Assembly: GCA_963713955.1 (NCBI GenBank)
Contig: OY970216.1
Location: forward strand, 209,934-273,933
Source of the DNA: an uncultured bacterium
Lineage (GTDB): Bacteria; Patescibacteriota; Minisyncoccia; UBA6257; GWB1-50-10
Direction of reading: 5' to 3'
Length of the DNA: 64,000 nucleotides
Within the stretch, counting starts at the first letter, position 1. Each line of letters starts with the position of its first letter. The notes beneath the pieces are model-generated. The model saw only the letters and a list, made by a program, of their open reading frames with translations. It did no database searches and had not been told where the DNA came from. Below are positions 1 to 64,000 of the stretch, one piece after another. The position numbers and the translations under genes were made by a program.

Positions 1-570
1 GTATCCGCCGAGTTCCACGTCGGCTTTGACCATCACGGAATCATACCCCTGGAGAATTGCGTAGAGGGATTCCAGGACCATGACGTCGCCGCCCGCATTG
101 ATGCGTTTCTCGAAATCTTCCCGTTTCATGATTTGGCTGATGCTTACCGCTTTGGTGATGGAAAGAAAGTTTTTCAAGCTTTTCCCGTGCCATTCGCTGT
201 TGTACCGGACCTCGGCCTTCTTGATGTCGATGACTTTTCCGGCCTGCTCGAGGTAGTGTTTCATGTTCGATTTTACTTCCTTTTCGGTAAGCGGTTTCCG
301 TTCGGCCGATTGCCCCGACGGGTCGCCGATTTGCGCCGTGAAATCGCCGATAATGAGAACCGCCTTATGTCCCAGTTCCTGGAATTCGCGAAGTTTCAAA
401 AGGGGAACGGTGTGTCCCAAATGGATATCCGGCTTCGTCGGATCGATGCCGAATTTCACGCGGAGTTTTCTGCCCGAGTTGAGTCTCTTGACGAGGCTTT
501 CCTTCTCGATGATTTCCTCAACCCCGCGATTCAAAACCCTTCGGATCAAATCATTTTTATCCTGTTCCAT
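1..570 (-). CDS. tyrS: Tyrosyl-tRNA synthetase, N-terminal 190 aa; C-terminus lies beyond the window start. Not in the ORF track because the ORF is open-ended.
   Basis: Minus-strand translation from ATG (revcomp cat 568-570) reads MEQDKN...KFGIDPTKPDIHLGHTVPL...LIIGDFTAQIGDPSG...KADVELGGY. The HIGH-like, GDFTA..GDP and KADVELGG(TDQ) motifs mark class I TyrRS. Open with no stops to position 1. Confidence 0.85.
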   Translation of the reverse strand, partial: MEQDKNDLIRRVLNRGVEEIIEKESLVKRLNSGRKLRVKFGIDPTKPDIHLGHTVPLLKLREFQELGHKAVLIIGDFTAQIGDPSGQSAERKPLTEKEVKSNMKHYLEQAGKVIDIKKAEVRYNSEWHGKSLKNFLSITKAVSISQIMKREDFEKRINAGGDVMVLESLYAILQGYDSVMVKADVELGGY

Positions 571-673
571 TGCCTCAATTTTAGCAGAAAATTATCTCTA
601 TTGCATTTATTTGTCAAAGATAAGGTCTTGTTGCAATTTTGAAGACGATAGGTCATTCCTCAAAATATTTAGA

Positions 674-705
674 GCCGGGCGGTAAGCCGCTCGGCCCTTT
701 TTTTC
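674..705 (+). terminator. Rho-independent terminator-like hairpin: gccgggcgg-taa-gccgctcggc, followed by c7T run.
   Basis: A 9-bp GC-rich stem (one G.U pair) followed by ccttttttt. No obvious + strand gene lies upstream in the window, so function is uncertain. It may end a transcript coming from the minus-strand side. Confidence 0.35.
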
Positions 706-1066
706 GCTAGCGAGATTTTCTATCTGTGAGCTAAATTCACTGAAGGGCGAATCCAGCTCTTGATCCTTACTCGCCGTCGAGGACATCTTCGCCACCGCAG
801 CTACTCTGCGTCATGTGGAGATACGCCATGCGTTCTGATCCCAGTAGGACCAGCTCGCGGAGCTGAAACACGAGTGGCGTCAGCTCGGCTTGCTTATCCA
901 TCTTATTCACTCCTTTCTTTGGCAAGCTGCCATTCTTATTTTAGAACTCTTTTATCTTATTATCAATGGTATGTAAATCTGGGAGTCTATTAAACTCTCG
1001 AGCGGCGCGGAGGGTAGTCACACCGCAATTTATCTGTCGCGGTTGTGATATAATGAATGCGCTCAT

Positions 1067-2443
1067 ATGGAAAGGGATTATGTAAAAGCAATTAAATATG
1101 CGACCAAGATTCTTGATTCTTGGTTGCCCTGGAAAATCCAGTATGACTCTGTTCCGGGTCTTGCTGTTGGTATCATTTATAATGGGAGACTTGTCTACCA
1201 AGAAGGTTTTGGATATGCAGACGTTGAATCGAAAGTTTTAGTAACGCCGAAAACTTGTTTTCGGATCGCTTCACTTTCCAAGACCTTTACTGCGACTGCC
1301 GTTATGCAATTGGTTGAGGAAGGCAAGCTCAGTCTCGATGATCAAGTAGAAAAGTATCTTCCGTGGTTTAAAGTACGAGCCAGCGATTTCGATTCGGCCC
1401 ATATAACCATTCGTCAGATACTTTCTCATACGGGTGGCATATGGAGAGACGGCAACATACCACGTTGGAAGAGTGACGATTTCCCCGATCTTGCCGGATT
1501 GAAAAAATCGATTTCTCCGGAAACTCTTGTATTCGAAAACTCAACACGGTTTAAATACTCAAATTTTGGTTTCGCATTGCTTGGCGAAGTTATCAAGGAA
1601 GTTAGCGATCTCAATTATGGTGAGTATGTATCAAAGCATATAATCAAGAAAATTGGCATGGAGCGAACAATTCCCGATCTCAAAGGAGAGCATGAAGATT
1701 GGTTTGCCAAAGGGTATTCTTATCCCATACCAAAGAAGGAGCGCAAGGCAGTTCCTTATTCTGAGGTAAAGGCATACGCCCCGGCTATCGGCTTTATATC
1801 AAACGTTCCCGATCTCGCGAAATACCTCGCTGCCATGTCTTTAAGACGGAAGAAATCTAATGTTTTGGTGGGTAGAGAGTCAAAGAAGGAAATGATGAGA
1901 GAGCATTGGGCTACCGATGAGGAAAATATATCATATGGACTGGGATTCTATATCCAGGAAATTGAAGGGAGAAAAGTTGTGGGGCATGGAGGCGGTTTTA
2001 ATGGATTCACTGCCCGAATTTCTCTTGATGTGGAAAATGATATTGGAGTAATTACTCTCGCCAATACCAATGATGGTTCTTGCATTTCAATTAATACTGG
2101 AATTTTCGAAACCATATACGAATTCATTGACAGGAGTAATAAATACAGCCGAGGGAAGAAAATTATTAGTCAAGAGAAGTTCGAGGGAGTATATCGTTCG
2201 CAATGGGATGACGTAATCGTTGTCGGCATTGATACCGTCCTTATTACTTTCAGGCCGAGATCGAACTCGCCCGTGAAGAGCGGGACACTGCTAAAAAGCG
2301 TGGCGAAGAACAAATTTTTAATGGAGACGGGATTCAATTTTGATTCCCCCGGCGAAATTGCCCATTTTATTTTCGAGCACAGAGCGAAGCGAGCGACCAA
2401 CGTTGTGTTTGGGGTAAAACCGTACGGGCGGTTAGAGGAATGA
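1067..2443 (+). CDS. Serine hydrolase of the beta-lactamase/PBP4-like family (class C beta-lactamase fold).
   Basis: 458 aa. Carries the S-x-x-K active-site motif ASLSKTF in the expected N-terminal context (FRIASLSKTFTATAVMQLVEEGKL). Also has YSNFGFALLG and HGGG-like (GHGGGFNG) elements typical of the family. Confidence 0.7.
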   Translation: MERDYVKAIKYATKILDSWLPWKIQYDSVPGLAVGIIYNGRLVYQEGFGYADVESKVLVTPKTCFRIASLSKTFTATAVMQLVEEGKLSLDDQVEKYLPWFKVRASDFDSAHITIRQILSHTGGIWRDGNIPRWKSDDFPDLAGLKKSISPETLVFENSTRFKYSNFGFALLGEVIKEVSDLNYGEYVSKHIIKKIGMERTIPDLKGEHEDWFAKGYSYPIPKKERKAVPYSEVKAYAPAIGFISNVPDLAKYLAAMSLRRKKSNVLVGRESKKEMMREHWATDEENISYGLGFYIQEIEGRKVVGHGGGFNGFTARISLDVENDIGVITLANTNDGSCISINTGIFETIYEFIDRSNKYSRGKKIISQEKFEGVYRSQWDDVIVVGIDTVLITFRPRSNSPVKSGTLLKSVAKNKFLMETGFNFDSPGEIAHFIFEHRAKRATNVVFGVKPYGRLEE

Positions 2444-2606
2444 GAGGTGAGAAATTTTGTGGGGCACGAGTATTCCATCGGGGTTGAATTCACCCCCGAG
2501 ACACTTTGACAATAAATTAAACAAGTGTTTTAATTGTTATTAGCATAAACAGGAACTATTTTGTTCTAGAAAAATCTTGAAATCATTAATATAAGGAGGA
2601 TTGAAA

Positions 2607-3593
2607 ATGAGTGAAAAGCCAGAATCCCGTCTGCTTGTGATTACGAGAGCGAAGGATGTGACAGCAGATCACGTGCTCCATCGGATGGCCGACCGAAACA
2701 TTTCTTACCTTCGTCTGAATGCCGAAAACTTCGAAGAAGCTGAGATTGCCTTGCAATTTCCGAATGTCCACGATTCTGTTCTTTCTATTGACCGTACGCG
2801 CGTTGCCATTGGTGAAATACAAGGGGTGTGGTTGCGGCGCCTCGTCAAACCAAAGGCATCCCAGATCCCCGAGTCGGAAGCAGAGGCACGGGTTTTTGCC
2901 GAGTCCGAGCTGGATTTCACGCTCCGTTGGTTTATCGACTTACTCAGCAACTATTGCCTCATTCTCGACGGCGAAGCAAATGTCTTGGAGGGACGGAATA
3001 AATTTGATCAGCTGGCCATCGCGGAAACGTTCGGTTTCCGTATTCCAGTAACCCTCGTTACTAATGACCCGGTGGTTGCAAAAGATTTTGTTGAACGACA
3101 TAAGACGGTTGCAATCAAGAGTGTTGCTGGATACGGACATCAAGTCGATGGTGGTTTTTATACGGTTTATACGAATATCGTTACGAAAGATGTCCTTGAT
3201 CGATTTGAATCTATCCGCGCGGCTCCGGTTTGCCTCCAAGAATATATCGAAAAGGCATTTGAGTTACGGATCACTGTGGTAGGGCAACAGGTGTTTAGTT
3301 GCCGAATTGATTCTCAAAGCACGGAACGGACGCAAACGGATTGGCGCCGACGTGATCGTGCAACACCCTATTCGGTATACGGCACCGATCATGAGTTAAG
3401 TGATCAACTCATTGCGATGATGAAGCACTACAGCGTCCGTTTTGCTTCGTTTGATCTGATCGTAACCCCAGATGGACAGACTATTTTTTTGGAGATGAAT
3501 CCGGCTACCCAATTTCTATGGATTGAGGAATTAACTGGAATGCCGATTACCGATGCTATTATTGACGAACTTCTCGTCCAATGTCGAGAATAG
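2607..3593 (+). CDS. ATP-grasp domain protein resembling RiPP (graspetide/microviridin-type) maturases. The preferred ATG is at 2607, 6 nt after RBS aaggagga; the ORF track starts at TTG 2601.
   Basis: N-terminus LLVITRAKDVTADHVLHRMADRNISYLRLNAENF resembles MdnB/MdnC-family maturase N-termini. C-terminal ATP-grasp motif FASFDLIVTPDGQTIFLEMNPATQFLWIEE. Upstream promoter-like ttgaca..N..attgtt. Confidence 0.5.
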   Translation: MSEKPESRLLVITRAKDVTADHVLHRMADRNISYLRLNAENFEEAEIALQFPNVHDSVLSIDRTRVAIGEIQGVWLRRLVKPKASQIPESEAEARVFAESELDFTLRWFIDLLSNYCLILDGEANVLEGRNKFDQLAIAETFGFRIPVTLVTNDPVVAKDFVERHKTVAIKSVAGYGHQVDGGFYTVYTNIVTKDVLDRFESIRAAPVCLQEYIEKAFELRITVVGQQVFSCRIDSQSTERTQTDWRRRDRATPYSVYGTDHELSDQLIAMMKHYSVRFASFDLIVTPDGQTIFLEMNPATQFLWIEELTGMPITDAIIDELLVQCRE

Positions 3594-3666
3594 CGAATTT
3601 CAGCGATGAGTCGAGAATGAGTGCTGGACAATCCCAAAGGATAAGAAAAAAGAAAGGAGATGGATC

Positions 3667-3876
3667 ACAGTGGTTATGATGTTTGGATCCCTAGAAAGAG
3701 TCATATCCATTATCGAAGGTAGGAACGGAGACGTGGATATTCTGACCCAAAGAGAGAAATCCGAGGAGTCCGATTCGGAAATCTTCGATGCCATATTGCG
3801 GGAGGCAGAGAGTTCTTCACAAAAGAACTCTGCGAGCCGCTATGGCGATGGACCTGGCCTGCCATGTTGCGGATAA
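3667..3876 (+). CDS. Small hypothetical ORF (68-70 aa) immediately downstream of the ATP-grasp gene. Speculative precursor peptide.
   Basis: RBS-like aaaggaga lies 9 nt before GTG 3667 (ATG at 3670). Acidic, Ser/Thr-rich middle (TQREKSEESDSEIFDAILREAESSSQKNSAS) and C-terminus GDGPGLPCCG. Followed directly by a strong hairpin terminator. Confidence 0.25.
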   Translation, partial: TVVMMFGSLERVISIIEGRNGDVDILTQREKSEESDSEIFDAILREAESSSQKNSASRYGDGPGLPCCG

Positions 3877-3884
3877 ACTACTTG

Positions 3885-3927
3885 GAGTCGACGAGGGGAA
3901 CCCCCACGTCGACTCTTTTATTTTTTC
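3885..3927. terminator. Hairpin gagtcgacg-aggggaaccccc-acgtcgactc plus ttttatttttt. A rho-independent terminator shared by convergent genes.
   Basis: Perfect 9-bp stem plus T-run on the + strand. It abuts the clpP stop (3918) on the other strand. Confidence 0.55.
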
Positions 3928-4502
3928 GTCCGTATGATTTCGTCTATGAGGCCGTATTCCTTGGCTTCTTGGGGCGTAAGATAAAAATCCCGATCGGTGT
4001 CGCGCTCTATCTTGTCTATTCTTTGTCCGGTGTGTTTAGCCAAAACCTGGTTTATTTTCTCCTTTATCTTGATGATGTGCTTGGCCGTTATCTCGATTTC
4101 AATTGCTTGGCCTTCCGCGCCGCCCATAACCTGGTGGAGAAGTATCTCGGAATTGGGGAGTGCGAATCTTTTGCCTTTCTGACCGGCGCTTAGGAGCACT
4201 GCCCCCATCGAGGCAGCCATCCCGATGCAGATTGTGGATACCGGGGCCTTGACATGCTGCATCGTGTCGTAGATTGCGAGTCCCGCCGTGACCGATCCGC
4301 CGGGAGTGTTCAAATAGAGCTTGATGTCTTTTTTGGAATCCTCGTGATCCAGAAAAAGGAGCTGGGCGATTACGCTGTTCGCGACGTCGTCCATGATGGG
4401 GCCGCCGAGGAAGACGATCCGCTCCATGAGGAGGCGGGAGTAGATATCGTAGGCCCGTTCGCCGTACGACGATTTTTCAATGACGGTTGGTATGAGATTC
4501 AT
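3918..4502 (-). CDS. clpP: ATP-dependent Clp protease proteolytic subunit ClpP.
   Basis: 194 aa. [16 protein letters not shown]..., [15 protein letters not shown]..., catalytic Ser context [20 protein letters not shown]. Canonical ClpP. Confidence 0.95.
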
Positions 4503-4589
4503 CCCGTTAGAAATTTAAAAATTTATTGCGACTGCAAAATTCAGGCCCCGCCGATAACCAAAGTGGATTTCTAGCGGGATTCATACGGA

Positions 4590-5090
4590 TTAGTATACAG
4601 AAAGAGTAATCTGCTTTGCAACAAAGCTGCCGGACGTCCTGATGTTTGAATCAGTGGTGATTACAACGACGTCGCCGCTCTTGAGGTCGGAAACGCTGAG
4701 GGAAGATTGAAGGGGCATTCCGGATTTATTCATTTTCGAATAATCCAATTTCACTATTTTCGTATTTTGATCGATAACTACCGTTTTCGCGACTTGCTTC
4801 TTGGGAGAGTTATCAAGGTGTGGAAGGTAGTCGCTTGGATCGTCCATCGAAATCGTAAGGTTGTTGCCCTGTATGCTTGTTATTTTGGTTCTCACTTGTG
4901 TAAGTACTGCCGGCGGCTCTGGAAAAGCCGCGTTTACTATCGGCTGGTATTTGGCTTCCGTCGCCGACGTGCCAGCCTGCTTGCCGTTCTCATTTCCGAT
5001 CCAGAATCCTATCAGAAATACGGCAACCGCTACCACGATACTCCCGACCGTTAAGATCGCTATTTTGTTTTTTGATTGTATTGGTTCCAT
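4590..5090 (-). CDS. Membrane-anchored hypothetical protein (one N-terminal TM helix, extracytoplasmic domain).
   Basis: 166 aa. Hydrophobic ILTVGSIVVAVAVFLIGFWIG near the N-terminus. No recognisable catalytic motif. Confidence 0.45.
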   Translation of the reverse strand: MEPIQSKNKIAILTVGSIVVAVAVFLIGFWIGNENGKQAGTSATEAKYQPIVNAAFPEPPAVLTQVRTKITSIQGNNLTISMDDPSDYLPHLDNSPKKQVAKTVVIDQNTKIVKLDYSKMNKSGMPLQSSLSVSDLKSGDVVVITTDSNIRTSGSFVAKQITLSVY

Positions 5091-5241
5091 ACCCTCTATT
5101 ATAGCACACGTATACCAAGAAAGTCTTCCAGTTTTCCCCTTAGAGGTGGTCCCGCCTCAAGGCCTTTTGAGCGCGCACGCGCGGGCGTGGTCTCTAACGG
5201 GGTGAATGTGCTATAATCTTTATGAGCTAAGAAAGTTTGCC

Positions 5242-6291
5242 ATGAAGAAACTATTTTCAAACCCGCTTTTCCATCTGGCTATTATCCTCTTTGTGGTTTT
5301 GGGATTGGAGGGGTACTTGATGGTTCATGCGCAATATATGCCGCCGGCAAACCAGCCGCCGTTTGATAGTTCTTATCCGCCACTTGATACGGGTTCTTCT
5401 CTACAGACCAAGTCAGGAAGCTTGGTGGTAGGCAATTCGTCTCAGGCGTTGCGGTTGCAATTGTCGCCAGCGGGCATTCAATGGGTTGACAGTAACGGCA
5501 ATGTAAGTAGTTCTATGACTTATGACATTAATCTGCAGGGCATAAGGGTAACTGCTGGGGGTTACTCTTCGGTCTTGGGGTATAATTGGCAATCATCCAA
5601 CGGCGGAGCTCTCATTTCCAATGGACCTCTTGTCGTTGGTGCGTCTAATCCTAATTCAGTGTCCAGTTTGAGCAGTGGTAATTTGGTAATCCCTGATTTA
5701 TCTGTCGTTGGTCCGGATGGGTCAAGTAGTTTGAATTTTTACGCGAACCCGCTGGGAAATGAAAACAGGCAAGGCTTGGGGCCGGTTATTTTGTCAGGGG
5801 GGTATTTTTCGACAAATTCTATGCTCGCCAAAAACGGCAATACTGCCGTTACGGGTCCAGAGTCGGGCATATTTGTCAACCCGGCCGGTGGTTTTATTGC
5901 CCTGGGAACCAGTATAGGTAGCACAAAGGATAGTTCTTTCAGCAACAGCTCTCTGTATTTTGCTGGACCAGTGTTAAAAATCTATGCGAACGGAGATGTG
6001 GATGCTCTGCAGGGTTCAGTCGAGTATGCAAGACCACCGGACTCAGCCAATGCGAGTGTTTTCTCAAAAATTGTGGCCGGTGGCGTCTCCGCCAACAGCC
6101 AGTTAATGACGCAATTATATAACAATACGTCCACTTATAATAATGACGTCCAGATTGTTGATCAGTCGGGAAGCATGGTCGAAAACTGCCCCGATGGATA
6201 CTTTGTGAGCGGTGTTGCATTTGGTCACGGTAAAAATGATACCAAGGAGGCGATAATGCTAATGTGCGCGCGTATGTTCCCATCGTTTTAA
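5242..6291 (+). CDS. Secreted paralog 1 of a tandem three-gene family (N-motif DTGSSLQTKSGSL, C-terminal CPDGYFVSG...C).
   Basis: Signal-peptide-like MKKLFSNPLFHLAIILFVVLGLEGYLMVHAQ (start 5242 by codon arithmetic; the ORF track starts at 5206). Shares N- and C-terminal motifs with the next two ORFs. Confidence 0.6.
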   Translation: MKKLFSNPLFHLAIILFVVLGLEGYLMVHAQYMPPANQPPFDSSYPPLDTGSSLQTKSGSLVVGNSSQALRLQLSPAGIQWVDSNGNVSSSMTYDINLQGIRVTAGGYSSVLGYNWQSSNGGALISNGPLVVGASNPNSVSSLSSGNLVIPDLSVVGPDGSSSLNFYANPLGNENRQGLGPVILSGGYFSTNSMLAKNGNTAVTGPESGIFVNPAGGFIALGTSIGSTKDSSFSNSSLYFAGPVLKIYANGDVDALQGSVEYARPPDSANASVFSKIVAGGVSANSQLMTQLYNNTSTYNNDVQIVDQSGSMVENCPDGYFVSGVAFGHGKNDTKEAIMLMCARMFPSF

Positions 6292-6294
6292 GTT

Positions 6295-7791
6295 ATGAAA
6301 AATTATCTGCCAATATTTTTGTTCGTCATCCTGATGTCAATCGCGTTCGCCTTTATCGCGCAAGCGATCAATGTTCCGCTTGATACCTCTTCAGCACCGC
6401 AGTCCAAGGCTGGTTCTCTACATTTTACTTCTTCCAGTATGGATTCCTATATCGGTGATCTCACAGGAGGTGATGTGTTGGGATTTGGCAATGGCGGTTC
6501 TTACGCGACTCTGAGACTCTCCAATGGAGTGTTTAGTGTTTTTTCACCTGCCCTGAATCAAAACTCTGAGGTGCCATTGTGGTTTGCCACGACAACCGGA
6601 ATTTATACGCCCCAAAACCTGTTTGTCACCACGAGTTCACTCGTTGGCAGCATCCCGGCGGATGCCAGTTCTTTAGAGATTTTGGGATTCACCCCGCTGC
6701 CTCCCGATAGTGGTAGCTACTGCGGTAACCAGTCGTACGGCGACAGATTGTTCGGCTGTTCTTCCACGACGCCGAACGTAGGTCTTTATGGTAGCTCATC
6801 GTGGGGTGAGGGAGCGATACTCTTTAATTTGTTTGCGAGTTCAACGGACGGATATGCAGCTAATTGGCCGGTGTCACCGGTAAATGGTAATCAGTCTTCG
6901 TTTGGGATCCTATTTGGTAATGCGTTGGGCAACGGTTTGTCGATAAACGCGTCGGCGCCATTAACCCAGGCTCAAAAAGATAATCAGAAAACTATCAGGG
7001 ATGTCTGGCGTGCAGGGCTTATGCTTGGTTTTGACGGAAGTGCTGTTTTAGGTGCACCTCCGTCCAGCGCAGAATATGCTTTTGAGATAATAACGAATAA
7101 AACCTGCGATGTCGGCAGCGGATGTACCGGGTTTGTAAAGATTGCCTCGAGTTCAGAAGACTTCTTCCGGTATGGTACTTCTGTGACTGCTGGCTATCCG
7201 GCGTACTTCGGCGCAAGAGAAAACTATGCCAGCGGAACGATCGGCTATTGTGATGACTGTACGACAAGCAATTTGAAACCGGAATATAGGTACAAGCGAA
7301 TAATGCAGCCAGCTGATACTACCGTTCGCGCACTCGACGTAGATTTGCTGAATCCATCGTGGAGTAACTGGTGGACCAGTTCGGCGGATCAGGATTGGTT
7401 AAATACTTTAAATCAGTTGGGACAAGGTATCACATGTGCGGGTACTAATAGCAAAGCGGTAAGTCAAAACGGGGCAGGCGGCATTATATTCTGGCCGACG
7501 GGGAGCGTCATTTGTAATTATGCGGGCGGTGGAGCATCGGCGCAGAGGATTTTTGAAACAAGTAATACGAGCTCTCATTACCTTGAGCCAGACTGGACTG
7601 ATTATAATCATATGACAACGAATTCAAGTCCAACATTTTTCACGAATACGTGGGCAACATGCCCACCAGGCTATTTTGTAAAAGGTATCAAGTATGGTAA
7701 ACGCACGTTGGCAACAAAGGGAGGAAGTCTCTTGGGAGAGAATTATTACGACGGTATAGTCCCATCAATAATGTGCGACAGATTGTGGTAG
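6295..7791 (+). CDS. Secreted paralog 2 (N-motif DTSSAPQSKAGSL, C-terminal CPPGYFVKG...C).
   Basis: 498 aa. Signal peptide MKNYLPIFLFVILMSIAFAFIAQA. Ser/Gly/Thr-rich, many Cys. Conserved motifs shared with flanking paralogs. Separated by 4 nt from paralog 1. Confidence 0.6.
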   Translation: MKNYLPIFLFVILMSIAFAFIAQAINVPLDTSSAPQSKAGSLHFTSSSMDSYIGDLTGGDVLGFGNGGSYATLRLSNGVFSVFSPALNQNSEVPLWFATTTGIYTPQNLFVTTSSLVGSIPADASSLEILGFTPLPPDSGSYCGNQSYGDRLFGCSSTTPNVGLYGSSSWGEGAILFNLFASSTDGYAANWPVSPVNGNQSSFGILFGNALGNGLSINASAPLTQAQKDNQKTIRDVWRAGLMLGFDGSAVLGAPPSSAEYAFEIITNKTCDVGSGCTGFVKIASSSEDFFRYGTSVTAGYPAYFGARENYASGTIGYCDDCTTSNLKPEYRYKRIMQPADTTVRALDVDLLNPSWSNWWTSSADQDWLNTLNQLGQGITCAGTNSKAVSQNGAGGIIFWPTGSVICNYAGGGASAQRIFETSNTSSHYLEPDWTDYNHMTTNSSPTFFTNTWATCPPGYFVKGIKYGKRTLATKGGSLLGENYYDGIVPSIMCDRLW

Positions 7792-7809
7792 ACAAAAATA
7801 GCAAAAATT

Positions 7810-9138
7810 ATGAATACAAATAAAATCCTAACAATTTTCGCATCAGTTCTGCTAGTTGCCGTGCTTTTTACCTGGAGAGCTATGGCCTACAATGAGCCAA
7901 GCTATCCCGCACCAGGCGGATCGGTAAATTCGGCGATAGACACCGGCCCCTATGCCCAGAGTAAAAGCGGTCGGCTCGACATTAACATAAACGGGGGTGA
8001 TCTTGTTTTGTCTACGTCATCCATGCCCCAGATCCAGTTCAGCGACAGCGGAGGGGAGGGCATTTTAGAAATGGCCCAAATACCCAATGTTGGTTATGTT
8101 CCTTCGCTTCAATGGAGTACCAATCCGCCGGTGGCTTTAGCGGGTGAGTGGTATGTAACGTCGACTCAAGGTGGTACTATCTTCTCCTACTCACCTTATA
8201 ATGTTGGTATATCAATCCCGCCTTTTACTAGTGGTCCTTCTCAAAGCGCTCTCGGTGAGCTGGTGATGGGAGATGGGAGCAATGCTGGGCTGGTTCTCAA
8301 TGCGGGAAACGGTGGAAACTACATAACATACGGCGCTCATTATGATAATTCGTCAGCGAGTTTAGGTTGGATAGCTAACTCTTCTTCGGGAAATTATCAT
8401 CCGATGCAGATTTATTTCTCGGGAGACGGCAATCAGCTGGCCTTGAGAGTCGGAGATTCCCAACCTGATACCAGTGTACTATGGAAGAGTTCGCTGGCTA
8501 TTGATTCTTCGAATTCTACTATAACATTCAGTGATAGGTATGCAGGTACTGTCATGGGCCCTCATTTTGAATATATGCCGCAAAGCATTCCGTCCGGAGC
8601 GACCGCGACAGATTATACCCAGCAGTTCCTGAGTAGTAATCCTAACGTTAAATCTTATACCGATATATCGGGAAATAGATGTATGGCCTATACGGAGAAC
8701 TTTCCCACTATTATCTCTTCGCCTCCGTCTAACTTGTGCAATGCTTCTGACTTTGGGAAGGATATATATGCCTATCTCAACCATGCTCAGTATGATGAGA
8801 ACGATAACCTCACCTGTGGTCTCACGGCTTACTACCGGTGTGTCGCCGATCAACAGGATCCTCGGAATAACACTTCGAAACTTTACGTCGGTGTTTTGGA
8901 GTTGAAAGACCAAAAATGGAGCGGCACAGTGGAAGCGAGTACGACTATAAGTGGCGATGCGCTCGAATTGAAACTCGGCAATTCATATTACGATTCCTGG
9001 GTCATGTGTCCAAACGGCTATTTCTTGAGTGGAATACACACCTCTGTCTTAAGTAAATCAGGACAATCAACGAGTTACAATATAGTCAACGATGGAAAGA
9101 ATGTAAATGATGCTTACATAGAATGCAGCAAATTATAG
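7810..9138 (+). CDS. Secreted paralog 3 (N-motif DTGPYAQSKSGRL, C-terminal CPNGYFLSG...C).
   Basis: 442 aa. N-terminal hydrophobic ILTIFASVLLVAVLF. Same conserved terminal motifs as paralogs 1 and 2. Confidence 0.6.
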   Translation: MNTNKILTIFASVLLVAVLFTWRAMAYNEPSYPAPGGSVNSAIDTGPYAQSKSGRLDININGGDLVLSTSSMPQIQFSDSGGEGILEMAQIPNVGYVPSLQWSTNPPVALAGEWYVTSTQGGTIFSYSPYNVGISIPPFTSGPSQSALGELVMGDGSNAGLVLNAGNGGNYITYGAHYDNSSASLGWIANSSSGNYHPMQIYFSGDGNQLALRVGDSQPDTSVLWKSSLAIDSSNSTITFSDRYAGTVMGPHFEYMPQSIPSGATATDYTQQFLSSNPNVKSYTDISGNRCMAYTENFPTIISSPPSNLCNASDFGKDIYAYLNHAQYDENDNLTCGLTAYYRCVADQQDPRNNTSKLYVGVLELKDQKWSGTVEASTTISGDALELKLGNSYYDSWVMCPNGYFLSGIHTSVLSKSGQSTSYNIVNDGKNVNDAYIECSKL

Positions 9139-9144
9139 ATTTTT

Positions 9145-11295
9145 ATGACTAGATTATCCATCAAAAAACTTTTCGTCTTCTTCGCTGGGGCAATTGTGGT
9201 AGGGGGAGCGTTTGTGATAACTGGCCATTATGTACTTGCCCTGACGACGGTGCCTGGGGGTAACAATGGCGGCGGGACGGCGGGGAATAATATATCAGTT
9301 CAGATACTGGTTAATGGGGCGTCGAACCTATCCGCCGGTTCGGTAATAGGAAGTAGGATAGACTGCGGAGAGGGAAGCAATATTTGCGGTGGCAGCATAC
9401 CGACGGGTGCAACGAGCGTCACCTTCACGGAGACCCCCGCATCAGGTTACATCTTCAATTCGTGGGGGGGCGATTGCAATAACACGACCGGTAACACGTG
9501 TACCGTGAGTTGGGGTCAAGATCCCACGCCGACGAGCATAAATGTTATTGCTAATTTTGTTTCTTCCCCGGTTCCGTCGCCAGTATCCAGTGCTCTATCT
9601 GTGCAAGTAACCGTCGGCGGGAGTGTCAATAACAGTGCTGGTGTAGTTTCAAGTACGGCGGCGAGCGCGGGAGTTCCTCCTATAAAGTGCGGTGGGAATT
9701 CAACAAACTGCAGCACTAGTTTGAAATTCCCCCCGTCGCAGCGGATTACCCTCACGGCTTCTCCAGCGGGAGGGTACACGTTCTCCGGGTGGAGTTTCTC
9801 AGGGGCTGCTGTTGATACCAATTGTCCGGCGACAGATCTTACTTGCATGGTCGCAAATGATGGGTGGACCACAGCAGGCACCGTCTCAGCCAACTTCACT
9901 AAAATAACCCCTGCTTTTGCCGGTAATATTACGGCGAACATCGTTTACGCGTCGACGACCGGCGGGACGGCGACGGTGTATTTGAGCTGGCCGGCGGCCA
10001 AGAACGCACCGGGAGTAACGTATGCCATTTCGAGAGGTAGCACTCCCGTGGGTAGTACAGCGTCAACCTCATACTATGATACGTCAGCGCCGTTAGGAAA
10101 TTCCGCTACGGTATACAGCATCACGGTAAGCGGTATAAGTGGTAGCATGACGTCTAATTCTCTTGACCTGAACTTACAGAAGGTGCTCACCGGTTATGCG
10201 TGGGCGAACGCCAATGCCTCCACGGTGAGTGGCAGCACTGTGACTACAAAATCGACAAAGTCCTATAACTGGAATAGCGCAAGCACTCCTTTCGATGTGA
10301 GCGGGAGCGCAAGTTCCAATTCTATTACTCTGAGTTTTTCCGAGCCGGCGTCAGGATCTTCTAATTGGTCGCAAGATCCTTCCGCTGATGAAGCCGTCTA
10401 TAGATGTCCGGATTCGGGTTATACTCTCAACTGCAAAAATGTAAGTCAATCTTTGAATGTAAACCCGGGTGGTACGTGGTCTTTTACTGATTCCAATTTG
10501 GTTTTTGCATCGACTTACTACTACGAAGTGGCAACTCATGACCAATATGGCAGCATGTACATAGTATATTTGGCTGCCACGACGAACAGCGCGGCCAACT
10601 ATCAAGGCATCGGCTGGATCAAATTCAGTTCGGACACAACCTCATCGCCGTCGGATACCAATCAGTACGGTGTGTATATTGATGACAAAGGGAATCTTTC
10701 CGGGTATGCCTGGAGCGGGATGCAGTGTCCTTCGGGCCAGAGCGGCAACTGCGGCTACGGTTGGCTCTCGTTCAACGAGAGCGATGCGTCCCATCAGCGT
10801 GGATCGTTCACAGGTGCCGGTCTCACGGATTGGGCAAGATTTCTCACGTTTGCAAACGGCGGGAGTTCCTGGGACGGCTGGGTGAATTTAGGCGGCGTTT
10901 CGTACGATCCTTCGACGAAGATGTTCGGCGGCAGAACGCCGACGTTGCCCGTGGATGTTCTGGGCCAGATGTCTTTCTGCGATCCGAATAACGGAGCGAA
11001 CTATTGCGTCAGGGGAACGCCACCACCGCAGCCGCCGATAATCAAGCCGGTCTCCGCCGTAACGTATAACAGCTTCACGGTGAACTGGACCAATCCGCAG
11101 AAGTATACGAAGATTGAAGTTTATGTCAGCAAGCCAAATAATTCCACTGATTTTAGTTCTCCTCCTGCCGACCAACCGGTATTTGCAACCACGAGTCAAA
11201 GCTACGTCAATGCGACGACAAGTATCCTCTCGGTCCCGGTAAATGCCCTCCCCAATATGCAATATGGCATGTTTGTCAGAGGATATCTAAAATAG
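9145..11295 (+). CDS. Large secreted/surface protein with divergent InlB B-repeat-like domains, GYAW...GWI(S/K)F repeats and a C-terminal fibronectin type III-like domain.
   Basis: 716 aa. N-terminal TM/signal FVFFAGAIVVGGAFVITG. InlB-B-like unit (GSVIGSRIDCGEGSNICGGS...GYIFNSWGGDCNNTTGNTCTV...VIANF). Repeats GIGWIKFSS..., GYAWSGMQCPSGQSGNCGYGWLSFNESDA. Fn3-like VTYNSFTVNWTNPQKYTKIEVYVS. Confidence 0.6.
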   Translation: MTRLSIKKLFVFFAGAIVVGGAFVITGHYVLALTTVPGGNNGGGTAGNNISVQILVNGASNLSAGSVIGSRIDCGEGSNICGGSIPTGATSVTFTETPASGYIFNSWGGDCNNTTGNTCTVSWGQDPTPTSINVIANFVSSPVPSPVSSALSVQVTVGGSVNNSAGVVSSTAASAGVPPIKCGGNSTNCSTSLKFPPSQRITLTASPAGGYTFSGWSFSGAAVDTNCPATDLTCMVANDGWTTAGTVSANFTKITPAFAGNITANIVYASTTGGTATVYLSWPAAKNAPGVTYAISRGSTPVGSTASTSYYDTSAPLGNSATVYSITVSGISGSMTSNSLDLNLQKVLTGYAWANANASTVSGSTVTTKSTKSYNWNSASTPFDVSGSASSNSITLSFSEPASGSSNWSQDPSADEAVYRCPDSGYTLNCKNVSQSLNVNPGGTWSFTDSNLVFASTYYYEVATHDQYGSMYIVYLAATTNSAANYQGIGWIKFSSDTTSSPSDTNQYGVYIDDKGNLSGYAWSGMQCPSGQSGNCGYGWLSFNESDASHQRGSFTGAGLTDWARFLTFANGGSSWDGWVNLGGVSYDPSTKMFGGRTPTLPVDVLGQMSFCDPNNGANYCVRGTPPPQPPIIKPVSAVTYNSFTVNWTNPQKYTKIEVYVSKPNNSTDFSSPPADQPVFATTSQSYVNATTSILSVPVNALPNMQYGMFVRGYLK

Positions 11296-11417
11296 CCCTA
11301 TAAATCAAGGTTATTTTGTTTCGTTTGATTTTTTCGTATATTTGTGGTATAATAGTAATCTAGAAATAAGAAGAACGTTTTTTAAAAACTAAAAAGCTCA
11401 GAAAGGAGCGATTCGAA

Positions 11418-12716
11418 ATGAAAACGATCATTCTTTCGGCTTTAATGCTCCTCATGAGCATTGCGCCGATAGATGTTTTGGGACAACAAAGTTCTGTGGC
11501 CCAAAAGGTGAACGGCTGTAACATCAGTCTCAAGTATAGTTGGTTCCCAGGCGGAGGCAGCATCAACGTGAGATCCGTGGCAGTTGTCAATGGAACCATC
11601 ATTGCTGGGACTACTGGCTGGAACGGGACAGCGTTCGTTGCGCCGGTGTATGTTTCTCAGGATACCGGCAAAACGTGGATTCCAATTGATTCCGCGAGAG
11701 GTCTCAATATTCCATGGAACCGGGTTTTCTCAGTATCTGCCGTGGATTCTCATCAGGTTATCATCGGAGCTGATTGTGGGATATACAAATCAATGGATTC
11801 CGGACTGCACTGGATTCAAGTTTATAATGATCCCAATGCTGGTTTTGGAGTATCCTACCTTGGCTACGATACTGTCATAGCCTGTGGTGGCCCCGGCGCC
11901 CTGAAGTCGAATGACAACGGTAATACTTGGCACTATGTAAGTAACGAGAACGTTGGCTGGGTAGTGAAAGCGCCAAATGGAAATCTGGTCAGTGGTATAG
12001 GAAGTGCTTTCGAGAGTGATGCTAAAGGTATCGTGATATCGTCTGATGGAGGGAATAATTGGGAGTCCTCCAACACGGGACTTACCAACAAAAACATATT
12101 TTCCCTGTCTGCCGATAGATCTGATGTCTATGCTGTCACTCATATCGGTGGCACATTTGTATCGCACGATGATGGCTCTTCATGGAGTCCGGTAACCAAT
12201 CTTCCTGATCAAGGGGAAGTTGTATCGACGATAAGTGGTTTGGGTGTGTTCGCTGGTTTCAGCCAGTCGGGTCAGCCAACCCTTTACTGGTCTCGTGACG
12301 GATCGAGTTGGTCTGCGGTCACCGTGTTCGACAATTGGCCGTTCTCGTTTGCTGAATTTGACTCAACCACCGTCGTTATCGGAACCGAAAGCGGCGTATG
12401 GATTGCGCACTTTGATAATCTCACTCCAGTTATCGAGCACCCTACAATTGCCACAAACTTCGCGTTATCCCAGAACTACCCGAACCCGTTCAACCCGACC
12501 ACTGCTATCAGATTCACGGTTTCAAAGAGAAGCTTTGTAACGCTCTCGGTCTACAACGTCCTTGGCCAGTTGGTGAAAACCCTGGTCAATGACGAGAAAA
12601 GTCCGGGAACTTACGAAGCAAGCTTTGACGGTACTTCACTCCCGTCGGGCACCTACATCTATCGTTTGCAAACTGATTTATACTCGCAGACGAAGAAAAT
12701 GGTTCTTTTAAAGTGA
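11418..12716 (+). CDS. BNR/Asp-box repeat beta-propeller protein (sialidase-like or Ycf48-like fold) with a type IX secretion system C-terminal sorting domain (Por_Secre_tail type).
   Basis: 432 aa. Signal peptide. Six S-x-D-x-G-x-(T/S)-W repeats (SQDTGKTW, SMDSGLHW, SNDNGNTW, SSDGGNNW, SHDDGSSW, SRDGSSW). C-terminus LSQNYPNPFNPTTAIRF...LSVYNVLGQLVKTLVN...SGTYIYRLQTD...KKMVLLK matches the T9SS CTD consensus. Extended -10 promoter ttgtggtataat and RBS aaaggag upstream. Confidence 0.75.
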   Translation: MKTIILSALMLLMSIAPIDVLGQQSSVAQKVNGCNISLKYSWFPGGGSINVRSVAVVNGTIIAGTTGWNGTAFVAPVYVSQDTGKTWIPIDSARGLNIPWNRVFSVSAVDSHQVIIGADCGIYKSMDSGLHWIQVYNDPNAGFGVSYLGYDTVIACGGPGALKSNDNGNTWHYVSNENVGWVVKAPNGNLVSGIGSAFESDAKGIVISSDGGNNWESSNTGLTNKNIFSLSADRSDVYAVTHIGGTFVSHDDGSSWSPVTNLPDQGEVVSTISGLGVFAGFSQSGQPTLYWSRDGSSWSAVTVFDNWPFSFAEFDSTTVVIGTESGVWIAHFDNLTPVIEHPTIATNFALSQNYPNPFNPTTAIRFTVSKRSFVTLSVYNVLGQLVKTLVNDEKSPGTYEASFDGTSLPSGTYIYRLQTDLYSQTKKMVLLK

Positions 12717-12727
12717 TCTTGTTCAAG

Positions 12728-12764
12728 GAGGTTCAGCTTAAAAACTGAACCTCTTTTCCGTTTT
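12728..12764 (+). terminator. Terminator hairpin gaggttcag-cttaaaaa-ctgaacctc plus ttttccgtttt. Copy 1 of a repeated terminator; the second copy is at about 19070.
   Basis: Perfect 9-bp stem immediately after the BNR gene stop, then a T-run. A near-identical element (cttgttcaa[a/g]gaggttcag...ctgaacc..ttttccgtttt) recurs at 19061-19108. Confidence 0.55.
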
Positions 12765-13119
12765 GCGCAGTCTAATTTCCAAAATCCCCACACTCGATGC
12801 TAGTTTTTGGAGAAGAGGGGCAAAAAGATGAGAAGTCATAGGGCTTTCTGGATTTGGTACCCCCTTCATTCTGGAGGTACCCGAGTGAAGCGGTGATTAA
12901 AGGGTTTTGAGAGGTCAGATTGAAGGGGTAGCTACTCCTCGAAATCGGGGTTATGCTGGTAAAAAGTTCGGATTTTGTCCAAGAGAGACAGCTCGCAAAG
13001 TTAGCCGATAAATCTTTGCTAAAATCCTCATCTTTAATAACGAAAGGTGGGTTAGAAGAAAAGTGCCCGGAACGATGAAGAGAAATGGGAGTTGAAATCA
13101 ACTCCCATTATAAACCTAC

Positions 13120-13590
13120 CTAAGAAACATTTTCAATCAAATAGCTACGATTGTTACAAGAGACCTCTTCTCCTTTCTTCCTGCCCATGCATGCACGGGC
13201 TAGCGGAGCAGATGGGGTAAGAGTGGTAACTACCGAGTTGTTCACTTGGATATTTTCCCCTCCGGCCCTCAAAACGATGAAGCAAATTCTGATACCGCCC
13301 GACGTTCCCTTATCTTTCAATTCAATCAATGAACCAACGCTTACAGTACCTTTGTTGTAGTGGATCGGCGTGGTAACAACATAGTTCAGGTCCTCCTGCG
13401 CCTTCTGCAATTGTTGTTGCAGTCCGGCAGCCAAGTGGCTGAGCTGGGATTTTGACGTATCAGAATGGCTCTCACTGCTGCTCGGCGCATCAATGGCGCG
13501 CTCTCTGGTGTCTTTTAAAGAGGCCTCCAATTCTTTCACGCGCCCTCTCAGCAGATCGGCCAGCGCTGAAACGATTTCCTCTTTATTCAT
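13120..13590 (-). CDS. GreA/GreB-family-like protein (C-terminal FKBP-like domain of transcript cleavage factors).
   Basis: 156 aa. C-terminal VSVGSLIELKDKGTSGGIRICFIVLRAGGENIQVNNSVVTTLTPSAPLARACMGRKKGEEVS resembles the GreA C-terminal domain pattern (GS.V.L.D..G....Y.IVG..EAD...G.IS..SPLA.AL.GK..GD.V). The N-terminus is not clearly a Gre coiled-coil, so assignment is moderate. A hairpin terminator (gggagttgatttcaactccc) follows at about 13085-13119. Confidence 0.45.
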   Translation of the reverse strand: MNKEEIVSALADLLRGRVKELEASLKDTRERAIDAPSSSESHSDTSKSQLSHLAAGLQQQLQKAQEDLNYVVTTPIHYNKGTVSVGSLIELKDKGTSGGIRICFIVLRAGGENIQVNNSVVTTLTPSAPLARACMGRKKGEEVSCNNRSYLIENVS

Positions 13591-13770
13591 GACAAATAGC
13601 TCCTTTCAAGCTTGAATAGTTACAAAATTATGTATACATTTTCCCGTAAACTCTGAACCCATAATGAGCAGGTAAAAAATATCAAATGATTAGGTTCTAA
13701 TAATTAGTAAATCACAAATATGAAGAAAGGTCAACTGCATTCTTCCTCGGAAGGTAATACAATCAAAACT

Positions 13771-14328
13771 ATGGATATTTATTTGGTGACAAGGAATAAA
13801 GGTAAATTGCTGGCAGCGAACAGCGCCTTCGATAACACGGGTATCTTTCTTAAGCCAGTAGAAAGAGACTATCCGGAAATCCAGGCTGATACCAGTGCAG
13901 AAATAGCAAAGTACACAGCCCTTGAGGCAGCTAAAAATTTGGGGGCTCCAGCCATTAGAGAGGATCACAGTTTGGTACTTAACGCACTAGACATCCCAGG
14001 GCCATACATGAACTATTTTGAAAAACATGTTCCTCCGGAGAAAATACTTAAAATATTAGAGCGTTTCAACGATCGCTCTGGTTATTTCGAAGTCGCAACT
14101 GCTTACGCGGAGCCGGATGGCGAAGTGCAGCAATTTTCATTCAGAGTTCCCTTCAGAATCAGCAAAGAGATGCGCGGGAAATTACAAACCGGCTGGAACA
14201 AAATCTTGGTTCTTGAGGGGGAAACGCGTACACTGGCTGAATATCCAGAAACGGAAAGAACGCATATCTGGAATAAAAACTATTTGGCGATAGTAAAATA
14301 TCTCAAGGAAAACTCTAAAATTTCCTGA
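13771..14328 (+). CDS. Ham1/RdgB-like non-canonical purine NTP pyrophosphatase (ITPase family), tentative. The ORF track begins at 13720; the ATG at 13771 gives MDIYLVTRNKGKL.
   Basis: IYLVTRNKGKLLAANSAF (compare TGNxGKxxE), REDHSLVLNALDIPGPYMNYF (compare DDSGLxVDALxGxPGxYSARY). Family-level similarity only. Confidence 0.4.
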   Translation: MDIYLVTRNKGKLLAANSAFDNTGIFLKPVERDYPEIQADTSAEIAKYTALEAAKNLGAPAIREDHSLVLNALDIPGPYMNYFEKHVPPEKILKILERFNDRSGYFEVATAYAEPDGEVQQFSFRVPFRISKEMRGKLQTGWNKILVLEGETRTLAEYPETERTHIWNKNYLAIVKYLKENSKIS

Positions 14329-15007
14329 ATACGCCACGGAAGACAGAACGCCATCCCGTATTTACCAAGCTCCTATAAGTTGCCACCTTACTCTCTGGTC
14401 TGATTTTTAATTCTCTAAGAAGACCGAGTATCCTCGATTTCGGCAAGAGTACCATATGCAAACCTTCCTTCGTAAGGAAAGTGAATTTGTCCACATTTAG
14501 TTTCTTAAAAGGAACCTTACTATTTTTTGCATAAAACATGTTTATGCAAACGTATCCTCCCCTTTTCAAAACCCTTGCCGTCTCTCCTACAGCCGCTCTC
14601 AACTCTGATAGAGAATCGACATTATGATAAATGCCATTGGCAATAATAACATTGAAGACCGAATCTTTAAAAGGGAGACGTTTCATATCGGCCATAACAA
14701 TTCTTTTATTAGTTTTATTCCTTAAATACTTTTTAGATTTTTCACGTGCACGCCGAACCATGGACTCGTGCAAATCGCAAGCCCACACGTCAAATCCCAT
14801 TTTGAGTAGTAACACGGTATTACGGCCAGCGCCACAACCTACATCTAAAACTTTCACTGACGCTGGATTTTCAAAGTTAGAAAAAAACTTTTCCCAGTAA
14901 GGAGGGGGTGGTAATAAAGAGAATTCCTCTACAATCTTAGGGTCATTCCAAAATAATTCTTCTGGGGATTTATACATTTTTAATGGCTTTGGTAACACGA
15001 TATCCAC
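14315..15007 (-). CDS. Class I SAM-dependent methyltransferase.
   Basis: 230 aa. Motif I VLDVGCGAGRNTVLLLKMGFDVWACDL, then the post-I acidic residue and motif II/III spacing. Confidence 0.7.
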   Translation of the reverse strand: MDIVLPKPLKMYKSPEELFWNDPKIVEEFSLLPPPPYWEKFFSNFENPASVKVLDVGCGAGRNTVLLLKMGFDVWACDLHESMVRRAREKSKKYLRNKTNKRIVMADMKRLPFKDSVFNVIIANGIYHNVDSLSELRAAVGETARVLKRGGYVCINMFYAKNSKVPFKKLNVDKFTFLTKEGLHMVLLPKSRILGLLRELKIRPESKVATYRSLVNTGWRSVFRGVFRKF

Positions 15008-16085
15008 CGTTCCAAATATGCGTGGAAAATGTTTTCATTCCCCTATCCCTAAAGGCCCTAATGCAAGTTCTAGGATTTTTAGTTATAGCGAATATTCCGG
15101 GTCCTACAGAAGATATTGCCAGAACATCGGCTATATTGTCTTTCTTCAAATACCTCAGGTCATCGCATAATTTGGTCAAACCGGGGTAGGTGAAAGAACA
15201 GTTTTCTATACTTCCCATTTCAAAGCGATATTTGTAAATAACATCACCTATTTTCGAGAGATCGTTACTGACCACCGATGGTAAGACCTCATGCAAGACT
15301 AGATATGCAATATCCTTTCCCCATTTTTTACCGGTAGCCACGAAGCGATGAAGATTTCTCTTTTCCATTGCCATAAGTTCCGCCGCATCAAGATCGGGGA
15401 CATCTTTCGGAATACCGATAACGACTTCGTAGCTCGCCGGTATTTTCATCTCAGCGATGGGAACACTTTCTCCGGCAAGCACTATCATTCCCGCTTTTTC
15501 TATACCACCGGCCGCCGAACCGCCGATGCACTGAACCGGAACGAGATACTCTTCATTGCCATCTATTTCCTCTCCGTGGTTTTGAGCAAGATACGTAATA
15601 AGTACCTGCCGAGGTATGGGATTCCCGTAAGCTTCATTGAACGCACAAGCCACAGCCGCGATAAGACTGCTGCTTGAACCGAGGCCGCAGTGTTTTATCT
15701 CGTTTTCGTTATCAACTTTGATATCGAATCCCTCTTTGAAACCTATAGCTCGTTTCATAAGGAAAGCCGAATGCATAATTAGTGATCGTCTCTTGGAAAA
15801 ATTATCGATAGCTATAGCGGAATCTTTACGTAGCGTTAATGTCACCTTTTTGAACAAGGGAACGACAAATAATATCTCTCCGGGGGTATACTTGAAATTC
15901 TTCTTGACGTCTATCTTACTGGGGTCTATAGCCATGGCATCAAGTCTGCTCGGATATAAAAGAACCAGCTTTCTGTACAAGAGACAGCAGCGTTTTACCT
16001 TTACTTTTATTGGATTAAAAAGGCTCCCCACTTTGAACAGTGAAGAGCCTTTAACTCTCGATAGATTTTTTTTAGTTTTGGGCAT
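14970..16085 (-). CDS. GHMP kinase family protein (beta-RFAP synthase / pantoate kinase-like). The ORF track begins with TTG at 16115; the first ATG is at 16085.
   Basis: GHMP signature HCGLGSSSSLIAAVACAF (P-x-G-S-G-L-G-SS-A-A type phosphate loop). N-terminal YPSRLDAMAIDPSKI resembles the TPSRLHFxLID start of the beta-RFAP-synthase subgroup. Overlaps the downstream methyltransferase by 38 nt. Confidence 0.55.
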   Translation of the reverse strand: MPKTKKNLSRVKGSSLFKVGSLFNPIKVKVKRCCLLYRKLVLLYPSRLDAMAIDPSKIDVKKNFKYTPGEILFVVPLFKKVTLTLRKDSAIAIDNFSKRRSLIMHSAFLMKRAIGFKEGFDIKVDNENEIKHCGLGSSSSLIAAVACAFNEAYGNPIPRQVLITYLAQNHGEEIDGNEEYLVPVQCIGGSAAGGIEKAGMIVLAGESVPIAEMKIPASYEVVIGIPKDVPDLDAAELMAMEKRNLHRFVATGKKWGKDIAYLVLHEVLPSVVSNDLSKIGDVIYKYRFEMGSIENCSFTYPGLTKLCDDLRYLKKDNIADVLAISSVGPGIFAITKNPRTCIRAFRDRGMKTFSTHIWNGGYRVTKAIKNV

Positions 16086-16644
16086 AATGCAGCTTTTGAA
16101 AGAGTATCTTGTCAAGGCTCTCCCGCAAACTTTCTAGATCACCGTTGTTCCATATGTTGAACTGGGCTATTTCACGGATAGTATTTAAGCCCATTCTGAC
16201 ATCCAGATCAAGAAGTTCGTTAAACTCGTCGTCAGAAAGATTCTTCTTCTCACGCGAGTTATAGCGTTCATGTAAAATCTTAAATGGAGCATCTAAAAAG
16301 ACAACTTGATTAGAATACCCATTGACCGATTTTATACGTTCGCTTATGAAAACTATACCACCTTTTGATCGATTGCCAACAATGACTATGTCTTTATGCA
16401 GTCTAGTTTCCTCAGCTCGCATTTTTGCCAATTTCAACTCGCAAACCAGAAGATCGTCCGTAAAGCGCTGGCCGTAATGCCTTTCCCCCTCAGTAATCCA
16501 ATCACCGAAAGAAAGATTAGTATCTTGTTTTTGGTGTATCTGTCTGAGGGTTGGCCCCGAGTCCACTGTCAAAAATCCATGTGGGGCAATTAAATTGGCG
16601 GAAAGGGTTTTGCCAGATCCATGAGGTCCTACAAGGAAGATCAT
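16072..16644 (-). CDS. P-loop NTPase, small nucleotide/nucleoside kinase-like. Start placed at MIFLVGPHGSGKT.
   Basis: Walker A IFLVGPHGSGKTLSANL. Size about 190 aa with a hydrophobic Walker B-like IVIVGNRSKGG. Resembles adenylate/dephospho-CoA-kinase-like folds. Specificity unknown. Confidence 0.5.
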   Translation of the reverse strand: MIFLVGPHGSGKTLSANLIAPHGFLTVDSGPTLRQIHQKQDTNLSFGDWITEGERHYGQRFTDDLLVCELKLAKMRAEETRLHKDIVIVGNRSKGGIVFISERIKSVNGYSNQVVFLDAPFKILHERYNSREKKNLSDDEFNELLDLDVRMGLNTIREIAQFNIWNNGDLESLRESLDKILFQKLHYAQN

Positions 16645-16821
16645 TGTCTTATTTCTCCTTTCGATTGACAAGTAAAACTTTTCCAAGAATACCACATAAA
16701 AACAATAATGTCAAAACATTTGGACTGACGATTTCAACATTGACATGCTAACAGAATTATTTAATAATAAAATTAGGCTCTTTTACAACCATCTAATCAG
16801 TCAGAAAGAAGGTGAAATACC

Positions 16822-17967
16822 ATGAGGGATACTAAAAGATCGTATCTCAGCATACCCTGCCACTGGAGCGAATCGATAATCAGTACAGTTATGAACGTCA
16901 AGCCGGTTAGAAACATTGACGTATCAGATGTATACGGAGTTATGGCAGATGGCGGGCCAGTTGGACATGGAAGGTCAAGAAACTCAGTTGTAGCTATAAG
17001 CAAAGAGCGCGCCGTAGAGTTTAGATCTTTCCTGAAACATAATGGCCTCAGATTTATTTACTTACTGAATGCTCCTTTCAGATTTGAAGGCAACGCAGAA
17101 CAGAAACAATCATTGGACAGCTATCTGGGGTGGATCATTGAAGATTTAGATCCCGATGCTGTAATGATCGCATCTCATGAACTAATGCGTTACGTAAGAG
17201 CTATCAACGAGCAAACTCCAATTCACATATCTACGATTGCCGGCGTCAGAAACAAAAAGGACCTCGTGAAATACTTAGATATAGTTCCCAGCCGCGTGGT
17301 TCTACACCATGATACCGGGAAAGAATTGGAAACGTTGCTGGAATTAGTGCAGTTCTGCCTTAGTGAAGGCATTGAAATTGAACTAATGGCAACAGAAAGT
17401 TGTTTGTTTCATTGTCCAGATAGGCAAAATCATTACGAATCGTTGGCGCATGGTCGTGAGGATAAGCCGTTTCATTCCGTATGTAACGCGAAGAAACTCA
17501 GTCATCCTCGCGAATTTCTTATGTCAGGCGGAACAATACGCCCAGAGGACATCGAGATCTACGAGGACATCGGTATCCATCATTTCAAAATCACTGGCCG
17601 TTCTAAACCAGCAGATTGGCTTCCGGATGTTGTACGAGCCTACAAGATAAGAGAATACAGAGGCAATCTAATCCGCCTGCTTGGCATAGATCCGCTCATC
17701 CACGCCGAGGATTGGATTTACATTGAAAATTCAGCCCTTTCTGGTTTTACAAAAGAACTGCTTGGCGCAAAATCACATCGCGAGAAGATAGCCTGTGCCG
17801 AAAGGTGGATTACCAAACTTTATGCATCTGGACAATTCAAGCTATTGGACGGTTCAGAATACGTGAATAAAGGTAACTATCTCGATTTACTCTCTTGCGG
17901 CAGAATGTCTGACTCGATTATTAACTGCTCTCAGCAAGAAAGTGATCAGTCAATACACCCCGGATGA
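16822..17967 (+). CDS. Hypothetical protein, possibly U32-peptidase-like TIM-barrel protein (low confidence). An alternative start is at 16891.
   Basis: 381 aa. Layout (IYLLNAPFRFEGNAEQKQSLDSYLGWIIEDLDPDAVMIASHELMRYV...IHISTIAGVRN...VVLHHDTGKELE...CLFHCPDRQ) is compatible with the U32 family architecture, but no diagnostic motif was confirmed. Confidence 0.3.
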   Translation: MRDTKRSYLSIPCHWSESIISTVMNVKPVRNIDVSDVYGVMADGGPVGHGRSRNSVVAISKERAVEFRSFLKHNGLRFIYLLNAPFRFEGNAEQKQSLDSYLGWIIEDLDPDAVMIASHELMRYVRAINEQTPIHISTIAGVRNKKDLVKYLDIVPSRVVLHHDTGKELETLLELVQFCLSEGIEIELMATESCLFHCPDRQNHYESLAHGREDKPFHSVCNAKKLSHPREFLMSGGTIRPEDIEIYEDIGIHHFKITGRSKPADWLPDVVRAYKIREYRGNLIRLLGIDPLIHAEDWIYIENSALSGFTKELLGAKSHREKIACAERWITKLYASGQFKLLDGSEYVNKGNYLDLLSCGRMSDSIINCSQQESDQSIHPG

Positions 17968-18011
17968 TGGCGATATCATTCGGGGTTGTCTATATAAACA
18001 ATATCCTCGTT

Positions 18012-18704
18012 TTACCGCTTCGCTACCTTTTTCGCAGTAGCGTCTGCAAAGATCTTCATCGTATCGTAAATTTTTAATCTTGGATGACGAGGAATCAATA
18101 ATTGTAAATCTGTGCAAGCCAATATTACATGCTCTATCCCCCTTTGCTCAAAACTGTTAATAATATCTACTAACTTTTTTCTGTCTTGATGGCCATGTTT
18201 ATTTGAGACTAAATGGTAAATTATCTCACCGATTTTAGCCTGTTCGTAATCATGGGGGATAACTTGCTCTATATCGTTCTTGACAAGGAACTTTTCGTAC
18301 AACTTTTTATTCAAGGTTATCCTGGTGGAAATAATTCCAACCCTAGAGATACCTTCTTCTTTCAAGAATTTTACCGTTTCTTCAATTATACTGAGTACGG
18401 GAATTTTGACTGAATTCCTAATGTCTTCAATAAAGGTATGTAAAGTATTGCACGGCATTGCTAAGAAATCAGCACCGGCAATTTCTAATCTTCTTGCGGC
18501 ATCTAGGATAAACGGATGGCACCTTTCTTCGCCAATCCCTTTTACAATTGCATCTTCTTCAACATCGTAGGGCAATGGAACGCTATAAATCAGAATCGGG
18601 GGCCTATTAATCTTGTTTAAATCCTGGCATCGAGAAATCAACTCTAAATAAAACTTGGAAGTTGTTTCAGGACCCAACCCACCTATTATGCCGACCGTTT
18701 TCAT
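18012..18704 (-). CDS. Aspartate/glutamate racemase family protein (Asp racemase-like).
   Basis: 230 aa. MKTVGIIGGLGPETTSKFYLELI (GIIGGMGP motif), two catalytic Cys contexts AMPCNTLHTF and ILACTDLQLL. Confidence 0.8.
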   Translation of the reverse strand: MKTVGIIGGLGPETTSKFYLELISRCQDLNKINRPPILIYSVPLPYDVEEDAIVKGIGEERCHPFILDAARRLEIAGADFLAMPCNTLHTFIEDIRNSVKIPVLSIIEETVKFLKEEGISRVGIISTRITLNKKLYEKFLVKNDIEQVIPHDYEQAKIGEIIYHLVSNKHGHQDRKKLVDIINSFEQRGIEHVILACTDLQLLIPRHPRLKIYDTMKIFADATAKKVAKR

Positions 18705-18726
18705 ATTTTTATTTATTGTCTGTCTA

Positions 18727-18909
18727 TTCTATCACAAAAACCGAAAACATAATTTCCATTGAAGGTGGCGACACTTTTCTCCGGTGTACAACAAACATCC
18801 CGGAAATTACGTTGCTACGTTTAACGGCAGCAAATTCGCAAGCGGTCTATACTTCTACCGCCTGCAAGCTGACGATCTTTCTCTTACCAAGGAAATGATC
18901 TTGATGAAG
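18727..18909 (+). pseudogene. Relic C-terminal fragment of a T9SS C-terminal-sorting-domain protein. Truncated, with an internal deletion.
   Basis: In-frame translation ...FSPVYNKHPGNYVATFNGSKFASGLYFYRLQADDLSLTKEMILMK* aligns to the last ~35 aa of the 11418 and 26777 gene products (SPGTYEASFDGTSLPSGTYIYRLQTD...KKMVLLK). An upstream in-frame TGA and no N-terminal body. About 150 nt downstream lies a copy of the terminator repeat. Confidence 0.6.
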
Positions 18910-19069
18910 TAGTTTCGAAAAGTCCGTGCGCTTCGCACCTCCGGGCTTTTCTGCGTTTACGCGGCTTGTTTCCTCCTTCCCCTAATTTCTCCAAAACTAT
19001 CCTTATACCACGATCGTGGTGTTAGGGGAGATTTTGGAATCATCCGCCTGTGAAGTGACCTTGTTCAAA

Positions 19070-19108
19070 GAGGTTCAGTCCTAAAAAACTGAACCCCTTT
19101 TCCGTTTT
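19070..19108 (+). terminator. Copy 2 of the gaggttcag...ctgaacc hairpin plus ttttccgtttt terminator repeat.
   Basis: ttgttcaaagaggttcag-tcctaaaaaa-ctgaacccc-ttttccgtttt. Compare with 12721-12764. Confidence 0.5.
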
Positions 19109-19319
19109 ATATACTAATATTTGGCCTCCCGCTCTCCATATACTAATACCCCCAGCAAAATTCGCCTTAACTATTGATGTCCGACGTCAATAGATTGTGG
19201 TTGCTTTAGAATTCCGCCTCCGCGCAAAGAGCTATGCGCAAAAGTGAGGCGCTATAACTAATCATAGCGCCCAATATATACTTGTTTTTCAGTAAATTTA
19301 ATGATATTATTGAAACAAT

Positions 19320-19535
19320 ATGAGCCGACAATTTACCGCCATTTATAAAAAGACCGGGAAATGGTATTCTGCTTGGGTAGAAGAAATTCCCGGCGTTAAT
19401 ACTCAAGGCCGCACACTAAAAGAAGCCAAAGAAAATCTCAAGGAAGCTCTGGTGCTTGTTTTAGAAACGAGTAAACTTTTGGTCAAAAGCTCTGATTCTA
19501 AGGTTTTAAGAGAACCGATTTCCGTGTCTTTATGA
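19320..19535 (+). CDS. hicB: HicB-family antitoxin (UPF0150 fold), cassette 1.
   Basis: 71 aa. FTAIYKKTGKWYSAWVEEIPGVNTQGRTLKEAKENLKEALVLVLE matches the HicB N-terminal domain pattern (..Y.A.VPELPGC.TQG.TLEEA..N.KEAI.L.LE). The sigma70-like promoter ttgttt-N17-tattat is directly upstream. Confidence 0.7.
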   Translation: MSRQFTAIYKKTGKWYSAWVEEIPGVNTQGRTLKEAKENLKEALVLVLETSKLLVKSSDSKVLREPISVSL

Positions 19536-19723
19536 AGAGGCGCGAACTTGTGAATCGTATCATGAAGCAAGGTTGCGTTTTTGTACGCGAGGGCGCTAAG
19601 CATAGCGTCTTTTTTAATCCCGAAACAAAAAGAATTTCGACGGTACCGCGTCATCAGGAAATCAATAATTTCTTAGCCGAGAAAATCTGTCAGGACTTGG
19701 GCATACCAAAGTCGAGGAAATAG
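19532..19723 (+). CDS. hicA: HicA-family mRNA interferase toxin, cassette 1.
   Basis: 63 aa. KRRELVNRIMKQGCVFVREGAKHSVFFNPETKRISTVPRHQEI fits HicA (YcfA-like: K..E..K.L...G....R..GSH..F.HP.....TVP.H). Overlaps hicB by 4 nt. Confidence 0.75.
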   Translation: MKRRELVNRIMKQGCVFVREGAKHSVFFNPETKRISTVPRHQEINNFLAEKICQDLGIPKSRK

Positions 19724-19810
19724 CGGCTACGGCTGGTTCTCGTTCAACTCGAGTGATGTCCAGGGATGCTCACGAAGTAATACTCAGTGTCAGCCAATCG
19801 TCAGCTTAAT

Positions 19811-20284
19811 ATGAACACCTATTTGAAGAAGTTCATCGACTCCGAGTTTGACAGACCAGGTAAGGCGTTGGATCTGGGGGCGGGAGATTTTTTTGACGTG
19901 GTTTGCCTAAAGCAGCTGAAATGGCAATGCGAAGGCGTAGATATAAAGACCGGCGTTGACTTAGAGAAGCCCTACCTTTCTCCAAGGAGACCGTTTGATC
20001 TTGTTTATTCCAACTACTTAATCCACAAACTCAAGAACAAAAAGCAACTTATCAAGACAGTATTCAACAATTTAAAAAGCGGGGGTTGGTTTTTCCTCCA
20101 CACTTTTGACAAGTCAGATCCTAACAGCCGGTCAACTATTACTGCTAAGTCTATAGAAAATCTATTGAACAAAGAAAGTTTTAAAAGCATTGGCACGCGG
20201 ATTTTCAGCTATTACGATAATGAAGAGGGCCACAAGCATTGGCATAGGATTCTGGAGGTTACCGCGCAGAAACAAGAAGCATAA
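19811..20284 (+). CDS. Small class I SAM-dependent methyltransferase. Start at MNTYLKKF; the ORF track gives 19787.
   Basis: Motif I ALDLGAGDFFDVVCL. Motif-IV-like SGGWFFLHTF. About 158 aa. Confidence 0.6.
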   Translation: MNTYLKKFIDSEFDRPGKALDLGAGDFFDVVCLKQLKWQCEGVDIKTGVDLEKPYLSPRRPFDLVYSNYLIHKLKNKKQLIKTVFNNLKSGGWFFLHTFDKSDPNSRSTITAKSIENLLNKESFKSIGTRIFSYYDNEEGHKHWHRILEVTAQKQEA

Positions 20285-20422
20285 AATGGGAGAAGGCTGA
20301 TACCTGCATCAGCCTTTTGAACTTCTTATTTGCCCGCGTGGTTTCACCACTGTTCCGGGCTTTTCTGCATTTAATGGAGCCACTATTGACAATTTTATTT
20401 CCACGCTTTAGTATACTAAAGT

Positions 20423-20725
20423 ATGAAAGAACAAGATAAATGGATGAATAGGAATAGCGACGCACTTTTTGAGGCCATTCTTAGGCTTAGGAATCTCAAT
20501 GAAACCAGGAGATTCTTCAGGGATCTCATGGCCGAGAAGGAAATCGCTGAATTCAGTAACCGGTGGAAGGCTGCGCGGATGCTTAACCAAAAGATGTCCT
20601 ACAAAAAGATAGCCAAGGAGACCGGCTTGAGCTCGACGACTATCGCACGAGTACAGAAGTGGCTCAAGGGGAATCTGGGCGGTTACCGGCTAATATTGAG
20701 AAGATCAGGACAGAACTATTTATGA
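20423..20725 (+). CDS. YerC/YecD-family TrpR-like DNA-binding protein.
   Basis: 100 aa. LFEAILRLRNLNETRRFFRDLMAEKEIAEFSNRWKAARMLNQKMSYKKIAKETGLSSTTIARVQKWLKGNLGGY is the characteristic YerC/YecD signature (HTH ...TG.S.ATIARV). A promoter-like ttgaca..N..agtatact lies upstream. Confidence 0.7.
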   Translation: MKEQDKWMNRNSDALFEAILRLRNLNETRRFFRDLMAEKEIAEFSNRWKAARMLNQKMSYKKIAKETGLSSTTIARVQKWLKGNLGGYRLILRRSGQNYL

Positions 20726-21264
20726 AAAAGTTACCAAGAAAGTTACAAATAGGCGTTGTGGGATCAGCCGCCGATCTGAAATACTCAAAGAAGATGCAGA
20801 GTATAGCTTATGAGGTAGGGAAAATGATTGCAGAGAGCGGGGCGATAGTGGTTTATGGCGCCGAGAAGGATTATGACTCCCTTTCCACGGCCGCTGCGAG
20901 GGGTGCAAAGGAAGCAGGCGGGATAACCGTTGGCATCACCTATGGGAGGGGGAAAAATATTTGGGACAAGAGTGGCTCGGCAAGTATCGTCATTGTAACA
21001 GGTGTTGAGCGAGGAGGGGGTAGGGAATTTGTCCTCGTGAACTCGTGTGATGTGATTATTGTTATATCAGGAGGATCGGGGACGCTCACCGAGATGGCGA
21101 TGGCGTACCAAATGGATATCCCTATCATCGCTGTAGCGGGGACTGGTGGATGGGCTGATAAGCTCGCTGGTAAGTATATAGATAAACGAAGACGACTAAG
21201 AATCTTGAAAGCAAGAACGCCTCGGCAAGCGGTAATATCAGCTCTCAATGTCGCAAGAACTTGA
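20722..21264 (+). CDS. LOG-family / TIGR00725-like Rossmann-fold nucleotide-binding protein. Start at MKKLPRK; the ORF track gives 20659.
   Basis: IGVVGSAADLKY..., VVYGAEKDYDS, and ISGGSGTLTEMAMAY (LOG PGGxGTxxE motif). About 180 aa. Confidence 0.55.
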   Translation: MKKLPRKLQIGVVGSAADLKYSKKMQSIAYEVGKMIAESGAIVVYGAEKDYDSLSTAAARGAKEAGGITVGITYGRGKNIWDKSGSASIVIVTGVERGGGREFVLVNSCDVIIVISGGSGTLTEMAMAYQMDIPIIAVAGTGGWADKLAGKYIDKRRRLRILKARTPRQAVISALNVART

Positions 21265-21273
21265 GAGCCCTCA

Positions 21274-22047
21274 ATGATTACTCCCCGCCAGAAACAAGTT
21301 CTCTTCATTGCCTGCACGCACGGCAACGAACCGATAGGGAAATTGGCAGTTGAGGGACTTTTGAAAAACAAAAATCTGTCGCGAAAATTCGATTGTGTCA
21401 TCGGGAACCCCAGGGCGTACGCTAGAAATATTCGCTTTACAGACTCTGATCTCAACCGATCTGCGCCTGGCAGGCAATACTCGAAAAAATATGAGGTGAG
21501 ACGCGCCTTTCAACTGATCCAGCTTTTCAAGAGGTACCGATACGTTATCGATCTCCATCAAACCAGGGCGAATAATCGGATAGTAGTCATTATTCCAAAG
21601 CTTACCCGCCGTTCTCTGGCGCTTGCTCTGGCCTTTGACGTAAGGGATGTTCTCATCTGGCCATCATCGTCCTCATTAAAATCACGACTCAGGCCGCTCA
21701 CCGAGTACAAAGACTATGGTATAGAGATAGAATCCGGGATCAAAGCAAATCCACGAAAAACCTTAATGAAGCTTACAGTGATCGTCTATGATTTCCTCAT
21801 GAAAGATTCGGGAGCGATATCGACAAACCTTGAAGATTTGAAGGAAAAAATTTGCAAGAGAAAGTTTTATTTAGTTTATGATCGCATTGGTATAGAGGAC
21901 ATTCAAGGTGCCACAGTCGAGGATTTCAAAGAGGTGGATACGGGAGAGAAAAAGTACATTGCTTTGCTCTTTGGGAGACGTCAGGGATTGATCGGATATA
22001 AGATGCGCCGCGTGAGTGAAAAGTGGATCAGTAATTCCATTTCTTAA
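21274..22047 (+). CDS. Succinylglutamate desuccinylase / aspartoacylase (AstE-AspA) family zinc hydrolase.
   Basis: 257 aa. N-terminal LFIACTHGNEPIGK (GxHGNExxG zinc-ligand motif) and the DLHQT second metal-ligand context. Confidence 0.65.
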   Translation: MITPRQKQVLFIACTHGNEPIGKLAVEGLLKNKNLSRKFDCVIGNPRAYARNIRFTDSDLNRSAPGRQYSKKYEVRRAFQLIQLFKRYRYVIDLHQTRANNRIVVIIPKLTRRSLALALAFDVRDVLIWPSSSSLKSRLRPLTEYKDYGIEIESGIKANPRKTLMKLTVIVYDFLMKDSGAISTNLEDLKEKICKRKFYLVYDRIGIEDIQGATVEDFKEVDTGEKKYIALLFGRRQGLIGYKMRRVSEKWISNSIS

Positions 22048-22049
22048 TC

Positions 22050-22805
22050 ATGGAATCCGGCAAGACAATCACCATCCTCTCGACTTTTACCGAGGATATA
22101 CTTGTGAACGAAGAAGGGGAAGTGATCAGGAAACAAAGAGGAGGACCGGCATTTTATCTCGAGCGGACCTTCAGGCGTGAGAAAGTAACGTCAGTTTTAA
22201 AGACTGGTCCCGAGATGGAAGTCAAAATCCTTGTGGCAAAAACAGGAGAGCTTGGCATGGTTTCACGGGGGTCGTCACCACAGAAAGTAAGATTCTCGGA
22301 CCTCAAAACACCATTTCTCCTTATTTCCACAGTGTTAAACGAATTTGATCTGACCGAGCTTCCGCAGTTCAGAGGATTTGTATTTCTCGATGTTCAAGGC
22401 TATGTAAGAAACGGCAGTCGTTTTGGAAAGAAGAAGCTATGGCGTCCCACCAATAGGGTGTTTAGCAGTATTTTCTGCCTCAAGGGCACTGGAGAAGAAT
22501 TGAAGAGTTTACCGGATCACTATCTTGAGACTCAAAGGGGAAAAATTCTCATAACCACGAATGGTAAAAGTGGTTGTGAAATTTTCACCTTCGGTAAACG
22601 TGATGTTGTAAAACCGAAAAGAATTGTCGTGACAGGAAACACGGTAGGGGCCGGCGATACATTTTTCGCTAATTTTATTTCCCATTTTACGAGGACAATG
22701 GATGCCTCCGTTAGTGCCAGGTACGCCGTGAAGGAAACCTCAGTTTTCCTCTCCGCAATAAGTTCGTGTAATCTTAAATGCAATCACCCTAATGAAACAA
22801 GATAG
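22050..22805 (+). CDS. PfkB-family carbohydrate/nucleoside kinase (ribokinase-like).
   Basis: 251 aa. N-terminal GGPAFYLE (GG motif) and C-terminal VVTGNTVGAGDTFFANFIS (DTxGAGDxF anion-hole motif). Confidence 0.7.
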   Translation: MESGKTITILSTFTEDILVNEEGEVIRKQRGGPAFYLERTFRREKVTSVLKTGPEMEVKILVAKTGELGMVSRGSSPQKVRFSDLKTPFLLISTVLNEFDLTELPQFRGFVFLDVQGYVRNGSRFGKKKLWRPTNRVFSSIFCLKGTGEELKSLPDHYLETQRGKILITTNGKSGCEIFTFGKRDVVKPKRIVVTGNTVGAGDTFFANFISHFTRTMDASVSARYAVKETSVFLSAISSCNLKCNHPNETR

Positions 22806-23504
22806 CAAGCTTATCATTTTTGATCTCGATGGGACTATCTATAAATTGGACGGCGGGTCTTATAAAAAATCCTCTTTACGGAGGGGCGTGTTGCGGAACG
22901 CAGTCAAATTCATCGGAGAAAGACTGTCTAGAAGTGAGGTAGAGGCTCAGAATGTACTCCGGACCATTAAAAAGAAATATGGTGAACAGATAAGTATCGG
23001 ATTGGAGAGAGAGTTTGGAATCGATCGCCATGATTACTTCAATACTGTTTGGGACATTCCGGCCCGTGATCTTGTTACAAAGAAAGACAGCGGGCGAAAA
23101 ATCCTACTAGCCCTGAGAAGGGAGTATGAAATGGCGCTTGTGTCTGATGCCCCACGTGTTTGGATAAACAACGTTCTAAAAGAGTTGGGAATTAAAACCT
23201 CTTTAGCGGTATGGTATTCTCTGGCGAGGGGAACCGACGCAAGGGTTTTGGTAATACTTTTGCGGATATCACACGAACTCTAAAAACCTCTCCACAAGAT
23301 TGTATTGTTATCGGTGATCAAGAGAATACAGACATTGTTCCTGCAAAGAGACTCGGCATGTACACTATCTTCGTCAGCCCAAAAAAACGTTCTCTCATAG
23401 CCGATGACACTATTTCATCCATTCGCGAACTCCCGGCGGCACTTAGAGCTGAGGCTCTTTTTAACTTCAACGAAAATCTACCAAAGGAAATTTTATTGCA
23501 GTGA
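22792..23504 (+). pseudogene. HAD-superfamily hydrolase split into two overlapping reading frames (22792-23283 and 23211-23504). Either a genuine frameshift pseudogene or an assembly indel.
   Basis: Frame A: MKQDSKLIIFDLDGTIY (HAD motif I DxDGT) ... ALVSDAP ... LKELGIKTS. Frame B continues ...FSGEGNRRKGFGNTFADI...CIVIGDQENTDIVPAKRLGMYTIFV (motif III Lys and IV GDxxxD). A single-base frame change near 23196-23215 would fuse them. Confidence 0.5.
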
Positions 23505-23699
23505 CTTTTGAAAAAACCCGCATGGTTTCACCACTGTTCCGGTTTTTCTGCGTTTACGCGGCTTGTTTCTCCCGCCAGCAGGCTCTTCGGTTTTCAAAAT
23601 TCCACCCTCGCGCAAAAGCTATGCCTGAAAGTGGGATGCTACAGTTAACTGTAGCAGCTCGGATTTCTCAGACTATGCCGCGTTTGCATTTGAACGAGC

Positions 23700-23963
23700 T
23701 TGTTGTATAATCTAGAAATGGCCAAGAAACAGCAGTTCAAAATTCTTATCGAGCAAGGTGATGACGGAATGTTTGTTGGGAGCGTTCCTTCCTTGCCTGG
23801 TTGTCATACGCAAGCTAAGACCCTCCCCGAGCTGAAGAAACGGATTCGGGAAGCGATTGAACTCTGTCTTGAAGTTGCCAAGGAAGATGCCAGCTACCGG
23901 GCGAGAATAAAACAGTTTGCTTACGAACCGACCTTCGTTGGCCTTGAGATGGTCAGCGTATGA
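23700..23963 (+). CDS. hicB: HicB-family antitoxin, cassette 2.
   Basis: 87 aa. FKILIEQGDDGMFVGSVPSLPGCHTQAKTLPELKKRIREAIELCLE is textbook HicB/UPF0150. Promoter ttgcat-N17-tataat lies 8 nt before the ATG (near-leaderless). Confidence 0.8.
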   Translation: MLYNLEMAKKQQFKILIEQGDDGMFVGSVPSLPGCHTQAKTLPELKKRIREAIELCLEVAKEDASYRARIKQFAYEPTFVGLEMVSV

Positions 23964-24187
23964 GCAGGCATCTACCTGTCTTGAAAGCAAAGGATGTTAT
24001 AAAGATTTTGAGAAAGCTGGGCTTTTATGAGGTGCGAACGAAAGGTTCGCACGTCTTTTTCAAGCATCCTGATGGCAGAGTGACGTTAGTCCCCGTGCAT
24101 AGGAGAGAAAATATAGGCAAAGTGCTCTTACATCAAATCATGAGAGAGGTTAAGATTACGCCTGAAGAATTCTCTAAGTTGTTATAA
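23960..24187 (+). CDS. hicA: HicA-family toxin, cassette 2.
   Basis: 75 aa. KAKDVIKILRKLGFYEVRTKGSHVFFKHPDGRVTLVPVHRRENIGKVLLHQIMREVKIT is the canonical HicA/YcfA signature. 4-nt overlap with hicB. Confidence 0.8.
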   Translation: MSRHLPVLKAKDVIKILRKLGFYEVRTKGSHVFFKHPDGRVTLVPVHRRENIGKVLLHQIMREVKITPEEFSKLL

Positions 24188-24522
24188 ATCCCTGCGGCTA
24201 CGGTTGGCTCTCTCTTTTCTCTTCAAGAGCTTCTTTGTTGAAAGAAATTTGGCAATCGGTTTCGCGCAGTTGGGACAAAAATCATAACTATCAAAACCAA
24301 TGCCGACGGAGATTGCTTCCCTCAGCTTCCTTAAACTCTTCCGACAGATATCACACTTGCGGATGATCATATCTTTTCTCTCGTGCAAGCAATTATACCA
24401 CGCCAAGATTTTTTTTCGAGGCCCTGTGGCTATGGTTTTCGAACAGCGCCGTTGGAGGATTCTTGGATTGCTCGTCGCCTCGGTGAAAACTCAATCTTCG
24501 TTTGCAAAGAGGCTAACAATGC

Positions 24523-25326
24523 TTAGCCTCTCTTTTTGTTTTTCTTCTGACAAATAAAAACCATTTGCTCGCTACCGGGTTTATACGGTTTCAGGCTGAA
24601 GTCGCCATAAACTTTTACCGGATACAAACCGACTTTTTCCAGTAAGGACTGTATTTCTATAAAATCTGCTTGATACCCAGATGCTGGATAATGCCAACGC
24701 CGAGTAACACTGTTAGCGTTTAAAATTTCCATAAAATAATGTATTTGAAAGATACGTCTCGCGGGAACCTGTATTGCGGAAAAAAGATTCCAAGTTTCAC
24801 TTTTTATTACCCGTGAGAAATGATATCTCACGGCATATTCCCTAGACAGATCATTAGGCGAGAACAGATCGAGAACAAATAGACCATTTTCATCGAGGTG
24901 CTCCGCTATGTTCTTGAGAGCTTTGTATTGTCTTTGTTGTATCTCTTCTGGTGAATAATATGCGTCGCCCTTCTGGGCAAGATATGCCAGACTATCAAAA
25001 GGCAGGAAAATGAGCTTGAATCGCTTGTTTCTAAACAGGGAGGAGGAAAACTCGACTAGATCGTCTTTGAAAATTTTAACTTTTCTGCCAGCTTTTAATG
25101 TTTTAACTTTTTTCCTGGCAATATCCAACATCGCAGCATTAGTATCGAAGCCCCAAATCTCCTTACCCGATTTCGCTATGGGAGCGAGAATACGACCAGC
25201 TCCGCAAGCACATTCCAATATCGGTCCATTAACCTTCTGAGCCAGGCGATAATAGAAATCTACATCATCTTTTTTATTCTCGTACTCCAGATCGTAAAAT
25301 TTTGCGTAAAGCTGCTCTCTGTTCAT
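24523..25326 (-). CDS. Class I SAM-dependent methyltransferase. Start at MNREQLYAKFY; the ORF track gives 25380.
   Basis: Motif I ILECACGAGRILAPIAKSGKEIWGFD, acidic DLVEF, motif-II-like LIFLPFDSLAY. Confidence 0.7.
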   Translation of the reverse strand: MNREQLYAKFYDLEYENKKDDVDFYYRLAQKVNGPILECACGAGRILAPIAKSGKEIWGFDTNAAMLDIARKKVKTLKAGRKVKIFKDDLVEFSSSLFRNKRFKLIFLPFDSLAYLAQKGDAYYSPEEIQQRQYKALKNIAEHLDENGLFVLDLFSPNDLSREYAVRYHFSRVIKSETWNLFSAIQVPARRIFQIHYFMEILNANSVTRRWHYPASGYQADFIEIQSLLEKVGLYPVKVYGDFSLKPYKPGSEQMVFICQKKNKKRG

Positions 25327-25454
25327 AACAGTTTTATTATACCAATAAAAGCCGAACGAACAATGAAGATATTCCACCACTCCTCATACTAAGAAGTGAT
25401 GGAGTATAAAAAGGCAGAAAAGTCCGGAGGTGCTAAGCACACGGACTTTTCGTA

Positions 25455-26777
25455 TCACTTCAAAAGCAGCATCTTCTTCGTCAGTGACAACCCATCAGAG
25501 GTTGTCAGACAATAGAAGTATGTGCCCGACGGAAAGTGACTTCCGTCGAACTGTACGACACGAATTCCTGGAGAAACAGTACCGTCCACCAATGTCGCTA
25601 CTTCTTGCCCGAGAACATTGTAAACCTTGAGGGTCACAAATGTTCTCAAAGCAACCGTATAGCTGATCGTCGTGGTCGGGTTGAACGGGTTCGGGTAGTT
25701 CTGGTTCAGGGTGAAGCCGTAGGGCTGGTTTGTTGTCGCATGGACTGCGGTTATAACACCATCGACACGCCACAGACCATTGGTAGTGCCGACGAGAAGC
25801 GAATGATTCTGAATCGCCAGACTCATCACTCCGATGGGAATGCCATTGATGCTATTTGGTACTACTTGCGTCCATCGTGCTCCGTCGTATTTGAATACAC
25901 CACCAGTTGCCGATCCCTGCCCACTGAAGCCGACGAAAATGGTATTCTTCTGGCCCACGAGAATAGTGGTCGCCTCTTTCTGAGACGAATCTATTCCTGT
26001 GATTTTCGTCCAGGTACCGCCGTTATCAATCGACTGATACACACCATCACCGGTACCGGTGAATGGGTTTCCGGTTCCGGCGTATAGGACACCGTTACTG
26101 TCAGCAGCTATGGCCTCAACATCTTGGAAGTTGATACCATTATCACTAGGCTGCCACGTTTTCCCTTCATTGGTGGAACAGAAAACGCTCGCACTATTCG
26201 CAATATTAACTGTCCCAGCAAAGATGAAACCTCTCGTATACACCAGAGTATTCACATACAGCGTGCTATCGTAGAAGATAGTTTTCCAATTTTCGCCGCC
26301 ATCAAATGATTGTAGGATGCCACCAGAAATGCCAGCCATAATTGCATCTCCTCTGATCAGGAAACATGTGATTGACGCACTATGCTTCCACGTTGTATAG
26401 GGTGACGGTGGAGAAGGTTGGGTCCAGCTTGAACCATTGTCGGTGGAACGGAATAACCCGTTCACGGTCCCGACAAGTATAGCGTTGGTCTTGGGATCGC
26501 GAACGACCGCATAGCTATAACGAGACCACCAATCGAGATTGATAGGCAATTGGGTCCATACTGCACCGTCATCCGTCGTCTGCATTATGCCCATATCAGC
26601 GGTAGCGGCAAGTATGTCATTGCTATCGCCGTCAACCCATAGTGAATTGACATTGATGCTCTGACCTATAAGACTGTCCGGCCAGATGTACGAGTAGGAA
26701 ACAGACGTACTGGATTGGCTTCTCGCGGACGAGATGCCAATCAGTACGGCTGCGAGAAACAATCCAATATTTTTCAT
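25455..26777 (-). CDS. Second BNR/Asp-box repeat beta-propeller protein with a T9SS C-terminal sorting domain. Start at MKNIGLFLAAVLIG.
   Basis: Signal peptide. Asp-box repeats (TTDDGAVWTQ, STDNGSSWTQ, SFDGGENWKT, STNEGKTWQP, SIDNGGTWTK). C-terminus LNQNYPNPFNPTTTISYTVALRTFVTLKVYNVLGQEVATLVDG...SGTYFYCLTTSDGLSLTKKMLLLK. 32 nt of the CTD coding sequence are identical (inverted) to gene 11418. Confidence 0.75.
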   Translation of the reverse strand: MKNIGLFLAAVLIGISSARSQSSTSVSYSYIWPDSLIGQSINVNSLWVDGDSNDILAATADMGIMQTTDDGAVWTQLPINLDWWSRYSYAVVRDPKTNAILVGTVNGLFRSTDNGSSWTQPSPPSPYTTWKHSASITCFLIRGDAIMAGISGGILQSFDGGENWKTIFYDSTLYVNTLVYTRGFIFAGTVNIANSASVFCSTNEGKTWQPSDNGINFQDVEAIAADSNGVLYAGTGNPFTGTGDGVYQSIDNGGTWTKITGIDSSQKEATTILVGQKNTIFVGFSGQGSATGGVFKYDGARWTQVVPNSINGIPIGVMSLAIQNHSLLVGTTNGLWRVDGVITAVHATTNQPYGFTLNQNYPNPFNPTTTISYTVALRTFVTLKVYNVLGQEVATLVDGTVSPGIRVVQFDGSHFPSGTYFYCLTTSDGLSLTKKMLLLK

Positions 26778-26872
26778 TTTCAACTCCTTTCTAAACTCTA
26801 TTATAACATAAATGCTCAATCTTTGCAACAAAAAGGCGATACGGTAAAAGAATATATGCTATAATACAAGAA

Positions 26873-29812
26873 ATGAGAAAAATACTACTATTTTCTCTAT
26901 CCATGTTGCTCCTCTACGGGGTGAGCAAGGTTTTTGCCTCGAACCTCGTCTCAAACTTCCAAGCAAATCCAACGAGTACCGGCGTTCAGGTACAGTGGGT
27001 GAATAACGGCAAGTATGAATACCAGGTGCTTACGAGATCAGATATCGTCCCGCCTATTCAACCATTGCAAACATACAAGAATCCCTCGGCGGGTTTACAA
27101 AGTTTTATCGATCCAAATCTCCCCACGACTCAGTCGGTACCCGGCGGTACGGTGGGTACGTATGCATATAAACTGCAGACGACTGACGCGAGCGGTAATC
27201 AAGTTCCTGATACCGCTTCTCTCGAGTACGCCGATTCGGAAGTCAAGTCTGTCACTACGCTCAGTAGTTACCAGTATTCGGCTTCTTGTCTTTCTGCCAC
27301 TCAATCCTCGATAACGGTGGGGTGGAACACGAATGATCCGAATGTCTCAGGCGTCACCTTGCAAAACGACAATCGATCACCCTATACAGGACTACTACCG
27401 TCGGGGAGCCAAGTAGACGGCGGTCTCACAAACAACACTTCTTACAATTATTCCGTCTCATTTGACAATAGCCATGGCTATACGATAGGGACTTCAACGG
27501 TAACGTGCCAAACGGGCGGCTCGAGCATCTATACTTATCTGTTCTCTTGCGGACCTTCTACGACTTCGAGCGTCACGTTGAGCTTCATCACTGCCGACCC
27601 GGCGGTAAGTTACATAAACATAAGCGGCGACTCTGTGCCAGGGAGAACGGCAAATCAACAGGTGTCGCCTCCTTGGGTGGCAAGCTACGTTGTGCCGAAT
27701 CTTTTACCGGGAACACTCTACTACTATACCGCGTCACTTGGGTATAATGGTTCACCAAATGGTACTCCGCCGACGGGCAGCCCTTCTGCACCAACCCCCT
27801 CGGCGTTACAGTGCCCGACTAAAGTCAATCAAGCCGCAACCACTCTCTCGGACGCGCCGAGCATGGCGCAGGCGTTCGCGAGCGATCCCTCGACGATCTA
27901 TCTCAACTGGAAAGACAACGCGACGTCAACCGCGGGATCGTATGAGTTTGTGGTGCAGCGGATGCAGATGACGCCGAATGTCCCGACATCAACCACGGCC
28001 GCCGCAGTCGAGGACAACTCCAACAACCTGTCGGTCAACGTGAACTGGAAAGATCTCACCACCTCGACGCCGTACTATGCGGTCGTCGAGCGGAGCACCG
28101 ATCCTTCCTTTGTGACCGCGACCTTTTTCCACTACGAAGGGGAAGTCGCCGATCTTGCGACGACGACCGCCGGCAGCTATACGCCGAATCCCGGCGACCA
28201 GAACCTCCATCCTTTTACCAATCCCGATAGTTCCGTAAGCGAAGCGACGACATACTACTACCGTGTCCGGGCATGTTCCCAGCTGGGCCTCGGCGGGTAC
28301 TACGCGTCGGGCGTTGGGAGCGAGATATTGAACAGCGGCCCCGACGGAGAGCCGATGTACCCCTGCACATGGCTCTCACCCGCTTTCGGAACGACCACGC
28401 CGCCCCTCGCGCCGATGAGTCTCACCGCGGCGGTGGACGTGCAGAATCCGACAGGGAAGGTGAATCTGCACTGGATCAACCCCTCCAAGAAAGCTTCCTA
28501 CCTCGAAATAGAGCGCGGCAGTCAAATCATCGCCACGAATCTTTCCACGACCACGACGTCGTATCCGGACGACAATAACGGCAACGGCTTGTCGGCGGGA
28601 ACATCCTACTCGTACGGCGTGAGAGCGTGCTACAACGTTGCCAAGGACTACGTGACGGGGGCGAGTTCCACTGCTTGCTCGAACTGGAGCGCTTCGGCGG
28701 CCACTACCACCAACTTCGTGGTGAACGTAGCGAGGAGCGGGACTGGCGGGGGGACGGTAATGAGCGACCCCTCCGGCATCAGTTGCGGGAGCACATGTTC
28801 GGCGAATTTCCCCGCCGGCACGTCGGTCGTGCTCTCGGCGACTCCTGACGGGAATTCGACGTTCGCCGGATGGGGCGGTGACTGCTCCGGAACGGGAACC
28901 TGCACCGTCTCTGGCAACACGAACGCCACCGCGACCTTCAATTCGAACAATAACACTCTTACCGTTGCGCTAAGTCCCCAGGTTGGGGCAGCTAATGTAG
29001 CTAAAGTTACCATCAATGCAAACGGCAGTAACGTCGTTGTTAGCACCAGTACAACCTTGAATTTGCCCTTGGGAACCCAAGTTACATTAACCGCCTGGTC
29101 CGATACGTCTCTTTATACATTCTCGAGCTGGACAGGTGACGCTTGCAATAATCAAACAGGTTTGGTTTGTACATTCATTTTTGATGCACCCTCTCAAGCA
29201 ACCGCAAACTTCGTCCACACAGTGGGATATAATCCCGATAATCTCATGGCTTCGTTGATGAGAATGATATCATCTACGATTAATTCGTCTCGCAACTTTG
29301 CAGAAAGCTTGACCGGAGGTATCTCTCGCATCGCAGGGAGCGTTGCGTCCGGCTTCAGCAAGGCAGTGGCTTACTTAACATCCCCGTCTACAGCCGAGGG
29401 CCAGACAGCGAGCGACAACGCCACCTACAATCCCTACTTTACAACTACCACCGTTATCACAAATACTGCGAGTCCGTACTGGCAAGATACAAACCTCCTG
29501 CCGGACACCACGTACGTGTATCGGGTGAAGGTTCTCTATAATGATGGGAGAGCGAGCGATTGGTCGAATTGGGCTGCGGCGAAAACGCTCTATAACAACA
29601 GTGGTGTCTCAGTTGGATTCATGCCCATTTGCACAGCGAACAGCGTTTGTAGGAGTGATATTCCAGGCGTGCAATCATCCGATTTGGGCCACTTCAACCG
29701 CAACCCGCAACTGAGTGGCCAGCAACCAGTCGAGAAATCCGAGCGGCAGTGCACGACGAACGCCGACTGCGTGAACGTGGGGCGGGTGAATCAGCTGTTC
29801 CAGGAGAAGTAG
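26873..29812 (+). CDS. Giant secreted surface protein (979 aa) with Fn3-like modules and divergent InlB B-repeat domains. Internally mosaic in composition.
   Basis: Signal peptide MRKILLFSLSMLLLYGVSKVFA. Fn3-like units (SATQSSITVGWNTND..., SAPSMAQAFASDPSTIYLNWKDN...). Classic InlB-B-like unit VVNVARSGTGGGTVMSDPSGISCGSTCSANFPAGTSVVLSATPDGNSTFAGWGGDCSGTGTCTVSGNTNATATF and a second one after it. Extended -10 promoter tatgctataat upstream. Confidence 0.65.
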   Translation: MRKILLFSLSMLLLYGVSKVFASNLVSNFQANPTSTGVQVQWVNNGKYEYQVLTRSDIVPPIQPLQTYKNPSAGLQSFIDPNLPTTQSVPGGTVGTYAYKLQTTDASGNQVPDTASLEYADSEVKSVTTLSSYQYSASCLSATQSSITVGWNTNDPNVSGVTLQNDNRSPYTGLLPSGSQVDGGLTNNTSYNYSVSFDNSHGYTIGTSTVTCQTGGSSIYTYLFSCGPSTTSSVTLSFITADPAVSYINISGDSVPGRTANQQVSPPWVASYVVPNLLPGTLYYYTASLGYNGSPNGTPPTGSPSAPTPSALQCPTKVNQAATTLSDAPSMAQAFASDPSTIYLNWKDNATSTAGSYEFVVQRMQMTPNVPTSTTAAAVEDNSNNLSVNVNWKDLTTSTPYYAVVERSTDPSFVTATFFHYEGEVADLATTTAGSYTPNPGDQNLHPFTNPDSSVSEATTYYYRVRACSQLGLGGYYASGVGSEILNSGPDGEPMYPCTWLSPAFGTTTPPLAPMSLTAAVDVQNPTGKVNLHWINPSKKASYLEIERGSQIIATNLSTTTTSYPDDNNGNGLSAGTSYSYGVRACYNVAKDYVTGASSTACSNWSASAATTTNFVVNVARSGTGGGTVMSDPSGISCGSTCSANFPAGTSVVLSATPDGNSTFAGWGGDCSGTGTCTVSGNTNATATFNSNNNTLTVALSPQVGAANVAKVTINANGSNVVVSTSTTLNLPLGTQVTLTAWSDTSLYTFSSWTGDACNNQTGLVCTFIFDAPSQATANFVHTVGYNPDNLMASLMRMISSTINSSRNFAESLTGGISRIAGSVASGFSKAVAYLTSPSTAEGQTASDNATYNPYFTTTTVITNTASPYWQDTNLLPDTTYVYRVKVLYNDGRASDWSNWAAAKTLYNNSGVSVGFMPICTANSVCRSDIPGVQSSDLGHFNRNPQLSGQQPVEKSERQCTTNADCVNVGRVNQLFQEK

Positions 29813-30097
29813 CTTTCGGAATAATTGTTTTCCTCTCACTCAAACCTCCAGGCGTTAAAATTCCTCTCGCTCGCACGCTCCTCGCCACCCAGCTCGCGCT
29901 CCGCCACCTGGCGTACGCTCGCGGGGCCTGGCTCGGTGACGCGGCTCGCTCGGGGATTTTGAAACGCCTTCCGGCAGAATCGTTTGAGAAAAACAATTAT
30001 TCCTTTTAGGTTGGATAGGGGGATTTATAATCTCGCCTCGACAAACCCGCTCAAAATAGAGTAAGTCCCCTCTATCGGTTTTATTGGTTTTGGGGGG

Positions 30098-30856
30098 TTA
30101 AGTCCTGGCGGCGGTAATGGCGATGATCTTCCGGGCGCCGTTCTTTTTGAGGAGCGCGGTGATTTCCGTGATCGTCGCACCGGACGTGAAAACGTCGTCA
30201 ACGACGAAGAAATTCCGCCCGGCAATCTCGGCGCCGCGCCGGACACTGAAAGAACCTTTCACATTTTCTCTCCGTTCTTTGTACGATTTTTGTTCCGTCT
30301 GCGATTTTGCCTTCCGGGATTTTACTAGGATATTTTCCTCTATCTCGAATTTCGGAAACGCGCCCCCGGCATCCATCTCCCCGATGAATCTTTTGAGATT
30401 CCGGGCTATGAGGAGAGATTGATTGAAACCTCTCCGCCTCTCTTTCGACGGGTGGAGCGGGACGGGAATCATCGTGAAATCCCCCTCGATCGGCTTTCCG
30501 GAGTTGAGAAACGTTTTGAGGAGATAGCCGGTCGTGAAGAACGCAAGCGGTACGGCCGCTTTTTTCACTCCGTCGTACTTCAGGACATGGATGAGCTTTT
30601 GGGTTGCCGATTCTTCGAACTTCAAGGGTGAGGCGAGGACGAATTTCGCGGAGCCGTGGCAGGTAACCTCCCGGGAAGGGAGTCTCCTCTTGCAAATTGG
30701 GCAGAAGAAACCATACGGGTAGGAGAATTTTTCCCTGCAGGAGCGGCAGAGCGAGAGTTCTCGTTCGTCTTTCTGAAGGATCTTTTCGCAGACGAGGCAA
30801 ATCGGCGGGAAAACTGCGTCGAAAAACGATTTCGCGAACTCGCTTAGCCCCTTCAT
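30098..30856 (-). CDS. comFC: ComF-family protein (ComFC-like phosphoribosyltransferase-domain competence protein).
   Basis: 252 aa. N-terminal zinc-finger-like PPICLVCEK...CRSC...CPIC. C-terminal PRTase motif NFFVVDDVFTSGATITE. Confidence 0.75.
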   Translation of the reverse strand: MKGLSEFAKSFFDAVFPPICLVCEKILQKDERELSLCRSCREKFSYPYGFFCPICKRRLPSREVTCHGSAKFVLASPLKFEESATQKLIHVLKYDGVKKAAVPLAFFTTGYLLKTFLNSGKPIEGDFTMIPVPLHPSKERRRGFNQSLLIARNLKRFIGEMDAGGAFPKFEIEENILVKSRKAKSQTEQKSYKERRENVKGSFSVRRGAEIAGRNFFVVDDVFTSGATITEITALLKKNGARKIIAITAART

Positions 30857-30885
30857 TTTGTGTTAAAATCATTATAACAAGCACC

Positions 30886-31989
30886 ATGAAGATAACCAGC
30901 GTTTTCTCGGATTTTTTCTCGGACGTTTTTAATTTCTTGAAAGCGAGGTTGGTTTTGGGTGTGGATATCGGCACCGCTTCGGTCAAAGTTGTGGCGGTCG
31001 GCGAGCGGGGCGGCAAGCTGAATCTTCAGAACTATGGAATCCTCGAAACCAGAGACTATCTCATCCATCCCGCGAAGGCGCTTCAGACAAGTTCCCTTCC
31101 CATTGATGAAAACGCGGCGGCTGAAGCACTCCGGATTCTCTTGAGAGAAGTTAAGCCGAAGACCGCGACGGCGGTAGCTTCAATACCGGCTTTTTCTTCG
31201 TTCGCGACGGTCATGGATATGCCTCTTCTTTCTCCGTCCGAAACGGCGAAGGCGGTCATGTTCCAGGCCCCCCAATATATCCCGATGCCGGTCGACGAGG
31301 TTACGATCGACTGGTTCAAGGTGGATGAATTCGCAAGCGATGCGGGGCAGAAGTATCAGCACGTTTTCGTCGTCGGCATTCCGAAAAGCGTGATCCAGAA
31401 ATACAAGAATATCCTGAAAATGGCCGGATTAAAACTCGTCTCCCTGGAGTTCGACGGGTTGGCCCTCGTGCGGAGTCTCGTGGATTCCGGCGACGATGAA
31501 ACCATTATCGTCGACATCGGCGCCGAAGAAACCGACATATTCATAGCCTCGCGGGGGCATTTGGAATACCTCGGCGAAACCGATTACAGCGGGATACACC
31601 TCACCCAATCGGTCGGCAGAAGCCTCGGCATAACCACGATGAGAGCGGAAGAGTTGAAGCGGAGGAGGGGACTCCTGTCGGAGGGGCCCGAATCTGAGTT
31701 ATCAACATTAACTATTCCGTTCTTGGATGTTATAATACAAGAAGTGAACCACGTGCGGGATGTTTATAAGAGAAGGTACGGAAAGGAGGCAAAAAAGATA
31801 ATGCTCGTCGGAGGAGGGGCCAACTTGATAGGCGTGGGGCGGTATTTTTCAAAGCAGACGGGACTCATCGAAACTAAACCGAGCATTTTCAGAAAAGTTT
31901 CTTATGATCTGCGCTTGGAACCGGTCCTCGCGCAACTTGAGAATGAACTCCCCGTAGCCGTGGGTTTAGCCGAGCGGTACTTTGAGTAG
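30886..31989 (+). CDS. pilM: Type IV pilus assembly protein PilM (actin-like ATPase fold). Start at MKITSV; the ORF track gives 30697.
   Basis: LVLGVDIGTASVKVVAV..., IDWF..., IVDIGAEETDIFIA..., MLVGGGANLIGV are typical PilM/FtsA-like motifs. Sits upstream of pilN/pilO. Confidence 0.75.
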   Translation: MKITSVFSDFFSDVFNFLKARLVLGVDIGTASVKVVAVGERGGKLNLQNYGILETRDYLIHPAKALQTSSLPIDENAAAEALRILLREVKPKTATAVASIPAFSSFATVMDMPLLSPSETAKAVMFQAPQYIPMPVDEVTIDWFKVDEFASDAGQKYQHVFVVGIPKSVIQKYKNILKMAGLKLVSLEFDGLALVRSLVDSGDDETIIVDIGAEETDIFIASRGHLEYLGETDYSGIHLTQSVGRSLGITTMRAEELKRRRGLLSEGPESELSTLTIPFLDVIIQEVNHVRDVYKRRYGKEAKKIMLVGGGANLIGVGRYFSKQTGLIETKPSIFRKVSYDLRLEPVLAQLENELPVAVGLAERYFE

Positions 31990-32047
31990 CGATGCGAATA
32001 ACGAAGAAAATAAATTTGTATAATTAGTATATTAGCATCGATACACC

Positions 32048-32620
32048 ATGGACGAACAACAAAATCAACAAAGAACCAACGCAGGGGTAAGCGAACAGTT
32101 CTTGAGTAACCCGGTCACCATCGGCACGCCGTGGCGGCTTTTTGTGTTTTCAGTGCTTCTCTTCGCCTTCTCGCTTTTGGTCTACTTCGGGCTGAAAGTC
32201 GGATACGAAAATTATCTGCAGTCGAGGTCGGATGCCTTGGATCAGAACCTTTCCCAGCTTTCAAGTTCGATCAGCCAGGAGGACGAGCAAAATTTCATCG
32301 CGGTGTATTCCCAGATTGTAAACCTGAAAAGCGTTCTCGGGAGTCACCTCTTCAGCGAGAATATTTTCCCGTTTCTCGAGAAAGATACGCTCCCCCAGGT
32401 GAGTTACTCGGAAGCAAAGTTTTCGAGCGACACGCGCACGCTGGAGCTCACGGGGCAATCGGTTTCGCTCCAAATCTTGGCTGAACAGATGGCCGAGTTC
32501 GAGAAAGCCTCGGAACTCGAGAGCGCGGTTCTTTCGGGAATGAATTTCAACCCCGGCGGCAACACCTCCTTCACCATAACCTTGACCTTCAAGGGCGATT
32601 ATTTGTCGAAGCCGGTGTAA
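32048..32620 (+). CDS. pilN: PilN-like pilus assembly protein (single TM, coiled-coil periplasmic region).
   Basis: 190 aa. TM RLFVFSVLLFAFSLLVYFGL after a short cytoplasmic N-terminus. Position between pilM and pilO. Confidence 0.55.
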   Translation: MDEQQNQQRTNAGVSEQFLSNPVTIGTPWRLFVFSVLLFAFSLLVYFGLKVGYENYLQSRSDALDQNLSQLSSSISQEDEQNFIAVYSQIVNLKSVLGSHLFSENIFPFLEKDTLPQVSYSEAKFSSDTRTLELTGQSVSLQILAEQMAEFEKASELESAVLSGMNFNPGGNTSFTITLTFKGDYLSKPV

Positions 32621-32627
32621 CCCTACC

Positions 32628-33206
32628 ATGAAAGCATCAACCAAAAGGGCTCTCAGCATTCTCTTCTCGCTTTTCTTTCTCATAGCGACCATCGTCGTCT
32701 ACACGAGCCTCATACAACCGGAGATTGGCGCCGCGAGTCAGTTGCAATCCGTCGTCGCTTCCAAGACCAACGCTTACCAGAATCAGAAAAACGCGGTATC
32801 TCAGGTTTCAAAGCTTATTAGCCAGTTCCAGAATGCGGGTTCACTCGAAAACACTCTTTCACTCGCGATGCCGATAGGGCCGAGCGTAACACAAGCCCTG
32901 AACCAGTGGTACACGGTTTCACAGACGAGCCAAGCGAGCGTCCAGACACTCGACATAAAAGTCGGGAACGCTTTCATCCAATCCAGCCAGCCTCTGGCCA
33001 AAGGCATGGGGACCGTGACCGTCGATCTGGGACTCCTCGGGACGTACGATTCGTTGAAGCAATTTTTGACCTCGATTGAGTCGAACGCGAGAGTGATCAA
33101 CGTCGATTCCCTGGACCTGAGGCCGGTGCAGTCGCAAAGCACGGCGGGCGGCGGGTCGCTCTACTCGCTCGGCCTCACCGTTGATACGTATTATCAATCG
33201 AACTAA
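32628..33206 (+). CDS. pilO: PilO-like pilus assembly protein.
   Basis: 192 aa. N-terminal TM ALSILFSLFFLIATIVVY, coiled-coil then periplasmic domain. Synteny. Confidence 0.5.
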   Translation: MKASTKRALSILFSLFFLIATIVVYTSLIQPEIGAASQLQSVVASKTNAYQNQKNAVSQVSKLISQFQNAGSLENTLSLAMPIGPSVTQALNQWYTVSQTSQASVQTLDIKVGNAFIQSSQPLAKGMGTVTVDLGLLGTYDSLKQFLTSIESNARVINVDSLDLRPVQSQSTAGGGSLYSLGLTVDTYYQSN

Positions 33207-33338
33207 TCCCTCACCCTTCGAGAATCGCGTATAATAAGAACAAAGACTACTATGAATAAGTTAAAAAACACAAATTTGAGACCAATAAGTAAAATGCTTC
33301 TTCGTCGCGAAGCCGAATCAATTCTTGAAGGGTGAGGG

Positions 33339-33629
33339 ATGGCGATCATCGTTGAACAAGAGAAGAAGCCGGTGAATTGGGTGAACGTCGTGGCTATCGT
33401 GGTTTTCGTGGTCCTGGTTTTCGCCGTGGCCTATTTCGTGTTTTTCAACAAGCCGGAACTCATCGACGTCGTTTTGCCGGGCGGACTCAGGAACATCAAC
33501 ACGTTGTCGCAGGTTCAGGTGGATCCGTCGCCCGTGGTCACGACGCTCCAGAAGTATTTCACGACCAACTACAATTCACCGATCACGATTCCGACTCCCG
33601 GCCGCACCAACCCCTTCGCGCCATTCTAA
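33339..33629 (+). CDS. Small membrane protein (96 aa) between pilO and pilB. Possible PilP-like or accessory pilus component.
   Basis: TM helix VNVVAIVVFVVLVFAVAYFVFF. Flanked on both sides by the tccctcacccttcgag / cttcgaagggtgaggg inverted repeats. Confidence 0.4.
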   Translation: MAIIVEQEKKPVNWVNVVAIVVFVVLVFAVAYFVFFNKPELIDVVLPGGLRNINTLSQVQVDPSPVVTTLQKYFTTNYNSPITIPTPGRTNPFAPF

Positions 33630-33754
33630 TCCCTCACCCTTCGAGGATCGCTTTGAGTCATTTTGGGAAGTACATGAAATTGGAGATTGTCGTAAAAAAG
33701 CTGAGAGAGAAAACTCCGAAGCCGCGGAGTTTATTAATCTTCGAAGGGTGAGGG

Positions 33755-35485
33755 ATGACCGATCAAGAATTAGTCAAAAAACTGGTTGAAAAGAAGCTGA
33801 TTTCGGAGCAAATCGGCTCGAGGATTTTGCGCGACGCCGAACTTCGGGGGCAGTCGGCGGAAGAAATGATTTATCAAAGCCGACTGGCCGATGAAACAGC
33901 CGTCGCGAAGGTGAAAAGCGAGCTCCTTGGCGTACCATACAAGAAAGTAGACGTGGGTGCGGTGACGAGCGATCTCATCGCTTTCATTCCCAAGGAAACG
34001 TCGAAAACCTACCAGGTTATTCCGCTCGAGAAAAACGGCGATATGCTGGTCGTGGGAATGCTCCGGCCCGACAGTTTGCAGGCGCAGGAGGCTCTGAAAT
34101 TCATAGCCAAGCAGGAACGGCTGAGTCTCGGCGTTTACCTCGTGACTCCTTCGGACATGGCGGCGGTGTGGAGGAAGTATGCGCCGTACAAAACCGAAGT
34201 CGAGTCAGCCGTGGAGGAAATCGGGAACGTGAGACAGGCTGATTCCTTCGCGGTTTCGCTCGAAGAAGAAGGAGGAACCGGCGAGGACGCGCCGATCATA
34301 AAAATAGTCGCCTCGACGCTCCGGGAGGCAGTCGAAGAGAAAGCTTCGGACATTCACATAGAACCGCAGCGGCTCCGGCTTCGCGTACGGTTCCGGATCG
34401 ACGGCGACCTCAAGGAAGTCGCTTCCCTCCCTCTTTCCTTGAGCCAACCCGTCATTTCGCGCGTCAAGGTTTTGGCAAGATTGAAACTCGACGAGACGAG
34501 GATTCCCCAGGACGGAAGGTTCAGGACTTTGATTTCCGGGAGGGATATTGATTTCAGGGTGGCGACGTTCCCGACTCCTTCAGGCGAGAAAGTGGTTTTG
34601 CGCGTTCTCGATCCGACAACCGGTCTCAAGGGTCTCCCGGAACTGGGGCTTAGCGATTACAACTTCAAGATATTGGAAGAGGCGCTCGGGTCTCCGTACG
34701 GCATGGTTTTGATCACCGGACCCACGGGTTCCGGCAAGACGACCACGCTCTACGCGATCATGCAGAAAATCAATTCCGAAAAGGTGAATATCGTGACTCT
34801 CGAGGATCCCGTCGAGTACTTCATGGATGGGATCAACCAATCTCAGGTAAAACCCGAGATCGGCTATGATTTTTCTTCCGGCCTCCGGCAGATTTTGCGG
34901 CAGGATCCGGACATCATCATGGTCGGCGAGGTCAGGGATTCGGAGACCGCCAATTTGGCCGTGAATGCGGCCTTGACCGGACACCTTATGCTCTCGACTC
35001 TTCATACCAACAATTCCATCGGCGTCATTCCGCGGCTCATCGATCTCGGCGTGCCGGGATTTCTTCTTGCGTCTTCCCTGAATCTCATGCTCGCCCAACG
35101 TCTCGTGGGGAGGCTGTGTCCCGAGTGCAAGAAGGAGCGGCCGGTGTCCGCCGGTCTTGAGAAAGTGGTGGAGGAATCTCTCGCGAAGCTTCCCGAAAGC
35201 GTGCGTGCGGGCCTCAAGTACAAAAAGCCCTACTCCTCGTGGTATGTCGAGCCGAATCCGAGTTGCAACGTCTGCAACGGGAAGGGGACGGTGGGGAGGG
35301 TGGCGGCATTCGAAATCTTCAGGATGACGAGGGAATTGGTGGACATCGTAAGCCGAGGATTCACCGAGAACGCGCTCATCGACGAGGCAAAGCGGCAGGG
35401 CATGGTCTCGATGAGAGAAGACGGCGTCCTGAAAGCACTTCAGGGCGAAGTGATGCTGGAAGAAGTGGTGAGGGAAACGGAGTAA
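33755..35485 (+). CDS. pilB: Type IV pilus assembly ATPase PilB (GspE family).
   Basis: 576 aa. N-terminal GSPII-like domain. Walker A GPTGSGKTTTLYA. Asp box and His box (TLEDPVEY..., LRQDPDIIMVGEVRD, STLHTN). Tetracysteine CPECKK...CNVCNGKG. Confidence 0.9.
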   Translation: MTDQELVKKLVEKKLISEQIGSRILRDAELRGQSAEEMIYQSRLADETAVAKVKSELLGVPYKKVDVGAVTSDLIAFIPKETSKTYQVIPLEKNGDMLVVGMLRPDSLQAQEALKFIAKQERLSLGVYLVTPSDMAAVWRKYAPYKTEVESAVEEIGNVRQADSFAVSLEEEGGTGEDAPIIKIVASTLREAVEEKASDIHIEPQRLRLRVRFRIDGDLKEVASLPLSLSQPVISRVKVLARLKLDETRIPQDGRFRTLISGRDIDFRVATFPTPSGEKVVLRVLDPTTGLKGLPELGLSDYNFKILEEALGSPYGMVLITGPTGSGKTTTLYAIMQKINSEKVNIVTLEDPVEYFMDGINQSQVKPEIGYDFSSGLRQILRQDPDIIMVGEVRDSETANLAVNAALTGHLMLSTLHTNNSIGVIPRLIDLGVPGFLLASSLNLMLAQRLVGRLCPECKKERPVSAGLEKVVEESLAKLPESVRAGLKYKKPYSSWYVEPNPSCNVCNGKGTVGRVAAFEIFRMTRELVDIVSRGFTENALIDEAKRQGMVSMREDGVLKALQGEVMLEEVVRETE

Positions 35486-35502
35486 GTGCTATTATTACCA
35501 CA

Positions 35503-36582
35503 ATGGCAACAGATTCTAATAAACAAAGACTGAACAATCTCTTGGTCATGACCGCGAAGCAGAACGCATCGGATCTGCACTTGGCCGTCGGGAGGAGGCC
35601 GACCGTGAGAGTCGACAGCGTCTTGATCCCGATAGCCGAGGAGCCGATCTTGACCAAGGAAGATGCGGAGGGACTCGTGTTCGCGCTCTTGACCGAGGAG
35701 CAGAAAGTTTCTTTCCTTGATCGGAAACAGCTTGATTTTTCGTATAATTACGAGGACAAGGCCCGATTCCGGGTGAACGCATATTTCCAGCGGGGATTCG
35801 TGGCCGCGGCGCTTCGCTTGATACCGGGCGAGATAAAGACGGTGGAAGAATTGAATCTGCCGCCGATACTCCACGATTTCACGAAGTTGAACCAGGGATT
35901 CATTCTCGTCGTGGGGCCCGCGGGGCACGGAAAGTCAACGACCTTGGCCGCCCTCCTCGACGAAGTGAATCACAGGAGAAATGATCACATCATCACCATC
36001 GAAGATCCGATCGAATACATATTTTCCCAAGACCGGTGCATCATCTCGCAGCGGGAAGTCGGGGCCGACACGATTTCTTTCAATTCGGCGCTCCGGGCGG
36101 TCTTGCGACAGGATCCGGACGTTATCATGATCGGCGAGATGCGCGATGCCGAAACGATCGCGACGGCCATGACGGCCGCCGAAACGGGTCACTTGGTGTT
36201 CTCAACGCTCCACACCAATTCTGCTTCGCAAACCATCGACCGGATCATCGACAGTTTTCCCCCGAACCAACAGGGACAAATCGTTTCCCAGCTCGCCTCA
36301 ACCTTGGTTGCCATCGTTTCCGAACGGCTAATACCCAGGATGGGGGGCGGGAGAATACCTTCGATGGAAATCATGATCGTGAATCCCGCCATAAGGAACC
36401 TCGTACGGGAACGGAAGATTTATCAGATAGATTTGGTGATAGAGACGAGCGTTCAGGAAGGCATGATATCCTTGAACCGCTCCCTCGTGAACCTCATCAA
36501 AAAGAAGGAAGTATCTCTCGAGCAAGCCGAGTCGTATTCGCTGAACCCGGCGGAGCTCAGAATACTTTTGGAAAGGACGTGA
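35503..36582 (+). CDS. pilT: Twitching motility ATPase PilT. The ORF track's longer 35239 start is an out-of-context frame extension overlapping pilB.
   Basis: LHLAVGRRPTVRVDSVLIP, RFRVNAYFQRG, Walker A VGPAGHGKSTTLAALL, ITIEDPIEY, VLRQDPDVIMIGEMRD, FSTLHTNSA. The PilB stop at 35485 is 18 nt before the ATG at 35503. Confidence 0.9.
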   Translation: MATDSNKQRLNNLLVMTAKQNASDLHLAVGRRPTVRVDSVLIPIAEEPILTKEDAEGLVFALLTEEQKVSFLDRKQLDFSYNYEDKARFRVNAYFQRGFVAAALRLIPGEIKTVEELNLPPILHDFTKLNQGFILVVGPAGHGKSTTLAALLDEVNHRRNDHIITIEDPIEYIFSQDRCIISQREVGADTISFNSALRAVLRQDPDVIMIGEMRDAETIATAMTAAETGHLVFSTLHTNSASQTIDRIIDSFPPNQQGQIVSQLASTLVAIVSERLIPRMGGGRIPSMEIMIVNPAIRNLVRERKIYQIDLVIETSVQEGMISLNRSLVNLIKKKEVSLEQAESYSLNPAELRILLERT

Positions 36583-36696
36583 TATAATGAAAGCTATATA
36601 ACACCAACAACGCGAACATATGCGAACAACACGAACGGCTAAGTACATTTGTGTCATTCGTGCGGTTCGTATTGTGCAGTTTGCGTCATTCGTGCC

Positions 36697-37902
36697 ATGA
36701 AATTCGGCTACAAGGCGAGAACTAAAGAAGGGGAGCTGCAGGTGGGAAACGTTGAGGCCGCGTCTCGGGAAGCGGCTCTTGCGATTTTACTGAGTCACGG
36801 CTTGTTCGTTTTGAGTGTGGAACCCGTTGTCGAAAACACGTGGGCCTCGAGGATTCTGGAATTCTTCAAGAGAGTCAAGATGCAGGATCTCATGATCTTC
36901 ACGAGGCAATTCGCGACGCTCCTTGCCTCGCAAGTTCCGCTCTCGGACAGTTTGGCGAGCCTCTACAAACAGACGACCAAGCCGGTTCTCAAGGAGGCGA
37001 TCTACGAAGTGGCGAGCGACATCGATGCGGGCTTTTCCCTCTCCCAAGCCCTCGGCAGGCATCCGGGGATATTTTCCGAGTTCTACGTGAACATGGTCAA
37101 GTCCGCCGAGGTGACGGGGCGCTTGAGCGAAGTTCTGAACTTCCTCGCCGATTATCTGGAGAAGCAAACGACGCTCATGGGCAAGGTCAAAAACGCGCTC
37201 ACGTATCCGGCTTTCATCATCGTCCTTTTCGTCATCGTTGTCATCGTCATGGTCACGATGGTTTTTCCTCAAATCGTGCCGATACTCAAGGAATCGAATG
37301 TTCAGCTTCCCATCTACACCCAGATACTCCTCGGGGTCAGTAATTTCATGATCAGCTGGTGGTGGACGGTCGTGATCGTCTTCGCCGCCGTCATTTTGAT
37401 CCTCGTCGATTATTTCCAGACCAAGGAAGGAAAAGTCGTTTTGGATACAATTGCCTTGAAAACGCCGATTGTCGGGAAGCTCCTCCAAAAGCTCTACGTT
37501 TCAAGGTTCGCCGAGTCGGCGAGAGTCCTCATCAAGGGCGGGCTCACCATTCCCCAGGCAGTTGAGATTTCCTCGCGCGTCATCGGGAGCAGCATCTATG
37601 AGGAACTTCTCCATGATGCTGCGGAGCAGATTCGGAAAGGGAGACTCCTGTCCCAGGCCTTAGCTCCCATGCCGGAATTCCCGCCTCTGGTTTCGCAGCT
37701 CATAAGCGTGGGCGAATCAACCGGGCGCATTGAGGAACTCCTCGGGAAAATAAACGATTTTTATTCCCGGGAAGTCGAAAACACGGTCGAAAATCTTGTT
37801 TCTCTCATCCAGCCGATTCTCATGGTCGTGATCGGCGTCATCATTGCGTTCCTCTTCGCGTCGATTCTCTTGCCGATCTATAACCTATCCCAGACATTCT
37901 AG
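36697..37902 (+). CDS. pilC: Type IV pilus platform protein PilC (GspF family). Start at MKFGYKART.
   Basis: Two GspF repeats (LATLLASQVPLSDSLASLY..., FAESARVLIKGGLTIPQAVEIS...). Three TM regions. Confidence 0.85.
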   Translation: MKFGYKARTKEGELQVGNVEAASREAALAILLSHGLFVLSVEPVVENTWASRILEFFKRVKMQDLMIFTRQFATLLASQVPLSDSLASLYKQTTKPVLKEAIYEVASDIDAGFSLSQALGRHPGIFSEFYVNMVKSAEVTGRLSEVLNFLADYLEKQTTLMGKVKNALTYPAFIIVLFVIVVIVMVTMVFPQIVPILKESNVQLPIYTQILLGVSNFMISWWWTVVIVFAAVILILVDYFQTKEGKVVLDTIALKTPIVGKLLQKLYVSRFAESARVLIKGGLTIPQAVEISSRVIGSSIYEELLHDAAEQIRKGRLLSQALAPMPEFPPLVSQLISVGESTGRIEELLGKINDFYSREVENTVENLVSLIQPILMVVIGVIIAFLFASILLPIYNLSQTF

Positions 37903-37984
37903 AGTAATCGCCAATGATGCGAATGACTGCAAATAACGCGAATATGATATAATAAGAACAAATGGTCGATGAATAAAAAAACAA

Positions 37985-38371
37985 ATGTTTAAAGCAAAAG
38001 AAGGTTTCACCTTGATAGAAATGCTCGTCGTGATCGCGATGATCGGGCTTCTCTCGGCCGTTATCCTGGTCGCCCTCGGCCCCTCGAGAACCAAAGCCAA
38101 GGACACGAGAGTTATCTCGGACATAAACCAGATGAGGAGTTTGATGGAGTCAAGCTTCAATCCAAGTACAAGCCAATACGGTTCACCCGCCACGAGCAGC
38201 TTGGTGAACGACATAATCAGTCAAGGATCCTCTTTACAAGGTAGTGCATCTTCGACGGCTTACTGGTTCTACGCCTCGTTGCCGTCCGGCTCGGGAATGT
38301 ACTGCGTCGATAGTACTGGGTACTCGGGCATCGTAACTTCAACTAATACCGCAAGCTCTACTTGCCAATAA
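37985..38371 (+). CDS. Type IV pilin (prepilin with class III signal peptide).
   Basis: MFKAKEGFTLIEMLVVIAMIGLLSAVILVALGP has the G|FTLIEM cleavage/N-methylation motif. C-terminal Cys pair. Confidence 0.8.
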   Translation: MFKAKEGFTLIEMLVVIAMIGLLSAVILVALGPSRTKAKDTRVISDINQMRSLMESSFNPSTSQYGSPATSSLVNDIISQGSSLQGSASSTAYWFYASLPSGSGMYCVDSTGYSGIVTSTNTASSTCQ

Positions 38372-38378
38372 GCATAAG

Positions 38379-38849
38379 ATGAGAAAAAAAGGTTTCACTC
38401 TCATCGAAATGCTCATCGTGATCGCGATGATCGGAATTCTCTCGACGGTTATTTTGATTGCCCTCGGCCCCTCAAGGACCAAGGCGAAGGATACGAGGAT
38501 AATTTCGGACGTTAATCAGATAAGATCTCTTGGAGAAACATACTACGATCCCATAACGGGCCAGTACGATCTTGCGGGCGTGGCCGCGGCGGCTTCCTCC
38601 ACATTAGCTGACATGAGTGCTATGAATGGCGGAACATGGCAGCCGGACTGTCCATTTGGAAATCCCGACAACGGCATTAAGCCGTGGAGTGGCGATTCTG
38701 ATATTCAGGGAGTAGAGTGCCCCACCTCATTTGATAAATTTTCTGTTTACGGTAAGCTAGTTAGCCCCTCGGTTACTACCTACTACTGTGTGGACAGTTC
38801 AGGAAATACTGCCAACCTGAATCATGTGCCGGGCGTTACCTGTCAATAA
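38379..38849 (+). CDS. Type IV pilin.
   Basis: MRKKGFTLIEMLIVIAMIGILSTVILIALGP. Four Cys in the C-terminal half. Confidence 0.8.
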   Translation: MRKKGFTLIEMLIVIAMIGILSTVILIALGPSRTKAKDTRIISDVNQIRSLGETYYDPITGQYDLAGVAAAASSTLADMSAMNGGTWQPDCPFGNPDNGIKPWSGDSDIQGVECPTSFDKFSVYGKLVSPSVTTYYCVDSSGNTANLNHVPGVTCQ

Positions 38850-39331
38850 TGCGTCCCTTACACTATATAATGTGTAGAAATTCTAAGTCTGGTTTCACTC
38901 TCATTGAAATGCTCGTCGTGATCGCGATGATTGGTCTCCTCTCGGCTGTCATCCTGGTCGCCCTCGGCCCCTCGAGAACCAAAGCCAAGGACACGAGGGT
39001 GATTTCGGATGTGAACCAGGTCCGGGTGTTGGCAGAGAACTTGTTTGACATTTCCACTAGTAAGTACCCGACGTGTATTTGTAACAACTACCCGTGGGAC
39101 GATTGCAAACCCGATCCTGGCTTCTCGGCACTTAAGTCGGACGTGGCGAACGATGGTGGTTCATTCAGTGCAGGCTGCAATAACAAAAATACAGTTGCAG
39201 TTTTTTATTCCAGTCTACCGAGCGGCGGTGGCTATTGTGCTGATACCGCAGGGGGTGCCATTTCCGGTACGGTAGCCTCCAGTTCTCCACCCGGAACCCC
39301 AAATATAGGTGATGTTTGCCCAGAGCAGTAA
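38849..39331 (+). CDS. Type IV pilin. An alternative start is at ATG 38870 (MCRNSKSGFTLIEM).
   Basis: ..NSKSGFTLIEMLVVIAMIGLLSAVILVALGP. The nucleotide sequence of the N-terminal region is nearly identical to pilin 37985. Confidence 0.75.
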   Translation: MRPLHYIMCRNSKSGFTLIEMLVVIAMIGLLSAVILVALGPSRTKAKDTRVISDVNQVRVLAENLFDISTSKYPTCICNNYPWDDCKPDPGFSALKSDVANDGGSFSAGCNNKNTVAVFYSSLPSGGGYCADTAGGAISGTVASSSPPGTPNIGDVCPEQ

Positions 39332-39461
39332 GATGTAATATTATTAAACAATCCAGATGGTGAGAAAATATTTTTCTAAATCAGGCTTTACCCCGCACCG
39401 AGCCAAGCGCTGCAACGCTCTCGCGTTTTCAACAATGACAAGGGATAAGCTGGAACCAACA

Positions 39462-39986
39462 ATGGACATCAAGAGCCGAAATCACCCGTCAGCTGCGAGC
39501 GTTGAAAACGAAGCGCTTGATCTGGTGTCGGGGTTTACCTTAATCGAAATGCTCGTCGTCGTGGCTGTCATCGGGCTTCTTTCGTCCATTCTGTTGAACG
39601 CGTTGGGGCCTGCGAAGGACAAAGCGAAAGACGCAAGGATCATGCAGGAAGTGAATCAGGTGAGAGACATCGCCGAGACCTTGTACAACGGTACGTATAC
39701 CAATTTGCCCTCCATATCCGCCGGCACGACCCAGGTGAATAATGCCAATCTCCAATCGCTCACTTCTGACATTGATCTCCAGGGAGGGGAGCTGCACGTC
39801 GTTTTGTCATCTGACGTGAGAACCTACGTGGCTTACTCCAAACTGAACACAATGGTGCCGGATCCGGTAACAGGTACCCCGACGACCCAGTACTACTGCG
39901 TCGACAGCTCGGGAAAAGCGGTTTTTCTCACGACCCAGCCCAATGACAATAGAATAAGCAATTCTTCGCCGGCCACGTGCGATTAG
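39462..39986 (+). CDS. Type IV pilin with a long leader (MDIKSRNHPSAASVENEALDLVSG|FTLIEM). The ORF track starts at 39357 and includes a degenerate partial copy of a pilin N-terminus (KSGFTPHRAK).
   Basis: SGFTLIEMLVVVAVIGLLSSILLNALGP. The upstream in-frame stretch aaatcaggctttacc... mimics the first codons of pilin 38870 and then diverges. Confidence 0.65.
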   Translation: MDIKSRNHPSAASVENEALDLVSGFTLIEMLVVVAVIGLLSSILLNALGPAKDKAKDARIMQEVNQVRDIAETLYNGTYTNLPSISAGTTQVNNANLQSLTSDIDLQGGELHVVLSSDVRTYVAYSKLNTMVPDPVTGTPTTQYYCVDSSGKAVFLTTQPNDNRISNSSPATCD

Positions 39987-40110
39987 ACATGCCCCGTAGG
40001 ACAACTTCGAACGGGGTATTTCGGAGCGTTTACTTAAGGATTGGGGAGTGAGCTAAGGTCCCGTAGAGAGTTAAAAGGTCTATCATGCAAACAAGAAATA
40101 ATTCGAAGTT

Positions 40111-41022
40111 GTGCTACAGGGTATGATCGGGTTCCTGCTTCTTTTCTTCCTTGGCTTGTCGTTCGGCAGTTTCTTCAACGTTTTGATTCTGCGGTACGAT
40201 CCGGAGGGTAAATTCTTCGATATCAAGAAATTGAGCGGCCGGTCGCATTGCCCGAAATGCATGAGGACGCTCGGCCCCGGGGAACTCATCCCCGTTTTCA
40301 GTTTCATATTTCTCGGAGGGAAATGCTTGCACTGCAGGGAAAGAATATCCTTCTTCTATCCTTTTACCGAACTTTTGACCGGCATTGTTTTTGCCGGCAT
40401 CCCGTATTTCTTGAACGGTTTCTACGGCATAAGCAACGCGGTTTTTTGGATTTTTGCGTTGCCGACGTGGTATTACACCCTTGTTCTTTTCTGGCTCATC
40501 GCGATTGTGACGCTTGTTCTGATTGCCCTTGTCGATTTCAAGTACTATCTCATCCCGGACGAACTAGAGGTAATTCTCTTCCTCGCGGGTGCGGCCGTGT
40601 CGCTTTTGCTCTTTTACTGCGGATCGACGCTCATTGAACCCTTCCGCGATTCATTCCTCAAAAATTATGCCATCATCTTTTCACCGACGCAAAATGTCCT
40701 CATAAGTCATGCCTTTGGAGCCCTTATCGGGGGATTATTCTTTTTGCTGCTTGTTGTCCTGAGTCGCGGGCGGGGGATCGGCTTCGGGGATGTGAAGCTC
40801 GCTTTCGCTTCCGGCGCGGTTCTGGGTTGGCCGGACATAGGTCTTGCAGTTGTTCTCTCGTTCATCCTGGGAGGCATCGTAGGCGTGATTCTTCTTGCCT
40901 TGAGGAGCAGGGGCATGAAGGACAAGGTCCCGTACGCGCCGTTTTTTGTCATCGGCGTCCTCCTCACGGTCGTTTTGGGTCACGCCATCATTTTCAATTA
41001 CTTCCGCCTGTTTGGCATGTAG
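40111..41022 (+). CDS. pilD: Prepilin peptidase PilD (A24 family). GTG start in the ORF track; an ATG at 40123 is also possible.
   Basis: Zn-binding tetracysteine CPKC...CLHC near the N-terminus. Multi-TM. Catalytic Asp contexts (YYLIPDELEV..., IGFGDVKLAFASG). Confidence 0.85.
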   Translation: MLQGMIGFLLLFFLGLSFGSFFNVLILRYDPEGKFFDIKKLSGRSHCPKCMRTLGPGELIPVFSFIFLGGKCLHCRERISFFYPFTELLTGIVFAGIPYFLNGFYGISNAVFWIFALPTWYYTLVLFWLIAIVTLVLIALVDFKYYLIPDELEVILFLAGAAVSLLLFYCGSTLIEPFRDSFLKNYAIIFSPTQNVLISHAFGALIGGLFFLLLVVLSRGRGIGFGDVKLAFASGAVLGWPDIGLAVVLSFILGGIVGVILLALRSRGMKDKVPYAPFFVIGVLLTVVLGHAIIFNYFRLFGM

Positions 41023-41038
41023 GGTATAATAAACCCTA

Positions 41039-41548
41039 ATGAAGGAAGGATTCACTCTCATAGAGACATTGATCGTTCTCGCGATAACGGCGATCCTCTC
41101 GACCATATTCTTGGCCTACAACAGTTCTTCGAACGGCCAAGTCGCGCTCTATACGGAGCGGGCGCAAGTGGTGGGAGCGCTCCAAAGAGCTAAGACGCTC
41201 GCTCTCGACAAATACATGGTGAGCCCCGGGAGCACCTCTTCCTGCGCTTTCGGCGTTCATTTCCAAACCTCGACGGGAGTTTACTCCATTTATGGAAAAT
41301 ACCCGCCGCCCGGCAGCACCGATTGCACCGCCGGTTACGGCTTCATGGGCAACTCAAGTGACACGGTGGTGCAAAGCTTGCAACTCCAGGGAAAGGTTGG
41401 ATTTGTCGATCCCACCCCGTCAGACATTTATTTCGTCCCGCCGTATTTCATCGCAAACGCGACCGGCACTATCACCCTCAAGAGCAACGATAGCGGTGCC
41501 ACGGCGTCCATCGAGGTCACTCAAGGAGGGAGCATTTCATCTCTTTGA
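41039..41548 (+). CDS. Minor pilin / pseudopilin-like protein (FimT/GspH-like).
   Basis: MKEGFTLIETLIVLAITAILSTIFLAY has a class III signal. 169 aa. Confidence 0.7.
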   Translation: MKEGFTLIETLIVLAITAILSTIFLAYNSSSNGQVALYTERAQVVGALQRAKTLALDKYMVSPGSTSSCAFGVHFQTSTGVYSIYGKYPPPGSTDCTAGYGFMGNSSDTVVQSLQLQGKVGFVDPTPSDIYFVPPYFIANATGTITLKSNDSGATASIEVTQGGSISSL

Positions 41549-42081
41549 CGAATATGAGAATAACGCGTCTTAAAAACCGGGAAGGCAGCCTTATGATAGA
41601 AGCCATCGTGGCGGCGAGCCTCGTCGTCGTGGGTCTCTTGGGACTTTTCAATTTGATTTACAACTCGACGGTCAGGGACAAAGACGTAATCCACAAACTC
41701 CAGGCGACGTACTTAGCAGCGGAGGGAATAGAAGTGGTAAAAAACTTCATAGATCAAAACGTCGCTAGCGGAACTCAATGGAACGCCAATCTGTACACAG
41801 GGGATTATCAAGATGTTTCGTTCGATAATCTGGGTCAGGTCGGGACTGGGGATAGCGCCGTTTATTTTGCGACAACCACGGGACTTTTTACCGGATATAG
41901 TTCGGTGTTCACCGCTTTTTCCGGCGGGTCGAGAGAGTTGGCGCTCTTTTCCCGGGTCGTATCGTTGAATGTCGGAACGAATCAAATCAGCGTCACGTCG
42001 ACCGTTTCCTGGTCGGAAGAAGGGAAAAGTGAGTCGGTGAGCTTAGACGACATCTTCTATAATTGGAGGAAACCAAGTTAA
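41545..42081 (+). CDS. Minor pilin-like protein with an atypical prepilin N-terminus.
   Basis: REGSLMIEAIVAASLVVVGLLGLF (G-SLMIEA variant of the cleavage motif). 178 aa. Confidence 0.5.
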   Translation: MTNMRITRLKNREGSLMIEAIVAASLVVVGLLGLFNLIYNSTVRDKDVIHKLQATYLAAEGIEVVKNFIDQNVASGTQWNANLYTGDYQDVSFDNLGQVGTGDSAVYFATTTGLFTGYSSVFTAFSGGSRELALFSRVVSLNVGTNQISVTSTVSWSEEGKSESVSLDDIFYNWRKPS

Positions 42082-42147
42082 ACTTTGTAATATGTTTTTT
42101 GGAATTCATTTCAAAACACCTCTCTGGGTGAAAAAATGCGTGAGGAT

Positions 42148-42228
42148 GCAGACTCAGGAGGGCAAAAAAGTGGGTAAGACTTGGCCTAGCGGCCCGGAGC
42201 GCACACCTTTTTGGCTTCCTGAGTCTGC
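42148..42228. repeat. Copy 1 of a structured palindromic intergenic element: 37-nt conserved core (42170-42206) flanked by A6/T5 runs and a 12-nt inverted repeat gcagactcagga / tcctgagtctgc.
   Basis: Core gtgggtaagacttggcctagcggcccggagcgcacac. Also present at 47461-47497 (+) and 45376-45412 (reverse complement). Confidence 0.6.
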
Positions 42229-42265
42229 AATTATTACCTTTAAAGAGAAGAAGTTACAGAAATAC

Positions 42266-42826
42266 ATGGGTTTCACCATCGTTGAGCTTCTGGTCGCGAT
42301 GGCCGTTTTCGTCATCGTGGTCACGGTCGCGACAGCCATCTTCATACGGTCGCTCCAGAACCAGCGGCGCCTGGTGACGGTCATGGGCATGCAAACAAAT
42401 CTCGACACGGCCCTCGAGCAGATGGCGAGGGAGGTGAGGGGAGGATATTTGTTCTCAGCAAGTACCCTTACATGCGCGAATTCAGTGTCGTTCGACACCG
42501 CGAGCGGTACCGCGGTGTCTTACGGACTATCCAGTAGTTCTATCGTGAGGAACGGGCAGCCGATAACGTCGAGCGACGTCAAGGTTTCGAATCTTTGCTT
42601 TATAGTTTCGCAGGCTCCATTGGGAGATGCGGGCATGTATACCAATCCAGGGAGTCCTTGTAATCCCTGGAGAGTGACGGTAGCCGCCGAGGTTGAGCCG
42701 AGAGTAGCGGGACAATCGAATAATATAGAGCCGTTTTACCTCCAAACCACCGTGAGCTCGCGGGTTTTGCCAAAGGACATGCCGGCGGATATAAAGGGGC
42801 AATATGGATACACATCTTGTCAGTAA
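42266..42826 (+). CDS. PilW/GspJ-like minor pilin. Start at MGFTIVELL; the ORF track 42092 start spans an intergenic repeat element.
   Basis: MGFTIVELLVAMAVFVIVVTVATAIFIRSLQNQRR has prepilin-type N-terminal cleavage/methylation. About 186 aa. Confidence 0.6.
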   Translation: MGFTIVELLVAMAVFVIVVTVATAIFIRSLQNQRRLVTVMGMQTNLDTALEQMAREVRGGYLFSASTLTCANSVSFDTASGTAVSYGLSSSSIVRNGQPITSSDVKVSNLCFIVSQAPLGDAGMYTNPGSPCNPWRVTVAAEVEPRVAGQSNNIEPFYLQTTVSSRVLPKDMPADIKGQYGYTSCQ

Positions 42827-43211
42827 AAATTTAAGGAAAGCTCAGGCTATGATGGTGGTAACCATTCTCATGGGAGGCTTATTTTTGGTTGGCACCGCCG
42901 TTGCGGGCCTTCTCATGCTTTACCAGCTGAAACAATCTTCCGACGCCGTGAGTTCCGGCGCGGCTGTCTTCGCGGCCGATGCCGGGACCGAGGCCAGTCT
43001 TTTCTGCTACTATACGACCTCGACGCCGTCGACTATCTGCGGTATAGGGTACCTCTGCCCGACTTCCGTAAAGCTGCCGAATGGCGCTTCCGCTTCCTCA
43101 ACGCTTCTCTTTCACTGTGACGGGGGATCGCCATCGTATTTCACGGCCGTGAGTTACGGGTATGCCGGCACGTCCGAACGGGTCGTGCAGTCTAACTTCT
43201 CGTTGGAATAG
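42804..43211 (+). CDS. Pilus-associated membrane protein (PilX-like minor component), hypothetical.
   Basis: 135 aa. N-terminal TM MMVVTILMGGLFLVGTAVAGLLML. Cys-rich C-terminus. Last gene of the pilus cluster. Confidence 0.4.
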   Translation: MDTHLVSKNLRKAQAMMVVTILMGGLFLVGTAVAGLLMLYQLKQSSDAVSSGAAVFAADAGTEASLFCYYTTSTPSTICGIGYLCPTSVKLPNGASASSTLLFHCDGGSPSYFTAVSYGYAGTSERVVQSNFSLE

Positions 43212-43219
43212 AAGAGGGT

Positions 43220-45352
43220 ATGACGAAAAACGAAGCCCGGGAACGGATCGAAAAACTGAAGAAAGAAATAAACAAATACCGCTATGCGTATCACGTACTC
43301 GATCGGGAACTTATTTCTCCCGAGGCGCTGGACTCGCTGAAGAAAGAACTTTTCGATCTGGAGCACGAATTTCCGGAATTCGTGACGCCGGATTCCCCAA
43401 CGCAGCGCGTTGAGGGGAAGCCCTTGAAGGCGTTCAAGAAAGTGCCTCACGAGCGGCCCATGATTTCGTTCGACGATTCGTTCTCCGAGGGGGACATGCA
43501 AGCGTGGCTTTCCCGCTTGGAAAATTTTTTGGGGAGGGGAATAGCCGATGCTCACGAGGCGCTGGGAGAAAAACCGTACCGGAGGGGAGACAAAAAACCT
43601 CCTGTCTTTTATTGCGAACTCAAAATCGACGGACTGGCGATCGAGCTCGTGTACGAGCATGGCGTTCTGGTCCAGGGTTCGACGCGAGGAAACGGGCTCA
43701 TCGGCGAAGACGTGACACAGAATTTGAGAACCATCGAAGCCATTCCCTTGAATCTTTTGCCTTCCGAAGAAGCAGCCGAGAACTTGCGGAAGCTCGGCGT
43801 AAACCCTAAACCCTATACCCTAAACCCTCGGCGTCTCGTTGTTCGCGGCGAAGCGTTCATCGCGAGGAAAGAATTTGAGAGGATAAACAGAGAACGATTG
43901 AAGCGGCACGAAAAAGCATACGCGAATCCACGGAACATCGCCGCTGGATCGATACGGCAGCTTGATCCCAAAATCACGGCGTCGCGGAAACTGGATTCTT
44001 TCCAGTATGCGCTCTTCACCGACATCGGACAGAAATTCCATGAAGAGGAACATCTGCTCCTCAAAGCTTTCGGCTTCAAGACCAATCCCCACAACAAAGG
44101 TGTGAGTTCCCTGAAAGAAGCATTCGCATTCAGGGATTACTGGGTGGATCATCGGAACGAAATATCGTATGAAATCGACGGGACAGTGGTTCTCGTGAAC
44201 AGCAACAAGATTTTCAACGAGGCGGGGGTCGCAGGAAAAGCGCCGCGCGGCGCGATGGCCTATAAATTTTCCCCCCGGGAGGCGACCACCAGAGTTTTGG
44301 ATATCGTGGTTCAGGTCGGCCGTACCGGCGTTTTGACGCCCGTCGCCGTCATGGAGCCAGTCGGAGTCGGTGGCGTTACGATCACGCACGCGACGCTTCA
44401 CAATGAAGACGAGGTGGAGCGCCTTGACCTCCGGGTAGGCGACACGATTGTCGTTTCCCGCGCCGGAGACGTCATTCCGCAGGTGACGCAAGTTCTGAAA
44501 AATTTGCGGACCGGCCACGAGAGGAAGTTCAAAATGCCATCCGTTTGCCCGGTTGACGGCGGCCGCGTTGCAAAAATCGGCGCCCTCACAAAGTGTACGA
44601 ACCCCGACTGCGGCGCGAAACACAAGGAGTCGCTCTACCATTTCGTTTCCCGGACTGCCTTCGACATCCGCGGACTCGGACCGAAGATTCTGGACAAGTT
44701 CTTGGACGAAGGACTCATTTCCGATGCGGCCGACATCTTTGAGGTGAAAGAAGGGGACATCGAAGCCTTGCCGCGGTTCGGCGAAAAATCGGCCGAAAAC
44801 ATCGTCCGGGAGGTAAGTCAGAAGAGAAAAACGAGCTTGCCGAGGTTTTTGTACGCTCTCGGGATTCTTCATGTCGGCGAGGAAACGGCGGTCCTCTTGG
44901 CGCAAGCAATTTCAAGACCGAAATTCCGAATTTCGAAGCCAACCGATGTGGGCGAAGTTACGAAGTCCTTCTCGCTGGAGGAGCTTCAAGAATTGCCCGA
45001 TATCGGGCCGATCGTCGCGAAGAGTATTTACGACTGGTTCCGTACCGCGAAAAATGCGAGGTTCTTGGAGAGATTGGAAAAAGCGGGGGTGGAAATAGAG
45101 CGGATTAAATCGACAGACAAAAGCCAAAAGTTGAAAGGACGGACGTTCGTCTTGACCGGCACCCTGTCTTCAATGTCCCGCGACGAAGCGAAGGATAAGA
45201 TAAGGGAACTAGGCGGTGACGTTTCTGAAACCGTTTCGACAAAAACCACTTTTGTCGTCGTGGGAGAAAATCCGGGATCGAAGTACGACCGGGCAGAAAA
45301 ACTAGGTGTCCAAATCTTAGACGAAGAAGAGTTTAGAGAGCTTATTAGTTGA
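43220..45352 (+). CDS. ligA: NAD-dependent DNA ligase LigA.
   Basis: 710 aa. Adenylation motif KIDGLAIELVYEHG (KxDG). Zn-finger CPVDGGRV...C..C. HhH motifs and C-terminal BRCT (GRTFVLTGTLSSMSRDEAKDKIRELGGDVSETVS). Confidence 0.95.
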   Translation: MTKNEARERIEKLKKEINKYRYAYHVLDRELISPEALDSLKKELFDLEHEFPEFVTPDSPTQRVEGKPLKAFKKVPHERPMISFDDSFSEGDMQAWLSRLENFLGRGIADAHEALGEKPYRRGDKKPPVFYCELKIDGLAIELVYEHGVLVQGSTRGNGLIGEDVTQNLRTIEAIPLNLLPSEEAAENLRKLGVNPKPYTLNPRRLVVRGEAFIARKEFERINRERLKRHEKAYANPRNIAAGSIRQLDPKITASRKLDSFQYALFTDIGQKFHEEEHLLLKAFGFKTNPHNKGVSSLKEAFAFRDYWVDHRNEISYEIDGTVVLVNSNKIFNEAGVAGKAPRGAMAYKFSPREATTRVLDIVVQVGRTGVLTPVAVMEPVGVGGVTITHATLHNEDEVERLDLRVGDTIVVSRAGDVIPQVTQVLKNLRTGHERKFKMPSVCPVDGGRVAKIGALTKCTNPDCGAKHKESLYHFVSRTAFDIRGLGPKILDKFLDEGLISDAADIFEVKEGDIEALPRFGEKSAENIVREVSQKRKTSLPRFLYALGILHVGEETAVLLAQAISRPKFRISKPTDVGEVTKSFSLEELQELPDIGPIVAKSIYDWFRTAKNARFLERLEKAGVEIERIKSTDKSQKLKGRTFVLTGTLSSMSRDEAKDKIRELGGDVSETVSTKTTFVVVGENPGSKYDRAEKLGVQILDEEEFRELIS

Positions 45353-45356
45353 TAAA

Positions 45357-45431
45357 GAATCGGTGAATTAAAAAAGTGTGCGCTCCGGGCCGCTAGGCCA
45401 AGTCTTACCCACTTTTTTACCTCACCGATTC
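45357..45431. repeat. Copy 2 (reverse orientation) of the 37-nt-core palindromic element, flanked by the inverted repeat gaatcggtgaa / ctcaccgattc. Sits between convergent ligA and the PHP gene.
   Basis: gtgtgcgctccgggccgctaggccaagtcttacccac at 45376-45412 is the exact reverse complement of the core. A6 and T6 runs flank it. It would act as a bidirectional terminator-like structure. Confidence 0.6.
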
Positions 45432-45435
45432 TTCC

Positions 45436-46131
45436 TCAGCGAAACAAGTTCAGGGTGGTTTTGAGGAGTATCCTCATGACGTATTCGTCCGTGAGTCTCG
45501 CGGGCGGCGAGATGATTTTTATTTTTCCTTCCTTCACGGCTTTTGCGATGGACGGGAACGAACTGTCGTCGGCTTCCAGAATTGAGTAGCTTCCGTCGAG
45601 CCAATCGAGGTCGTGGGTATCGGACGTGGCGACGATCGGCAGGTTGTGTGTGAGAGCGAAATGACCCGCCTCTTTGTTGAGATTCAAGAACTTGAAGTGG
45701 AACCACGAGTACTCCACAGCGTCGAAAAGCTCCACGTGTTCCTTGAGCTTCCTGCCTAATGAAACTCCCCCGCCGAAGAACGGGTGGGGGGCGATAATGA
45801 GCACTTCCGGATGGGCTTCTTTGTATTTCTTCAAGTCGGAAAACGTTTCTACGTTTTCCGCCGATTTATCGACATTCAACATGATGACATCCTTTCCTTC
45901 CACGCTCTTTTCTATGCCTTGAATGAGGTTTATGCCGAGACTCTTCGCGTATTCGTGGTATTTTTCGTCGTCCGTCACGAAATTGTGGCACGTGACCGCG
46001 AGAGCATCGAAGCCGAGCTCCTTGGCCTTGCGAAGCCCCTCAAAGAGGCTGTGCTTCGCGACGAGTGCCGCTCGTTCCTTGTCTTCCACGTCGTCTTTCG
46101 TGTGAAAATGAAGATTTGTTTTAATTTTCAT
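45436..46131 (-). CDS. PHP-domain metal-dependent phosphoesterase.
   Basis: 231 aa. N-terminal NLHFHTKDD (HxH), AVTCHN, IIAPHPFF, ATSDTHDLD metal-ligand contexts typical of the PHP family. Confidence 0.7.
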   Translation of the reverse strand: MKIKTNLHFHTKDDVEDKERAALVAKHSLFEGLRKAKELGFDALAVTCHNFVTDDEKYHEYAKSLGINLIQGIEKSVEGKDVIMLNVDKSAENVETFSDLKKYKEAHPEVLIIAPHPFFGGGVSLGRKLKEHVELFDAVEYSWFHFKFLNLNKEAGHFALTHNLPIVATSDTHDLDWLDGSYSILEADDSSFPSIAKAVKEGKIKIISPPARLTDEYVMRILLKTTLNLFR

Positions 46132-46190
46132 GAGGAATTTGCTATAATGAGATTAATAATAAAAGGTCGTTTAATAATAAGCTATAAGAG

Positions 46191-46871
46191 ATGTTTATTC
46201 AAGATTGGACGTCTATCGTTGCGACTTCGCTCCAAAATCTTTGGATCGGGTTCATAAACGCAGTCGCCGGCATCATCGGGGCGCTCATCGTCCTTATCAT
46301 AGGGCTTATCGTCGCGTCTCTCTTGGGTACGCTCGTGGAAAAGATAGTGAACGTCATCCAGTTGGACAAATTGTTGTCCAATTTGGGGCTCGGCGAATAT
46401 TTCGAGAGGGCGGGGTTGAGTCTGAAGAGCGGAAAATTCTTCAAGAAGCTCGTATATTGGTTCCTGGTTGTCGTGTTCCTCTTAGCCGCTTCCGATATAC
46501 TCGGCTTTTATTCGCTTTCCTCGTTCCTCGAGAGCGTGCTCCTCTACGTTCCCAACGTGATCGTGGCGGTTCTCATCATGCTTGCCGCGTTCGTCATCGG
46601 CCATTTCTTGAGAAACCTGGTAGCCGCTTCCATAAAAGCTTCGAAGCTTCACGGAGCGGGATTCCTGGGTTCTCTCACGTGGTGGGCGATTGTCGTCTTC
46701 GGATTCCTCGCATCGCTCTCACAGCTCGGCATTGCGGTTACCATCATTAACGCGCTCGTGACGGGGTTGATTGCCATGCTCGCTATTGCCTTCGGTTTGG
46801 CCTTTGGGTTGGGGGGCAAAGGGTATGCCGAACATCTGATAGAAAAGCTGAGGGATCGGACGGAAAGGTAG
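46191..46871 (+). CDS. Polytopic membrane protein with conserved TM-helix repeats (MscS-associated TM_helix-like), function unknown.
   Basis: 226 aa. At least five hydrophobic helices (IGFINAVAGIIGALIVLIIGLIVASLLG, etc.). Followed by hairpin terminator cccgtcccgattctgatcgggacggg plus tttt at about 46896-46930. Confidence 0.45.
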   Translation: MFIQDWTSIVATSLQNLWIGFINAVAGIIGALIVLIIGLIVASLLGTLVEKIVNVIQLDKLLSNLGLGEYFERAGLSLKSGKFFKKLVYWFLVVVFLLAASDILGFYSLSSFLESVLLYVPNVIVAVLIMLAAFVIGHFLRNLVAASIKASKLHGAGFLGSLTWWAIVVFGFLASLSQLGIAVTIINALVTGLIAMLAIAFGLAFGLGGKGYAEHLIEKLRDRTER

Positions 46872-47118
46872 AATCGGCAAGAATCATTTCGCGTGAAAAC
46901 TATCCCGTCCCGATTCTGATCGGGACGGGATTTTCTTGCCCCGTCACCAGATCAAGCGTTTCGCTCCCAGCGCCGGAGACCAGCTTGGGGATAGGAGGAA
47001 TCTTGCAATTGCTCCTCGCCTTGATTATCCCAAGGAACGCTGGAAGCGACAGGCGCTGCAGTGCTTGGCTCGGTACGGGGCTTGCCCCTTTGGCGAACCT
47101 TGTGATACCCTAGAAGGC

Positions 47119-47436
47119 ATGAATGATTTTGCCGTAGTCGTGACCGGCGGAAAACAGTACAAGGTCAAAGCCGGGGACAAGCTGAAAATCGAGAAGATAA
47201 GCGGTGAGCCGGGCCAGCCTTTTTCTTTTGACAAAGTACTCTTGGTTTCGAAAGGGGAAAACACCGCGATAGGCACTCCCTACCTCGCGGATGCGTCGGT
47301 CACGGCGAAAATCGTCTCTGGCGGCAGGGACGATAAGAAGATTGTCTTCAGATTCCATTCCAAAACCAGGTACCGGAAACTTAAGGGGCATCGGCAGCAC
47401 TACACCGAGGTCTCTGTTAGTAAAATAAACCTCTAG
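47119..47436 (+). CDS. rplU: 50S ribosomal protein L21. Start at MNDFAVVV; the ORF track 46936 start lies within the leader.
   Basis: MNDFAVVVTGGKQYKVKAGDKLKIEKI...FDKVLLV...GRDDKKIVFRFHSKTRYRKLKGHRQHYTEV matches the L21 family consensus (GGKQY, GHRQ.YT). Confidence 0.85.
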   Translation: MNDFAVVVTGGKQYKVKAGDKLKIEKISGEPGQPFSFDKVLLVSKGENTAIGTPYLADASVTAKIVSGGRDDKKIVFRFHSKTRYRKLKGHRQHYTEVSVSKINL

Positions 47437-47440
47437 GGAA

Positions 47441-47517
47441 GAGCTCGGCGAGGCGAAAACGTGGGTAAGACTTGGCCTAGCGGCCCGGAGCGCACACATT
47501 TTCGGCTTGCCGAGCTC
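47441..47517. repeat. Copy 3 of the 37-nt-core palindromic element, flanked by the inverted repeat gagctcggc / gccgagctc. Sits between convergent rplU and recR.
   Basis: Core at 47461-47497 is identical to copy 1. The outer stems differ from copies 1 and 2 but remain self-complementary. Confidence 0.6.
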
Positions 47518-47519
47518 TT

Positions 47520-48119
47520 TTACGTCCTCTTCTCGAATGAGTGGAGAAGGGTTGTCTCGTCGGCAAATTCTACCTCGCCTCCCGTGGGGAGTCCCCGGCC
47601 GAGCCGGGTTATTTTTTTTGCCAGATTCTTAAAATCCTCCCGTATGAGATCGGACGTAAAGTCGCCGATCGACGTGGCATTCAGGGCTACGATGATTTCC
47701 TCAGCCTTCCCGCCGAGCTCTTTTTTTATCCTCTCTTTCAGCTTTTCCAGACGGTCTTTTTGCTCTTGTCCCAAGATCCCCTTTTCGGCCAAGTTCCCGA
47801 GGATGAGGTAGTGTCCGTTGAACTTGCTTATTTTCTCGAACGTCAGGAGATCGGTTTCTCTTTCGACGACAGCCACGATGTGCGAGTCCCTCTCGGGGTC
47901 AGAGCAAATTCGGCACAATTTTTCGTTTCTCTCTTTTACGAAGAAACAGCGTTCGCAGACATCGAGTTTCGTGAGCCCTTCGAGGGCTGCAACCGTATTT
48001 TCGAGGTCCACCTTTTCCATCTGGAGAAAGAAAAAAGCCAGCCGCGTTGCCTGCCGCGGCCCCAAGATAGGCAGTTTTGAAAAACGGTCTATAAATCTTT
48101 TTATTTCCTCTGGTATCAT
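47520..48119 (-). CDS. recR: Recombination protein RecR. Start at MIPEEIKRF.
   Basis: HhH LPILGPRQATRLAFFFL. C4 zinc finger CERC...CRIC. Toprim domain (HIVAVVERETD, ILGNLAE), then the C-terminal region. Confidence 0.8.
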   Translation of the reverse strand: MIPEEIKRFIDRFSKLPILGPRQATRLAFFFLQMEKVDLENTVAALEGLTKLDVCERCFFVKERNEKLCRICSDPERDSHIVAVVERETDLLTFEKISKFNGHYLILGNLAEKGILGQEQKDRLEKLKERIKKELGGKAEEIIVALNATSIGDFTSDLIREDFKNLAKKITRLGRGLPTGGEVEFADETTLLHSFEKRT

Positions 48120-48132
48120 CCGGTTTGCGATT

Positions 48133-49509
48133 TTACTGCAATGCATCGAGCGAGGCGTGGGATGTGTCCAAGTTCTTGAAACTGACTTTTTCTTTGTCGA
48201 AGATGAGTTTCACGGATCCCGTCGGCCCGTTCCGGTGTTTGGCTATGATGATCTCGACTGTGTTGTCTTCCATGAGATCGTCCTCCATCGTCGATCTTTC
48301 CTTGTCCTTCCGGTATATGAAGAGAACGACGTCGGCGTCCTGTTCCAAACTGCCGGATTCTCTGAGGTCTGACAAGCGCGGTATTTTTATGTCTCTCTTG
48401 TCCACGTCCCGCGAAAGCTGGGAGACGGCAATGACCGGGACGTTCAATTCCCGCGCGAGCGACTTCAGGCTCCTCGAAATTTCCGTAACCTGTTGTACCA
48501 TGTTGTCACTCGTGGTCCGCGGCTGTATGAGTTGGAGATAGTCCACAATGATCATGTCTATGCCGTGTTCCAATTGGAGGCGTCTCGCCATGGAACGCAT
48601 CTGGAGCACGGTGGGAGAAGGGGTGTCGTCTATGAAGATTTTGGCGTTCGAGAGCTCCTCGAGTGCCTGCTGGACCAGCGAGAATTCCATGTCGTCCGAT
48701 ATCTTTCCGGTCCGTAAACGCCAGAGCGGTATCTGGGCTTGGCTTGAGATCAGCCGGTCTATGACCTGCTCCCGGGACATCTCTATCGAGAATATTCCCA
48801 CCGATTTTTTGCCCATCGTGGCCGCCTGCCGCGCCATATCGAGAACGAGGGCCGTTTTCCCGTAGGAAGGTCTGGCTCCGATGATCACGAGATCCGACGG
48901 CTGGAAACCGGAGAGGAACCGGTCGAGATCGTGGAAAAAAGTGGGAACGCCCCTCAAGGTTTCTTTTCCGCCGCGGTGCAGTTTTTCGAAGCGTTCGTAA
49001 GCTTCCGGCAGTTCGTCTTTCAGGGGAACGAATTTCTGGGGCCGTGATCTCTGCGAGATTCCGAATATTCTCTGTTCGACTGATTCAAGGAGTTCTTCGA
49101 AATTGCGGAGCCCGAAAGCCTTTTCGCTGATGTCCGACGCCGCTTCGATGAGATCCCTCCGCACGCGTTGTTCCTTGACTATGTTCGCGTAGTGAGCCAC
49201 GTGAGCGGACGTAGGAACGCTGTCGGTAAGTTCGGTCAAATAGTCGAGCCCGCCGGTTTCATCGAGCTGTTTTTTTGCCTTGAGGTCATGGGAAACGGTC
49301 AGGAGATCGACCGGTTCGCCTTTGCTCCAGAGATTCACGATACTCTCGTATATCTTCCGATGCTTGGATTCGTAGAAGTCGCTCGGTGCCAAAAAATCGG
49401 CGACCTGGACGATCGCGTTTTTGTCGAGCATCAAGGCTCCGAGGACTGAGCGCTCCGCCTCGATGTCCTGCGGCGGTAATTTTAACTGACTCGTTTCTTT
49501 CTTCGCCAT
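48133..49509 (-). CDS. dnaB: Replicative DNA helicase DnaB.
   Basis: 458 aa. N-terminal DIEAERSVLGALML. Walker A GARPSYGKTALVLDMA. SIEMS, Walker B IIVDYLQL, and the arginine finger region. Confidence 0.95.
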   Translation of the reverse strand: MAKKETSQLKLPPQDIEAERSVLGALMLDKNAIVQVADFLAPSDFYESKHRKIYESIVNLWSKGEPVDLLTVSHDLKAKKQLDETGGLDYLTELTDSVPTSAHVAHYANIVKEQRVRRDLIEAASDISEKAFGLRNFEELLESVEQRIFGISQRSRPQKFVPLKDELPEAYERFEKLHRGGKETLRGVPTFFHDLDRFLSGFQPSDLVIIGARPSYGKTALVLDMARQAATMGKKSVGIFSIEMSREQVIDRLISSQAQIPLWRLRTGKISDDMEFSLVQQALEELSNAKIFIDDTPSPTVLQMRSMARRLQLEHGIDMIIVDYLQLIQPRTTSDNMVQQVTEISRSLKSLARELNVPVIAVSQLSRDVDKRDIKIPRLSDLRESGSLEQDADVVLFIYRKDKERSTMEDDLMEDNTVEIIIAKHRNGPTGSVKLIFDKEKVSFKNLDTSHASLDALQ

Positions 49510-49511
49510 GA

Positions 49512-50951
49512 TTATTTATAGATGAAAGGCCCCAAAGGCGTATCGTCTATCTTGTATCCTAATTCTTTTATTTTATTTCTCAAGGCGTCGGAGCGGACAA
49601 ACTGTTTATTGCCTCGGGATAACTCACGCTCGGCTGCCAATTTCCTTACGGCAAGCGGTATTTTGTCCTTCCGGGAGAGTTCAAGCCCCAGGACGGAATC
49701 GATTTCAATCACGGCTTTTCTCGTCTCCGAAGCTCTCCGTTTTCCTACCCGCCCGGCGAATAAGTCATCGACGTAGCTTTTGACGAAGGAACGGGTGAGA
49801 GCTATGGCAACGGGCGTATTCAGATCGTTCTCCATCGACGTTTTAAATGAATTCCGGAATTGTTTTACTGCTTCGCGCCAATCCGGCCTTTCGTCTTTGT
49901 CTCTGGAATTGAACGTGAAAAGATAACCGGTTTGGTTCTTGAGTTCCCGGTAGGCCTTTTCGGCCGCGGTCATTGCCTTCCAGGTGAAATTGAGTTGAGA
50001 GCGATAGTGGGCGGTCAGAACAAAGTAACGGTAATTTAAGGGGTAAAACCCTTCCTTGAGGAGCGTTTGGAGCGTTATGAAATTGCCGAGCGACTTTCCC
50101 ATCCGGCTCTCATTCACGATGAGGAATTCGCCATGGAGCCAATAGTGCGCCAGGGGCTTTCCTTCGGCCGCCTCCGATTGGGCAATCTCGTTCGTGTGAT
50201 GCAGCGATATGTGATCGATGCCCCCCGTGTGGATGTCGAATGGCTGGCCAAGGAAATGGGTGGAAATGGCCGAGCACTCGACGTGCCAGCCGGGGAACCC
50301 CTTCCCCCACGGCGACGGCCACTGGAGGATGTGATTTTTAAAAAGTCCGACCAATTTGAACCAAAGGACGAAATCCGCCGGATTGCGTTTTTCGTCGTCC
50401 GTGACGATGTCTTCCCGGGCGCCGGTTATTTTTTCGGAGAGTTTTTGATGCGAGAGTCTCGTGTAGCCGGGAAATTTGCTCACGTCAAAATATATCGCCT
50501 TCGAGGTTTCGTACGCGAATCCCTTTCTCTCGAGTTTTTTTATCAGTTTTATCTGCTGGGGTATATACTTTGTTGCTGGTGCTATAATTTGGGGCTTCCG
50601 GGCGTTCAGCTTTTCCAGATCACCGAGAAACGCTTTGGTGTAAAAGCGGGCAATATCCTTCACGGATTTTTTCTCTTTTTCCGCTTCCTTTTGCAACTTG
50701 TCCTGCCCCGTGTCGGCATCGGAGGTAAGATGCCCGACGTCGGTTATGTTCATGACGCGTTTTACGCGATAGCCGCAATAGTTCAATGTCCTTTCGAGCA
50801 CATCCTCGAAAATATAGGTGCGGAGGTTGCCGACGTGAGCGTAGTTGTAAACCGTCGGCCCGCAGGTATAGAGACCAACCCGTCCTTTTCTGATGGGTCT
50901 AAAAGCCTCTTTTCTTCTCGTGAGCGTGTTATAAAAAAACATCAAAGCCAT
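49512..50951 (-). CDS. cysS: Cysteinyl-tRNA synthetase.
   Basis: 479 aa. LYTCGPTVYNYAHVGNLRT (HIGH-like HVGN), Zn-ligand contexts, RMGKSLGN (KMSKS). C-terminal anticodon-binding helices. Confidence 0.9.
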   Translation of the reverse strand: MALMFFYNTLTRRKEAFRPIRKGRVGLYTCGPTVYNYAHVGNLRTYIFEDVLERTLNYCGYRVKRVMNITDVGHLTSDADTGQDKLQKEAEKEKKSVKDIARFYTKAFLGDLEKLNARKPQIIAPATKYIPQQIKLIKKLERKGFAYETSKAIYFDVSKFPGYTRLSHQKLSEKITGAREDIVTDDEKRNPADFVLWFKLVGLFKNHILQWPSPWGKGFPGWHVECSAISTHFLGQPFDIHTGGIDHISLHHTNEIAQSEAAEGKPLAHYWLHGEFLIVNESRMGKSLGNFITLQTLLKEGFYPLNYRYFVLTAHYRSQLNFTWKAMTAAEKAYRELKNQTGYLFTFNSRDKDERPDWREAVKQFRNSFKTSMENDLNTPVAIALTRSFVKSYVDDLFAGRVGKRRASETRKAVIEIDSVLGLELSRKDKIPLAVRKLAAERELSRGNKQFVRSDALRNKIKELGYKIDDTPLGPFIYK

Positions 50952-51847
50952 CGTTTCTTCCTGAATATGAAGGCGAGAATTGCCACGATCGCGCAGACCA
51001 CAAGGAGATCGACCCAGAAATCGGCCGGGCTTTTGAAGAGCGTCGGTTCCACCGTCGGCTGGAGCGCGATCGTCGTGAAAAGCAGGAGGGGAAACGTGAG
51101 AAAACCCAAAATCGAGAACCTCCTCATGACTTCGGACGTTTCCGATTGGAATATCTGGGAAACGGTCTCGCTGTAGGAAACGACGGTCATGCGAAGCGTT
51201 TCAAGGAGGTAATGAACCTTCGAAAAACTTCCCATGAGGTCGGAGAAATAGATCTTGGACTGCTCGCCGTAAAAGTCTCCGCCGACCGCGAGGAGCGACT
51301 CGAGGGTGGTTTTTTCCGATGCCGCGGTTATTTCAAATTCGAACAAATCCCGCTTGATGTACGAGAGATCCTCCAGAAGTTTTCGGTCGCTCACGCCGAA
51401 TAATTGCTCTCCGACGGCGTTGACTTTTTCTTCAACGTGCCGGAGCTGCCGTAGGGAAAAGGTGTTGACTTCCTGGAAGAGATAATAAATCATCTGCGGA
51501 ACGCTTTGGATTTTGCCGTCGAGCCTCTGGGAAAGATCGGATTCGAACTGAGTGAGCGGCTCTATGTCTTCGTAACTGTACGTGAGGATCACGTCTTTCG
51601 TCGAGAGGAAATCTATCTCCGTTCTCCTCGCTGCCTTATTTCTTTCGTCGTACCGGTGCAAATGGTAAACGGCAAAAAGATAGTTTCCGTAGCTTTCTAT
51701 CTTGCTCCGGTCCGACGGACGCTCGAGCTCCTTCAATATCAAAGGGTGGGCCTTGATAAGAGAGATGGTTTCCACAATGTCGTCTCCGTCGGGATTCTGG
51801 AAATGGACCCATCGCACCTTGCCTATTTTTTCTTCGTACTTCTTCAT
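50942..51847 (-). CDS. CorA-like divalent cation transporter. The GMN motif is degenerate.
   Basis: 301 aa. Soluble N-terminal domain, then two C-terminal TM helices (MRRFSILGFLTFPLLLFTTIAL ... WVDLLVVCAIVAILAFIF) and a basic tail. The canonical YGMNF is not recognisable, so the assignment is tentative. Confidence 0.45.
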   Translation of the reverse strand: MKKYEEKIGKVRWVHFQNPDGDDIVETISLIKAHPLILKELERPSDRSKIESYGNYLFAVYHLHRYDERNKAARRTEIDFLSTKDVILTYSYEDIEPLTQFESDLSQRLDGKIQSVPQMIYYLFQEVNTFSLRQLRHVEEKVNAVGEQLFGVSDRKLLEDLSYIKRDLFEFEITAASEKTTLESLLAVGGDFYGEQSKIYFSDLMGSFSKVHYLLETLRMTVVSYSETVSQIFQSETSEVMRRFSILGFLTFPLLLFTTIALQPTVEPTLFKSPADFWVDLLVVCAIVAILAFIFRKKRWL

Positions 51848-51931
51848 CTACCAATAATAACACCAACGACGCAAACGTACACGAATGACGCGAACGCTGC
51901 CCGTATCATTCGTGTTGTTGATATTGTAAAT

Positions 51932-52906
51932 TCATTTCGAGAAATCGAGGATAATATTGTCGACGCGGGGGGTCGAGTTCTGAAGGGAGTTCGTCTGGAG
52001 CATGAGCTCGTACCTGAAATAGCGGTAGTTGCTGAAATAAGTCGGGTTTACGCAAATCGGCGTACCTGGCGCGGGACAGGATGACAGCGTTCCTCCCGTG
52101 AGACTCTGGCTGCACGGCGCGCCGTACCAATTGCTTCCCGTGCCCGAGGGACCGATGTAATTCCAGGAGCTGCTTGTGCTATTCGAAGCCGCGATCTGGA
52201 ATCCCAATGCGGTCCCGGCAAGGCCACACGATCCTTGCCACACGATGCTCTGGAGAGTTGCTGGCCCGCCTGCGTCTATCGTGTACGATGTGAGATAACC
52301 CACGGTACTCGTTGATCTCCAACTGGTATTCACGAGATACGGCGCTGCCGAGCAATTGCCGCCGCCCGGATTCGAGCAGTTGAAACTAATCCATCCCGCG
52401 AGATCGTTCCACGCCCAGCCGTTGAAGTTGCCATTCGAGTCTATCGAGACGTCGTAGCTCACCGAACCGGGGCAGACGGCCGAATTTTGCCCGCCGCAGA
52501 AACTAATCCATCCCACGAGATCGTTCCACGCGAAACCGCTCAAAGCTCCCGTCGCGTCCGCGCCGCTGCAGGAACCGTCGGCGTTGTGCGTCGCGTTCGT
52601 GCCGTTGCAGATGCCGTAGTTTGAGGTGCCGCACAGGTTTCCGTTTCTGGTTGTGAAGCAATCGAGAGAGAGGTCGCCCACGGAAGAACTGGCATAGCCG
52701 CTTATTTTGGTGCCTGCGACAAGGACGGCTTGAGTCCCGTAAAAATCCCAAAAGCCGTCAAGCGGGTCGTAAGCCGACGAGCTGGTCGGTGAAGATGCTA
52801 TGTTGGTGCTTGCAGCAGCCGACGGGGCGCCGGAGAGTATCAAAAACAGGGTCATCGCGACGACAATCGCGACGAGTATCCAGAAAACGATCTTGACCGG
52901 TTTCAT
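51932..52906 (-). CDS. Secreted Cys-rich protein with GFAWNDLVGWISF / GWAWNDLAGWISFN repeats. Same repeat family as in the 9145 protein.
   Basis: 324 aa. Signal/TM IVFWILVAIVVAMTLFLILSG. Ser/Thr-rich linker. Two copies of G[FW]AWNDL[VA]GWISF followed by Cys clusters. Confidence 0.5.
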   Translation of the reverse strand: MKPVKIVFWILVAIVVAMTLFLILSGAPSAAASTNIASSPTSSSAYDPLDGFWDFYGTQAVLVAGTKISGYASSSVGDLSLDCFTTRNGNLCGTSNYGICNGTNATHNADGSCSGADATGALSGFAWNDLVGWISFCGGQNSAVCPGSVSYDVSIDSNGNFNGWAWNDLAGWISFNCSNPGGGNCSAAPYLVNTSWRSTSTVGYLTSYTIDAGGPATLQSIVWQGSCGLAGTALGFQIAASNSTSSSWNYIGPSGTGSNWYGAPCSQSLTGGTLSSCPAPGTPICVNPTYFSNYRYFRYELMLQTNSLQNSTPRVDNIILDFSK

Positions 52907-53000
52907 TTCTTCAATTATATATCAAAAATTTGTTTTATGTTATAATGGGGAAACCCCGCGCCCGAGGAGGCACGGGAAAAGGTCAAATTTCTTTTTAAAA

Positions 53001-53444
53001 ATGAAAGACAAGTTAAATAGGATACTCTTGGCGATCGTGATAGTTCTTTTTTTGGTCTTGGTCGGGATTTTGTACTGGAAGTTCTGGGGGAGCGGGGAGT
53101 CGTCGTATTACGCAGTGTATCTCCGGACGGGAGATCTCTACTTCGGGGAACTCAGCACTTTTCCGTCGTTCCAACTGACCCATGTCTACATGCTCCAGGT
53201 GAACTCCCAGAACCAGGAGAATCCGGTGAGCGTCCAGAAGTTCGCGAGTGTTTTCTGGGGACCGGAAGATTCGATAAAGATAAACAAGGACGACATCGTA
53301 TGGTACACCAAGCTTGCTTCCACGAGCCGGCTCCTTGGGCTTATTAAATCCAACCCGTCGCTCGCGTCGGGGACGCCGTCCGAGAACATTCCGCCGAGTA
53401 ATCAGACGTCAACGGTGGAAGTGCCCGTTGAGGGATCCAAATAG
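53001..53444 (+). CDS. Membrane-anchored hypothetical protein. Start at MKDKLNR; the ORF track gives 52800.
   Basis: N-terminal TM ILLAIVIVLFLVLVGILYW. About 147 aa. Directly upstream of the pilin-like gene. Confidence 0.4.
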   Translation: MKDKLNRILLAIVIVLFLVLVGILYWKFWGSGESSYYAVYLRTGDLYFGELSTFPSFQLTHVYMLQVNSQNQENPVSVQKFASVFWGPEDSIKINKDDIVWYTKLASTSRLLGLIKSNPSLASGTPSENIPPSNQTSTVEVPVEGSK

Positions 53445-53494
53445 AGTTGTTTGGCTCGCCGAACCTGCGCCGTTCAAGATTCTCCGTTTTTGTT

Positions 53495-53941
53495 ATGATG
53501 AAAGGTATGTCACCGGATCGTGTGAAAAAAGGAAACTCGGGCCAAACAGCGCTGCCGTTCATATTACTCGTGAGTGGTATTATCATTGAAATAGTGGTGG
53601 CAGGGACTCTCACGTCTTACTTCGCGAGTGGTTCCGGCTTCGGGGAGAGGTTGGATGCGAGAGCTGTGGCAGCCGCCTCTTCGGGGATCAACGACGCTCT
53701 GATGCAACTCACGAAGAACAAGGATTTCGGCTCCTCCAATCCCACGTACGGAGTCGGTGTGGGGAGTGATGCGGCAACGGTCACCTTCACAAGCGCTCTC
53801 TCGAACGGCTACTACAACTATACGGTTACTTCACTCGGAATCGCTGGGACGAGGCAAAAGAAAATAGTCGCCACGGTCGCGGTCGATGCCTCAACCGGCA
53901 GCATGAGCCTCACTTCTCTCGGGGAGGTTCCAATCCAATAG
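53495..53941 (+). CDS. Prepilin/TadE-like small membrane protein, tentative. The ORF track starts at 53447.
   Basis: KKGNSGQTALPFILLVSGIIIEIVVAG resembles TadE/pseudopilin N-termini (RGQxAVEFALVLP). Gly/Ser-rich remainder. Confidence 0.35.
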   Translation: MMKGMSPDRVKKGNSGQTALPFILLVSGIIIEIVVAGTLTSYFASGSGFGERLDARAVAAASSGINDALMQLTKNKDFGSSNPTYGVGVGSDAATVTFTSALSNGYYNYTVTSLGIAGTRQKKIVATVAVDASTGSMSLTSLGEVPIQ

Positions 53942-53955
53942 AAACAAATGGAAAA

Positions 53956-55470
53956 ATGAAAATAAGAGAACTATTACAAAAGGCGGTTAAATTATTTGAG
54001 AAACTGAGCTCAAAACCCAGAATAGACGGCCTGGAGATAACCGGCAGTACTCTCAAGTACGCGTGGTTGGAAGGCGGGAGCGTGAGAACCGCGGGTGTGA
54101 AGCTTGCGCCGGGGATCATCGTCGAAGGCAAACTGCGCGACCGAGAGGGTTTTTTGAAAGCGCTCGCTGCTCTCAAATCTGCGATTGTAATCGGCAGGAA
54201 AGATAAAACGCTCCGGATCAATGTCGTTCTTCCCACCCCCATTATTTTTACCCAGAGTTTTTCGGTTCCAAACCTGAGCGCCGGGGAATTGGAAGAATCC
54301 GTTAACCTCAATCTGCAGATGATATCCCCCATAGCGAGGGAGGAAGCCAATATGAGCGCCCAGATAGTTTCGGAACGCGACTTCAATTATGAATTTTTTG
54401 GTGCTTTCGCCGAGCGAAAGGAGGTTGCGAACTACGAATCGGCTCTCGTGGAAGGCGGCTTCGCGCCGGTTTCGTTTGAGTTCCAAGCGTTATCCCTCGC
54501 GCGATTTATAAGAAATTTTTCCGTTGCTTCGGAGGGGCTCGTTTTGGTTTTCAGCCTGTCTCCCGACGGCATCGAATTGTTTCTCATCGTGGATGGCAAC
54601 ACGCATTTCAGTTACTTTAGGTCGTGGCAGTCGATTCAGGGGAATCTGCCATCTCTCTCGAGGAGTTTGTTCGAGGAGGTTATTGCCGAGGAAGTTGTCA
54701 AGGTCGTGAATTTTTCGTCCGGCAAATTCGGTCTTTCTCCCGGATCGCTTCTCTTCTTGGCTCCCGGCTTTGAGGAAGAAATGGGGAAGCTCGCGGAGAG
54801 CAGACTGGGGATAAAATCCGCTCCGATATTCTCTCCCCGCCTCAAGGCTCAACCCCTCTTTTATTCCGCGGTCGGTGCCGCGATGCGGTGGCAGGATGAA
54901 AAAGAAAACGGAGACTTGAAGGCCATAAACCTGGGCGGAGAAGATCTCGTGAGGGTCATCTATGAAGAGCAATTCCTGAATTTCACGTCGTTGTGGCGCG
55001 GAATACTGTCAGGCGTTTTTGGTTTTCTCCTCCTCGCGTACGTGGGGGGGTCTCTTTTCGTCATTGGTCAATACAAATCGGTGAATGCGGATATCTCCTC
55101 GTTCAATCCGCCGCTTGATGAAACGAAACTCACTGACATGACGAATAAGGTTACCACCTTCAATAATCTGGTGAAAGAACTCGGAACCATCCGGGGTTCG
55201 AGCGAAGATTTCTACAGTCCCTTGAAGCACTTATCCGACCTCACGAAGGCAAGTGAAATCAAGATTCTTTCGCTTAACGTAACCTCGCTTTCTTCTCCCG
55301 TCACCATCTCCGCGAACGCTCCGAGCTACAACACGGTTTTGGAGTTCAAAAACAAGATTTCTTCAGATGCCATGTTTGCTAATATCGATCTGCCGTTGAC
55401 TGAGATAATAACCCAGAGTGACGGATCGGTTAACTTCTCCCTCTCCTTCAGTTTCAACCTGAGCCATTAA
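53956..55470 (+). CDS. PilM-like (actin-fold) domain fused to a TM plus periplasmic PilN/PilO-like C-terminal region. Second pilus-assembly-type module.
   Basis: 504 aa. N-terminal GLEITGSTLKYAWLEGGSV... and LVLVFSLSPDGIELFLIVDGN resemble PilM subdomains. TM ILSGVFGFLLLAYVGGSLFVIGQY at about residue 345. C-terminal coiled/beta region. Confidence 0.45.
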   Translation: MKIRELLQKAVKLFEKLSSKPRIDGLEITGSTLKYAWLEGGSVRTAGVKLAPGIIVEGKLRDREGFLKALAALKSAIVIGRKDKTLRINVVLPTPIIFTQSFSVPNLSAGELEESVNLNLQMISPIAREEANMSAQIVSERDFNYEFFGAFAERKEVANYESALVEGGFAPVSFEFQALSLARFIRNFSVASEGLVLVFSLSPDGIELFLIVDGNTHFSYFRSWQSIQGNLPSLSRSLFEEVIAEEVVKVVNFSSGKFGLSPGSLLFLAPGFEEEMGKLAESRLGIKSAPIFSPRLKAQPLFYSAVGAAMRWQDEKENGDLKAINLGGEDLVRVIYEEQFLNFTSLWRGILSGVFGFLLLAYVGGSLFVIGQYKSVNADISSFNPPLDETKLTDMTNKVTTFNNLVKELGTIRGSSEDFYSPLKHLSDLTKASEIKILSLNVTSLSSPVTISANAPSYNTVLEFKNKISSDAMFANIDLPLTEIITQSDGSVNFSLSFSFNLSH

Positions 55471-55552
55471 AATCTGTCTCGAGACCCACCTTTTCGCCTC
55501 ACCGAGTCCTTGTTTTGTGCACTCTCATCTTGGAGGGGGGTTGAGATGGGTT

Positions 55553-56083
55553 CTAGATTCCCAGTTCCGCCTTGATCGACTGAAAAACTTCCGTGAGTTT
55601 TTGGAGCGAACGCGCATCAATGGTTCTCAAAACAAAGTCACCGGCTTTTTTTCGCCGCCTTTCGCCTTCGTTCCTGATACCGATCCTCACTCTCCAGAAA
55701 TCCCTCGTTTTCATCTCCGCTATCGCCGATGAGACACCCCGGTGTCCCGCTGGCCCCCTCCCGAACTGTATGCGATATTCGCCGAGCGGAATGTCGGCAT
55801 CATCGTGGACGAACGCCGTTTCCGCGGGGGTCGATTTGAAATAAGAGATGGCTTTCTTGGCTGCCTTTCCCGATTCATTCATGAGAAAGGAATCTGTTTT
55901 CACGAGCGCGAAGGGGCCGTATTTGAAATAAGAGAACGAGGGGCCTGACCTCCAGGCGGCTTCTTCGCCGGAGAGAAAATCCAGAAATTTAAACCCGGCG
56001 TTGTGAAACGTGTCCTTGTACTCTTTCCCGGGATTGCCGAGACCTATGATTACTCTCAGATTATTTGCTTTTTTACTTTCCAT
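55553..56083 (-). CDS. pth: Peptidyl-tRNA hydrolase.
   Basis: LRVIIGLGNPGKEYKDTFHNAGFKFLD (GLGNPG, HN). VHDDADIPLGEYRIQFGRGPAGHRGVSS (HDE.D...G..R.K.GG...GHNG). Confidence 0.9.
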   Translation of the reverse strand: MESKKANNLRVIIGLGNPGKEYKDTFHNAGFKFLDFLSGEEAAWRSGPSFSYFKYGPFALVKTDSFLMNESGKAAKKAISYFKSTPAETAFVHDDADIPLGEYRIQFGRGPAGHRGVSSAIAEMKTRDFWRVRIGIRNEGERRRKKAGDFVLRTIDARSLQKLTEVFQSIKAELGI

Positions 56084-56135
56084 TGAATAGAATTTACCCA
56101 GTAGTGAAAACTCGCCTCTATCATTATATTACATT

Positions 56136-56690
56136 ATGAAGAAAATATTTTGGTCCATCGCCGAAATGCTCGAGACCATCGCGATAGCGGTGGTAGCCGT
56201 CCTCGTCGTCCGGACATTCGTCGCCCAGCCGTTTTTGGTCAGCGGTTCAAGCATGGAGCCGACCTTCAACAACGGTGATTACCTTCTGGTCGACGAACTT
56301 ACCTATCATTTCCGATTCCCGGAACGGGGAGAGGTGATCGTTTTGAAATACCCCAAAGATCCCAGTTCTTATTTCATCAAGAGAGTTATCGGCTTGCCGG
56401 GGGAAACAGTCGTTATTAAGAATGGCGAGGTTACCGTCGTCGATCAGGGGAAGAAGGAGGTCTTGAACGAGCCGTACCTGGATCAGCCGATGGTGCCGGG
56501 CGACTTCGAGGAGACGCTGGGCCCCAATCAGTATTTCGTAATGGGAGACAACAGGAACTACAGCTACGACTCAAGGAGCTGGGGACCGGTACCGTCGAGC
56601 GACGTCGTGGGAGTGGTGAGACTGCGCTTGTGGCCTCTCGCGACCGCCATGGCTTTCGGAACCCCTTCCTATGGTACGAGTACCCCATGA
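56136..56690 (+). CDS. lepB: Signal peptidase I.
   Basis: TM then catalytic Ser SGSSMEPTF. Lys box VIGLPGETV. GDNRNYSYDSRSWGPV. Confidence 0.85.
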   Translation: MKKIFWSIAEMLETIAIAVVAVLVVRTFVAQPFLVSGSSMEPTFNNGDYLLVDELTYHFRFPERGEVIVLKYPKDPSSYFIKRVIGLPGETVVIKNGEVTVVDQGKKEVLNEPYLDQPMVPGDFEETLGPNQYFVMGDNRNYSYDSRSWGPVPSSDVVGVVRLRLWPLATAMAFGTPSYGTSTP

Positions 56691-57970
56691 AGGCAAAGCA
56701 GAAAAATCAGCAGGTCTTTTTGGGGCTCGAGGCGATGCCCGATGCCCTCCCGCGCCTCCAAGGGTACTGGAGACAAGTCTGGGAGACGGGGAGAGCGGTC
56801 TCCGAGCTCCATGATTTTTATCTCATGGAACCTGCCATGCTCGAGCGGTATGAGGTTTTCGAGGATGCTTTCGGCAGCGACCGGGAACTCCTGAAGGACA
56901 AAATTTTTTCCCTGAAAATGGGAAAGATGAAAGCAGCTCTCCGGTTCAGTTTCCGGGAATCGGTTCTCCGGAGTTTCATCGACCATAAACTGGCTTATTT
57001 CGCATACCCCCTCAAAGTTTTCCACTTCGGTCCGGTTTTCAGGAACGTGAAGGCGGACGAATATTTTCTGAAGGAATTTCACGAACTTGGCTTCCAAGTC
57101 GTGGGGGAAACCGATCCCATCTATGACGGGGAAATCATCATGGCTTTCTACGATTTTTTCAAAAGTTTGAGACTTTCCGGCGTCATGCTGAAGATCGGAA
57201 GCTCCGGCTGCCGCGCCTGCCGCGGATCTTTCAGGCAAAAACTTGTCAATTACTACAAGGGGAAAATGAAAGACGTTTGCAAAGGGTGCGCCAAGAATTT
57301 CGAGGTAAATCCGTTCCTTCTCCTCACTTGCGAGAAGGAAGAGTGCCGGGCCGTCCGGCAAAACGGGCCGATTATGTTCGATTATTTGTGCCAGGGCTGC
57401 AACAATCATCTGAAGTCTGTTCTCGAACTCGTGGAGGACAACGGCATCGCGTACGAGCCGGATGCTAACCTCGTTTCCACGAACGAGCTCAACGACCGGA
57501 CCATCTTCGAGTTCAGAGTTCCGGAAATGCCCTACCCCTTGGCTTTCGGTTCGCGTTATGACTACGTCTCCGAGGCGGTTTTCAAAAAACAGATTCCGGC
57601 CGTGGGAGGGAATCTGGGAGTGGAAAGGACCATTGAGGCGATGGCGCGGCAGGGAATAGAACCGAGATTCAAGTCCAAACCGAGAGTGTTCTTTCTCGTC
57701 ATCGGCGATCAAGCCAAGAAAGGAGCGCTGCGCCTCATGAACAAGTTAAGACTTGCCGGCGTCGCCGTCGTCGAGGTCGTCGGCAAGAAAACGTTGAAAG
57801 CCCAAGTGAAGACCGCCGAGAAGATGGGAATCAAATTAGCCCTTCTCCTCGGGCAGAAGGAGATTTTCGACGGGACGGTCATCTTACGGGACATGACATC
57901 GGGGATACAGGAAACCATTCTCGTCGACAAGCTGGTGGAAGAGGTGAAGAAAAGGTTGAATAATGAATAA
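56687..57970 (+). CDS. hisS: Histidyl-tRNA synthetase-like class II aaRS with a divergent N-terminal/motif-1 region. Start at MKAKQKN, overlapping the lepB stop (ATGA).
   Basis: Motif 2-like FHFGPVFRNVKADEYFLKEFHELGFQVVGE. Motif 3-like AFGSRYDYVSEAVFKKQIPAVGGNLGVERTIEAM (GGRYD...AVGFA.G.ER pattern). C-terminal anticodon-binding domain (VFFLVIGDQAKKGALRL...VAVVEV...). HisZ paralog not excluded. Confidence 0.65.
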   Translation: MKAKQKNQQVFLGLEAMPDALPRLQGYWRQVWETGRAVSELHDFYLMEPAMLERYEVFEDAFGSDRELLKDKIFSLKMGKMKAALRFSFRESVLRSFIDHKLAYFAYPLKVFHFGPVFRNVKADEYFLKEFHELGFQVVGETDPIYDGEIIMAFYDFFKSLRLSGVMLKIGSSGCRACRGSFRQKLVNYYKGKMKDVCKGCAKNFEVNPFLLLTCEKEECRAVRQNGPIMFDYLCQGCNNHLKSVLELVEDNGIAYEPDANLVSTNELNDRTIFEFRVPEMPYPLAFGSRYDYVSEAVFKKQIPAVGGNLGVERTIEAMARQGIEPRFKSKPRVFFLVIGDQAKKGALRLMNKLRLAGVAVVEVVGKKTLKAQVKTAEKMGIKLALLLGQKEIFDGTVILRDMTSGIQETILVDKLVEEVKKRLNNE

Positions 57971-58391
57971 GATGGATTGCTTGTTCTGCAAAATAGTGAA
58001 AGGCGAAATTCCGGCGCACGTCGTTTACGAGAGCGATGCGGCTTTGGGAATTCTCGATGTAAATCCCAAAGCCCCCGGCCATGCGATGGTGATACCGAAG
58101 ATCCACGCCGAAAACGTATTGGACCTGCCGGCGGAATCCGTGGGCCCCGTGTTTTTGGCTGTCAAGGAAACAACGGAGAAGCTCAAGAAAGCTTTTTCGC
58201 CGGACGGTTTTACGATAGGGATCAATCATGGCCGCGTTTCGGGGCAGTCGGTTAACCATCTGCACATCCATATCATGCCGCGGTGGTTTTCCGACGGAGG
58301 CGGTTCGGTGCACGGCGTCGTTTCGAATCCTCCCCGCGAGACGTTGGAGGAGATCAAAGACAGGATACTAAGGTCGAACAAGGAAAAGTAG
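57963..58391 (+). CDS. HIT-family (histidine triad) nucleotide hydrolase.
   Basis: CLFCKIVKGEIPAHVVYESD..., histidine triad VNHLHIHIMPR. Confidence 0.85.
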   Translation: MNKMDCLFCKIVKGEIPAHVVYESDAALGILDVNPKAPGHAMVIPKIHAENVLDLPAESVGPVFLAVKETTEKLKKAFSPDGFTIGINHGRVSGQSVNHLHIHIMPRWFSDGGGSVHGVVSNPPRETLEEIKDRILRSNKEK

Positions 58392-58396
58392 TTACC

Positions 58397-58612
58397 ATGG
58401 AAATCAGAAAAAGAAAAAACGAAAGCGTAGGAACCTTTCTCTACCGCTTCAACAAAAGAGTCCAGCAAAGCGGGATCCTGAAAGAAGTGAAAAAAAGGAA
58501 AGCGGTCACGAGGCCGCAAAACAGGAGGAAGAGAAGAATATCGGCCATTTACCGGTACCGGCGGGAAAAAGAAATCAAACGATCCCGCAAGTTGGGGTAC
58601 ACCGGTCGGTGA
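58397..58612 (+). CDS. rpsU: 30S ribosomal protein S21. Start at MEIRKRKNES; the ORF track 58283 start is an upstream extension.
   Basis: MEIRKRKNESVGTFLYRFNKRVQQSGILKEVKKRKAVTRPQNRRKRRISA fits the S21 consensus (V.V..NE....ALRRFKR..E..G.L.E.R.R..YEKP...RKRK). Confidence 0.8.
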   Translation: MEIRKRKNESVGTFLYRFNKRVQQSGILKEVKKRKAVTRPQNRRKRRISAIYRYRREKEIKRSRKLGYTGR

Positions 58613-58631
58613 TTTTATCCGCGTTTCCTCT

Positions 58632-59093
58632 ATGTCCCTCATCAAGGAAAAAATAGAAGGCGATTTAAAGGATGCGATGAAAGGAAGGGATGACTTCAAA
58701 GTCGGGGCTTTGCGTTTTCTCCTCTCGAGCATCCAGGGGAAGGAAATAGACAAGAGGGGCAAGGGTTTCGCGGAAACGCTCTCCGACGAAGAAGCGGAAG
58801 ACGTCTTGAGAAAGGAATACAAAAAGAGGAAGGAATCCTTCGAAATTTATTCCCGGAGCGGCCGGAGCGACCTCGCGTCCGGGGAAGAAAAGGAAATGGC
58901 CGTCATCGAGAGCTATCTCCCGCCCCGGGTGTCCTCCGCGGAGGTGAGGAAAATAATCGATGACGCCGTCGCCGCGATTCAGCTTTCCGGCCCCGGGGAC
59001 TTCGGGCGCGTGATGGGCGAAGTCATGAAGAAAGCGAAGGGCGCCGACGGTTCGGAGGTTTCCCGGATCATAAAGGAAAAACTCGCGGGTTAG
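58632..59093 (+). CDS. yqeY: GatB/YqeY domain protein.
   Basis: KEKIEGDLKDAMKGRDDFKVGALRFLLSSIQGKEID...EAEDVLRKEYKKRKESFEIYSRSGRSDLASGEEKEMAVIESYLP matches YqeY. Confidence 0.8.
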   Translation: MSLIKEKIEGDLKDAMKGRDDFKVGALRFLLSSIQGKEIDKRGKGFAETLSDEEAEDVLRKEYKKRKESFEIYSRSGRSDLASGEEKEMAVIESYLPPRVSSAEVRKIIDDAVAAIQLSGPGDFGRVMGEVMKKAKGADGSEVSRIIKEKLAG

Positions 59094-59096
59094 GCC

Positions 59097-59522
59097 ATGA
59101 ATCGGAATCTAGTCTCATTCGGAGTGTCTAAAAAGAGGTTTACAAAGTACGAAAGAGCTGTGAGAGAAGCAGCTCTTCTTTCGTTGAAGGTTCTCGGCAA
59201 GAACAAGAAAGCTCTGGATATTTTCCTCGTCCCCGACGGTGAGATGAAAAAGCTCAATCGCCGATTCAGAGGCAGGAACAAGGTGACGGACGTCCTGAGT
59301 TTCCCTGCTGACCCCCCGTTTCCGCGGCCCGATCTCGGGAAGCGGGATTTCATCGGGGAGATTTTCCTGGCGCCGGACTTCGTTGAAACGGAAAAAGAAG
59401 ACATCCGTTTTCTCACGGTGCACGCCACGTTGCACCTTCTCGGGTATACCCATTCCGCCCGGAAAGATAGTATAATGATGAATAAGCTGGAACGTAAAAT
59501 TTGGCCATGTCGAAAATATTAA
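59097..59522 (+). CDS. ybeY: rRNA maturation endoribonuclease YbeY.
   Basis: ALDIFLVPDGEMKKLNRRFRGRNKVTDVLSFP and zinc-binding HATLHLLGYTH (H..LHL.GYDH). Confidence 0.8.
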   Translation: MNRNLVSFGVSKKRFTKYERAVREAALLSLKVLGKNKKALDIFLVPDGEMKKLNRRFRGRNKVTDVLSFPADPPFPRPDLGKRDFIGEIFLAPDFVETEKEDIRFLTVHATLHLLGYTHSARKDSIMMNKLERKIWPCRKY

Positions 59523-60724
59523 CAAGCTTGGATTTGGGTTCATCGCAATTCAAGGGCATCGTCGTCGAAGAAAAAAAAGACGGCTTCCTTTCCGTAATAT
59601 CCGCTTTCAAGCAGCCGTCGGACGGTTTCCGGAAAGGCGTCCTCGTTGATTTCGAGGAGGCCGCGGATTCTTTGGGGAAAATTTTTTCCGACTTGTCCAA
59701 AATCTCGAAGAAGGCGGTCCAGAATGTTTTCATAAACGTGGCGAGCGAATACATAAGACCGCGTCCCTCGCGGGGAGCGGTCGCCATTTCGAACGTAAGC
59801 CGCGAGATAAAGAGCGACGACGTGGAGAAGGTGAATCAGCTTTCCCTGGCTTTCAAGGCAAGTCCCAACTCGTTCGTGCTCCACAACATAACCAAGGAAT
59901 ACATCGTGGATGACATCGGGGATATCTTGGACCCCGTGGGCATGGCCGGCAACCGGCTCGAGGTTGAGACGCTTATCGTCGAGGGGGTATCGTCGCAGGT
60001 GAATCCGCTCATAAGGCTCTTCGATTCTGTGGATGCCACGGTCGGGGGATTGGTTTTCAATCCTCTGGCCGCCGCCGAGGCCGTGCTTTCCAAGAAACAA
60101 AAGAACCTCGGGGTGATGATGATAGATTTCGGATCGGGAACCACAAACGTCGCCGTTTTCGAAGAAGGGAAAATCCTCCATGCGAAGACCATACCCATCG
60201 GATCGTCGTACATCACGAACGACATCGCAATCGGCCTCAAAGTTTCCGTCGATCTGGCTGAAAAACTCAAGTTGAGCTACAGCTCGGCGACTTCCTCGGG
60301 CGTCGGGAAGCGGGACGTCGTACGCCTCATGGACGTTGATGGAAAGAGTGAGGGAGAAATATCGAGGAAATTCCTCTCCGAAATAATAGAAGTCAGGGTT
60401 GCAGAAATTCTGGATTTAATAAATAATGAGGTGAAGGCGATAGGCCGGAGTATACAGCTTCCGGGCGGGGTGGTAGCAACGGGGGGCGGCGTCAAGCTCT
60501 ATAAAATGGACGAGATTTTAAGGGAAGAAATGCGTCTCCCGGCCCAGGTAGGATTCCCCAATCTAAACCGCTTCGAGGTCATGAATCCGGCTCACAAGGA
60601 GATGATCGACGATCCGGAATTCGCCGTGGCGGTGGGGCTCATGCTGAAAGCTTCCGAGGAAGACGGCCGGCCTGTCCAAAAAATAAGGTCAATTAAAGAT
60701 TTCTTAAGGAATCTCCTTCCTTAA
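59507..60724 (+). CDS. ftsA: Cell division protein FtsA.
   Basis: ILTSLDLGSSQFKGIVVE..., IDFGSGTTNVAVFEEG, VATGGGVKL. Actin-like ATPase. Located upstream of ftsZ. Confidence 0.85.
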   Translation: MSKILTSLDLGSSQFKGIVVEEKKDGFLSVISAFKQPSDGFRKGVLVDFEEAADSLGKIFSDLSKISKKAVQNVFINVASEYIRPRPSRGAVAISNVSREIKSDDVEKVNQLSLAFKASPNSFVLHNITKEYIVDDIGDILDPVGMAGNRLEVETLIVEGVSSQVNPLIRLFDSVDATVGGLVFNPLAAAEAVLSKKQKNLGVMMIDFGSGTTNVAVFEEGKILHAKTIPIGSSYITNDIAIGLKVSVDLAEKLKLSYSSATSSGVGKRDVVRLMDVDGKSEGEISRKFLSEIIEVRVAEILDLINNEVKAIGRSIQLPGGVVATGGGVKLYKMDEILREEMRLPAQVGFPNLNRFEVMNPAHKEMIDDPEFAVAVGLMLKASEEDGRPVQKIRSIKDFLRNLLP

Positions 60725-60731
60725 CATAGCA

Positions 60732-61976
60732 ATGGATAAAAAAAATAGGAGTGTAAAAAAGAGGAGAAAGAACTTCTCGAGGGCGCGGGAGCCGAAATCA
60801 AAAAGAACGGAAGGCGTAACCAAGATAAAAGTCGTGGGAATCGGCGGGGCCGGGAATCACATCGTCTCGAGAATGATGGAGAGCGAGCGTCCGAGAGGCG
60901 TCGAGTTTGTCGCCGTGAACACCGATACGCAGGATTTGGATTATACGACGGCTCACCGGAAACTCTACATCGGTAAGGCTCTGACCAAGGGTTTGGGAGC
61001 GGGAATGAATCCCGAGATCGGCAAACAGGCGGCCGAGGAAAACCGTTCCGAGATTGGAGAAGCGCTCGAGGGAGCGGACATCGTTTTCATAACCGCCGGC
61101 ATGGGCGGAGGAACCGGCAGCGGTTCCGCCCCGGTTGTGGCGGAGATCGCCAAAGAAAAAGGAATCCTGACCATCGCCGTTGTAACGAAGCCGTTCGGTT
61201 TTGAAGGAACGCAGCGCGCGGTGATCGCCCAGGAAGGCATCACGAGGCTCAAGGATAAAGTCGATGCACTGGTCGTGATCCCCAACGACAGGATTTTCAC
61301 GGTGATACAAAAAGACACGCCGGTTTTGAAAGCCTTCTCTTACATCGACGATGTTCTGAAACAAGCCGTGCGGGCGCTCGCGGAACTCATCAACACGCCG
61401 GGGCTCATCAACGTGGACTTCGCGGACATAAGATCGGTCTTGAAGGAATCCGGAACGACGTTGATCGGAATCGGAATTGCCTCGGGTCAGGATCGGGGGA
61501 TCAAGGCGGTGAGTTCGGCCGTCAATTCCCCGCTTCTTGAAGTGACGCTCGACGGCGCGAAAGGCGTCTTGTTCTCGATCGCCGGCAGCCGCGATCTCAA
61601 GATGTCCGAAATCAACGACATCGCGAAAGCAATCTCGGCGAGCCTCGACTCGGGGGCCAAAGTGATCTTCGGTGCCTACTATGACCGAGGCTTGAAAGAT
61701 AAAGCGCTCAAAGTTACCGTCATCGCGACAGGCTTTAACGGGATGTTTTCCGAGAAGAGAGCTATTCCGAATCTCTTCATGGTTGGTGAGAGCCCGAAAC
61801 GCGGTGATGAAAACCAAAACTCCCTGAGGAAGGAACCGGAATCGAAAAAACAAATTGAGACTGAGATCTCGTCCGGCGAGAAAGCGAATGAAAACCTAAA
61901 GCCGAGCAAGGAACCTAAGGTGGAAAAACCGGAGCCGTGGGAAATACCCGCGTTCCTCCGGAAAAAGAAAAAATAA
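60732..61976 (+). CDS. ftsZ: Cell division GTPase FtsZ.
   Basis: IKVVGIGGAGNHIVSRM, tubulin signature FITAGMGGGTGSGSAPVVAEIAKE, T7 loop NVDFADI, basic C-terminal tail. Confidence 0.95.
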   Translation: MDKKNRSVKKRRKNFSRAREPKSKRTEGVTKIKVVGIGGAGNHIVSRMMESERPRGVEFVAVNTDTQDLDYTTAHRKLYIGKALTKGLGAGMNPEIGKQAAEENRSEIGEALEGADIVFITAGMGGGTGSGSAPVVAEIAKEKGILTIAVVTKPFGFEGTQRAVIAQEGITRLKDKVDALVVIPNDRIFTVIQKDTPVLKAFSYIDDVLKQAVRALAELINTPGLINVDFADIRSVLKESGTTLIGIGIASGQDRGIKAVSSAVNSPLLEVTLDGAKGVLFSIAGSRDLKMSEINDIAKAISASLDSGAKVIFGAYYDRGLKDKALKVTVIATGFNGMFSEKRAIPNLFMVGESPKRGDENQNSLRKEPESKKQIETEISSGEKANENLKPSKEPKVEKPEPWEIPAFLRKKKK

Positions 61977-62005
61977 TCCCGGGATTTAGTCAAATTTTCA
62001 GTCGA

Positions 62006-62040
62006 AAAATCCGCCGCTGAGGCGGATTTTCGGTTTCTTT
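62006..62040 (+). terminator. Rho-independent terminator after ftsZ (aaaatccgcc-gctga-ggcggatttt plus tcggtttcttt).
   Basis: 10-bp perfect stem, 5-nt loop, T-rich tail. Confidence 0.6.
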
Positions 62041-62139
62041 GAGTTATCCACTGTTGACCCCCTGGCTTTGGGTTTAAAATTATCTATGCCAAAAAGCTTT
62101 CAAAATAAAGAGTCGCCCAAATCTAATTTATAAAACAAA

Positions 62140-64000
62140 ATGTTGTTCACGTCGGTGAAAAAGCGCGAAGGTCAGGTCGTTCCCTTTGATCAGGGGAGAA
62201 TCACGAAAGCGATCGCGAAGGCCATGGAGGCCACGGGAGAAGGAAACGGAAAAGATGCCGAAAAAATTTCTGGGAGCGTCGTAAAAACCCTGGAAAAAAA
62301 TTATTCCCCCGATCGCGTCCTTGGGATAGAGGAGATACAGGATGTAGTCGAAGAGGAACTCATGGGAGCAGGCTTTTCGCAGACGGCCAAGGCGTACATT
62401 CTGTACCGCGAAGAGCGGACGAAATTGAGAGACGCGAAAAGATCCATCCCGGAGTACGTTCACGACCTCGCGACGGAAAGTAAAAAATATTTCCGGAACC
62501 CCTTGGGAGAATTTATTTACTACCGATCGTATTCACGCTGGCTCGAAAGTGAAGGGCGGCGAGAAACATGGATCGAGACCGTCGAACGGTACGTCGCGTT
62601 CATGAAAAAGAAATTGGGCGACAAGCTGACGGGAGAAGAATACGAAGAAGTGAAACAAGCGATCCTCCGGCAGGATGTCATGCCGTCGATGCGGCTCCTC
62701 TGGAGTGCGGGCCCGGCGGCGGAGGCCACCAATGTCTCCGCGTATAATTGTTCTTTCATCGCGCCGACGAAGCTCCGCGATTTGGGAGAGATCATGTATC
62801 TTTCGATGTGCGGTGCCGGTGTCGGCTTTTCTGTCGAACATCAGACGGTGGAGCAGTTTCCGCAGATCAAAAAACAAGCCGGAGAAAAATTGCCGACCTT
62901 CGTCATCAAAGACAGTAAAGAAGGATGGGCCGATGCGTTGGTCTTCGGCCTCGAAACGTGGTTCGATGGCAAGGACGTTGACTTCGATTTTTCGGAGCTC
63001 CGCCCCCAGGGAGCGCGTTTGAAAACAATGGGCGGGAGAAGTTCCGGGCCGGAACCCTTGCGGGCGGTTCTCGAATTCTCCCGGAGGAAAATATTAGCCA
63101 AGCAGGGCCGGAGGCTTTCTCCACTCGACGTCCATGACGTCATCTGCAAGATCGGGGAAGTCGTCGTGATGGGAGGCGTGCGGCGGACTGCCTTGATATC
63201 CCTCTCCGATCTGGACGACAAGGAAATGCAGATGGCGAAGTTCGGACAATTTTATCTCACGGAACCCCAGCGATCGATGGCGAACAATTCCGCCGTTTAC
63301 AGTGAGAAGCCGTCGGCCGCCGTTTTCTTGGAAGAGTGGCTTGCCCTCGCGAAGAGCGGCAGCGGCGAGCGGGGGATTTTCAACCGGGGCGGCCTCGAAC
63401 GCCAGCTTCCCGAAAGGCGGTGGAAACTTTTCAAGAGTCACGCGCTGACGTCGGGGACCAACCCCTGCGGCGAGATCGTCCTCAGGTCCAAGGAGTTCTG
63501 CAACCTGTCCGAAATAGTGGCCCGTTTCGAGGACACCGAAGAAACTCTTTTGAGGAAAGCGCGCCTCGCCTCGATCATCGGTACCTACCAATCAATGCTC
63601 ACCGATTTCAACTATCTTTCTCCCGAGTGGAAGAAAAACTGCGAAGAAGAAAGGCTCCTCGGCGTTTCGATAACTGGCCAGTGGGACTCGCCGGCGGTGC
63701 GGAATTCCCAAACTATGGAGAAACTGAGAGGGATAGCCGTCGAAACGAACAAGATTTACGCTAAGAAATTCGGCATCAACCAGTCGGCGGCCGTGACCTG
63801 CGTGAAGCCGTCCGGGACTGTTTCTCAGCTCGTCGATGCCGCCTCCGGTCTCCACCCGCGGCATGCCCCGTATTACATCCGGCGGGTGAGAATCTCCGCG
63901 ACTGACAGTCTCTTCAAGATGCTTCGTGACCAAAAGGTACCTTTCCATCCGGAGGTGGGACAGTCGGACGAAAACGCGACGACCTATGTCCTTGAATTCC
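62140..64000 (+). CDS. nrdJ: Ribonucleotide reductase, class II (adenosylcobalamin-type NrdJ-like) with an N-terminal ATP-cone. 3' end beyond the window.
   Basis: ATP-cone VKKREGQVVPFDQGRITKAIAKA. Then RNR catalytic core (NCSFIAPTKL, MCGAGVGFS, NPCGEIVL, CNLSEIV, SGTVSQL). Open to the window end. Confidence 0.8.
   Translation, partial: MLFTSVKKREGQVVPFDQGRITKAIAKAMEATGEGNGKDAEKISGSVVKTLEKNYSPDRVLGIEEIQDVVEEELMGAGFSQTAKAYILYREERTKLRDAKRSIPEYVHDLATESKKYFRNPLGEFIYYRSYSRWLESEGRRETWIETVERYVAFMKKKLGDKLTGEEYEEVKQAILRQDVMPSMRLLWSAGPAAEATNVSAYNCSFIAPTKLRDLGEIMYLSMCGAGVGFSVEHQTVEQFPQIKKQAGEKLPTFVIKDSKEGWADALVFGLETWFDGKDVDFDFSELRPQGARLKTMGGRSSGPEPLRAVLEFSRRKILAKQGRRLSPLDVHDVICKIGEVVVMGGVRRTALISLSDLDDKEMQMAKFGQFYLTEPQRSMANNSAVYSEKPSAAVFLEEWLALAKSGSGERGIFNRGGLERQLPERRWKLFKSHALTSGTNPCGEIVLRSKEFCNLSEIVARFEDTEETLLRKARLASIIGTYQSMLTDFNYLSPEWKKNCEEERLLGVSITGQWDSPAVRNSQTMEKLRGIAVETNKIYAKKFGINQSAAVTCVKPSGTVSQLVDAASGLHPRHAPYYIRRVRISATDSLFKMLRDQKVPFHPEVGQSDENATTYVLEF

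Follow-up and report, generated by a model that had tools for sequence, protein, structure and literature searches.

A tandem gene triplet in a Patescibacteria-like genome encodes putative surface proteins of a so far unannotated family

Introduction

Three consecutive genes from an uncultured bacterium raise the question of what is encoded by a set of paralogs that agree in short motifs at both ends and diverge in between. The genes, here termed P1, P2 and P3, lie within a 64-kb stretch of DNA (OY970216.1:209934-273933), which was analysed as a whole and is referred to as the window. A reading made without database searches (the sequence-only reading) had described them as a diversifying set of surface or fibre-like proteins. 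Our results suggest, with a probability of roughly 0.55, that P1–P3 are exported surface proteins of a family largely confined to the ultrasmall Patescibacteria (CPR) and act together with the product of the following gene, P4, in adhesion.

Results

Three genes with conserved ends and divergent middles

P1–P3 are separated by only 3 and 18 nt, and another 6 nt lie between P3 and P4 (Table 1). The lengths initially given were 361, 498 and 442 aa; the latter two hold, whereas P1 starts at position 5242 and comprises 349 aa, because the ATG at 5206 is part of an extended -10 promoter element that is conserved. For P2, a start at 6295 is most likely, since the signal peptide would be too short in the 485-aa version called in the database.

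Table 1. Features of the gene cassette and its surroundings, with positions counted from the first nucleotide of the window.
Feature	Position	Strand	Description
TM protein, 166 aa	4590..5090	-	Divergent; conserved beside ClpP and the cassette at all related loci
Extended -10 promoter element of the cassette	5208..5217	+	TGcTATAAT, read directly
P1	5242..6291	+	349 aa; predicted signal/anchor helix, N-module, Cys-bracketed C-module; 2 Cys
P1 N-module	5335..5424	+	QYMPPANQPPFDSSYPPLDTGSSLQTKSGSL; after putative VHA↓Q signal peptidase site
P1 C-module	6187..6267	+	CPDGYFVSGVAFGHGKNDTKEAIMLMC; C316...C342
P2	6295..7791	+	498-aa paralog; 10 Cys
P2 N-module	6367..6420	+	INVPLDTSSAPQSKAGSL; shortened, without Pro-rich stretch
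P2 C-module	7660..7776	+	C456...C494
P3	7810..9138	+	442-aa paralog; 6 Cys
P3 N-module	7888..7977	+	YNEPSYPAPGGSVNSAIDTGPYAQSKSGRL; of the three, nearest the CPR consensus WTEPSxxPPGGNVxAPLN..QxKxGxL
P3 C-module	9007..9126	+	C400...C439
P4, candidate partner	9145..11295	+	716 aa; N-terminal TM helix, InlB B-repeats, GYAWS/GWISF repeats (about aa 344-600)
P5	11418..12716	+	432 aa; BNR/sortilin-type propeller with Por_Secre_tail-like C-terminal domain; last gene before terminator
Intrinsic terminator-like hairpin	12725..12756	+	12 pairs and T run; closes the co-directional block

Six-frame translation of the window yields exactly three matches to the pattern CP.GY[FYW]..G, one at the C-terminal end of each gene, and exactly three to D[TS]....Q[ST]K[SA]G.[LIV], one at each N-terminal end. 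Residue frequencies predict 0.0016 and 0.0002 matches, respectively, and 200 shuffles produced none, so the closely spaced triplet with its terminal motifs is real (three matches per motif against about 0.001 expected). Each protein thus starts with a hydrophobic helix, followed by the element [PA][LI]D(T)x5-Q-x-K-x-G-x-L, and terminates with CPxGYFxxG...C. Pairwise BLASTP comparisons detect similarity exclusively in these two terminal modules (E 3e-4 to 7e-3), bearing out the proposed divergence of the middles. The proteins are rich in Ser, Thr, Gly and Asn, and their numbers of Cys residues are even.

AlphaFold2 (AF2) confidently predicts the N-terminal helices (residues 8-31 of P1, with pLDDT values of 80-95, and residues 3-26 of P3), and AxA-like sites can be read as VHA↓Q, AQA↓I and AMA↓Y. 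The C-module is modelled as a beta-hairpin, formed by residues 320-329/336-344 in P1 (pLDDT about 60) and 405-411/435-440 in P3, although the monomer models of these two proteins, with a mean pLDDT of 53.6, are too poor for conclusions on fold or oligomeric state. Because of the N-terminal helix with its AxA-like site, the even number of Cys residues and the overall composition, the earlier view of P1–P3 as secreted or surface-type proteins is supported, and we infer that they reside at the cell surface, with an N-terminal helix that may be either cleaved off or kept as an anchor. Their C-termini contain neither an LPXTG motif with a TM segment and basic tail nor a YadA-type beta-barrel anchor, as judged from the sequence and from Pfam and NCBIfam searches.

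A family defined by its N-module

A HMMER search, run exhaustively and seeded with the three paralogs, recovered 79 representatives at E≤1e-3 (76 beyond P1–P3), most of which match via their N-terminal 60-90 residues. Pfam, NCBIfam, PHROG and PDB contain no family match for P1–P3 or 78 relatives, as the sequence-only reading had suspected; for P1–P3 themselves, Pfam and NCBIfam returned nothing at E≤1 and PHROG nothing significant (best E 0.13, for P3). Judging from their sequences, P1–P3 are divergent members of a large, so far unannotated family defined by its N-module. The family consensus, AWTEPSxxPPGGNVxAPLNxGxxxQxKxGxL, can be relaxed to (W/F/Y)xEPxxxPPxGNVxxP(L/I)(N/D)x5QxKxGxL, a juxtamembrane and near-invariant peptide whose K, Q and G residues (Q55, K57 and G59 in P1) are invariant or nearly so. 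Family members, including P1–P3, have a hydrophobic helix and, 10-30 residues further on, the core P(L/I)(N/D)x5-Q-x-K-x-G-x-(L/I/F), and for 77 of the 78 relatives the Gln of QxK lies between residues 36 and 79, with most at 48-59. The shared export or anchoring tag envisaged earlier is a good fit to this module.

P1–P3 also belong to a subfamily with both modules, in which the last 25-45 residues read C-P-x-G-(Y/F)-(F/Y/L)-x2-(G/A)...C plus another 2-16 residues (2-7 in P1–P3). The C-module of this subfamily is a Cys-bracketed stretch of 25-40 residues (CPxGYFxxG...CxKL), and an alignment of 34 distinct versions shows both Cys and the Gly to be invariant. Inspection by eye of 917 kb of loci identified all C-module carriers as N-module proteins; the rows scored by script as lacking an N-module were accounted for by variants of the motif, a truncated ORF and a single loose match that is unrelated. 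W116, which precedes a degenerate NVGIGxxxPxxxLxV element, is near-invariant, being kept in 24 of 24 both-module members. The pattern CPxG(F/Y)xxxG...C may resemble one repeat of the beta-prism of vitelline membrane outer layer protein I (VMO-I); this resemblance is unsupported, with no Pfam match at E≤1 and nothing at E≤10 when a C-module profile was compared with PDB sequences.

The extracellular parts joined to the N-module vary widely, with family members ranging from 66 to 2477 aa. Recognised fibre domains are present in only 3-5 of the 78 relatives and comprise Peptidase_S74 (three cases), Gp34_trimer, YadA_head and Peptidase_G2 IMC; relatives also match trimeric autotransporter adhesin models. 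These domains lend substance to the earlier fibre or adhesin idea, while Pfam, NCBIfam and PHROG detect no recognisable fibre or adhesin domain in P1–P3 themselves.

We confirmed 98 genome hits in 77 loci, nearly all of them from Patescibacteria/CPR MAGs. The canonical pattern identified these 77 loci, and the labels of 73 name either a CPR group or no more than a 'bacterium'. The 64-kb window contains no marker RNA, and its assignment is based on other genes: it looks like a Patescibacteria (CPR) genome, because it has a secretin-less pilus cluster with CPR-like pilins and its PilB/PilT (50-60%) and LigA (56%) show the stated identities to named CPR MAGs; contigs of 570-805 kb are in keeping with this origin. 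The breadth of the motif family across the CPR had been missed by the sequence-only reading, as had the conservation of the 716-aa neighbour as a partner.

An ancient, syntenic cassette

P1–P3 form part of an ordered cassette, with ClpP and a small TM protein on one side and P1-P2-P3-P4 on the other, that recurs in at least seven lineages. P1-P2-P3-(P4) are found beside ClpP in the same order in loci L001, L081/80/82, L083, L002, L089 and L088, with genes that are tightly packed or overlapping. Orthologs of P1 in L001 and L081 are 46-48% identical to it; P2 has orthologs of 33-35% and P3 of 32-35% identity. Orthologs can be aligned over their full lengths, without C-terminal swapping. Five loci keep a GAA-T(G/A)TGnTA(T/C)AAT block at a distance of 25-30 nt before the ATG. 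In L086/L087, the cassette position is occupied by a single both-module gene; next come an fn3/InlB giant, a BNR-Por_Secre_tail protein homologous to P5, two opposite-strand genes and then PilM.

This arrangement bears on two alternative explanations. The constant N-terminus and variable C-terminal parts recall polymorphic toxin systems, so that P1–P3 might be secreted effectors or toxins delivered to a host cell through a common N-terminal export tag. We consider this very unlikely: there is no toxin or enzyme domain in P1–P3 or 78 relatives, no small immunity-like gene follows each paralog (the spacers measure 3-18 nt), and the full-length alignment of the orthologs speaks against it as well. 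An origin of P1–P3 as prophage remnants, that is, tail-fibre genes of a CPR phage, could be suspected from the S74 chaperone and Gp34_trimer domains of some relatives, which are typical of phage fibres. It is extremely unlikely, however, given the insignificant PHROG results, the lack of phage genes nearby, a scan of IMG/VR viral contigs with one peptide pattern that found no N-module, and the stable chromosomal synteny beside ClpP.

Gene-wide dN/dS ratios are 0.10-0.14, with dN values 2-4 times that of ClpP, showing that the cassette is under overall purifying selection yet evolves faster than ClpP. Since the gene order is kept in at least seven lineages, each gene has separate orthologs and dN/dS is low, P1–P3 are ancient paralogs rather than the recent diversifying array initially proposed. 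Purifying selection, a secreted-looking, S/T/G/N-rich composition and the core-like position of the cassette beside housekeeping genes in many lineages would also suit structural envelope proteins, forming an S-layer or wall matrix without specific binding and attached to it via the N-module. This alternative appears improbable, because Pfam reveals no SLH or other known S-layer or wall-binding domains in P1–P3 or their relatives, the relatives carry receptor-binding fibre or adhesin modules and differ greatly in size, and the cassette evolves fast relative to its neighbours.

Neighbouring surface proteins

P4, previously described as giant, comprises 716 aa and matches the Pfam model Flg_new_2 (E 1.3e-8). 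Orthologs of P4 are encoded after the triplet in L083, L002 and L089, and its repeat region is homologous to a protein encoded after the N-module gene within a pilus cluster (L041; E 1e-10). More generally, 11-13 of 74 loci have a GYAWS-type gene that starts no more than about 170 nt after the N-module gene, compared with a roughly estimated chance expectation of about 0.25 for immediate adjacency; in a further 13 loci, such a gene is located within 3 kb.

P5, which may have its own promoter, matches Por_Secre_tail (E 7.6e-11), as does a paralog at 25455-26831. P5 had given rise to the proposed T9SS context, and the two proteins would be the reason to view P1–P3 as T9SS cargo or partners. However, P1–P3 lack a T9SS CTD (Por_Secre_tail or CHU_C beta-sandwich), and the secretin-less pilus cluster and the apparently CPR-specific family speak for a cell that has no outer membrane. 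The CPR-like genome and its secretin-less pilus therefore make it unlikely that the Por_Secre_tail of the neighbour signals T9SS export, and the likelihood of such a role for P1–P3 is next to negligible.

Synteny with type IV pilus genes

Type IV pilus genes lie within 8 kb of the N-module gene in 17 of the 77 loci. In eight loci, the N-module gene is co-directional with and located after PilB-PilT-PilC. Seven of them (L003, L015, L020, L026, L043, L046 and L058) have pilin and prepilin-peptidase genes in between, so that the N-module gene closes a co-directional PilB-PilT-PilC-pilin-peptidase cluster; in the eighth (L041), it directly follows PilC and precedes the prepilin peptidase gene. Moreover, the single-copy ortholog block of L086 lies 1.4 kb from PilM, and the window contains a pilus cluster of its own at 30.7-43.2 kb. 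The pilus connection, one of the candidates of the sequence-only reading, is thus backed by synteny at other loci.

These findings could indicate that P1–P3 are dedicated type IV pilus accessories, such as tip adhesins or non-canonical minor subunits carried or assembled by the pilus machinery, rather than independent surface fibres. We regard this as rather unlikely. The class III signal peptide G↓F(T/S)LIE with Glu+5, carried by the real pilins of the window (37985-39986 and 41039-42826), is absent from P1–P3; the cassette is equipped with a separate promoter and terminator and lies 21 kb away from the pilus cluster; and the flanks of 60 of the 77 N-module loci contain no pilus gene.

Discussion

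Collectively, our results favour the view that P1–P3 are exported, disulfide-stabilised surface proteins with an adhesive role. Their N-module, consisting of a Sec-type hydrophobic helix that ends at an AxA-like site and the juxtamembrane peptide, would serve as a handle for export and docking that keeps each protein at the cell surface. The extracellular parts joined to it are very different; in other members, trimeric fibre or adhesin modules are frequent. The most likely dock would be P4, the product of the next gene and a membrane-anchored protein with GYAWS/GWISF repeats, although this step in itself, suggested by synteny, is tentative. P1–P3 may then represent three non-redundant heads on one common base, with the C-terminal hairpin capping or nucleating the distal end; the 150-aa spread of their lengths counts against a fully intertwined heterotrimer. 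Together with the type IV pilus, with which they probably cooperate, these heads would promote attachment to a host cell. Because the N-module family recurs next to type IV pilus genes and a gene for a partner surface protein, it is a candidate system for host attachment.

It is tempting to speculate further that the N-module is a Patescibacteria-specific 'plug' that sorts interchangeable fibre or adhesin heads and docks them into a membrane-anchored GYAWS/GWISF-repeat 'socket' protein with functional coupling to the type IV pilus, with the C-terminal hairpin acting as a foldon-like oligomerisation cap or a receptor-binding tip. In this complete form the proposal is doubtful; if true, plug and socket would constitute a modular surface-display system for host recognition without a described equivalent.

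Among known systems, T9SS cargo resembles P1–P3 in neighbourhood alone; the 25-40-aa Cys hairpin of the C-module differs from the beta-sandwich of about 75 aa found in such cargo, and the organism apparently has no outer membrane. The genes for type IV pilus-associated adhesins and for modular minor pilins, of the PilY1/PilC type, sit at the distal end of pilus clusters. N-module genes likewise occur at distal cluster ends and encode predicted extracellular proteins, but P1–P3 lack a class III prepilin signal as well as PilY1 or vWA domains, and the majority of copies show no linkage to pilus genes.

Another parallel is provided by the folding nuclei of phage fibres and tailspikes, such as the T4 fibritin foldon and the S74 chaperone, given that relatives of P1–P3 share Peptidase_S74, Peptidase_G2 IMC and Gp34_trimer. 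The T4 fibritin foldon is a short C-terminal element of 27 residues. The C-module, as a short C-terminal beta-hairpin, is foldon-like and could therefore be a registration or oligomerisation element, the analogy being a functional one. Unlike phage fibres, P1–P3 match no phage family; the N-module family was not seen in viral contigs (IMG/VR, one pattern), and the hairpin of P1–P3 is disulfide-bracketed, with no recognisable protease domain to cleave it off.

In the mosaic adhesive trimer (MAT) fibres of Bdellovibrio bacteriovorus, which are trimers of 800-1100 aa with solved tips, the conserved part is a beta-rich N-domain of about 130 aa (Caulton et al. 2024, PMC10769870). In P1–P3, by contrast, the conserved peptide has about 30 residues, the proteins comprise 350-500 aa, trimerisation is putative, and the Cys hairpin and GYAWS partner have no described MAT counterpart. 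PDB searches with the sequences A1 and A6 gave no match, the MAT entries of that database being C-terminal fragments only. Nevertheless, both are multi-paralog families of bacteria living on other bacteria, and both include members with and without S74. Common to both are also a signal peptide, variable distal parts and an invariant element at the N-terminus that is presumed to keep the protein on the surface of its producer, and for both, an interplay with type IV pili has been raised as a possibility.

Results

The three tandem genes P1, P2 and P3 encode S/G/N/T-rich proteins that contain 2, 10 and 6 cysteine residues, respectively, and cannot be aligned with each other except at their ends. 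It is at these ends that the sequence-only reading had located common N- and C-terminal motifs, a claim that is borne out by a six-frame translation, in which each motif has exactly three matches, one per gene at the respective end, compared to expected counts of 0.0016 and 0.0002 and 0 matches in 200 shuffles. The lengths of 498 and 442 aa proposed for P2 and P3 hold as well, whereas that of P1 has to be revised from 361 to 349 aa. The ATG of the 361-aa version falls within the sequence TGcTATAAT, an extended -10 element that is conserved in five related loci, where it precedes the MKK start by 25-30 nt; this places the true start of P1 at position 5242. For P2, position 6295 appears to be the better choice, because only this start yields a full-length signal segment as found in the orthologs.

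Features of the window and identity of cassette orthologs to the window copy
Feature	Position	Strand	Length	Ortholog identity
ClpP				87-91%
Small TM protein (N-terminal TM helix, small beta-rich domain)	4590-5090	-	166 aa	45-61%
Divergent intergenic region	5091-5241		150 nt	
P1	5242-6291	+	349 aa	46-48%
P2	6295-7791	+	498 aa	33-35%
P3	7810-9138	+	442 aa	32-35%
P4	9145-11295	+	716 aa	42-47%
P5 (propeller)	11418-12716	+	432 aa	
Strong terminator-like hairpin, 3' of P5	12725-12756			
Second propeller	25455-26831	-		
Secreted protein, Fn3-like and InlB B-repeats	26873-29812		979 aa	
Type IV pilus cluster	30697-43211			
Four tandem GFTLIE pilins	37985-39986			
Prepilin peptidase	40111-41022			

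P1-P3 open a block of five plus-strand genes (P1-P5; 5.2-12.7 kb) with spacers of, in order, 3, 18, 6 and 122 nt. A conserved cassette, consisting of ClpP (-), a TM protein of 166-177 aa (-) and P1-, P2-, P3- and P4-like genes (+), recurs in several independent assemblies (L001; L080/81/82; L083; L002; L089; L088, whose short contig contains the three paralog genes only). Each paralog has its own orthologs, and within one genome the paralogs are alike at their ends only. In the closest pair of loci, L081 and L002, from which alone dN/dS was taken since dS is saturated between the window and its relatives, the cassette paralogs show values of 0.10-0.14 at a dS of ~1.3-1.4, compared to 0.03-0.04 for ClpP. 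Instead of the diversifying set envisaged from the sequence, the triplet is an old, ordered cassette without recent diversification, and P1-P3 are real genes under purifying selection, evolving faster than housekeeping genes.

The 166-aa protein, which has no family match, always lies between ClpP and the cassette, and in the intergenic region that separates its gene from P1 the extended -10 box is preceded by an inverted segment rich in G+C (GAGCGCGCACGCGCGGGCG), to which L086, a related locus, has a similar GC-rich stretch. On a larger scale, the G+C content changes from ~0.41-0.49 in positions 1-26000 to ~0.50-0.56 in positions 26000-64000, with a step near 26-28 kb and the lowest values in the window (0.41-0.42) at 14-20 kb. 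This step may mark an island or reflect a compositional contrast between surface-gene and core regions.

P1-P3 have no match in Pfam, NCBIfam or PHROGs, and PDB sequence searches with full-length, N-module and C-module profiles gave nothing significant, in line with the initial impression that they do not represent a described family. Literature searches (motif strings; CPR fibre, adhesin and T9SS; S-layer, surface and signal peptide) likewise returned no description of it. Word-indexed protein searches are nearly blind to the family, as P2 retrieved only itself, an artificial alignment of concatenated N- and C-modules nothing, and a 24-sequence alignment six proteins. When 1.84 billion representatives were searched exhaustively by HMMER with a three-paralog profile, by comparison, 79 proteins were recovered at E<=1e-3.

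The family is defined by its N-module, which starts with a hydrophobic helix, mostly with Ala at its end, and continues with the peptide (W/F/Y)-x-E-P-x3-P-P-x-G-N-V-x-x-P-(L/I)-(N/D)-x5-Q-x-K-x-G-x-L, whose Gln mostly falls at residues 48-59 (full range 36-79). Putative signal cleavage sites, read directly from the sequence, would make Q32, I25 and Y27 the first residues of mature P1, P2 and P3. Of the three paralogs, P3 comes close to the consensus, P1 departs from it further and P2 lacks the Pro-rich part. P1 orthologs and the single-copy genes of distant relatives that carry both modules also have in common the sequence MKxLxxNP(F/L)F(Y/H)L in the n-region and the start of the signal helix (P1 residues 2-15, 5245-5285; relatives P0012-P0020, P0022, P0025, P0030 and P0031). 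It is followed ~15 residues later by a Glu inside the hydrophobic segment, a residue that a plain signal peptide would not usually have there. Family members range from 66 to about 2500 aa, and the parts downstream of the N-module are extremely diverse. In the 78 members examined, the N-module is not matched by any Pfam or NCBIfam model; the domains present elsewhere in these proteins are Peptidase_S74 (3 members), Gp34_trimer, YadA_head and Peptidase_G2 IMC, typical of trimeric fibres and adhesins, as well as DUF1554 and MopE. It is possible that P1-P3 are structural envelope proteins, a role that fits poorly with this diversity.

The C-module (CPxGYFxxG...C plus 2-16 residues) is present in a subset of the family, with both Cys and the Gly invariant among 34 distinct aligned copies. 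All of its carriers in 917 kb of related DNA are N-module proteins, as judged by eye: the apparent exceptions flagged by script consist of variants of the motif, an ORF that is truncated and a single loose match of no relation; a contig scan of genomes with the C-motif pattern confirmed 0 of 13 matches. A resemblance of the C-module to the VMO-I beta-prism finds no support in Pfam or in the PDB profile search, whose best match was granulin (E 0.18; a trivial CPDGY match). Structure prediction, also proposed in the sequence-only reading, was informative only locally: AlphaFold2 models of P1 (24-row MSA) and P3 (45-row MSA) are poor overall (mean pLDDT 53.6 each; pTM 0.25-0.29), with locally plausible structure limited to the helix at the N-terminus, a few of the early strands and the C-terminal hairpin. 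AlphaFold models the C-module as a beta-hairpin, with low confidence.

Genomes scanned for the canonical N-module pattern contained 98 confirmed matches at 77 loci, almost all in Patescibacteria (CPR) MAGs labelled Nealsonbacteria, Parcubacteria, Moranbacteria, Giovannoni-, Wildermuth-, Yonath-, Taylor-, Kaiser- and Tagabacteria, 'Saccharibacteria', Paceibacterota or Minisyncoccia. A degenerate pattern retrieved at least four loci from metagenomes, and a viral-contig scan with a single peptide pattern did not find the N-module. Four loci have non-CPR labels (L061, Gammaproteobacteria, with a 2477-aa ORF; L073, Pirellulales; L074, Elusimicrobiota; L077, Bdellovibrionales), which could be due to misbinning or to genuine transfer; the one from Bdellovibrionales is intriguing in view of the MAT fibres considered below.

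Because the 64-kb window contains no rRNA or tRNA marker, we infer that its source is a CPR bacterium from the pilus cluster and from PilB/PilT and LigA, which share 50-60% identity with their counterparts in named CPR MAGs. The cluster is complete and comprises PilM, two PilN/O-like genes, PilB, PilT, PilC, the pilin and prepilin peptidase genes and three or four minor pilins; it contains no secretin, as is typical of monoderm/CPR pili.

P5 and the second propeller are paralogous BNR/sortilin-type proteins (31% identity, E 1e-42), both with a Por_Secre_tail (T9SS type A CTD-like) domain at the C-terminus, in an apparent CPR genome without outer membrane. If the organism indeed belongs to the CPR, this tail provides no evidence for type IX secretion, so that the T9SS context initially assumed would not apply. 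Propeller homologs hold the same position in L085, where a gene with both modules is directly preceded by a Por_Secre_tail protein, and in L086/87. The latter, more distant relatives than the loci with the full cassette, have a single gene with both modules at the cassette position, followed by a 1476-aa fn3/InlB protein, a BNR-Por_Secre_tail protein, two opposite-strand genes and PilM. In the window, the 979-aa secreted protein lies directly upstream of PilM and matches the 1476-aa protein with 28.5% identity over 501 aa; the 12.7-25.4 kb region may therefore have arisen by insertion or rearrangement, dividing an ancestral block.

The repeat region of P4 (about aa 344-600) carries GYAWS...(I/Y)GW(I/L)SF motifs and has a homolog (E 1e-10) in a protein of 506 aa from a Parcubacteria MAG (L041, 8993-10513), whose gene comes after an N-module gene within a pilus cluster. 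Proteins with at least three such motifs occur at 29 of the 77 named loci. A gene of this type follows the N-module gene on the same strand within ~170 nt at 11-13 of 74 loci, with a roughly estimated chance expectation of ~0.25 loci for immediate adjacency, and within 3 kb at 13 more. The repeats, which precede PKD, Ig or Fn3 domains, define a second family without Pfam match.

Pilus genes lie in the flanks (<=8 kb) of 17 of the 77 N-module loci. At eight loci, the N-module gene is co-directional with and located after PilB-PilT-PilC, separated from them by pilin and peptidase genes in seven cases and directly after PilC in L041. This linkage is suggestive of an involvement in attachment to host cells. 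According to the strongest rival reading, P1-P3 would be dedicated pilus accessory or tip proteins; however, they lack a prepilin signal, and most N-module copies are unlinked to pilus genes.

Discussion

The reading with the best support takes P1-P3 for surface proteins that are exported and stabilised by disulfides, although we infer all functional steps. The earlier picture of secreted, fibre- or adhesin-like surface proteins of an undescribed family is supported in part, but not as regards diversification or the T9SS context. Specific tests contradict each of the readings of P1-P3 as effectors or toxins, as prophage fibres and as T9SS cargo. As surface proteins, P1-P3 would use the N-module for export and as a docking handle, which may attach to a membrane-anchored P4-type protein, and the variable remainder would carry the actual function, probably adhesion. 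That P1-P3 and P4 act together is suggested by their conserved association and close spacing, with the three paralogs possibly serving as non-redundant heads on one base and the C-terminal hairpin as a foldon-like cap or distal binding tip.

How ultrasmall Patescibacteria recognise and hold host cells is a central question, and, to our knowledge, few molecular players in this process are known besides type IV pili. With its near-invariant handle, diverse extracellular parts and distribution across many CPR classes, the family provides concrete candidates for host attachment. Moreover, the QxKxGxL, CPxGYF...C and GYAWS/GWISF signatures will enable the annotation of such loci in thousands of MAGs.

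In functional terms, the N-module family has its closest analogue in the MAT fibres of Bdellovibrio. These fibres combine a signal peptide and an N-terminal domain, which is invariant and presumably binds to the surface of the predator, with variable tips, and they comprise S74 and non-S74 classes (PMC10769870). The N-module proteins are a widespread, unannotated CPR surface-protein family of the same general kind as bacterial surface fibres and adhesins, whose novel features are the conserved N-terminal handle and C-terminal Cys hairpin and whose genes have a conserved partner and are linked to pilus clusters.

What the first reader, a model, noticed from the sequence alone, without database searches (positions are those of the whole stretch)
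9145..11295. Recurrent GYAW/GWISF-type Trp repeat shared by two secreted proteins and by relic fragments next to the TA cassettes
The motif G-[YFW]-[AG]-W-[SN]...G-[WY]-[IL]-[SK]-F-[NS] occurs at least four times in protein 9145-11295 (GIGWIKFSS; GYAWSGMQCPSGQSGNCGYGWLSFNESDA; DGWVNLGG). It occurs twice in protein 51932-52906 (GFAWNDLVGWISFCGG; GWAWNDLAGWISFNCSN). It occurs as decayed coding fragments at 19722-19814 and 24190-24212. The repeats are followed by Cys clusters, suggesting small disulfide-stabilised, possibly carbohydrate-binding or cell-wall-binding modules. This family links the adhesin operon, the second pilus-like module and the TA cassettes.
Basis: seen in the sequence. Interest (0 to 1): 0.5.

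Follow-up and report, generated by a model that had tools for sequence, protein, structure and literature searches.

The report
Uncatalogued four-hairpin Trp surface-protein domain
The Gly-Trp motif is real: it marks a widespread extracellular protein domain of unknown function that no domain database lists, built from four beta-hairpins, but sharing it does not tie the three loci together functionally.

Summary
The similarity is homology, not chance. An HMM built only from relatives of ORF B finds ORF A at E=1e-6 among all six-frame segments of the window. A generic unit HMM gives 4e-9.

The motif is one hairpin of a roughly 130-160-aa module. The module has four hairpins (consensus YGVxIDxxGxLSGYAWSENxGWIxF) followed by a closing strand, Y.V.T.W. 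AlphaFold2 models it confidently (pLDDT 92). Its best structural matches are weak ones to 8-stranded up-and-down beta-barrels.

A two-unit profile finds 8,389 protein clusters (50% identity). These are mostly secreted or anchored multidomain proteins, and a few are type IV pilins. Pfam, NCBIfam and PDB sequences have no model or relative for it.

ORF B belongs to a conserved ~320-aa Patescibacteria family: one module plus a discoidin/CBM32-like domain. ORF A has one module, and its first hairpin is split by a nested ~120-aa insert.

The fragment at 19716-19811 is a credible 5'-truncated relic of another A-like gene. The fragment at 24192-24212 is only a 21-nt exact match. Both sit directly 3' of hicA, which is unexplained. 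The domain's function is not known.

The parts
9145..11295 (+). ORF A, 716 aa. A multidomain surface protein: N-terminal signal or anchor, InlB-B-repeat-like domains, FN3-like domains, one four-hairpin module, and a C-terminal FN3.
   Evidence: ORF list. Pfam Flg_new_2 at 1.3e-8. fn3 at E=0.0055 for aa 626-716. Orthologues with the same operon in L113 and L114.
10183..10206 (+). ORF A hairpin 1, first strand (VLTGYAWA, aa 347-354).
   Evidence: Generic HMM partial hit. BLASTP aligns SLDLNLQKVLTGYAWA with TLDLSKMSPMKGWAWA of the L113 orthologue, E=0.009.
10225..10578 (+). Insert of about 120 aa (FN3/Ig-like by eye) nested in the turn of hairpin 1. It is absent from the orthologues.
   Evidence: The orthologues have GWAWA, then 8-14 aa, then GWIKF. 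No significant Pfam match; weak Ig_J_second at 0.058.
10609..10632 (+). ORF A hairpin 1, second strand (IGWIKFSS, aa 489-496).
10666..10779 (+). ORF A hairpin 2. This is the one strongly canonical unit: YGVYIDDKGNLSGYAWSG, a 14-aa Cys loop (C526, C536), then GYGWLSFNE.
   Evidence: 30.7 bits against the B-derived HMM. 23.9 bits, i-E 3.4e-6, against the generic HMM.
10819..10896 (+). ORF A hairpin 3, a variant form (GLTDWARFLTF...WDGWVNLGG).
   Evidence: Conserved in P0121, L113, L114 and L116 (GWARF/GWAKF...WDGWV.L). Not significant on its own.
10897..11016 (+). ORF A hairpin 4, degenerate (YDPSTKMFGG...VLGQMSFCD), plus the closing segment NYCVRG.
   Evidence: Aligns with canonical hairpins in relatives: SWAWGSSVTGWMSF (L114) and GHAWGSEVAGWLSF (P0121).
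51932..52906 (-). ORF B, 324 aa. N-terminal TM helix, one four-hairpin module, and a C-terminal jelly-roll domain. Member of a conserved ~320-aa Patescibacteria family.
   Evidence: 674 homologues, 45-70% identity over the full length. AF2 pLDDT 89.
52313..52810 (-). ORF B four-hairpin module (aa 33-198). R0 is AYDPLDGFWDFY, R1 is GYASSSVGDLSLDC, R2 is GFAWNDLVGWISFC, R3 is GWAWNDLAGWISFNC, and the closing strand is YLVNTSW. The loops between hairpins are Cys-rich.
51935..52312 (-). ORF B C-terminal domain (aa 199-324), a galactose-binding-like (discoidin/CBM32/ephrin-LBD-like) jelly roll.
19716..19811 (+). Relic 1, a 5'-truncated in-frame remnant (GNSGYGWFSFNSSDVQGCSRSNTQCQPIVSLI*) of an A-like gene. 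It has no start codon and overlaps the hicA stop codon.
   Evidence: 81% DNA identity to 10744-10786. Half of the 8 mismatches are synonymous third-position changes. Its Cys-loop tail resembles the L114/L116 orthologues, not window ORF A.
24192..24212 (+). Relic 2, a 21-nt exact copy of 10749-10769 (..CGYGWLS..) lying 4 nt after the hicA stop. It also lies inside the 3' end of a 74-aa minus-strand ORF.
19320..19723 (+). hicB-hicA cassette 1.
   Evidence: ORFs. Precomputed Pfam HicA_toxin and UPF0150 on the identical locus L111.
23700..24187 (+). hicB-hicA cassette 2. Its protein sequences are unrelated to cassette 1 beyond family level.
   Evidence: ORFs. Pfam HicA_toxin and HicB_lk_antitox on L111.

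Best explanation
The G-[YWF]-A-W...G-W-I-x-F motif is the signature of one beta-hairpin of a widespread extracellular protein domain that no database lists.

The domain. It has four consecutive units, with generic consensus (Y/G)GVx(I/V)DxxGxLSGYAW(S/G)ENxGWIxF, followed by a closing strand Y.V.T.W. AlphaFold2 predicts a compact beta-barrel-like fold. The invariant Gly, Ala and Trp residues are most likely structural. The conserved [ED]-N turns would cluster at one end of the barrel and the long variable loops at the other; in Patescibacteria those loops are disulfide-bonded.

ORF B. It is a membrane-anchored member of a conserved Paceibacteria-type family that couples one such module to a discoidin/CBM32-like jelly roll.

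ORF A. It is a large adhesin-like surface protein carrying one module. Hairpin 1 is split by a nested insert, hairpin 2 carries a Cys loop, and hairpins 3 and 4 are degenerate.

Inferred function. The module is a display or binding module of cell-surface proteins, and occasionally of type IV pilins. Its loops would determine the ligand. In episymbiotic Patescibacteria it plausibly contributes to attachment.

The hicA-adjacent pieces. They are non-functional 5'-truncated remnants of another A-like gene copy.

Shown: homology, module architecture, distribution, absence from catalogues, predicted fold class. Inferred: barrel topology in detail, the roles of conserved residues, and any binding function.
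For: Homology. The B-derived HMM hits A at 1e-6 and the generic HMM at 4e-9.

Four-hairpin periodicity in independent proteins.
- Runs of 4 hairpins before a closing strand occur 49 times, against 20 for runs of 3 and 12 for runs of 2.
- The modal number of hairpins per protein is 4 (63 of 148 proteins).
- P0148 and P0183 show 4+4 and 4 units, each run ending in AYKV(S/T)T.W, as in B's YLVNTSW.

Distribution. 8,389 representatives at E<=1e-3 and 4,932 at E<=1e-10.

Extracellular context.
- Co-occurring PKD, TSP3_bac, Laminin_G_3, Big and FIMAH domains.
- 106 of the 142 hits that start with Met have an N-terminal hydrophobic run.
- 3 of 149 are GFTLIE-type pilins with the module at the C-terminus.

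No catalogued family or solved relative.

A's four hairpins are confirmed by orthologues.

Relic status.
Against: - No experimental or ligand information exists, so the binding role is inference from context.
- Model coordinates could not be inspected. The strand count is therefore uncertain: DSSP shows about 11 strands, so short beta-1 strands add to the 8 core strands. Whether the Trp side chains face inward or outward is also unknown.
- Proteins with 11-13 uninterrupted hairpins and no detectable closing strand (P0136, P0137, P0139) may fold differently.
- A's hairpins 3 and 4 are not individually significant.
Confidence: 0.72

Rival explanations
1. The similarity is chance or convergent. 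On this view, short Gly/Trp-rich strings arose independently in two Ser/Gly/Asn-rich secreted proteins.
For: The pairwise BLASTP is modest (E=3e-5, 33% over 60 aa). A's hairpins 3 and 4 score about 0 bits.
Against: HMMs built without A find it at 1e-6 and 4e-9 against all six-frame segments. The four-unit architecture and the flanking beta-1 strand (YGVYIDDKGNLSG) are shared. Orthologues restore canonical hairpins at the degenerate positions.
Confidence: 0.02
2. It is a divergent member of a known repeat: the Listeria GW/SH3b module, choline-binding (CW_binding_1) repeats, YD/RHS repeats, or a beta-propeller blade.
For: It shares a Gly-Trp signature, aromatic beta-hairpins and an extracellular location. 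Y.V.ID..G.l.G superficially resembles YD repeats. These resemblances are recalled from memory.
Against: There is no Pfam or NCBIfam match, even at permissive thresholds, for A, B or canonical repeat proteins. There is no PDB sequence relative. The predicted fold matches 8-stranded barrels, not SH3, solenoid or propeller. The four-unit closure contrasts with open-ended arrays.
Confidence: 0.05
3. The hicA-adjacent pieces are not random debris. They would mark a recombination hot spot in the hairpin-2 loop of A-like genes. Either hicBA cassettes insert there site-specifically, or the truncated copies act as silent donors for gene conversion of the expressed adhesin, as pilS cassettes do.
For: - Two unrelated hicBA cassettes each end 4-20 nt before the same 19-nt core.
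- A third, independent 5'-truncated A-like gene in another organism (L115) starts at the same point..PN|GWLSFNPSD, right after a terminator.
- The region just upstream is hypervariable among orthologues.
- By my estimate, three breakpoints falling in a ~60-nt stretch of a 2.1-kb gene has a chance of roughly 1e-3.
Against: - The relics are tiny (21 and about 95 nt) and have only one conserved anchor.
- No recombinase, integrase or reverse transcriptase was seen nearby, and the mismatches are not adenine-specific, so this is not a diversity-generating retroelement (DGR).
- ORF A is identical in three samples and the island is identical in others, so there is no sign of variation.
- The 19-mer is not enriched in other genomes (background hits only).
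- Homology may simply become undetectable upstream because the loop is hypervariable.
Confidence: 0.1
4. The module is a dedicated type IV pilus accessory element. ORF B would work with the adjacent PilM-like protein and small membrane proteins as part of the pilus machinery.
For: - B is divergently adjacent to two small membrane proteins and a 504-aa PilM-like protein (TIGR01175 E=2.7e-7).
- Homologues of ~505-547 aa lie within a few kb of B in L003 and L004.
- A few pilins carry the module.
Against: - The PilM match is far below the family cutoff (29.9 against 133 bits).
- Synteny is equally conserved on the other side (CorA-CysS-DnaB-RecR), so it may only reflect lineage-wide gene order.
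- In L112 and the P0115 locus the neighbours are large surface proteins, with no PilM-like gene in view.
- Most module proteins, including A, have no pilus context.
Confidence: 0.12

Closest known systems
Choline-binding / cell-wall-binding repeats (Pfam CW_binding_1, PF01473)
   Same: Short aromatic-rich beta-hairpin units with conserved Gly and Trp/Tyr, arranged in tandem in extracellular bacterial proteins.
   Different: Those repeats are ~20 aa and form an open superhelix that binds choline between hairpins. Here the units are 29-40 aa with an extra beta-1 strand. They come in closed sets of four with a closing strand and are predicted to form a barrel. There is no HMM match.
Listeria GW modules (SH3b-like, Pfam GW PF13457)
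   Same: Named for a Gly-Trp dipeptide; a surface-protein module.
   Different: GW modules are ~80-aa SH3-like domains that bind lipoteichoic acid. There is no sequence match and the predicted fold differs.
Small 8-stranded up-and-down beta-barrel binding proteins (hemophilin 7re4, HpuA/TbpB barrel lobes, avidins, YceI)
   Different: They have no internal four-fold sequence repeat and share only 4-17% identity. Foldseek finds nothing significant. The relation is fold class, not family.
Discoidin / CBM32 / ephrin-receptor LBD galactose-binding-like jelly rolls
   Different: This applies to the C-terminal domain, not to the Trp repeat. There is no sequence-level match.
Neisseria pilS silent pilin cassettes (for the relics only)
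   Same: 5'-truncated, promoterless partial copies of a surface-protein gene that share a short conserved DNA block next to a hypervariable segment.
   Different: The relics here are 21-95 nt with a single anchor. No variation of ORF A was seen across samples, and there is no evidence of gene conversion.

Membership tests
Four-hairpin GxAW...GWIxF module (uncurated; defined here) | Significant match to a unit HMM built from unrelated members. | tested here: met
   ORF A 4e-9 and ORF B 4e-18 against the six-frame window. The B-derived HMM hits A at 1e-6.
Four-hairpin GxAW...GWIxF module (uncurated; defined here) | Four consecutive hairpins followed by a closing strand (Y.V.T.W). | tested here: met
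   B has R0-R3 plus YLVNTSW. A has H1-H4 by orthologue alignment, and its closing strand is degenerate (NYCVRG). Family-wide, the modal number of hairpins is 4.
Four-hairpin GxAW...GWIxF module (uncurated; defined here) | Compact barrel-like fold. | tested here: inconclusive
Conserved ~320-aa Patescibacteria family (ORF B family) | Full-length collinear similarity: TM helix, module with conserved Cys, and C-terminal domain. | tested here: met
   674 hits, the top ones at E=1e-152 and 70% identity over 100% of the length, with 39 invariant columns.
Conserved ~320-aa Patescibacteria family (ORF B family) | Conserved neighbourhood: (CorA)-CysS-DnaB-RecR downstream, and a divergent small membrane protein upstream. 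| tested here: met
   Window genes 47520-51847, plus L003, L004, L112 and the P0115 locus.
Listeria GW module / SH3b | Match to Pfam GW/SH3 models and an SH3-like fold of about 80 aa. | tested here: not met
   No Pfam hit at E<=0.1-10. Fold matches are barrels.
Choline-binding repeats (CW_binding_1) | ~20-aa hairpin repeat matching PF01473, in open-ended arrays. | tested here: not met
   No Pfam hit. The units are 29+ aa and come in sets of four.
Diversity-generating retroelement VR/TR pair (for gene A against relic 1) | Mismatches confined to adenines of the template repeat, with a nearby reverse transcriptase. | tested here: not met
   The 8 mismatches involve all bases and 4 are synonymous third positions. 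No RT was seen among the annotated neighbours. The whole window was not scanned for RT.
HicAB toxin-antitoxin cassettes (neighbours of the relics) | A small HicB-like ORF overlapping a HicA_toxin ORF. | tested here: met
   ORFs 19320-19535/19532-19723 and 23700-23963/23960-24187. Precomputed Pfam HicA_toxin and HicB_lk_antitox/UPF0150 on the identical locus L111.
Type IV pilus machinery component (ORF B) | Sequence membership in a Pil family, or strict co-occurrence with pil genes. | tested here: inconclusive
   B has no Pil family match. The neighbouring 504-aa protein matches pilM only weakly, at 29.9 bits against a cutoff of 133. A PilM-like gene lies nearby in 3 of 5 loci.

The most novel reading that the evidence does not exclude
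The hairpin-2 loop of A-like adhesin genes is a genuine recombination hot spot. Unrelated hicBA cassettes, and in another organism a different sequence, have repeatedly replaced the 5' part of such genes at the same few codons. This leaves promoterless 3' copies anchored by a conserved 19-nt block. These copies could serve as a reservoir for adhesin variation in a Patescibacterium, a pilS-like or cassette-exchange system not described for this phylum.
Probability: 0.08. Interest if true: 0.7.

Novelty: new variant of a known kind. Interest (0 to 1): 0.4.

Why it matters
Patescibacteria and many other uncultivated bacteria depend on surface proteins for attachment, yet most of those proteins cannot be annotated. 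This motif defines a large domain family: at least 8,389 clusters at 50% identity. It has no Pfam or NCBIfam model and no solved structure, but it does have a confident predicted fold and a clear four-hairpin architecture.

Cataloguing it would annotate thousands of 'hypothetical' surface proteins. It would also give a concrete target for binding and structural studies of how episymbionts attach to their hosts.

The finding does not reveal a new mechanism, and the proposed link between the three loci is not functional.

Tried and rejected
1. A word-index homologue search with A's C-terminal 186 aa found only P0121 and missed A itself. The same tool given a unit alignment returned only 55-82-aa fragments (the first attempt was too short). 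Both were uninformative about breadth. The exhaustive representative search answered that question.
2. A scan of GTDB genomes for the 19-mer gave 105 single hits in unrelated, mostly high-GC genomes, which is background. The window's own genome is not in that set.
3. The DUF7453 hit to A's module (E=0.044, 13 bits) was not reproduced by canonical members, so it is spurious.
5. A module-level HMM from family B covers other members only partially, because its Cys-rich loops are lineage-specific.
6. The DGR idea for gene A and relic 1 was rejected on the mismatch pattern.
7. The idea that hicBA sits in slots bounded by a shared left element was rejected. The 29-nt element at 18944-18972 and 23541-23569 is part of terminator-like hairpins that follow several unrelated genes.
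8. tblastn of a canonical member against phage and plasmid collections found no match.
9. The afdb50 fold library was unavailable.
10. Rfam found nothing in the window, and there are no tRNAs.
11. Literature searches for the motif string and for Patescibacteria pilin/adhesin papers found no description of this repeat.
Full report
OBSERVATION

Regex versions of the motif occur in no other reading frame of the window, apart from the two reported fragments and two weak chance hits. Direct BLASTP of A against B aligns A489-547 with B131-179 at E=3e-5.

IS IT MORE THAN CHANCE?

ORF B has 674 homologues, 45-70% identical over their full length. All are unannotated, and those with names come from Patescibacteria (Jorgensen-, Brenner-, Colwellbacteria, Paceibacterota). 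From 50 of them I extracted 100 copies of the two canonical units and built an HMM that contains no ORF A sequence.
- Against all 2,782 stop-to-stop segments of the six-frame translation, this HMM finds ORF A at E=1e-6.
- The segment 19677-19811 is the next-best hit, at E=0.49.
- A second, generic unit HMM was built from 480 units of 148 unrelated proteins. Its consensus is NYGVTVDGTGNLSGYAWSENIGWISFNCA. It gives ORF A 4e-9 and ORF B 4e-18.

The similarity is therefore homology. Within A only hairpin 2 is strongly canonical: YGVYIDDKGNLSGYAWSG, a 14-aa loop, then GYGWLSF. GIGWIKF is a partial match. DGWVNL and GQMSF are not significant by themselves.

WHAT THE REPEAT IS

Alignment of the B family shows four units:
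- AWDDxxGWWDFY;
- GYASSSxGDISLDC, a degenerate unit;
- two copies of GYAWNDxxGWISFNC.

These are followed by YKVNTxW. Conserved Cys pairs sit in the loops after units 1, 2 and 3.

AlphaFold2 with this alignment gives pLDDT 89 for the whole protein, and pLDDT 92 with pTM 0.88 for residues 33-198 alone. In the model each unit is a short beta-1 strand, a turn, a long beta-2 strand (..LSGYAWN), a tight turn (D/E-N-x-G) and a beta-3 strand (WISF).

I could not inspect the coordinates, so the exact strand count and the orientation of the Trp side chains are not established.

HOW WIDESPREAD, AND IS IT KNOWN?

A two-unit profile (B plus four short repeat proteins) was searched exhaustively against 1.84 billion cluster representatives. 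It finds 8,389 proteins at E<=1e-3 and 4,932 at E<=1e-10, with up to 21 matched stretches per protein.
- Generic members lack the Cys loops.
- The other domains they carry are extracellular: PKD, TSP3_bac, Laminin_G_3, Big, FIMAH.
- Of the 142 hits that start with Met, 106 have an N-terminal hydrophobic segment.
- Three of 149 are type IV pilin-like proteins (GFTLIE N-terminus) with the module at the C-terminus.
- One named member comes from Desulfobacterales, so the domain is not confined to Patescibacteria.

Hairpins come in fours:
- runs of four before a Y.V.T.W-type closing strand occur 49 times, against 20 for runs of three and 12 for runs of two;
- the modal number of hairpins per protein is 4, with a secondary group at 8;
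- P0148 is a clean 4+4 example and P0183 a clean 4.

No catalogue covers it:
- no Pfam-A or NCBIfam model matches the repeat in A, B or canonical members, even at permissive thresholds;
- no PDB sequence is related;
- no phage or plasmid record matches;
- literature searches found no description.

It is therefore not a GW/SH3b module or a choline-binding repeat.

ORF A IN DETAIL

Pfam finds InlB-B-repeat-like domains (Flg_new_2) in the N-terminal half of A and a weak fn3 at the C-terminus.

A metagenome scan recovered orthologues (L113, 754 aa; L114, 722 aa; L116). L113 and L114 show the same operon: ClpP, then secreted paralogues ending in a CPxGY...C motif, then A, then a BNR protein with a T9SS-type C-terminal domain.

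The orthologues show all four hairpins clearly:
- GWAWA, 8-14 aa, GWIKF;
- GYAWSG, a Cys loop, GYGWLSF;
- GWAKF...WDGWVSL;
- SWAWGSSVTGWMSF.

In the window's ORF A, the first strand of hairpin 1 is GYAWAN at aa 351-356. BLASTP places SLDLNLQKVLTGYAWA on the orthologue's TLDLSKMSPMKGWAWA at E=0.009. Its partner strand, GIGWIKF, is at aa 489-495. So an insert of about 120 aa, FN3/Ig-like by eye, is nested in the hairpin-1 turn. The multiple alignment placed this gap badly, so I rate the nested-insert reading as likely rather than certain.

THE FRAGMENTS

A sensitive blastn of the A region against the 12.8-27 kb stretch finds only three matches:
- 10744-10786 to 19716-19758 (81% identity, E=2e-5);
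- 10749-10769 to 24192-24212 (21/21, E=0.008);
- an unrelated terminator-region match.

The 19-nt core occurs three times in the window, against 0 expected.

Relic 1 reads in frame as GNSGYGWFSFNSSDVQGCSRSNTQCQPIVSLI*. It has no start codon and overlaps the hicA stop. Four of its eight mismatches to ORF A are synonymous third-position changes. Its Cys-containing tail resembles the L114/L116 orthologues (GYGWLSFNEQSGCPSGGDC) rather than window ORF A. It is best read as the remnant of a different A-like copy that diverged while it was still coding.

Relic 2 is only the 21-nt core. It lies 4 nt after the second hicA stop and inside the 3' end of a 74-aa minus-strand ORF. Calling it 'coding' is not justified.

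Both hicBA identifications rest on precomputed Pfam hits on an identical locus.

UNEXPLAINED

Two hicBA cassettes with dissimilar proteins both end a few nucleotides before the same core. In addition, a 5'-truncated A-like gene in another organism (L115) begins at the same place (..PN|GWLSFNPSD), right after a terminator hairpin.

This could indicate a recombination hot spot in the hypervariable hairpin-2 loop. Alternatively, homology may simply become undetectable upstream of the conserved block.

I found nothing that supports a dedicated mechanism:
- no recombinase was seen nearby;
- the mismatches show no DGR-like adenine bias;
- ORF A and the island do not vary across samples;
- the core is not enriched in other genomes (background only).

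THE CLAIMED LINK BETWEEN LOCI

B's neighbourhood is conserved on both sides. On one side lies (CorA)-CysS-DnaB-RecR. On the other, transcribed divergently, are small membrane proteins and, in 3 of 5 loci, a ~505-547-aa protein. That protein matches pilM only weakly: 29.9 bits against a cutoff of 133.

A's locus has no pilus genes in any of three genomes, and the TA-adjacent pieces are debris. Sharing a domain found in more than 8,000 protein clusters does not connect these loci functionally. A role for B in pilus biology remains possible but is unproven.

MECHANISM (INFERRED)

I propose that the module is a rigid extracellular scaffold.
- The Gly, Ala and Trp residues of each hairpin build the core.
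- The conserved acidic-Asn turns cluster at one end and may form a cation or ligand site.
- The long inter-hairpin loops at the other end vary between proteins. In Patescibacteria they are disulfide-stapled.

The module is displayed on anchored proteins, adhesin-like giants and some pilins. It most likely mediates binding. In ORF B it would act together with a lectin-like jelly roll.

My confidence in the domain definition is high. It is moderate for the barrel fold and low for any specific ligand.

VERDICT

This is a large, uncatalogued surface-protein domain family, a new variant of the familiar theme of aromatic beta-hairpin repeat modules. It is not a new system. Interest is moderate.

Noticed in passing
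window 11418-12716 (+), 25455-26831 (-), relic 18784-18912 (+); L113 6866-8239; L114 6937-8271: BNR/sortilin-like proteins carry a bona fide T9SS type-A C-terminal sorting domain (Por_Secre_tail, E=7.6e-11 and 2.8e-7) in what is otherwise a Patescibacterial genome, a group not expected to have a T9SS or an outer membrane. The gene directly follows the ORF A orthologue in two other genomes. The two window copies are inverted and flank the low-GC stretch, and a 42-aa 3' relic with its terminator lies at 18784-18972.
   Followed up: partly
window 5206-6291, 6295-7791, 7810-9138 (+); L113 2938-4483; L114 3523-4599: Upstream of ORF A lie three paralogous secreted proteins. They share an N-terminal P..D(T/S)....Q.K.G.L motif and a C-terminal CPxGY(F)..G...C tail. 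None has a Pfam or NCBIfam family, and the set is conserved in the orthologous operons.
   Followed up: no
window 42145-42229, 45345-45443, 47439-47519: Three copies (87-91% identical) of a palindromic intergenic element of about 85 nt. Each folds as 25-34-nt arms around a 31-nt loop. There is no Rfam match. They could be REP/MITE-like elements, terminators or a small RNA.
   Followed up: no
window 18916-18972, 20333-20363, 23517-23569, 25410-25452: A family of terminator-like hairpins plus a T-rich tail (..TTTTCTGCGTTTACGCGGCTTGTTTC) is reused downstream of several unrelated genes in the 12.8-25.5 kb stretch. Identities are 90-97%.
   Followed up: partly
window 12000-26000 versus 26000-64000: GC content steps from 0.41-0.45 to 0.50-0.56 near 26 kb. 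The low-GC part holds the two hicBA cassettes, several methyltransferases and the gene relics, which suggests a zone of gene flux.
   Followed up: no
window 24182-24406 (-): A 74-aa ORF has two CxxC pairs (zinc-ribbon-like) and no Pfam match. It is convergent with hicA-2, and its last codons overlap the 21-nt relic.
   Followed up: no
L005 2-1086 (Colwellbacteria MAG JACPKH010000011.1): An ORF B family gene is split into two overlapping reading frames (P0124 is the 59-aa tail) and sits next to a second 330-aa gene. This is either a pseudogene or an assembly frameshift. It shows that decayed copies of this family occur elsewhere.
   Followed up: partly
window 38001-41103: Five consecutive genes start with near-identical prepilin N-termini (KGFTLIEMLVVIAMIG) downstream of the 33.7-37.9 kb ORFs I read as pilB/pilT/pilC without running a family search on them. 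This main type IV pilus locus is about 10 kb from ORF B and contains none of the Trp modules.
   Followed up: no
L115 300-700 (Ga0078972_1076389): An A-like gene in a different, AT-rich organism lacks everything upstream of ..GWLSFNPSD. It starts about 45 nt after a strong terminator hairpin, and its FN3 tail continues in another frame.
   Followed up: partly

What the first reader, a model, noticed from the sequence alone, without database searches (positions are those of the whole stretch)
11418..26831. AT-richer ~12.7-kb accessory island bracketed by inverted T9SS-sorting-domain genes sharing a 32-nt identical core
Two BNR/Asp-box propeller genes (11418-12716 on +, 25455-26777 on -) carry type IX secretion C-terminal domains. 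Their 3' ends point inward toward a block (about 13.1-25.4 kb) whose GC is visibly lower than the flanks. Sampled 60-nt lines at 16.7-18.2 kb run about 28-40% GC, against about 52-65% in ligA, the giant adhesin and pilB. The two CTD coding regions share a perfect 32-nt stretch (cagaactacccgaacccgttcaacccgaccac at 12471-12502; reverse complement at 25672-25703) within about 250 nt of roughly 75% identity. A third, decayed CTD fragment (18727-18909) lies inside the island. Each of the two + strand CTD ends is followed by the same terminator-repeat (12728-12764, 19070-19108). This geometry suggests an inverted-repeat-bounded, horizontally acquired or recombination-prone region that was assembled stepwise. 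No integrase or transposase is present.
Basis: seen in the sequence. Interest (0 to 1): 0.7.

Follow-up and report, generated by a model that had tools for sequence, protein, structure and literature searches.

The report
Variable accessory gene block in a CPR genome
A real, AT-richer 12.7-kb block of accessory genes fills a naturally variable slot between two old paralogous surface-protein genes beside the pilus operon of a tiny Patescibacteria (CPR) genome; it is an ordinary recombination mosaic rather than a mobile element, and its oddest feature is that a cell type thought to lack type IX secretion keeps type IX sorting domains.

Summary
Two convergent BNR-propeller genes with T9SS type-A sorting domains bracket a 12.7-kb block. 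The block has 42.8% GC, against 52.2% to the right. The two genes share a perfect 32-nt inverted core, and a truncated third CTD lies inside the block.

The interpretation needs revision.
- **Organism.** The relatives found through PilM are Patescibacteria (CPR).
- **Conserved frame.** The order adhesin, BNR(+), [cargo], (BNR(-)), giant adhesin, pilM recurs in at least 9 related MAG or metagenome loci. Cargo ranges from about 0.1 to 5.6 kb and differs between them. None of them carries this cargo.
- **The 32-nt core.** It encodes the invariant QNYPNPFNPTT motif of the sorting domain and is not a mobile-element end. The two propellers are only 23% identical, so they are ancient paralogues.
- **The cargo.** It is CPR-native. 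It contains two modules found elsewhere in CPR genomes, three methyltransferases and two hicBA pairs. It also carries scars of surface-gene 3' ends and terminators, which argue for stepwise recombination.
- **Chimera.** Unlikely. A second assembly (99.98% identical) spans the left junction, and k=31 assemblies break exactly in the core.

This is an ordinary flexible islet. The side finding is that T9SS sorting domains are conserved in CPR genomes.

The parts
9145..11295 (+). Left conserved flank: an adhesin-like surface protein with Flg_new_2 repeats. It contains the GYGWLSF coding motif at 10751-10769.
   Evidence: Pfam. Homologues lie immediately upstream of the BNR gene in L001, L005, L011, L012, L025 and L036. 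Motif.
11418..12716 (+). BNR1: a secreted 7-bladed beta-propeller with a T9SS type-A C-terminal sorting domain at residues 354-429.
   Evidence: PF18962 scores 42.6 bits and TIGR04183 43.2 bits. The AF2 model has pLDDT 83.5, and its top PDB fold match is PorZ 5m11, E=1.9e-12. BNR1-type orthologues are syntenic in L001, L004a, L005, L011, L012, L025 and L036.
12471..12502 (+). The 32-nt identical core, copy 1. It encodes QNYPNPFNPTT, motif B of the sorting domain.
   Evidence: The k=31 Logan contig L013 ends inside it, at 12473.
12725..12764 (+). Terminator B, copy 1, downstream of BNR1.
13120..18704 (.). Block A, a CPR-conserved module.
- GreA-C-like 156 aa (13120-13590, -)
- Ham1/ITPase-like (13720-14328, +)
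- UbiE-like SAM methyltransferase (14315-15007, -)
- GHMP-kinase-like, related to beta-RFAP synthase (14970-16115, -)
- P-loop kinase (16072-16695, -)
- U32-like (16822-17967, +)
- Asp/Glu racemase (18012-18704, -)
   Evidence: Pfam and NCBIfam. The same set occurs in L014 at 47-63% aa identity, and a subset in L015, L016 and L017. Methyltransferase-GHMP fusions exist, e.g. P0010, P0030, P0067. GC is 41.7%.
18770..18912 (+). Truncated remnant (47 codons) of a third T9SS-CTD gene.
   Evidence: It is 56-60% identical in nucleotides to either intact CTD, so it is old.
18917..18972 (+). Terminator A copy. The family is GAAAAGYCCG-loop-CGGRCTTTTCTGCRTTTA. Other copies lie at 20330-20373(+), 23510-23569(+) and 25410-25452(-, downstream of BNR2).
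   Evidence: In the searches run, copies turned up only inside the island.
19050..19108 (+). Scar of a BNR1-like 3' end (..PPVK*) plus terminator B, copy 2. Together with 12706-12764 it forms a roughly 58-nt direct repeat around block A and the CTD remnant.
   Evidence: 51 of 57 positions identical.
19320..19741 (+). hicB-1 (19320-19535) and hicA-1 (19532-19723), followed by a 19-36-nt fragment of the adhesin GYGWLSF motif (19723-19741).
   Evidence: Pfam HicA_toxin and UPF0150 on the gene calls. Translations. Motif. L011 has a roughly 85-90% nt-identical hicA fused to the same motif.
19787..23504 (+). SAM methyltransferase (19787-20284) followed by block C.
- YerC/TrpR-like regulator (20423-20725)
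- SLOG cluster-4 / TIGR00725-like (20659-21264)
- AstE/aspartoacylase-like (21274-22047)
- PfkB-like kinase (22050-22805)
- HAD phosphatase split by a frameshift (22792-23283 and 23211-23504)
   Evidence: TrpR, SLOG and AstE co-occur in another CPR lineage, L022/L023. The best non-self AstE-like hit is 54% identical, and one hit is named Candidatus Uhrbacteria.
23598..24212 (+). Second hicBA cassette: hicB-2 (23718-23963) and hicA-2 (23960-24187). It has the same conserved upstream motif (23598-23616) and downstream GYGWLSF fragment (24194-24212) as cassette 1. The coding sequence has diverged strongly.
24523..25380 (-). Third SAM-dependent methyltransferase.
   Evidence: Pfam.
25455..26831 (-). 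BNR2, a paralogous propeller with a T9SS type-A sorting domain. The likely start is the ATG at 26777. Core copy 2 lies at 25672-25703.
   Evidence: The propeller is 23% identical to BNR1 and 38% to L004b. BNR2-type orthologues on the - strand lie upstream of the giant adhesin in L004 and L037.
26873..29812 (+). Right conserved flank: the giant adhesin (Flg_new_2, fn3-like), followed by pilM (30697-31989) and the type IV pilus operon.

Best explanation
The window comes from a Patescibacteria (CPR) chromosome. In this lineage, secreted BNR-propeller genes carrying a T9SS type-A sorting domain sit between two adhesin genes, just upstream of the type IV pilus operon. The space between the BNR gene(s) and the giant adhesin is a flexible slot whose cargo differs in every relative examined.

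In this genome the slot holds a 12.7-kb mosaic with the following parts:
- **Block A.** A module conserved across CPR genomes: P-loop kinase, GHMP-like protein, methyltransferase, Ham1, U32, a GreA-like protein and a racemase.
- **Block C.** A YerC/TrpR-like regulator, a SLOG protein, an AstE-like protein, a PfkB-like kinase and a frameshifted HAD phosphatase.
- **Extras.** Two further methyltransferases and two hicBA toxin-antitoxin cassettes.
- **Scars.** A truncated CTD with BNR2's terminator, a 4-codon BNR1-like 3' end with BNR1's terminator, and two adhesin-motif fragments.

Inference. The sub-blocks were added or exchanged stepwise. The mechanism was homologous or short-homology recombination, anchored in the conserved 3' ends and terminators of the paralogous surface-protein genes and in the hicBA cassette flanks. 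No dedicated recombinase was involved. The hicBA pairs may help retain the block.

The 32-nt inverted 'core' is simply the coding sequence of the invariant QNYPNPFNPTT motif in two ancient paralogues. The lower GC reflects weak GC3 bias typical of accessory genes here, and of this particular module in other CPR genomes. It may also reflect exchange among CPR relatives.

Shown: the anatomy, the synteny, the CPR affinity of the cargo, and contiguity. Inferred: the recombination mechanism, the order of events, and any role of hicBA.
For: - **Relatives and frame.** PilM relatives are Patescibacteria, Minisyncoccia or 'Saccharibacteria' MAGs. The frame is conserved while cargo varies from about 0.1 to 5.6 kb, and no island protein hits those slots.
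- **Ancient paralogues.** L004 has an orthologous convergent BNR pair around 2.7 kb of other cargo.
- **The core is a motif.** Orthologues carry the same motif with 3-6 synonymous differences. CTDs are 47-73% identical while propellers are 21-56%.
- **CPR-native cargo.**. Block A is syntenic in L014, next to a CTD gene and between ClpP and a giant adhesin. Subsets occur in L015 to L017. The block C association recurs in L022/L023.
- **Repeats and scars.**
- **Composition.**
- **Contiguity.** The Logan contig L013 equals window 12473-25701 at 100%. The ENA 133-kb contig L018 equals window 1418-22716 at 99.98%. Exact matches of island proteins are recorded on contigs up to 804,691 nt.
Against: - The direction of change is unresolved, meaning gain here against loss in relatives. 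L014 shows block A in the same neighbourhood, so part of the block may be ancestral.
- No donor or near-identical copy of any sub-block was found. The best non-self hits are only 50-62% identical.
- The chance that 10 codons match by independent draws from this genome's codon usage is about 1e-4. A short gene-conversion tract in the core therefore cannot be excluded.
- The right junction across the core at 25672-25703 was not seen directly in a second long assembly.
- The recombination mechanism is inferred from scars alone.
Confidence: 0.7

Rival explanations
1. The block, or at least block A, is ancestral to this chromosomal neighbourhood. The PilM relatives lost or relocated it. On this reading the 'island' is a relic and not an insertion.
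For: - L014 carries racemase, GHMP-like protein, methyltransferase, kinase, Ham1, U32 and the GreA-like protein. They lie directly beside a CTD gene, between ClpP (84% identical to the window's ClpP) and a giant adhesin.
- The convergent adjacency of the GreA-like 3' end and the CTD gene 3' end is shared with the window.
- L015 also links the module to a Clp protease paralogue.
- The module is AT-richer than its flanks in L014 and L015 too.
Against: - Nine loci with PilM 51-75% identical lack every island gene in the slot.
- A roughly 58-nt direct repeat (89% identical) brackets block A together with a decayed CTD. That looks like an integration scar.
- The unit is inverted relative to L014.
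- In L015 to L017 the module sits among other housekeeping genes.
Confidence: 0.3
2. The 13.2-kb segment is invertible. Recombination between the inverted 32-nt CTD cores flips the cargo and swaps the distal CTD halves and terminators of the two BNR genes, leaving both genes intact.
For: - The inverted repeat is a perfect 32 nt sitting inside 99 nt at 79% identity.
- Both genes would stay in frame after an exchange.
- k=31 assemblies from two runs break exactly there.
- Identity at all synonymous sites of the core is improbable by chance, about 1e-4.
- The block is inverted relative to L014.
Against: - No recombinase gene is nearby.
- 32 nt is marginal for RecA-type exchange.
- Two long assemblies agree on the orientation at the left junction.
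- BNR1's CTD groups with BNR1-type orthologues at 70-71%, against 63% to BNR2's CTD.
- The inversion relative to L014 includes the CTD gene itself, so its end points are not the cores.
Confidence: 0.08
3. A horizontally acquired mobile island, bounded by inverted repeats and coming from outside the CPR, for example from an FCB-group donor.
For: Lower GC and GC3 than the pilus and core genes. The inverted-repeat geometry. The toxin-antitoxin cassettes. BNR-CTD homologues are abundant in Ignavibacteria and Bacteroidota.
Against: - No transposase, integrase or tRNA.
- The inverted repeat is a conserved coding motif present in all orthologues.
- The bracketing genes are native and syntenic in the lineage.
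- The best homologues of the cargo are CPR proteins.
- GC3 is not different from the left-flank accessory genes.
Confidence: 0.05
4. An assembly chimera that joins a T9SS-bearing (FCB) organism to a CPR organism at the repeated CTD sequence.
For: T9SS sorting domains are unexpected in a CPR genome. A 32-nt exact repeat is a de Bruijn branch point, and Logan contigs break there.
Against: - BNR-CTD genes occupy the same position in at least 9 independent CPR MAG or metagenome contigs.
- The island genes are CPR-type.
- The ENA contig of 133 kb, a different strain with 1 SNP and one 3-nt indel, spans adhesin, BNR1 and the island. hicA-2 is also on record on a contig in that size class (50-200 kb).
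- An 804-kb contig also carries the island genes.
Confidence: 0.03

Closest known systems
Flexible genomic islets or islands at conserved hotspots. This is the pangenome concept of variable cargo between conserved flanks, often near cell-surface gene clusters (my own knowledge of the literature).
   Same: The flanks are conserved and the cargo differs in each relative. The cargo is AT-richer, carries toxin-antitoxin cassettes and lies next to surface-protein and pilus genes. Exchange needs only homologous recombination.
   Different: The anchors appear to be the conserved 3' sorting-domain and terminator sequences of paralogous genes, plus a short adhesin motif. Much of the cargo consists of lineage-typical (CPR) metabolic modules, not phage, defence or glycosylation genes.
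Classical integrase-mobilised genomic islands and IS-bounded composite transposons.
   Same: A compositional step, inverted-repeat geometry, and absence from relatives at the same locus.
   Different: There is no integrase, transposase, tRNA or att site. The inverted repeat is a coding motif shared by all orthologues, and the cargo is not foreign to the phylum.
Invertible surface-protein loci that work by recombination between conserved gene ends, such as Campylobacter fetus sap inversion and shufflons (my own knowledge).
   Same: Two oppositely oriented surface-protein paralogues share a conserved terminal coding segment and flank a multi-kb segment.
   Different: The shared perfect identity is only 32 nt and lies at the 3' ends. 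There is no recombinase and only one orientation was seen.
T9SS type-A CTD cargo proteins of Bacteroidota and the FCB group, for example PorZ (PDB 5m11).
   Same: The architecture is signal peptide, beta-propeller, then a C-terminal beta-sandwich with the NYPNPFNP and KKM.LLK motifs. TIGR04183 scores above cut-off and the top fold hit is PorZ.
   Different: The host is a Patescibacteria genome of about 0.8 Mb. From established knowledge this group has no outer membrane and no T9SS. No T9SS component lies in the 64-kb window.
HicAB type II toxin-antitoxin modules.
   Same: HicB-like and HicA pairs with overlapping stop and start codons (ATGA).
   Different: The two cassettes have strongly diverged coding parts but conserved flanking motifs. 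One of those flanks is a fragment of an adhesin gene.

Membership tests
Classical horizontally acquired genomic island | Base composition differs from the host core genes | tested here: met
   GC is 42.8% against 52.2%, and GC3 0.445 against 0.65, p=4.5e-6. It is not distinct from the left-flank accessory genes (p=0.09).
Classical horizontally acquired genomic island | Absent from the orthologous locus of related genomes | tested here: met
   Nine related loci lack all island genes in the slot.
Classical horizontally acquired genomic island | Integrase, transposase or other mobility genes | tested here: not met
   No such Pfam family in any island ORF of 90 aa or more.
Classical horizontally acquired genomic island | Insertion at a tRNA/tmRNA gene | tested here: not met
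   No tRNA or tmRNA in the 64 kb.
Classical horizontally acquired genomic island | att-like direct repeats at the island ends | tested here: inconclusive
   Direct repeats of 28-58 nt exist. They lie at the 3' ends and terminators of genes and at internal sub-block boundaries, not at the two outer ends of the block.
Classical horizontally acquired genomic island | Cargo of foreign phylogenetic affinity | tested here: not met
   The best non-self hits of the GHMP-like and AstE-like proteins are Patescibacteria proteins at 50-62% identity.
Flexible islet at a recombination hotspot | Conserved flanking genes in the same order across relatives | tested here: met
   The order adhesin, BNR, [cargo], giant adhesin, pilMNO-pilB is kept in L001, L004, L005, L011, L012, L025, L036 and L037.
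Flexible islet at a recombination hotspot | Different cargo in different relatives | tested here: met
   L004 has CYTH and a deaminase. L011 has two radical SAM genes and a His phosphatase. L005 has a radical SAM gene and an S41 peptidase. L012 has a glycosyl hydrolase. L001 has about 0.1 kb.
IR-bounded transposable element | Element-specific terminal inverted repeats | tested here: not met
   The repeat encodes the QNYPNPFNPTT motif, which is present in all BNR-CTD orthologues in other genomes.
IR-bounded transposable element | Transposase | tested here: not met
Invertible DNA segment (shufflon- or sap-like) | Inverted repeats flank the segment | tested here: met
   A perfect 32 nt sitting within 99 nt at 79% identity.
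Invertible DNA segment (shufflon- or sap-like) | Both orientations present in the population | not testable with these tools
   No read data are available. The window and the ENA contig agree at the left junction. k=31 contigs are uninformative.
Invertible DNA segment (shufflon- or sap-like) | A dedicated recombinase nearby | tested here: not met
T9SS type-A cargo protein | C-terminal TIGR04183 / PF18962 domain above the curated cut-off | tested here: met
   BNR1 scores 43.2 bits and BNR2 38.6 bits. Six orthologues score 37-48 bits. The cut-off is 23.
T9SS type-A cargo protein | Beta-sandwich CTD fold at the extreme C-terminus | tested here: met
   The AF2 model shows strands 361-430 with block-mean pLDDT about 84-92 (last two residues 72). 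The best PDB match is PorZ 5m11.
T9SS type-A cargo protein | N-terminal Sec signal peptide | tested here: inconclusive
   Hydrophobic N-termini are visible by inspection (MKTIILSALMLLMSIAPIDVLG, MKNIGLFLAAVLIGISSARS), and the model has a helix at residues 2-15. No signal-peptide predictor was available.
T9SS type-A cargo protein | T9SS machinery (PorK/L/M/N, Sov, PorU/V) and an outer membrane in the same organism | not testable with these tools
   Only 64 kb is available and nothing in it resembles these components. The absence of an outer membrane in CPR cells is established knowledge, not a test made here.
HicAB type II toxin-antitoxin | Adjacent HicB-like antitoxin and HicA toxin genes | tested here: met
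   PF07927 HicA_toxin together with PF15919 or PF21748 on both pairs. Both pairs have ATGA stop/start overlaps.

The most novel reading that the evidence does not exclude
A clade of Patescibacteria has small genomes of about 0.8 Mb. From established knowledge these cells are monoderm and have no T9SS. Yet the clade keeps canonical T9SS type-A sorting domains on secreted propeller proteins encoded beside its type IV pilus and adhesin locus.

The sorting domain is conserved more strongly (47-73% identity) than the propeller it is attached to (21-56%). That implies the domain has a selected function that does not depend on T9SS, such as a new surface-anchoring or sorting route. It could even be aimed at a T9SS-bearing host.

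The conserved 3' coding sequence may also serve as the homology anchor through which accessory cassettes are swapped at this locus.
Probability: 0.3. Interest if true: 0.7.

Novelty: new member of a known kind. Interest (0 to 1): 0.38.

Why it matters
As a genomic island the finding is ordinary. It documents a flexible slot in a CPR genome that is filled by recombination rather than by a mobile element, and it shows that the '32-nt inverted repeat' is a conserved protein motif.

It matters in three smaller ways.

1. **Assembly caution.** Conserved sorting-domain motifs create exact repeats of 31 nt or more. These break k=31 assemblies, and the breaks can look like island borders.
2. **How CPR genomes vary.** These tiny genomes, which are poor in mobile elements, seem to vary their accessory content next to surface and pilus genes. 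Gene 3' ends, terminators and toxin-antitoxin cassette flanks appear to act as the recombination anchors.
3. **T9SS domains outside their expected range.** T9SS type-A sorting domains are conserved and syntenic in Patescibacteria. Four full-text searches found no paper that discusses this. If these domains work without a T9SS, they point to an undescribed surface-sorting route in CPR bacteria.

Tried and rejected
- **Exact-protein look-ups** of BNR1 and BNR2 found nothing on record with my start choices. The source was reached instead through homologues.
- **Rfam.** No hit at gathering thresholds over the whole window. Only a chance hit at E<=1 in 18.7-24.6 kb. The conserved, covarying palindrome upstream of each hicBA pair is therefore more likely a HicB operator than a known RNA.
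- **tRNA scan.** None found.
- **Concerted evolution or gene conversion between the two CTDs.** Rejected for this genome, because BNR1's CTD is closer to its orthologues than to BNR2's. L004's two CTDs (66%) hint at it there.
- **CTD-core-mediated inversion as the explanation for the orientation difference from L014.** Rejected, because the inverted unit includes the CTD gene itself.
- **Defence-island reading.** PADLOC gave only generic domain hits: methyltransferase domains to mad2, and radical SAM domains to pVip in the relatives' cargo.
- **Functional assignment of cargo by NCBIfam.** Nearly all hits fall below the family cut-offs; only the racemase (amino acid racemase subfamily) and the YerC/YecD-type regulator pass. 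Only superfamily-level functions can otherwise be given.
- **Terminator A and B repeats in relatives' loci.** Absent except in copies of the same genome.
- **Literature.** Four searches for T9SS together with Patescibacteria, CPR or Parcubacteria returned nothing relevant.
- **PDB sequence search.** Only a weak GH74 propeller hit.
- **Right junction in a second long assembly.** Not obtained. Only k=31 Logan contigs, which start in the core, were returned.

Full report
**1. What is in the sequence**

ORF listing and Pfam/NCBIfam scans confirm two convergent genes, at 11418-12716(+) and 25455-26777/26831(-). Both encode BNR/Sortilin-like beta-propellers ending in a T9SS type-A sorting domain. 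PF18962 scores 42.6 and 31.2 bits. TIGR04183 scores 43.2 and 38.6 bits against a cut-off of 23.

An AlphaFold model of BNR1 (pLDDT 83.5) shows a propeller followed by a C-terminal beta-sandwich. Its best PDB fold match is PorZ, a T9SS component with the same propeller-plus-CTD build.

The 32-mer CAGAACTACCCGAACCCGTTCAACCCGACCAC occurs exactly twice, inverted, at the stated coordinates, with none expected by chance. The surrounding CTD-coding DNA is 79% identical over 99 nt and 69% over the whole 245 nt.

The genes between the two BNR genes are:

| Coordinates | Product |
|---|---|
| 13120-13590 (-) | GreA-C-like protein |
| 13720-14328 (+) | Ham1/ITPase-like |
| 14315-15007 (-) | UbiE-like methyltransferase |
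| 14970-16115 (-) | GHMP-kinase-like protein, weakly related to beta-RFAP synthase |
| 16072-16695 (-) | P-loop kinase |
| 16822-17967 (+) | U32-like protein |
| 18012-18704 (-) | Asp/Glu racemase |
| 19787-20284 (+) | second methyltransferase |
| 20423-20725 (+) | YerC/TrpR-like regulator |
| 20659-21264 (+) | SLOG cluster-4 protein |
| 21274-22047 (+) | AstE/aspartoacylase-like protein |
| 22050-22805 (+) | PfkB-like kinase |
| 22792-23283 and 23211-23504 (+) | HAD phosphatase split by a frameshift |
| 24523-25380 (-) | third methyltransferase |

No integrase, transposase or tRNA is present.

**2. Composition**

The block (12717-25454) has 42.8% GC. The right side has 52.2%, the left side 47.3% and the two BNR genes 48%.

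At third codon positions the contrast with the pilus and housekeeping genes on the right is strong: 0.445 against 0.65, p=4.5e-6. The island is not distinguishable from the poorly conserved genes on the left, which have GC3 of 0.43-0.56 (p=0.09). Conserved ClpP on the left has 0.66.

Low GC therefore marks accessory genes across the first 27 kb. It is not one sharply bounded insert.

The same gene module is also AT-richer than its neighbours in two other CPR genomes, L014 and L015. The cargo in the equivalent slot is 6-11 GC points below the pilus operon in L004, L005 and L011.

**3. Whose genome, and is it a chimera?**

Scanning species-representative genomes with PilM returned only Patescibacteria, Minisyncoccia or 'Saccharibacteria'-labelled MAGs, at 51-75% identity. 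A metagenome scan added more loci.

tblastn with the window's proteins shows a conserved frame: a 9145-like adhesin, a BNR-CTD gene(+), a variable stretch, sometimes a BNR-CTD gene(-), a 26873-like giant adhesin, then pilM-N-O-B-T-C and pilins. All BNR orthologues tested carry TIGR04183 above cut-off. The T9SS-domain genes are therefore native to this CPR lineage and are not a sign of a foreign contig end.

Independent assemblies agree with the window.
- **Logan contig, run ERR10755942.** It equals window 12473-25701 at 100% identity. Its neighbour equals 25675-29975. Both break inside the 32-nt core, as expected for a k=31 graph.
- **ENA contig, 133 kb.** It is a slightly different strain, with one SNP and one 3-nt indel, both in BNR1. 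It equals window 1418-22716 at 99.98% and so spans the left junction. hicA-2 is also on record on one contig of the 50-200 kb size class, most likely this one.
- **Longest contig.** Exact matches of island proteins are recorded on contigs up to 804,691 nt.

A chimera is very unlikely.

**4. The inverted 'core' is a protein motif**

The 32 nt encode QNYPNPFNPTT, the invariant motif of the sorting domain. Orthologues in L001, L011 and L012 have the same peptide with 3-6 synonymous changes.

The two propellers are only 23% identical. BNR1 groups with L001, L012, L004a and L005, while BNR2 groups with L004b and L037. L004 has the same convergent pair around 2.7 kb of unrelated cargo, a CYTH protein and a deaminase. 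The pair is therefore ancient.

BNR1's CTD is closer to its orthologues' CTDs (70-71%) than to BNR2's (63%). This genome shows no sign of homogenisation between the two CTDs.

Given the window's codon usage, ten codons matching by independent choice has a probability of about 1e-4. Shared ancestry plus preferred codons probably explains this. A short conversion tract cannot be excluded.

Across genomes the CTD (47-73%) is much better conserved than the propeller (21-56%).

**5. The slot is variable and the cargo is CPR-native**

Cargo between the BNR gene and the giant adhesin differs in each relative:

| Locus | Cargo in the slot |
|---|---|
| L001 | about 0.1 kb, no cargo genes |
| L012 | a glycosyl hydrolase |
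| L005 | a radical SAM gene and an S41 peptidase |
| L011 | two radical SAM genes and a His phosphatase |
| L004 | a CYTH protein and a deaminase |
| L025 | about 2 kb, not annotated |

No island protein hits any of these loci, apart from a hicA in L011.

The island genes themselves are typical CPR genes.
- **GHMP-like protein.** Its best non-self hits, at 58-62% identity, are annotated Jorgensenbacteria, Minisyncoccia or Patescibacteria. Some are fused to the neighbouring methyltransferase.
- **Block A in L014.** The order there is racemase, GHMP-like protein, methyltransferase, methyltransferase, kinase, Ham1, U32 and the GreA-like protein. It lies directly beside a CTD-bearing gene, between tyrS-ClpP and a giant adhesin. 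The whole unit, CTD gene included, is inverted relative to the window.
- **Block A elsewhere.** L015, L016 and L017 carry kinase, GHMP-like protein, methyltransferase, Ham1, PrnB and the GreA-like protein among housekeeping genes.
- **Block C.** The AstE-like protein has only about 29 relatives, best at 54%, one of them from Candidatus Uhrbacteria. In L022/L023 it is again next to a SLOG cluster-4 gene and a TrpR-like gene.

**6. Scars and repeats**

- **CTD remnant.** A 47-codon CTD remnant (18770-18912) is followed by terminator A (18917-18951). That terminator otherwise follows BNR2 (25417-25451).
- **Direct repeat around block A.** About 100 nt further on lies a 4-codon remnant (..PPVK*) with terminator B (19050-19108). 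Across 57 aligned positions, 51 match BNR1's own 3' end and terminator (12706-12764). A roughly 58-nt direct repeat therefore brackets block A and the remnant.
- **Terminator A copies.** Related copies follow the methyltransferase at 20330-20373 and the HAD gene at 23510-23569. The searches run found none outside the island.
- **hicBA flanks.** The two cassettes are strongly diverged in their coding parts but share a conserved upstream motif. Each also has a palindrome that differs between the copies, a plausible operator. Both share a downstream fragment, GCGGCTACGGYTGGYTCTC, which is the GYGWLSF coding motif of the left adhesin (10751-10769).
- **L011.** A hicA about 85-90% identical in nucleotides abuts the same motif. 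There the motif continues as a real adhesin C-terminus.

Inference. These features point to repeated recombination among paralogous surface-protein gene ends, which is a stepwise mosaic and not one insertion.

**7. Explanation and rivals**

Best supported (about 0.7). This is a flexible islet in a conserved slot of a CPR chromosome. It was built stepwise from CPR-native modules by recombination anchored in conserved 3' gene ends, terminators and cassette flanks. It was not built by a mobile element.

The direction of change is open. Synteny with L014 argues that block A's association with a CTD gene and the ClpP-adhesin neighbourhood is old (rival, about 0.3). The direct repeat and the nine empty relatives argue for integration here.

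The other rivals are:
- an actively invertible segment that flips through the cores (about 0.08);
- a mobile island from outside the CPR (about 0.05);
- an assembly chimera (about 0.03).

**8. Comparison with what is known, and novelty**

The region behaves like the flexible genomic islets described for many bacteria. It fails the defining tests for a classical integrase-borne island and for an IR-bounded transposon. It is a new member of a known kind.

Canonical T9SS type-A sorting domains are conserved, syntenic and under tighter constraint than their passenger domains in Patescibacteria. By established knowledge this group lacks an outer membrane and a T9SS.

NCBI's pipeline already labels such CPR proteins 'T9SS type A sorting domain-containing protein'. 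Four full-text searches found no paper discussing this. Whether the source genome truly lacks T9SS genes could not be tested on 64 kb.

**9. Verdict**

The finding is an ordinary accessory mosaic, with an interesting side lead. Interest is about 0.38.

Noticed in passing
window 11418-12716 and 25455-26831; L001:2040-3419, L004:712-2013 and 4685-6004, L005:2043-3347, L011:865-2433, L012:3973-5355: Canonical T9SS type-A sorting domains (TIGR04183 at 37-48 bits) sit on propeller proteins that are syntenic beside the type IV pilus operon in Patescibacteria. This group is thought to have no outer membrane and no T9SS. The CTD is 47-73% conserved against 21-56% for the propeller. No paper linking T9SS and CPR was found.
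   Followed up: partly
window 42145-42229, 45345-45443, 47445-47514: Three copies of a 65-90-nt REP-like repeat that folds back on itself. They are 87-91% identical and lie in both orientations. Two flank ligA (43220-45352). None occurs in the island.
   Followed up: no
window 19210-19270 and 23598-23660: The conserved motif AATTCCRCCYYCGCGCAAA..AGCTATGC lies upstream of both hicBA pairs. It is followed by a palindrome that differs between the copies (GGCGCTAT..ATAGCGCC against GCTACAGTTAACTGTAGC). This is probably a HicB operator that co-varies with its repressor. There is no Rfam match.
   Followed up: partly
window 19723-19741, 24194-24212, 10751-10769; L011:121-140; L012:3270-3283: Both hicA genes are followed by a fragment of the adhesin 'GYGWLSF' coding motif. 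In relative L011 a similar hicA abuts the same motif at the start of a real adhesin C-terminus. hicBA cassettes may therefore insert or recombine at this motif.
   Followed up: partly
window 22792-23504: The HAD phosphatase gene is split into two overlapping frames (22792-23283 and 23211-23504). The sequence is identical in the independent Logan contig, so it is likely a true frameshift pseudogene.
   Followed up: partly
window 13120-18704; L014:9288-15761; L015:4129-8733; L016:9448-14035: A CPR-wide module of unknown function. It comprises a P-loop kinase, a GHMP-like protein related to beta-RFAP synthase, a SAM methyltransferase (sometimes fused to the GHMP-like protein), Ham1, either U32 or PrnB, and a 154-156-aa GreA-C-like protein. 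It is AT-richer than its flanks in three lineages.
   Followed up: partly
window 11456 and 11622-11624 (against L018): The only differences between the window and a second-strain ENA contig over 21.3 kb are one SNP and one in-frame 3-nt indel. Both lie in the N-terminal part of BNR1.
   Followed up: no
window about 29975: Logan k=31 contigs from two runs both end at window position 29975, just after the giant adhesin. This suggests another exact repeat of 31 nt or more, or a variant site there.
   Followed up: no
window 37996-39068: Three tandem paralogous pilin-like genes share a 185-nt 5' segment at 74-75% identity. Relatives have two or three such genes at the same position.
   Followed up: no
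L012:12928-14126: This relative shows a partial pilB fragment followed by a second copy of the pilN/pilO-like genes. It is either a local duplication in the pilus operon or an assembly artefact.
   Followed up: no
L022:12818-14983: A tyrosine recombinase (Phage_integrase) gene interrupted by an intein with a LAGLIDADG domain lies next to the TrpR, SLOG and AstE genes in another CPR contig.
   Followed up: no
window about 24190-24372 (- strand): A small unannotated ORF encodes a CxxC...CxxC zinc-ribbon-like peptide (MIIRKCDICRK...CPNCAK...). It lies between hicA-2 and the third methyltransferase.
   Followed up: no
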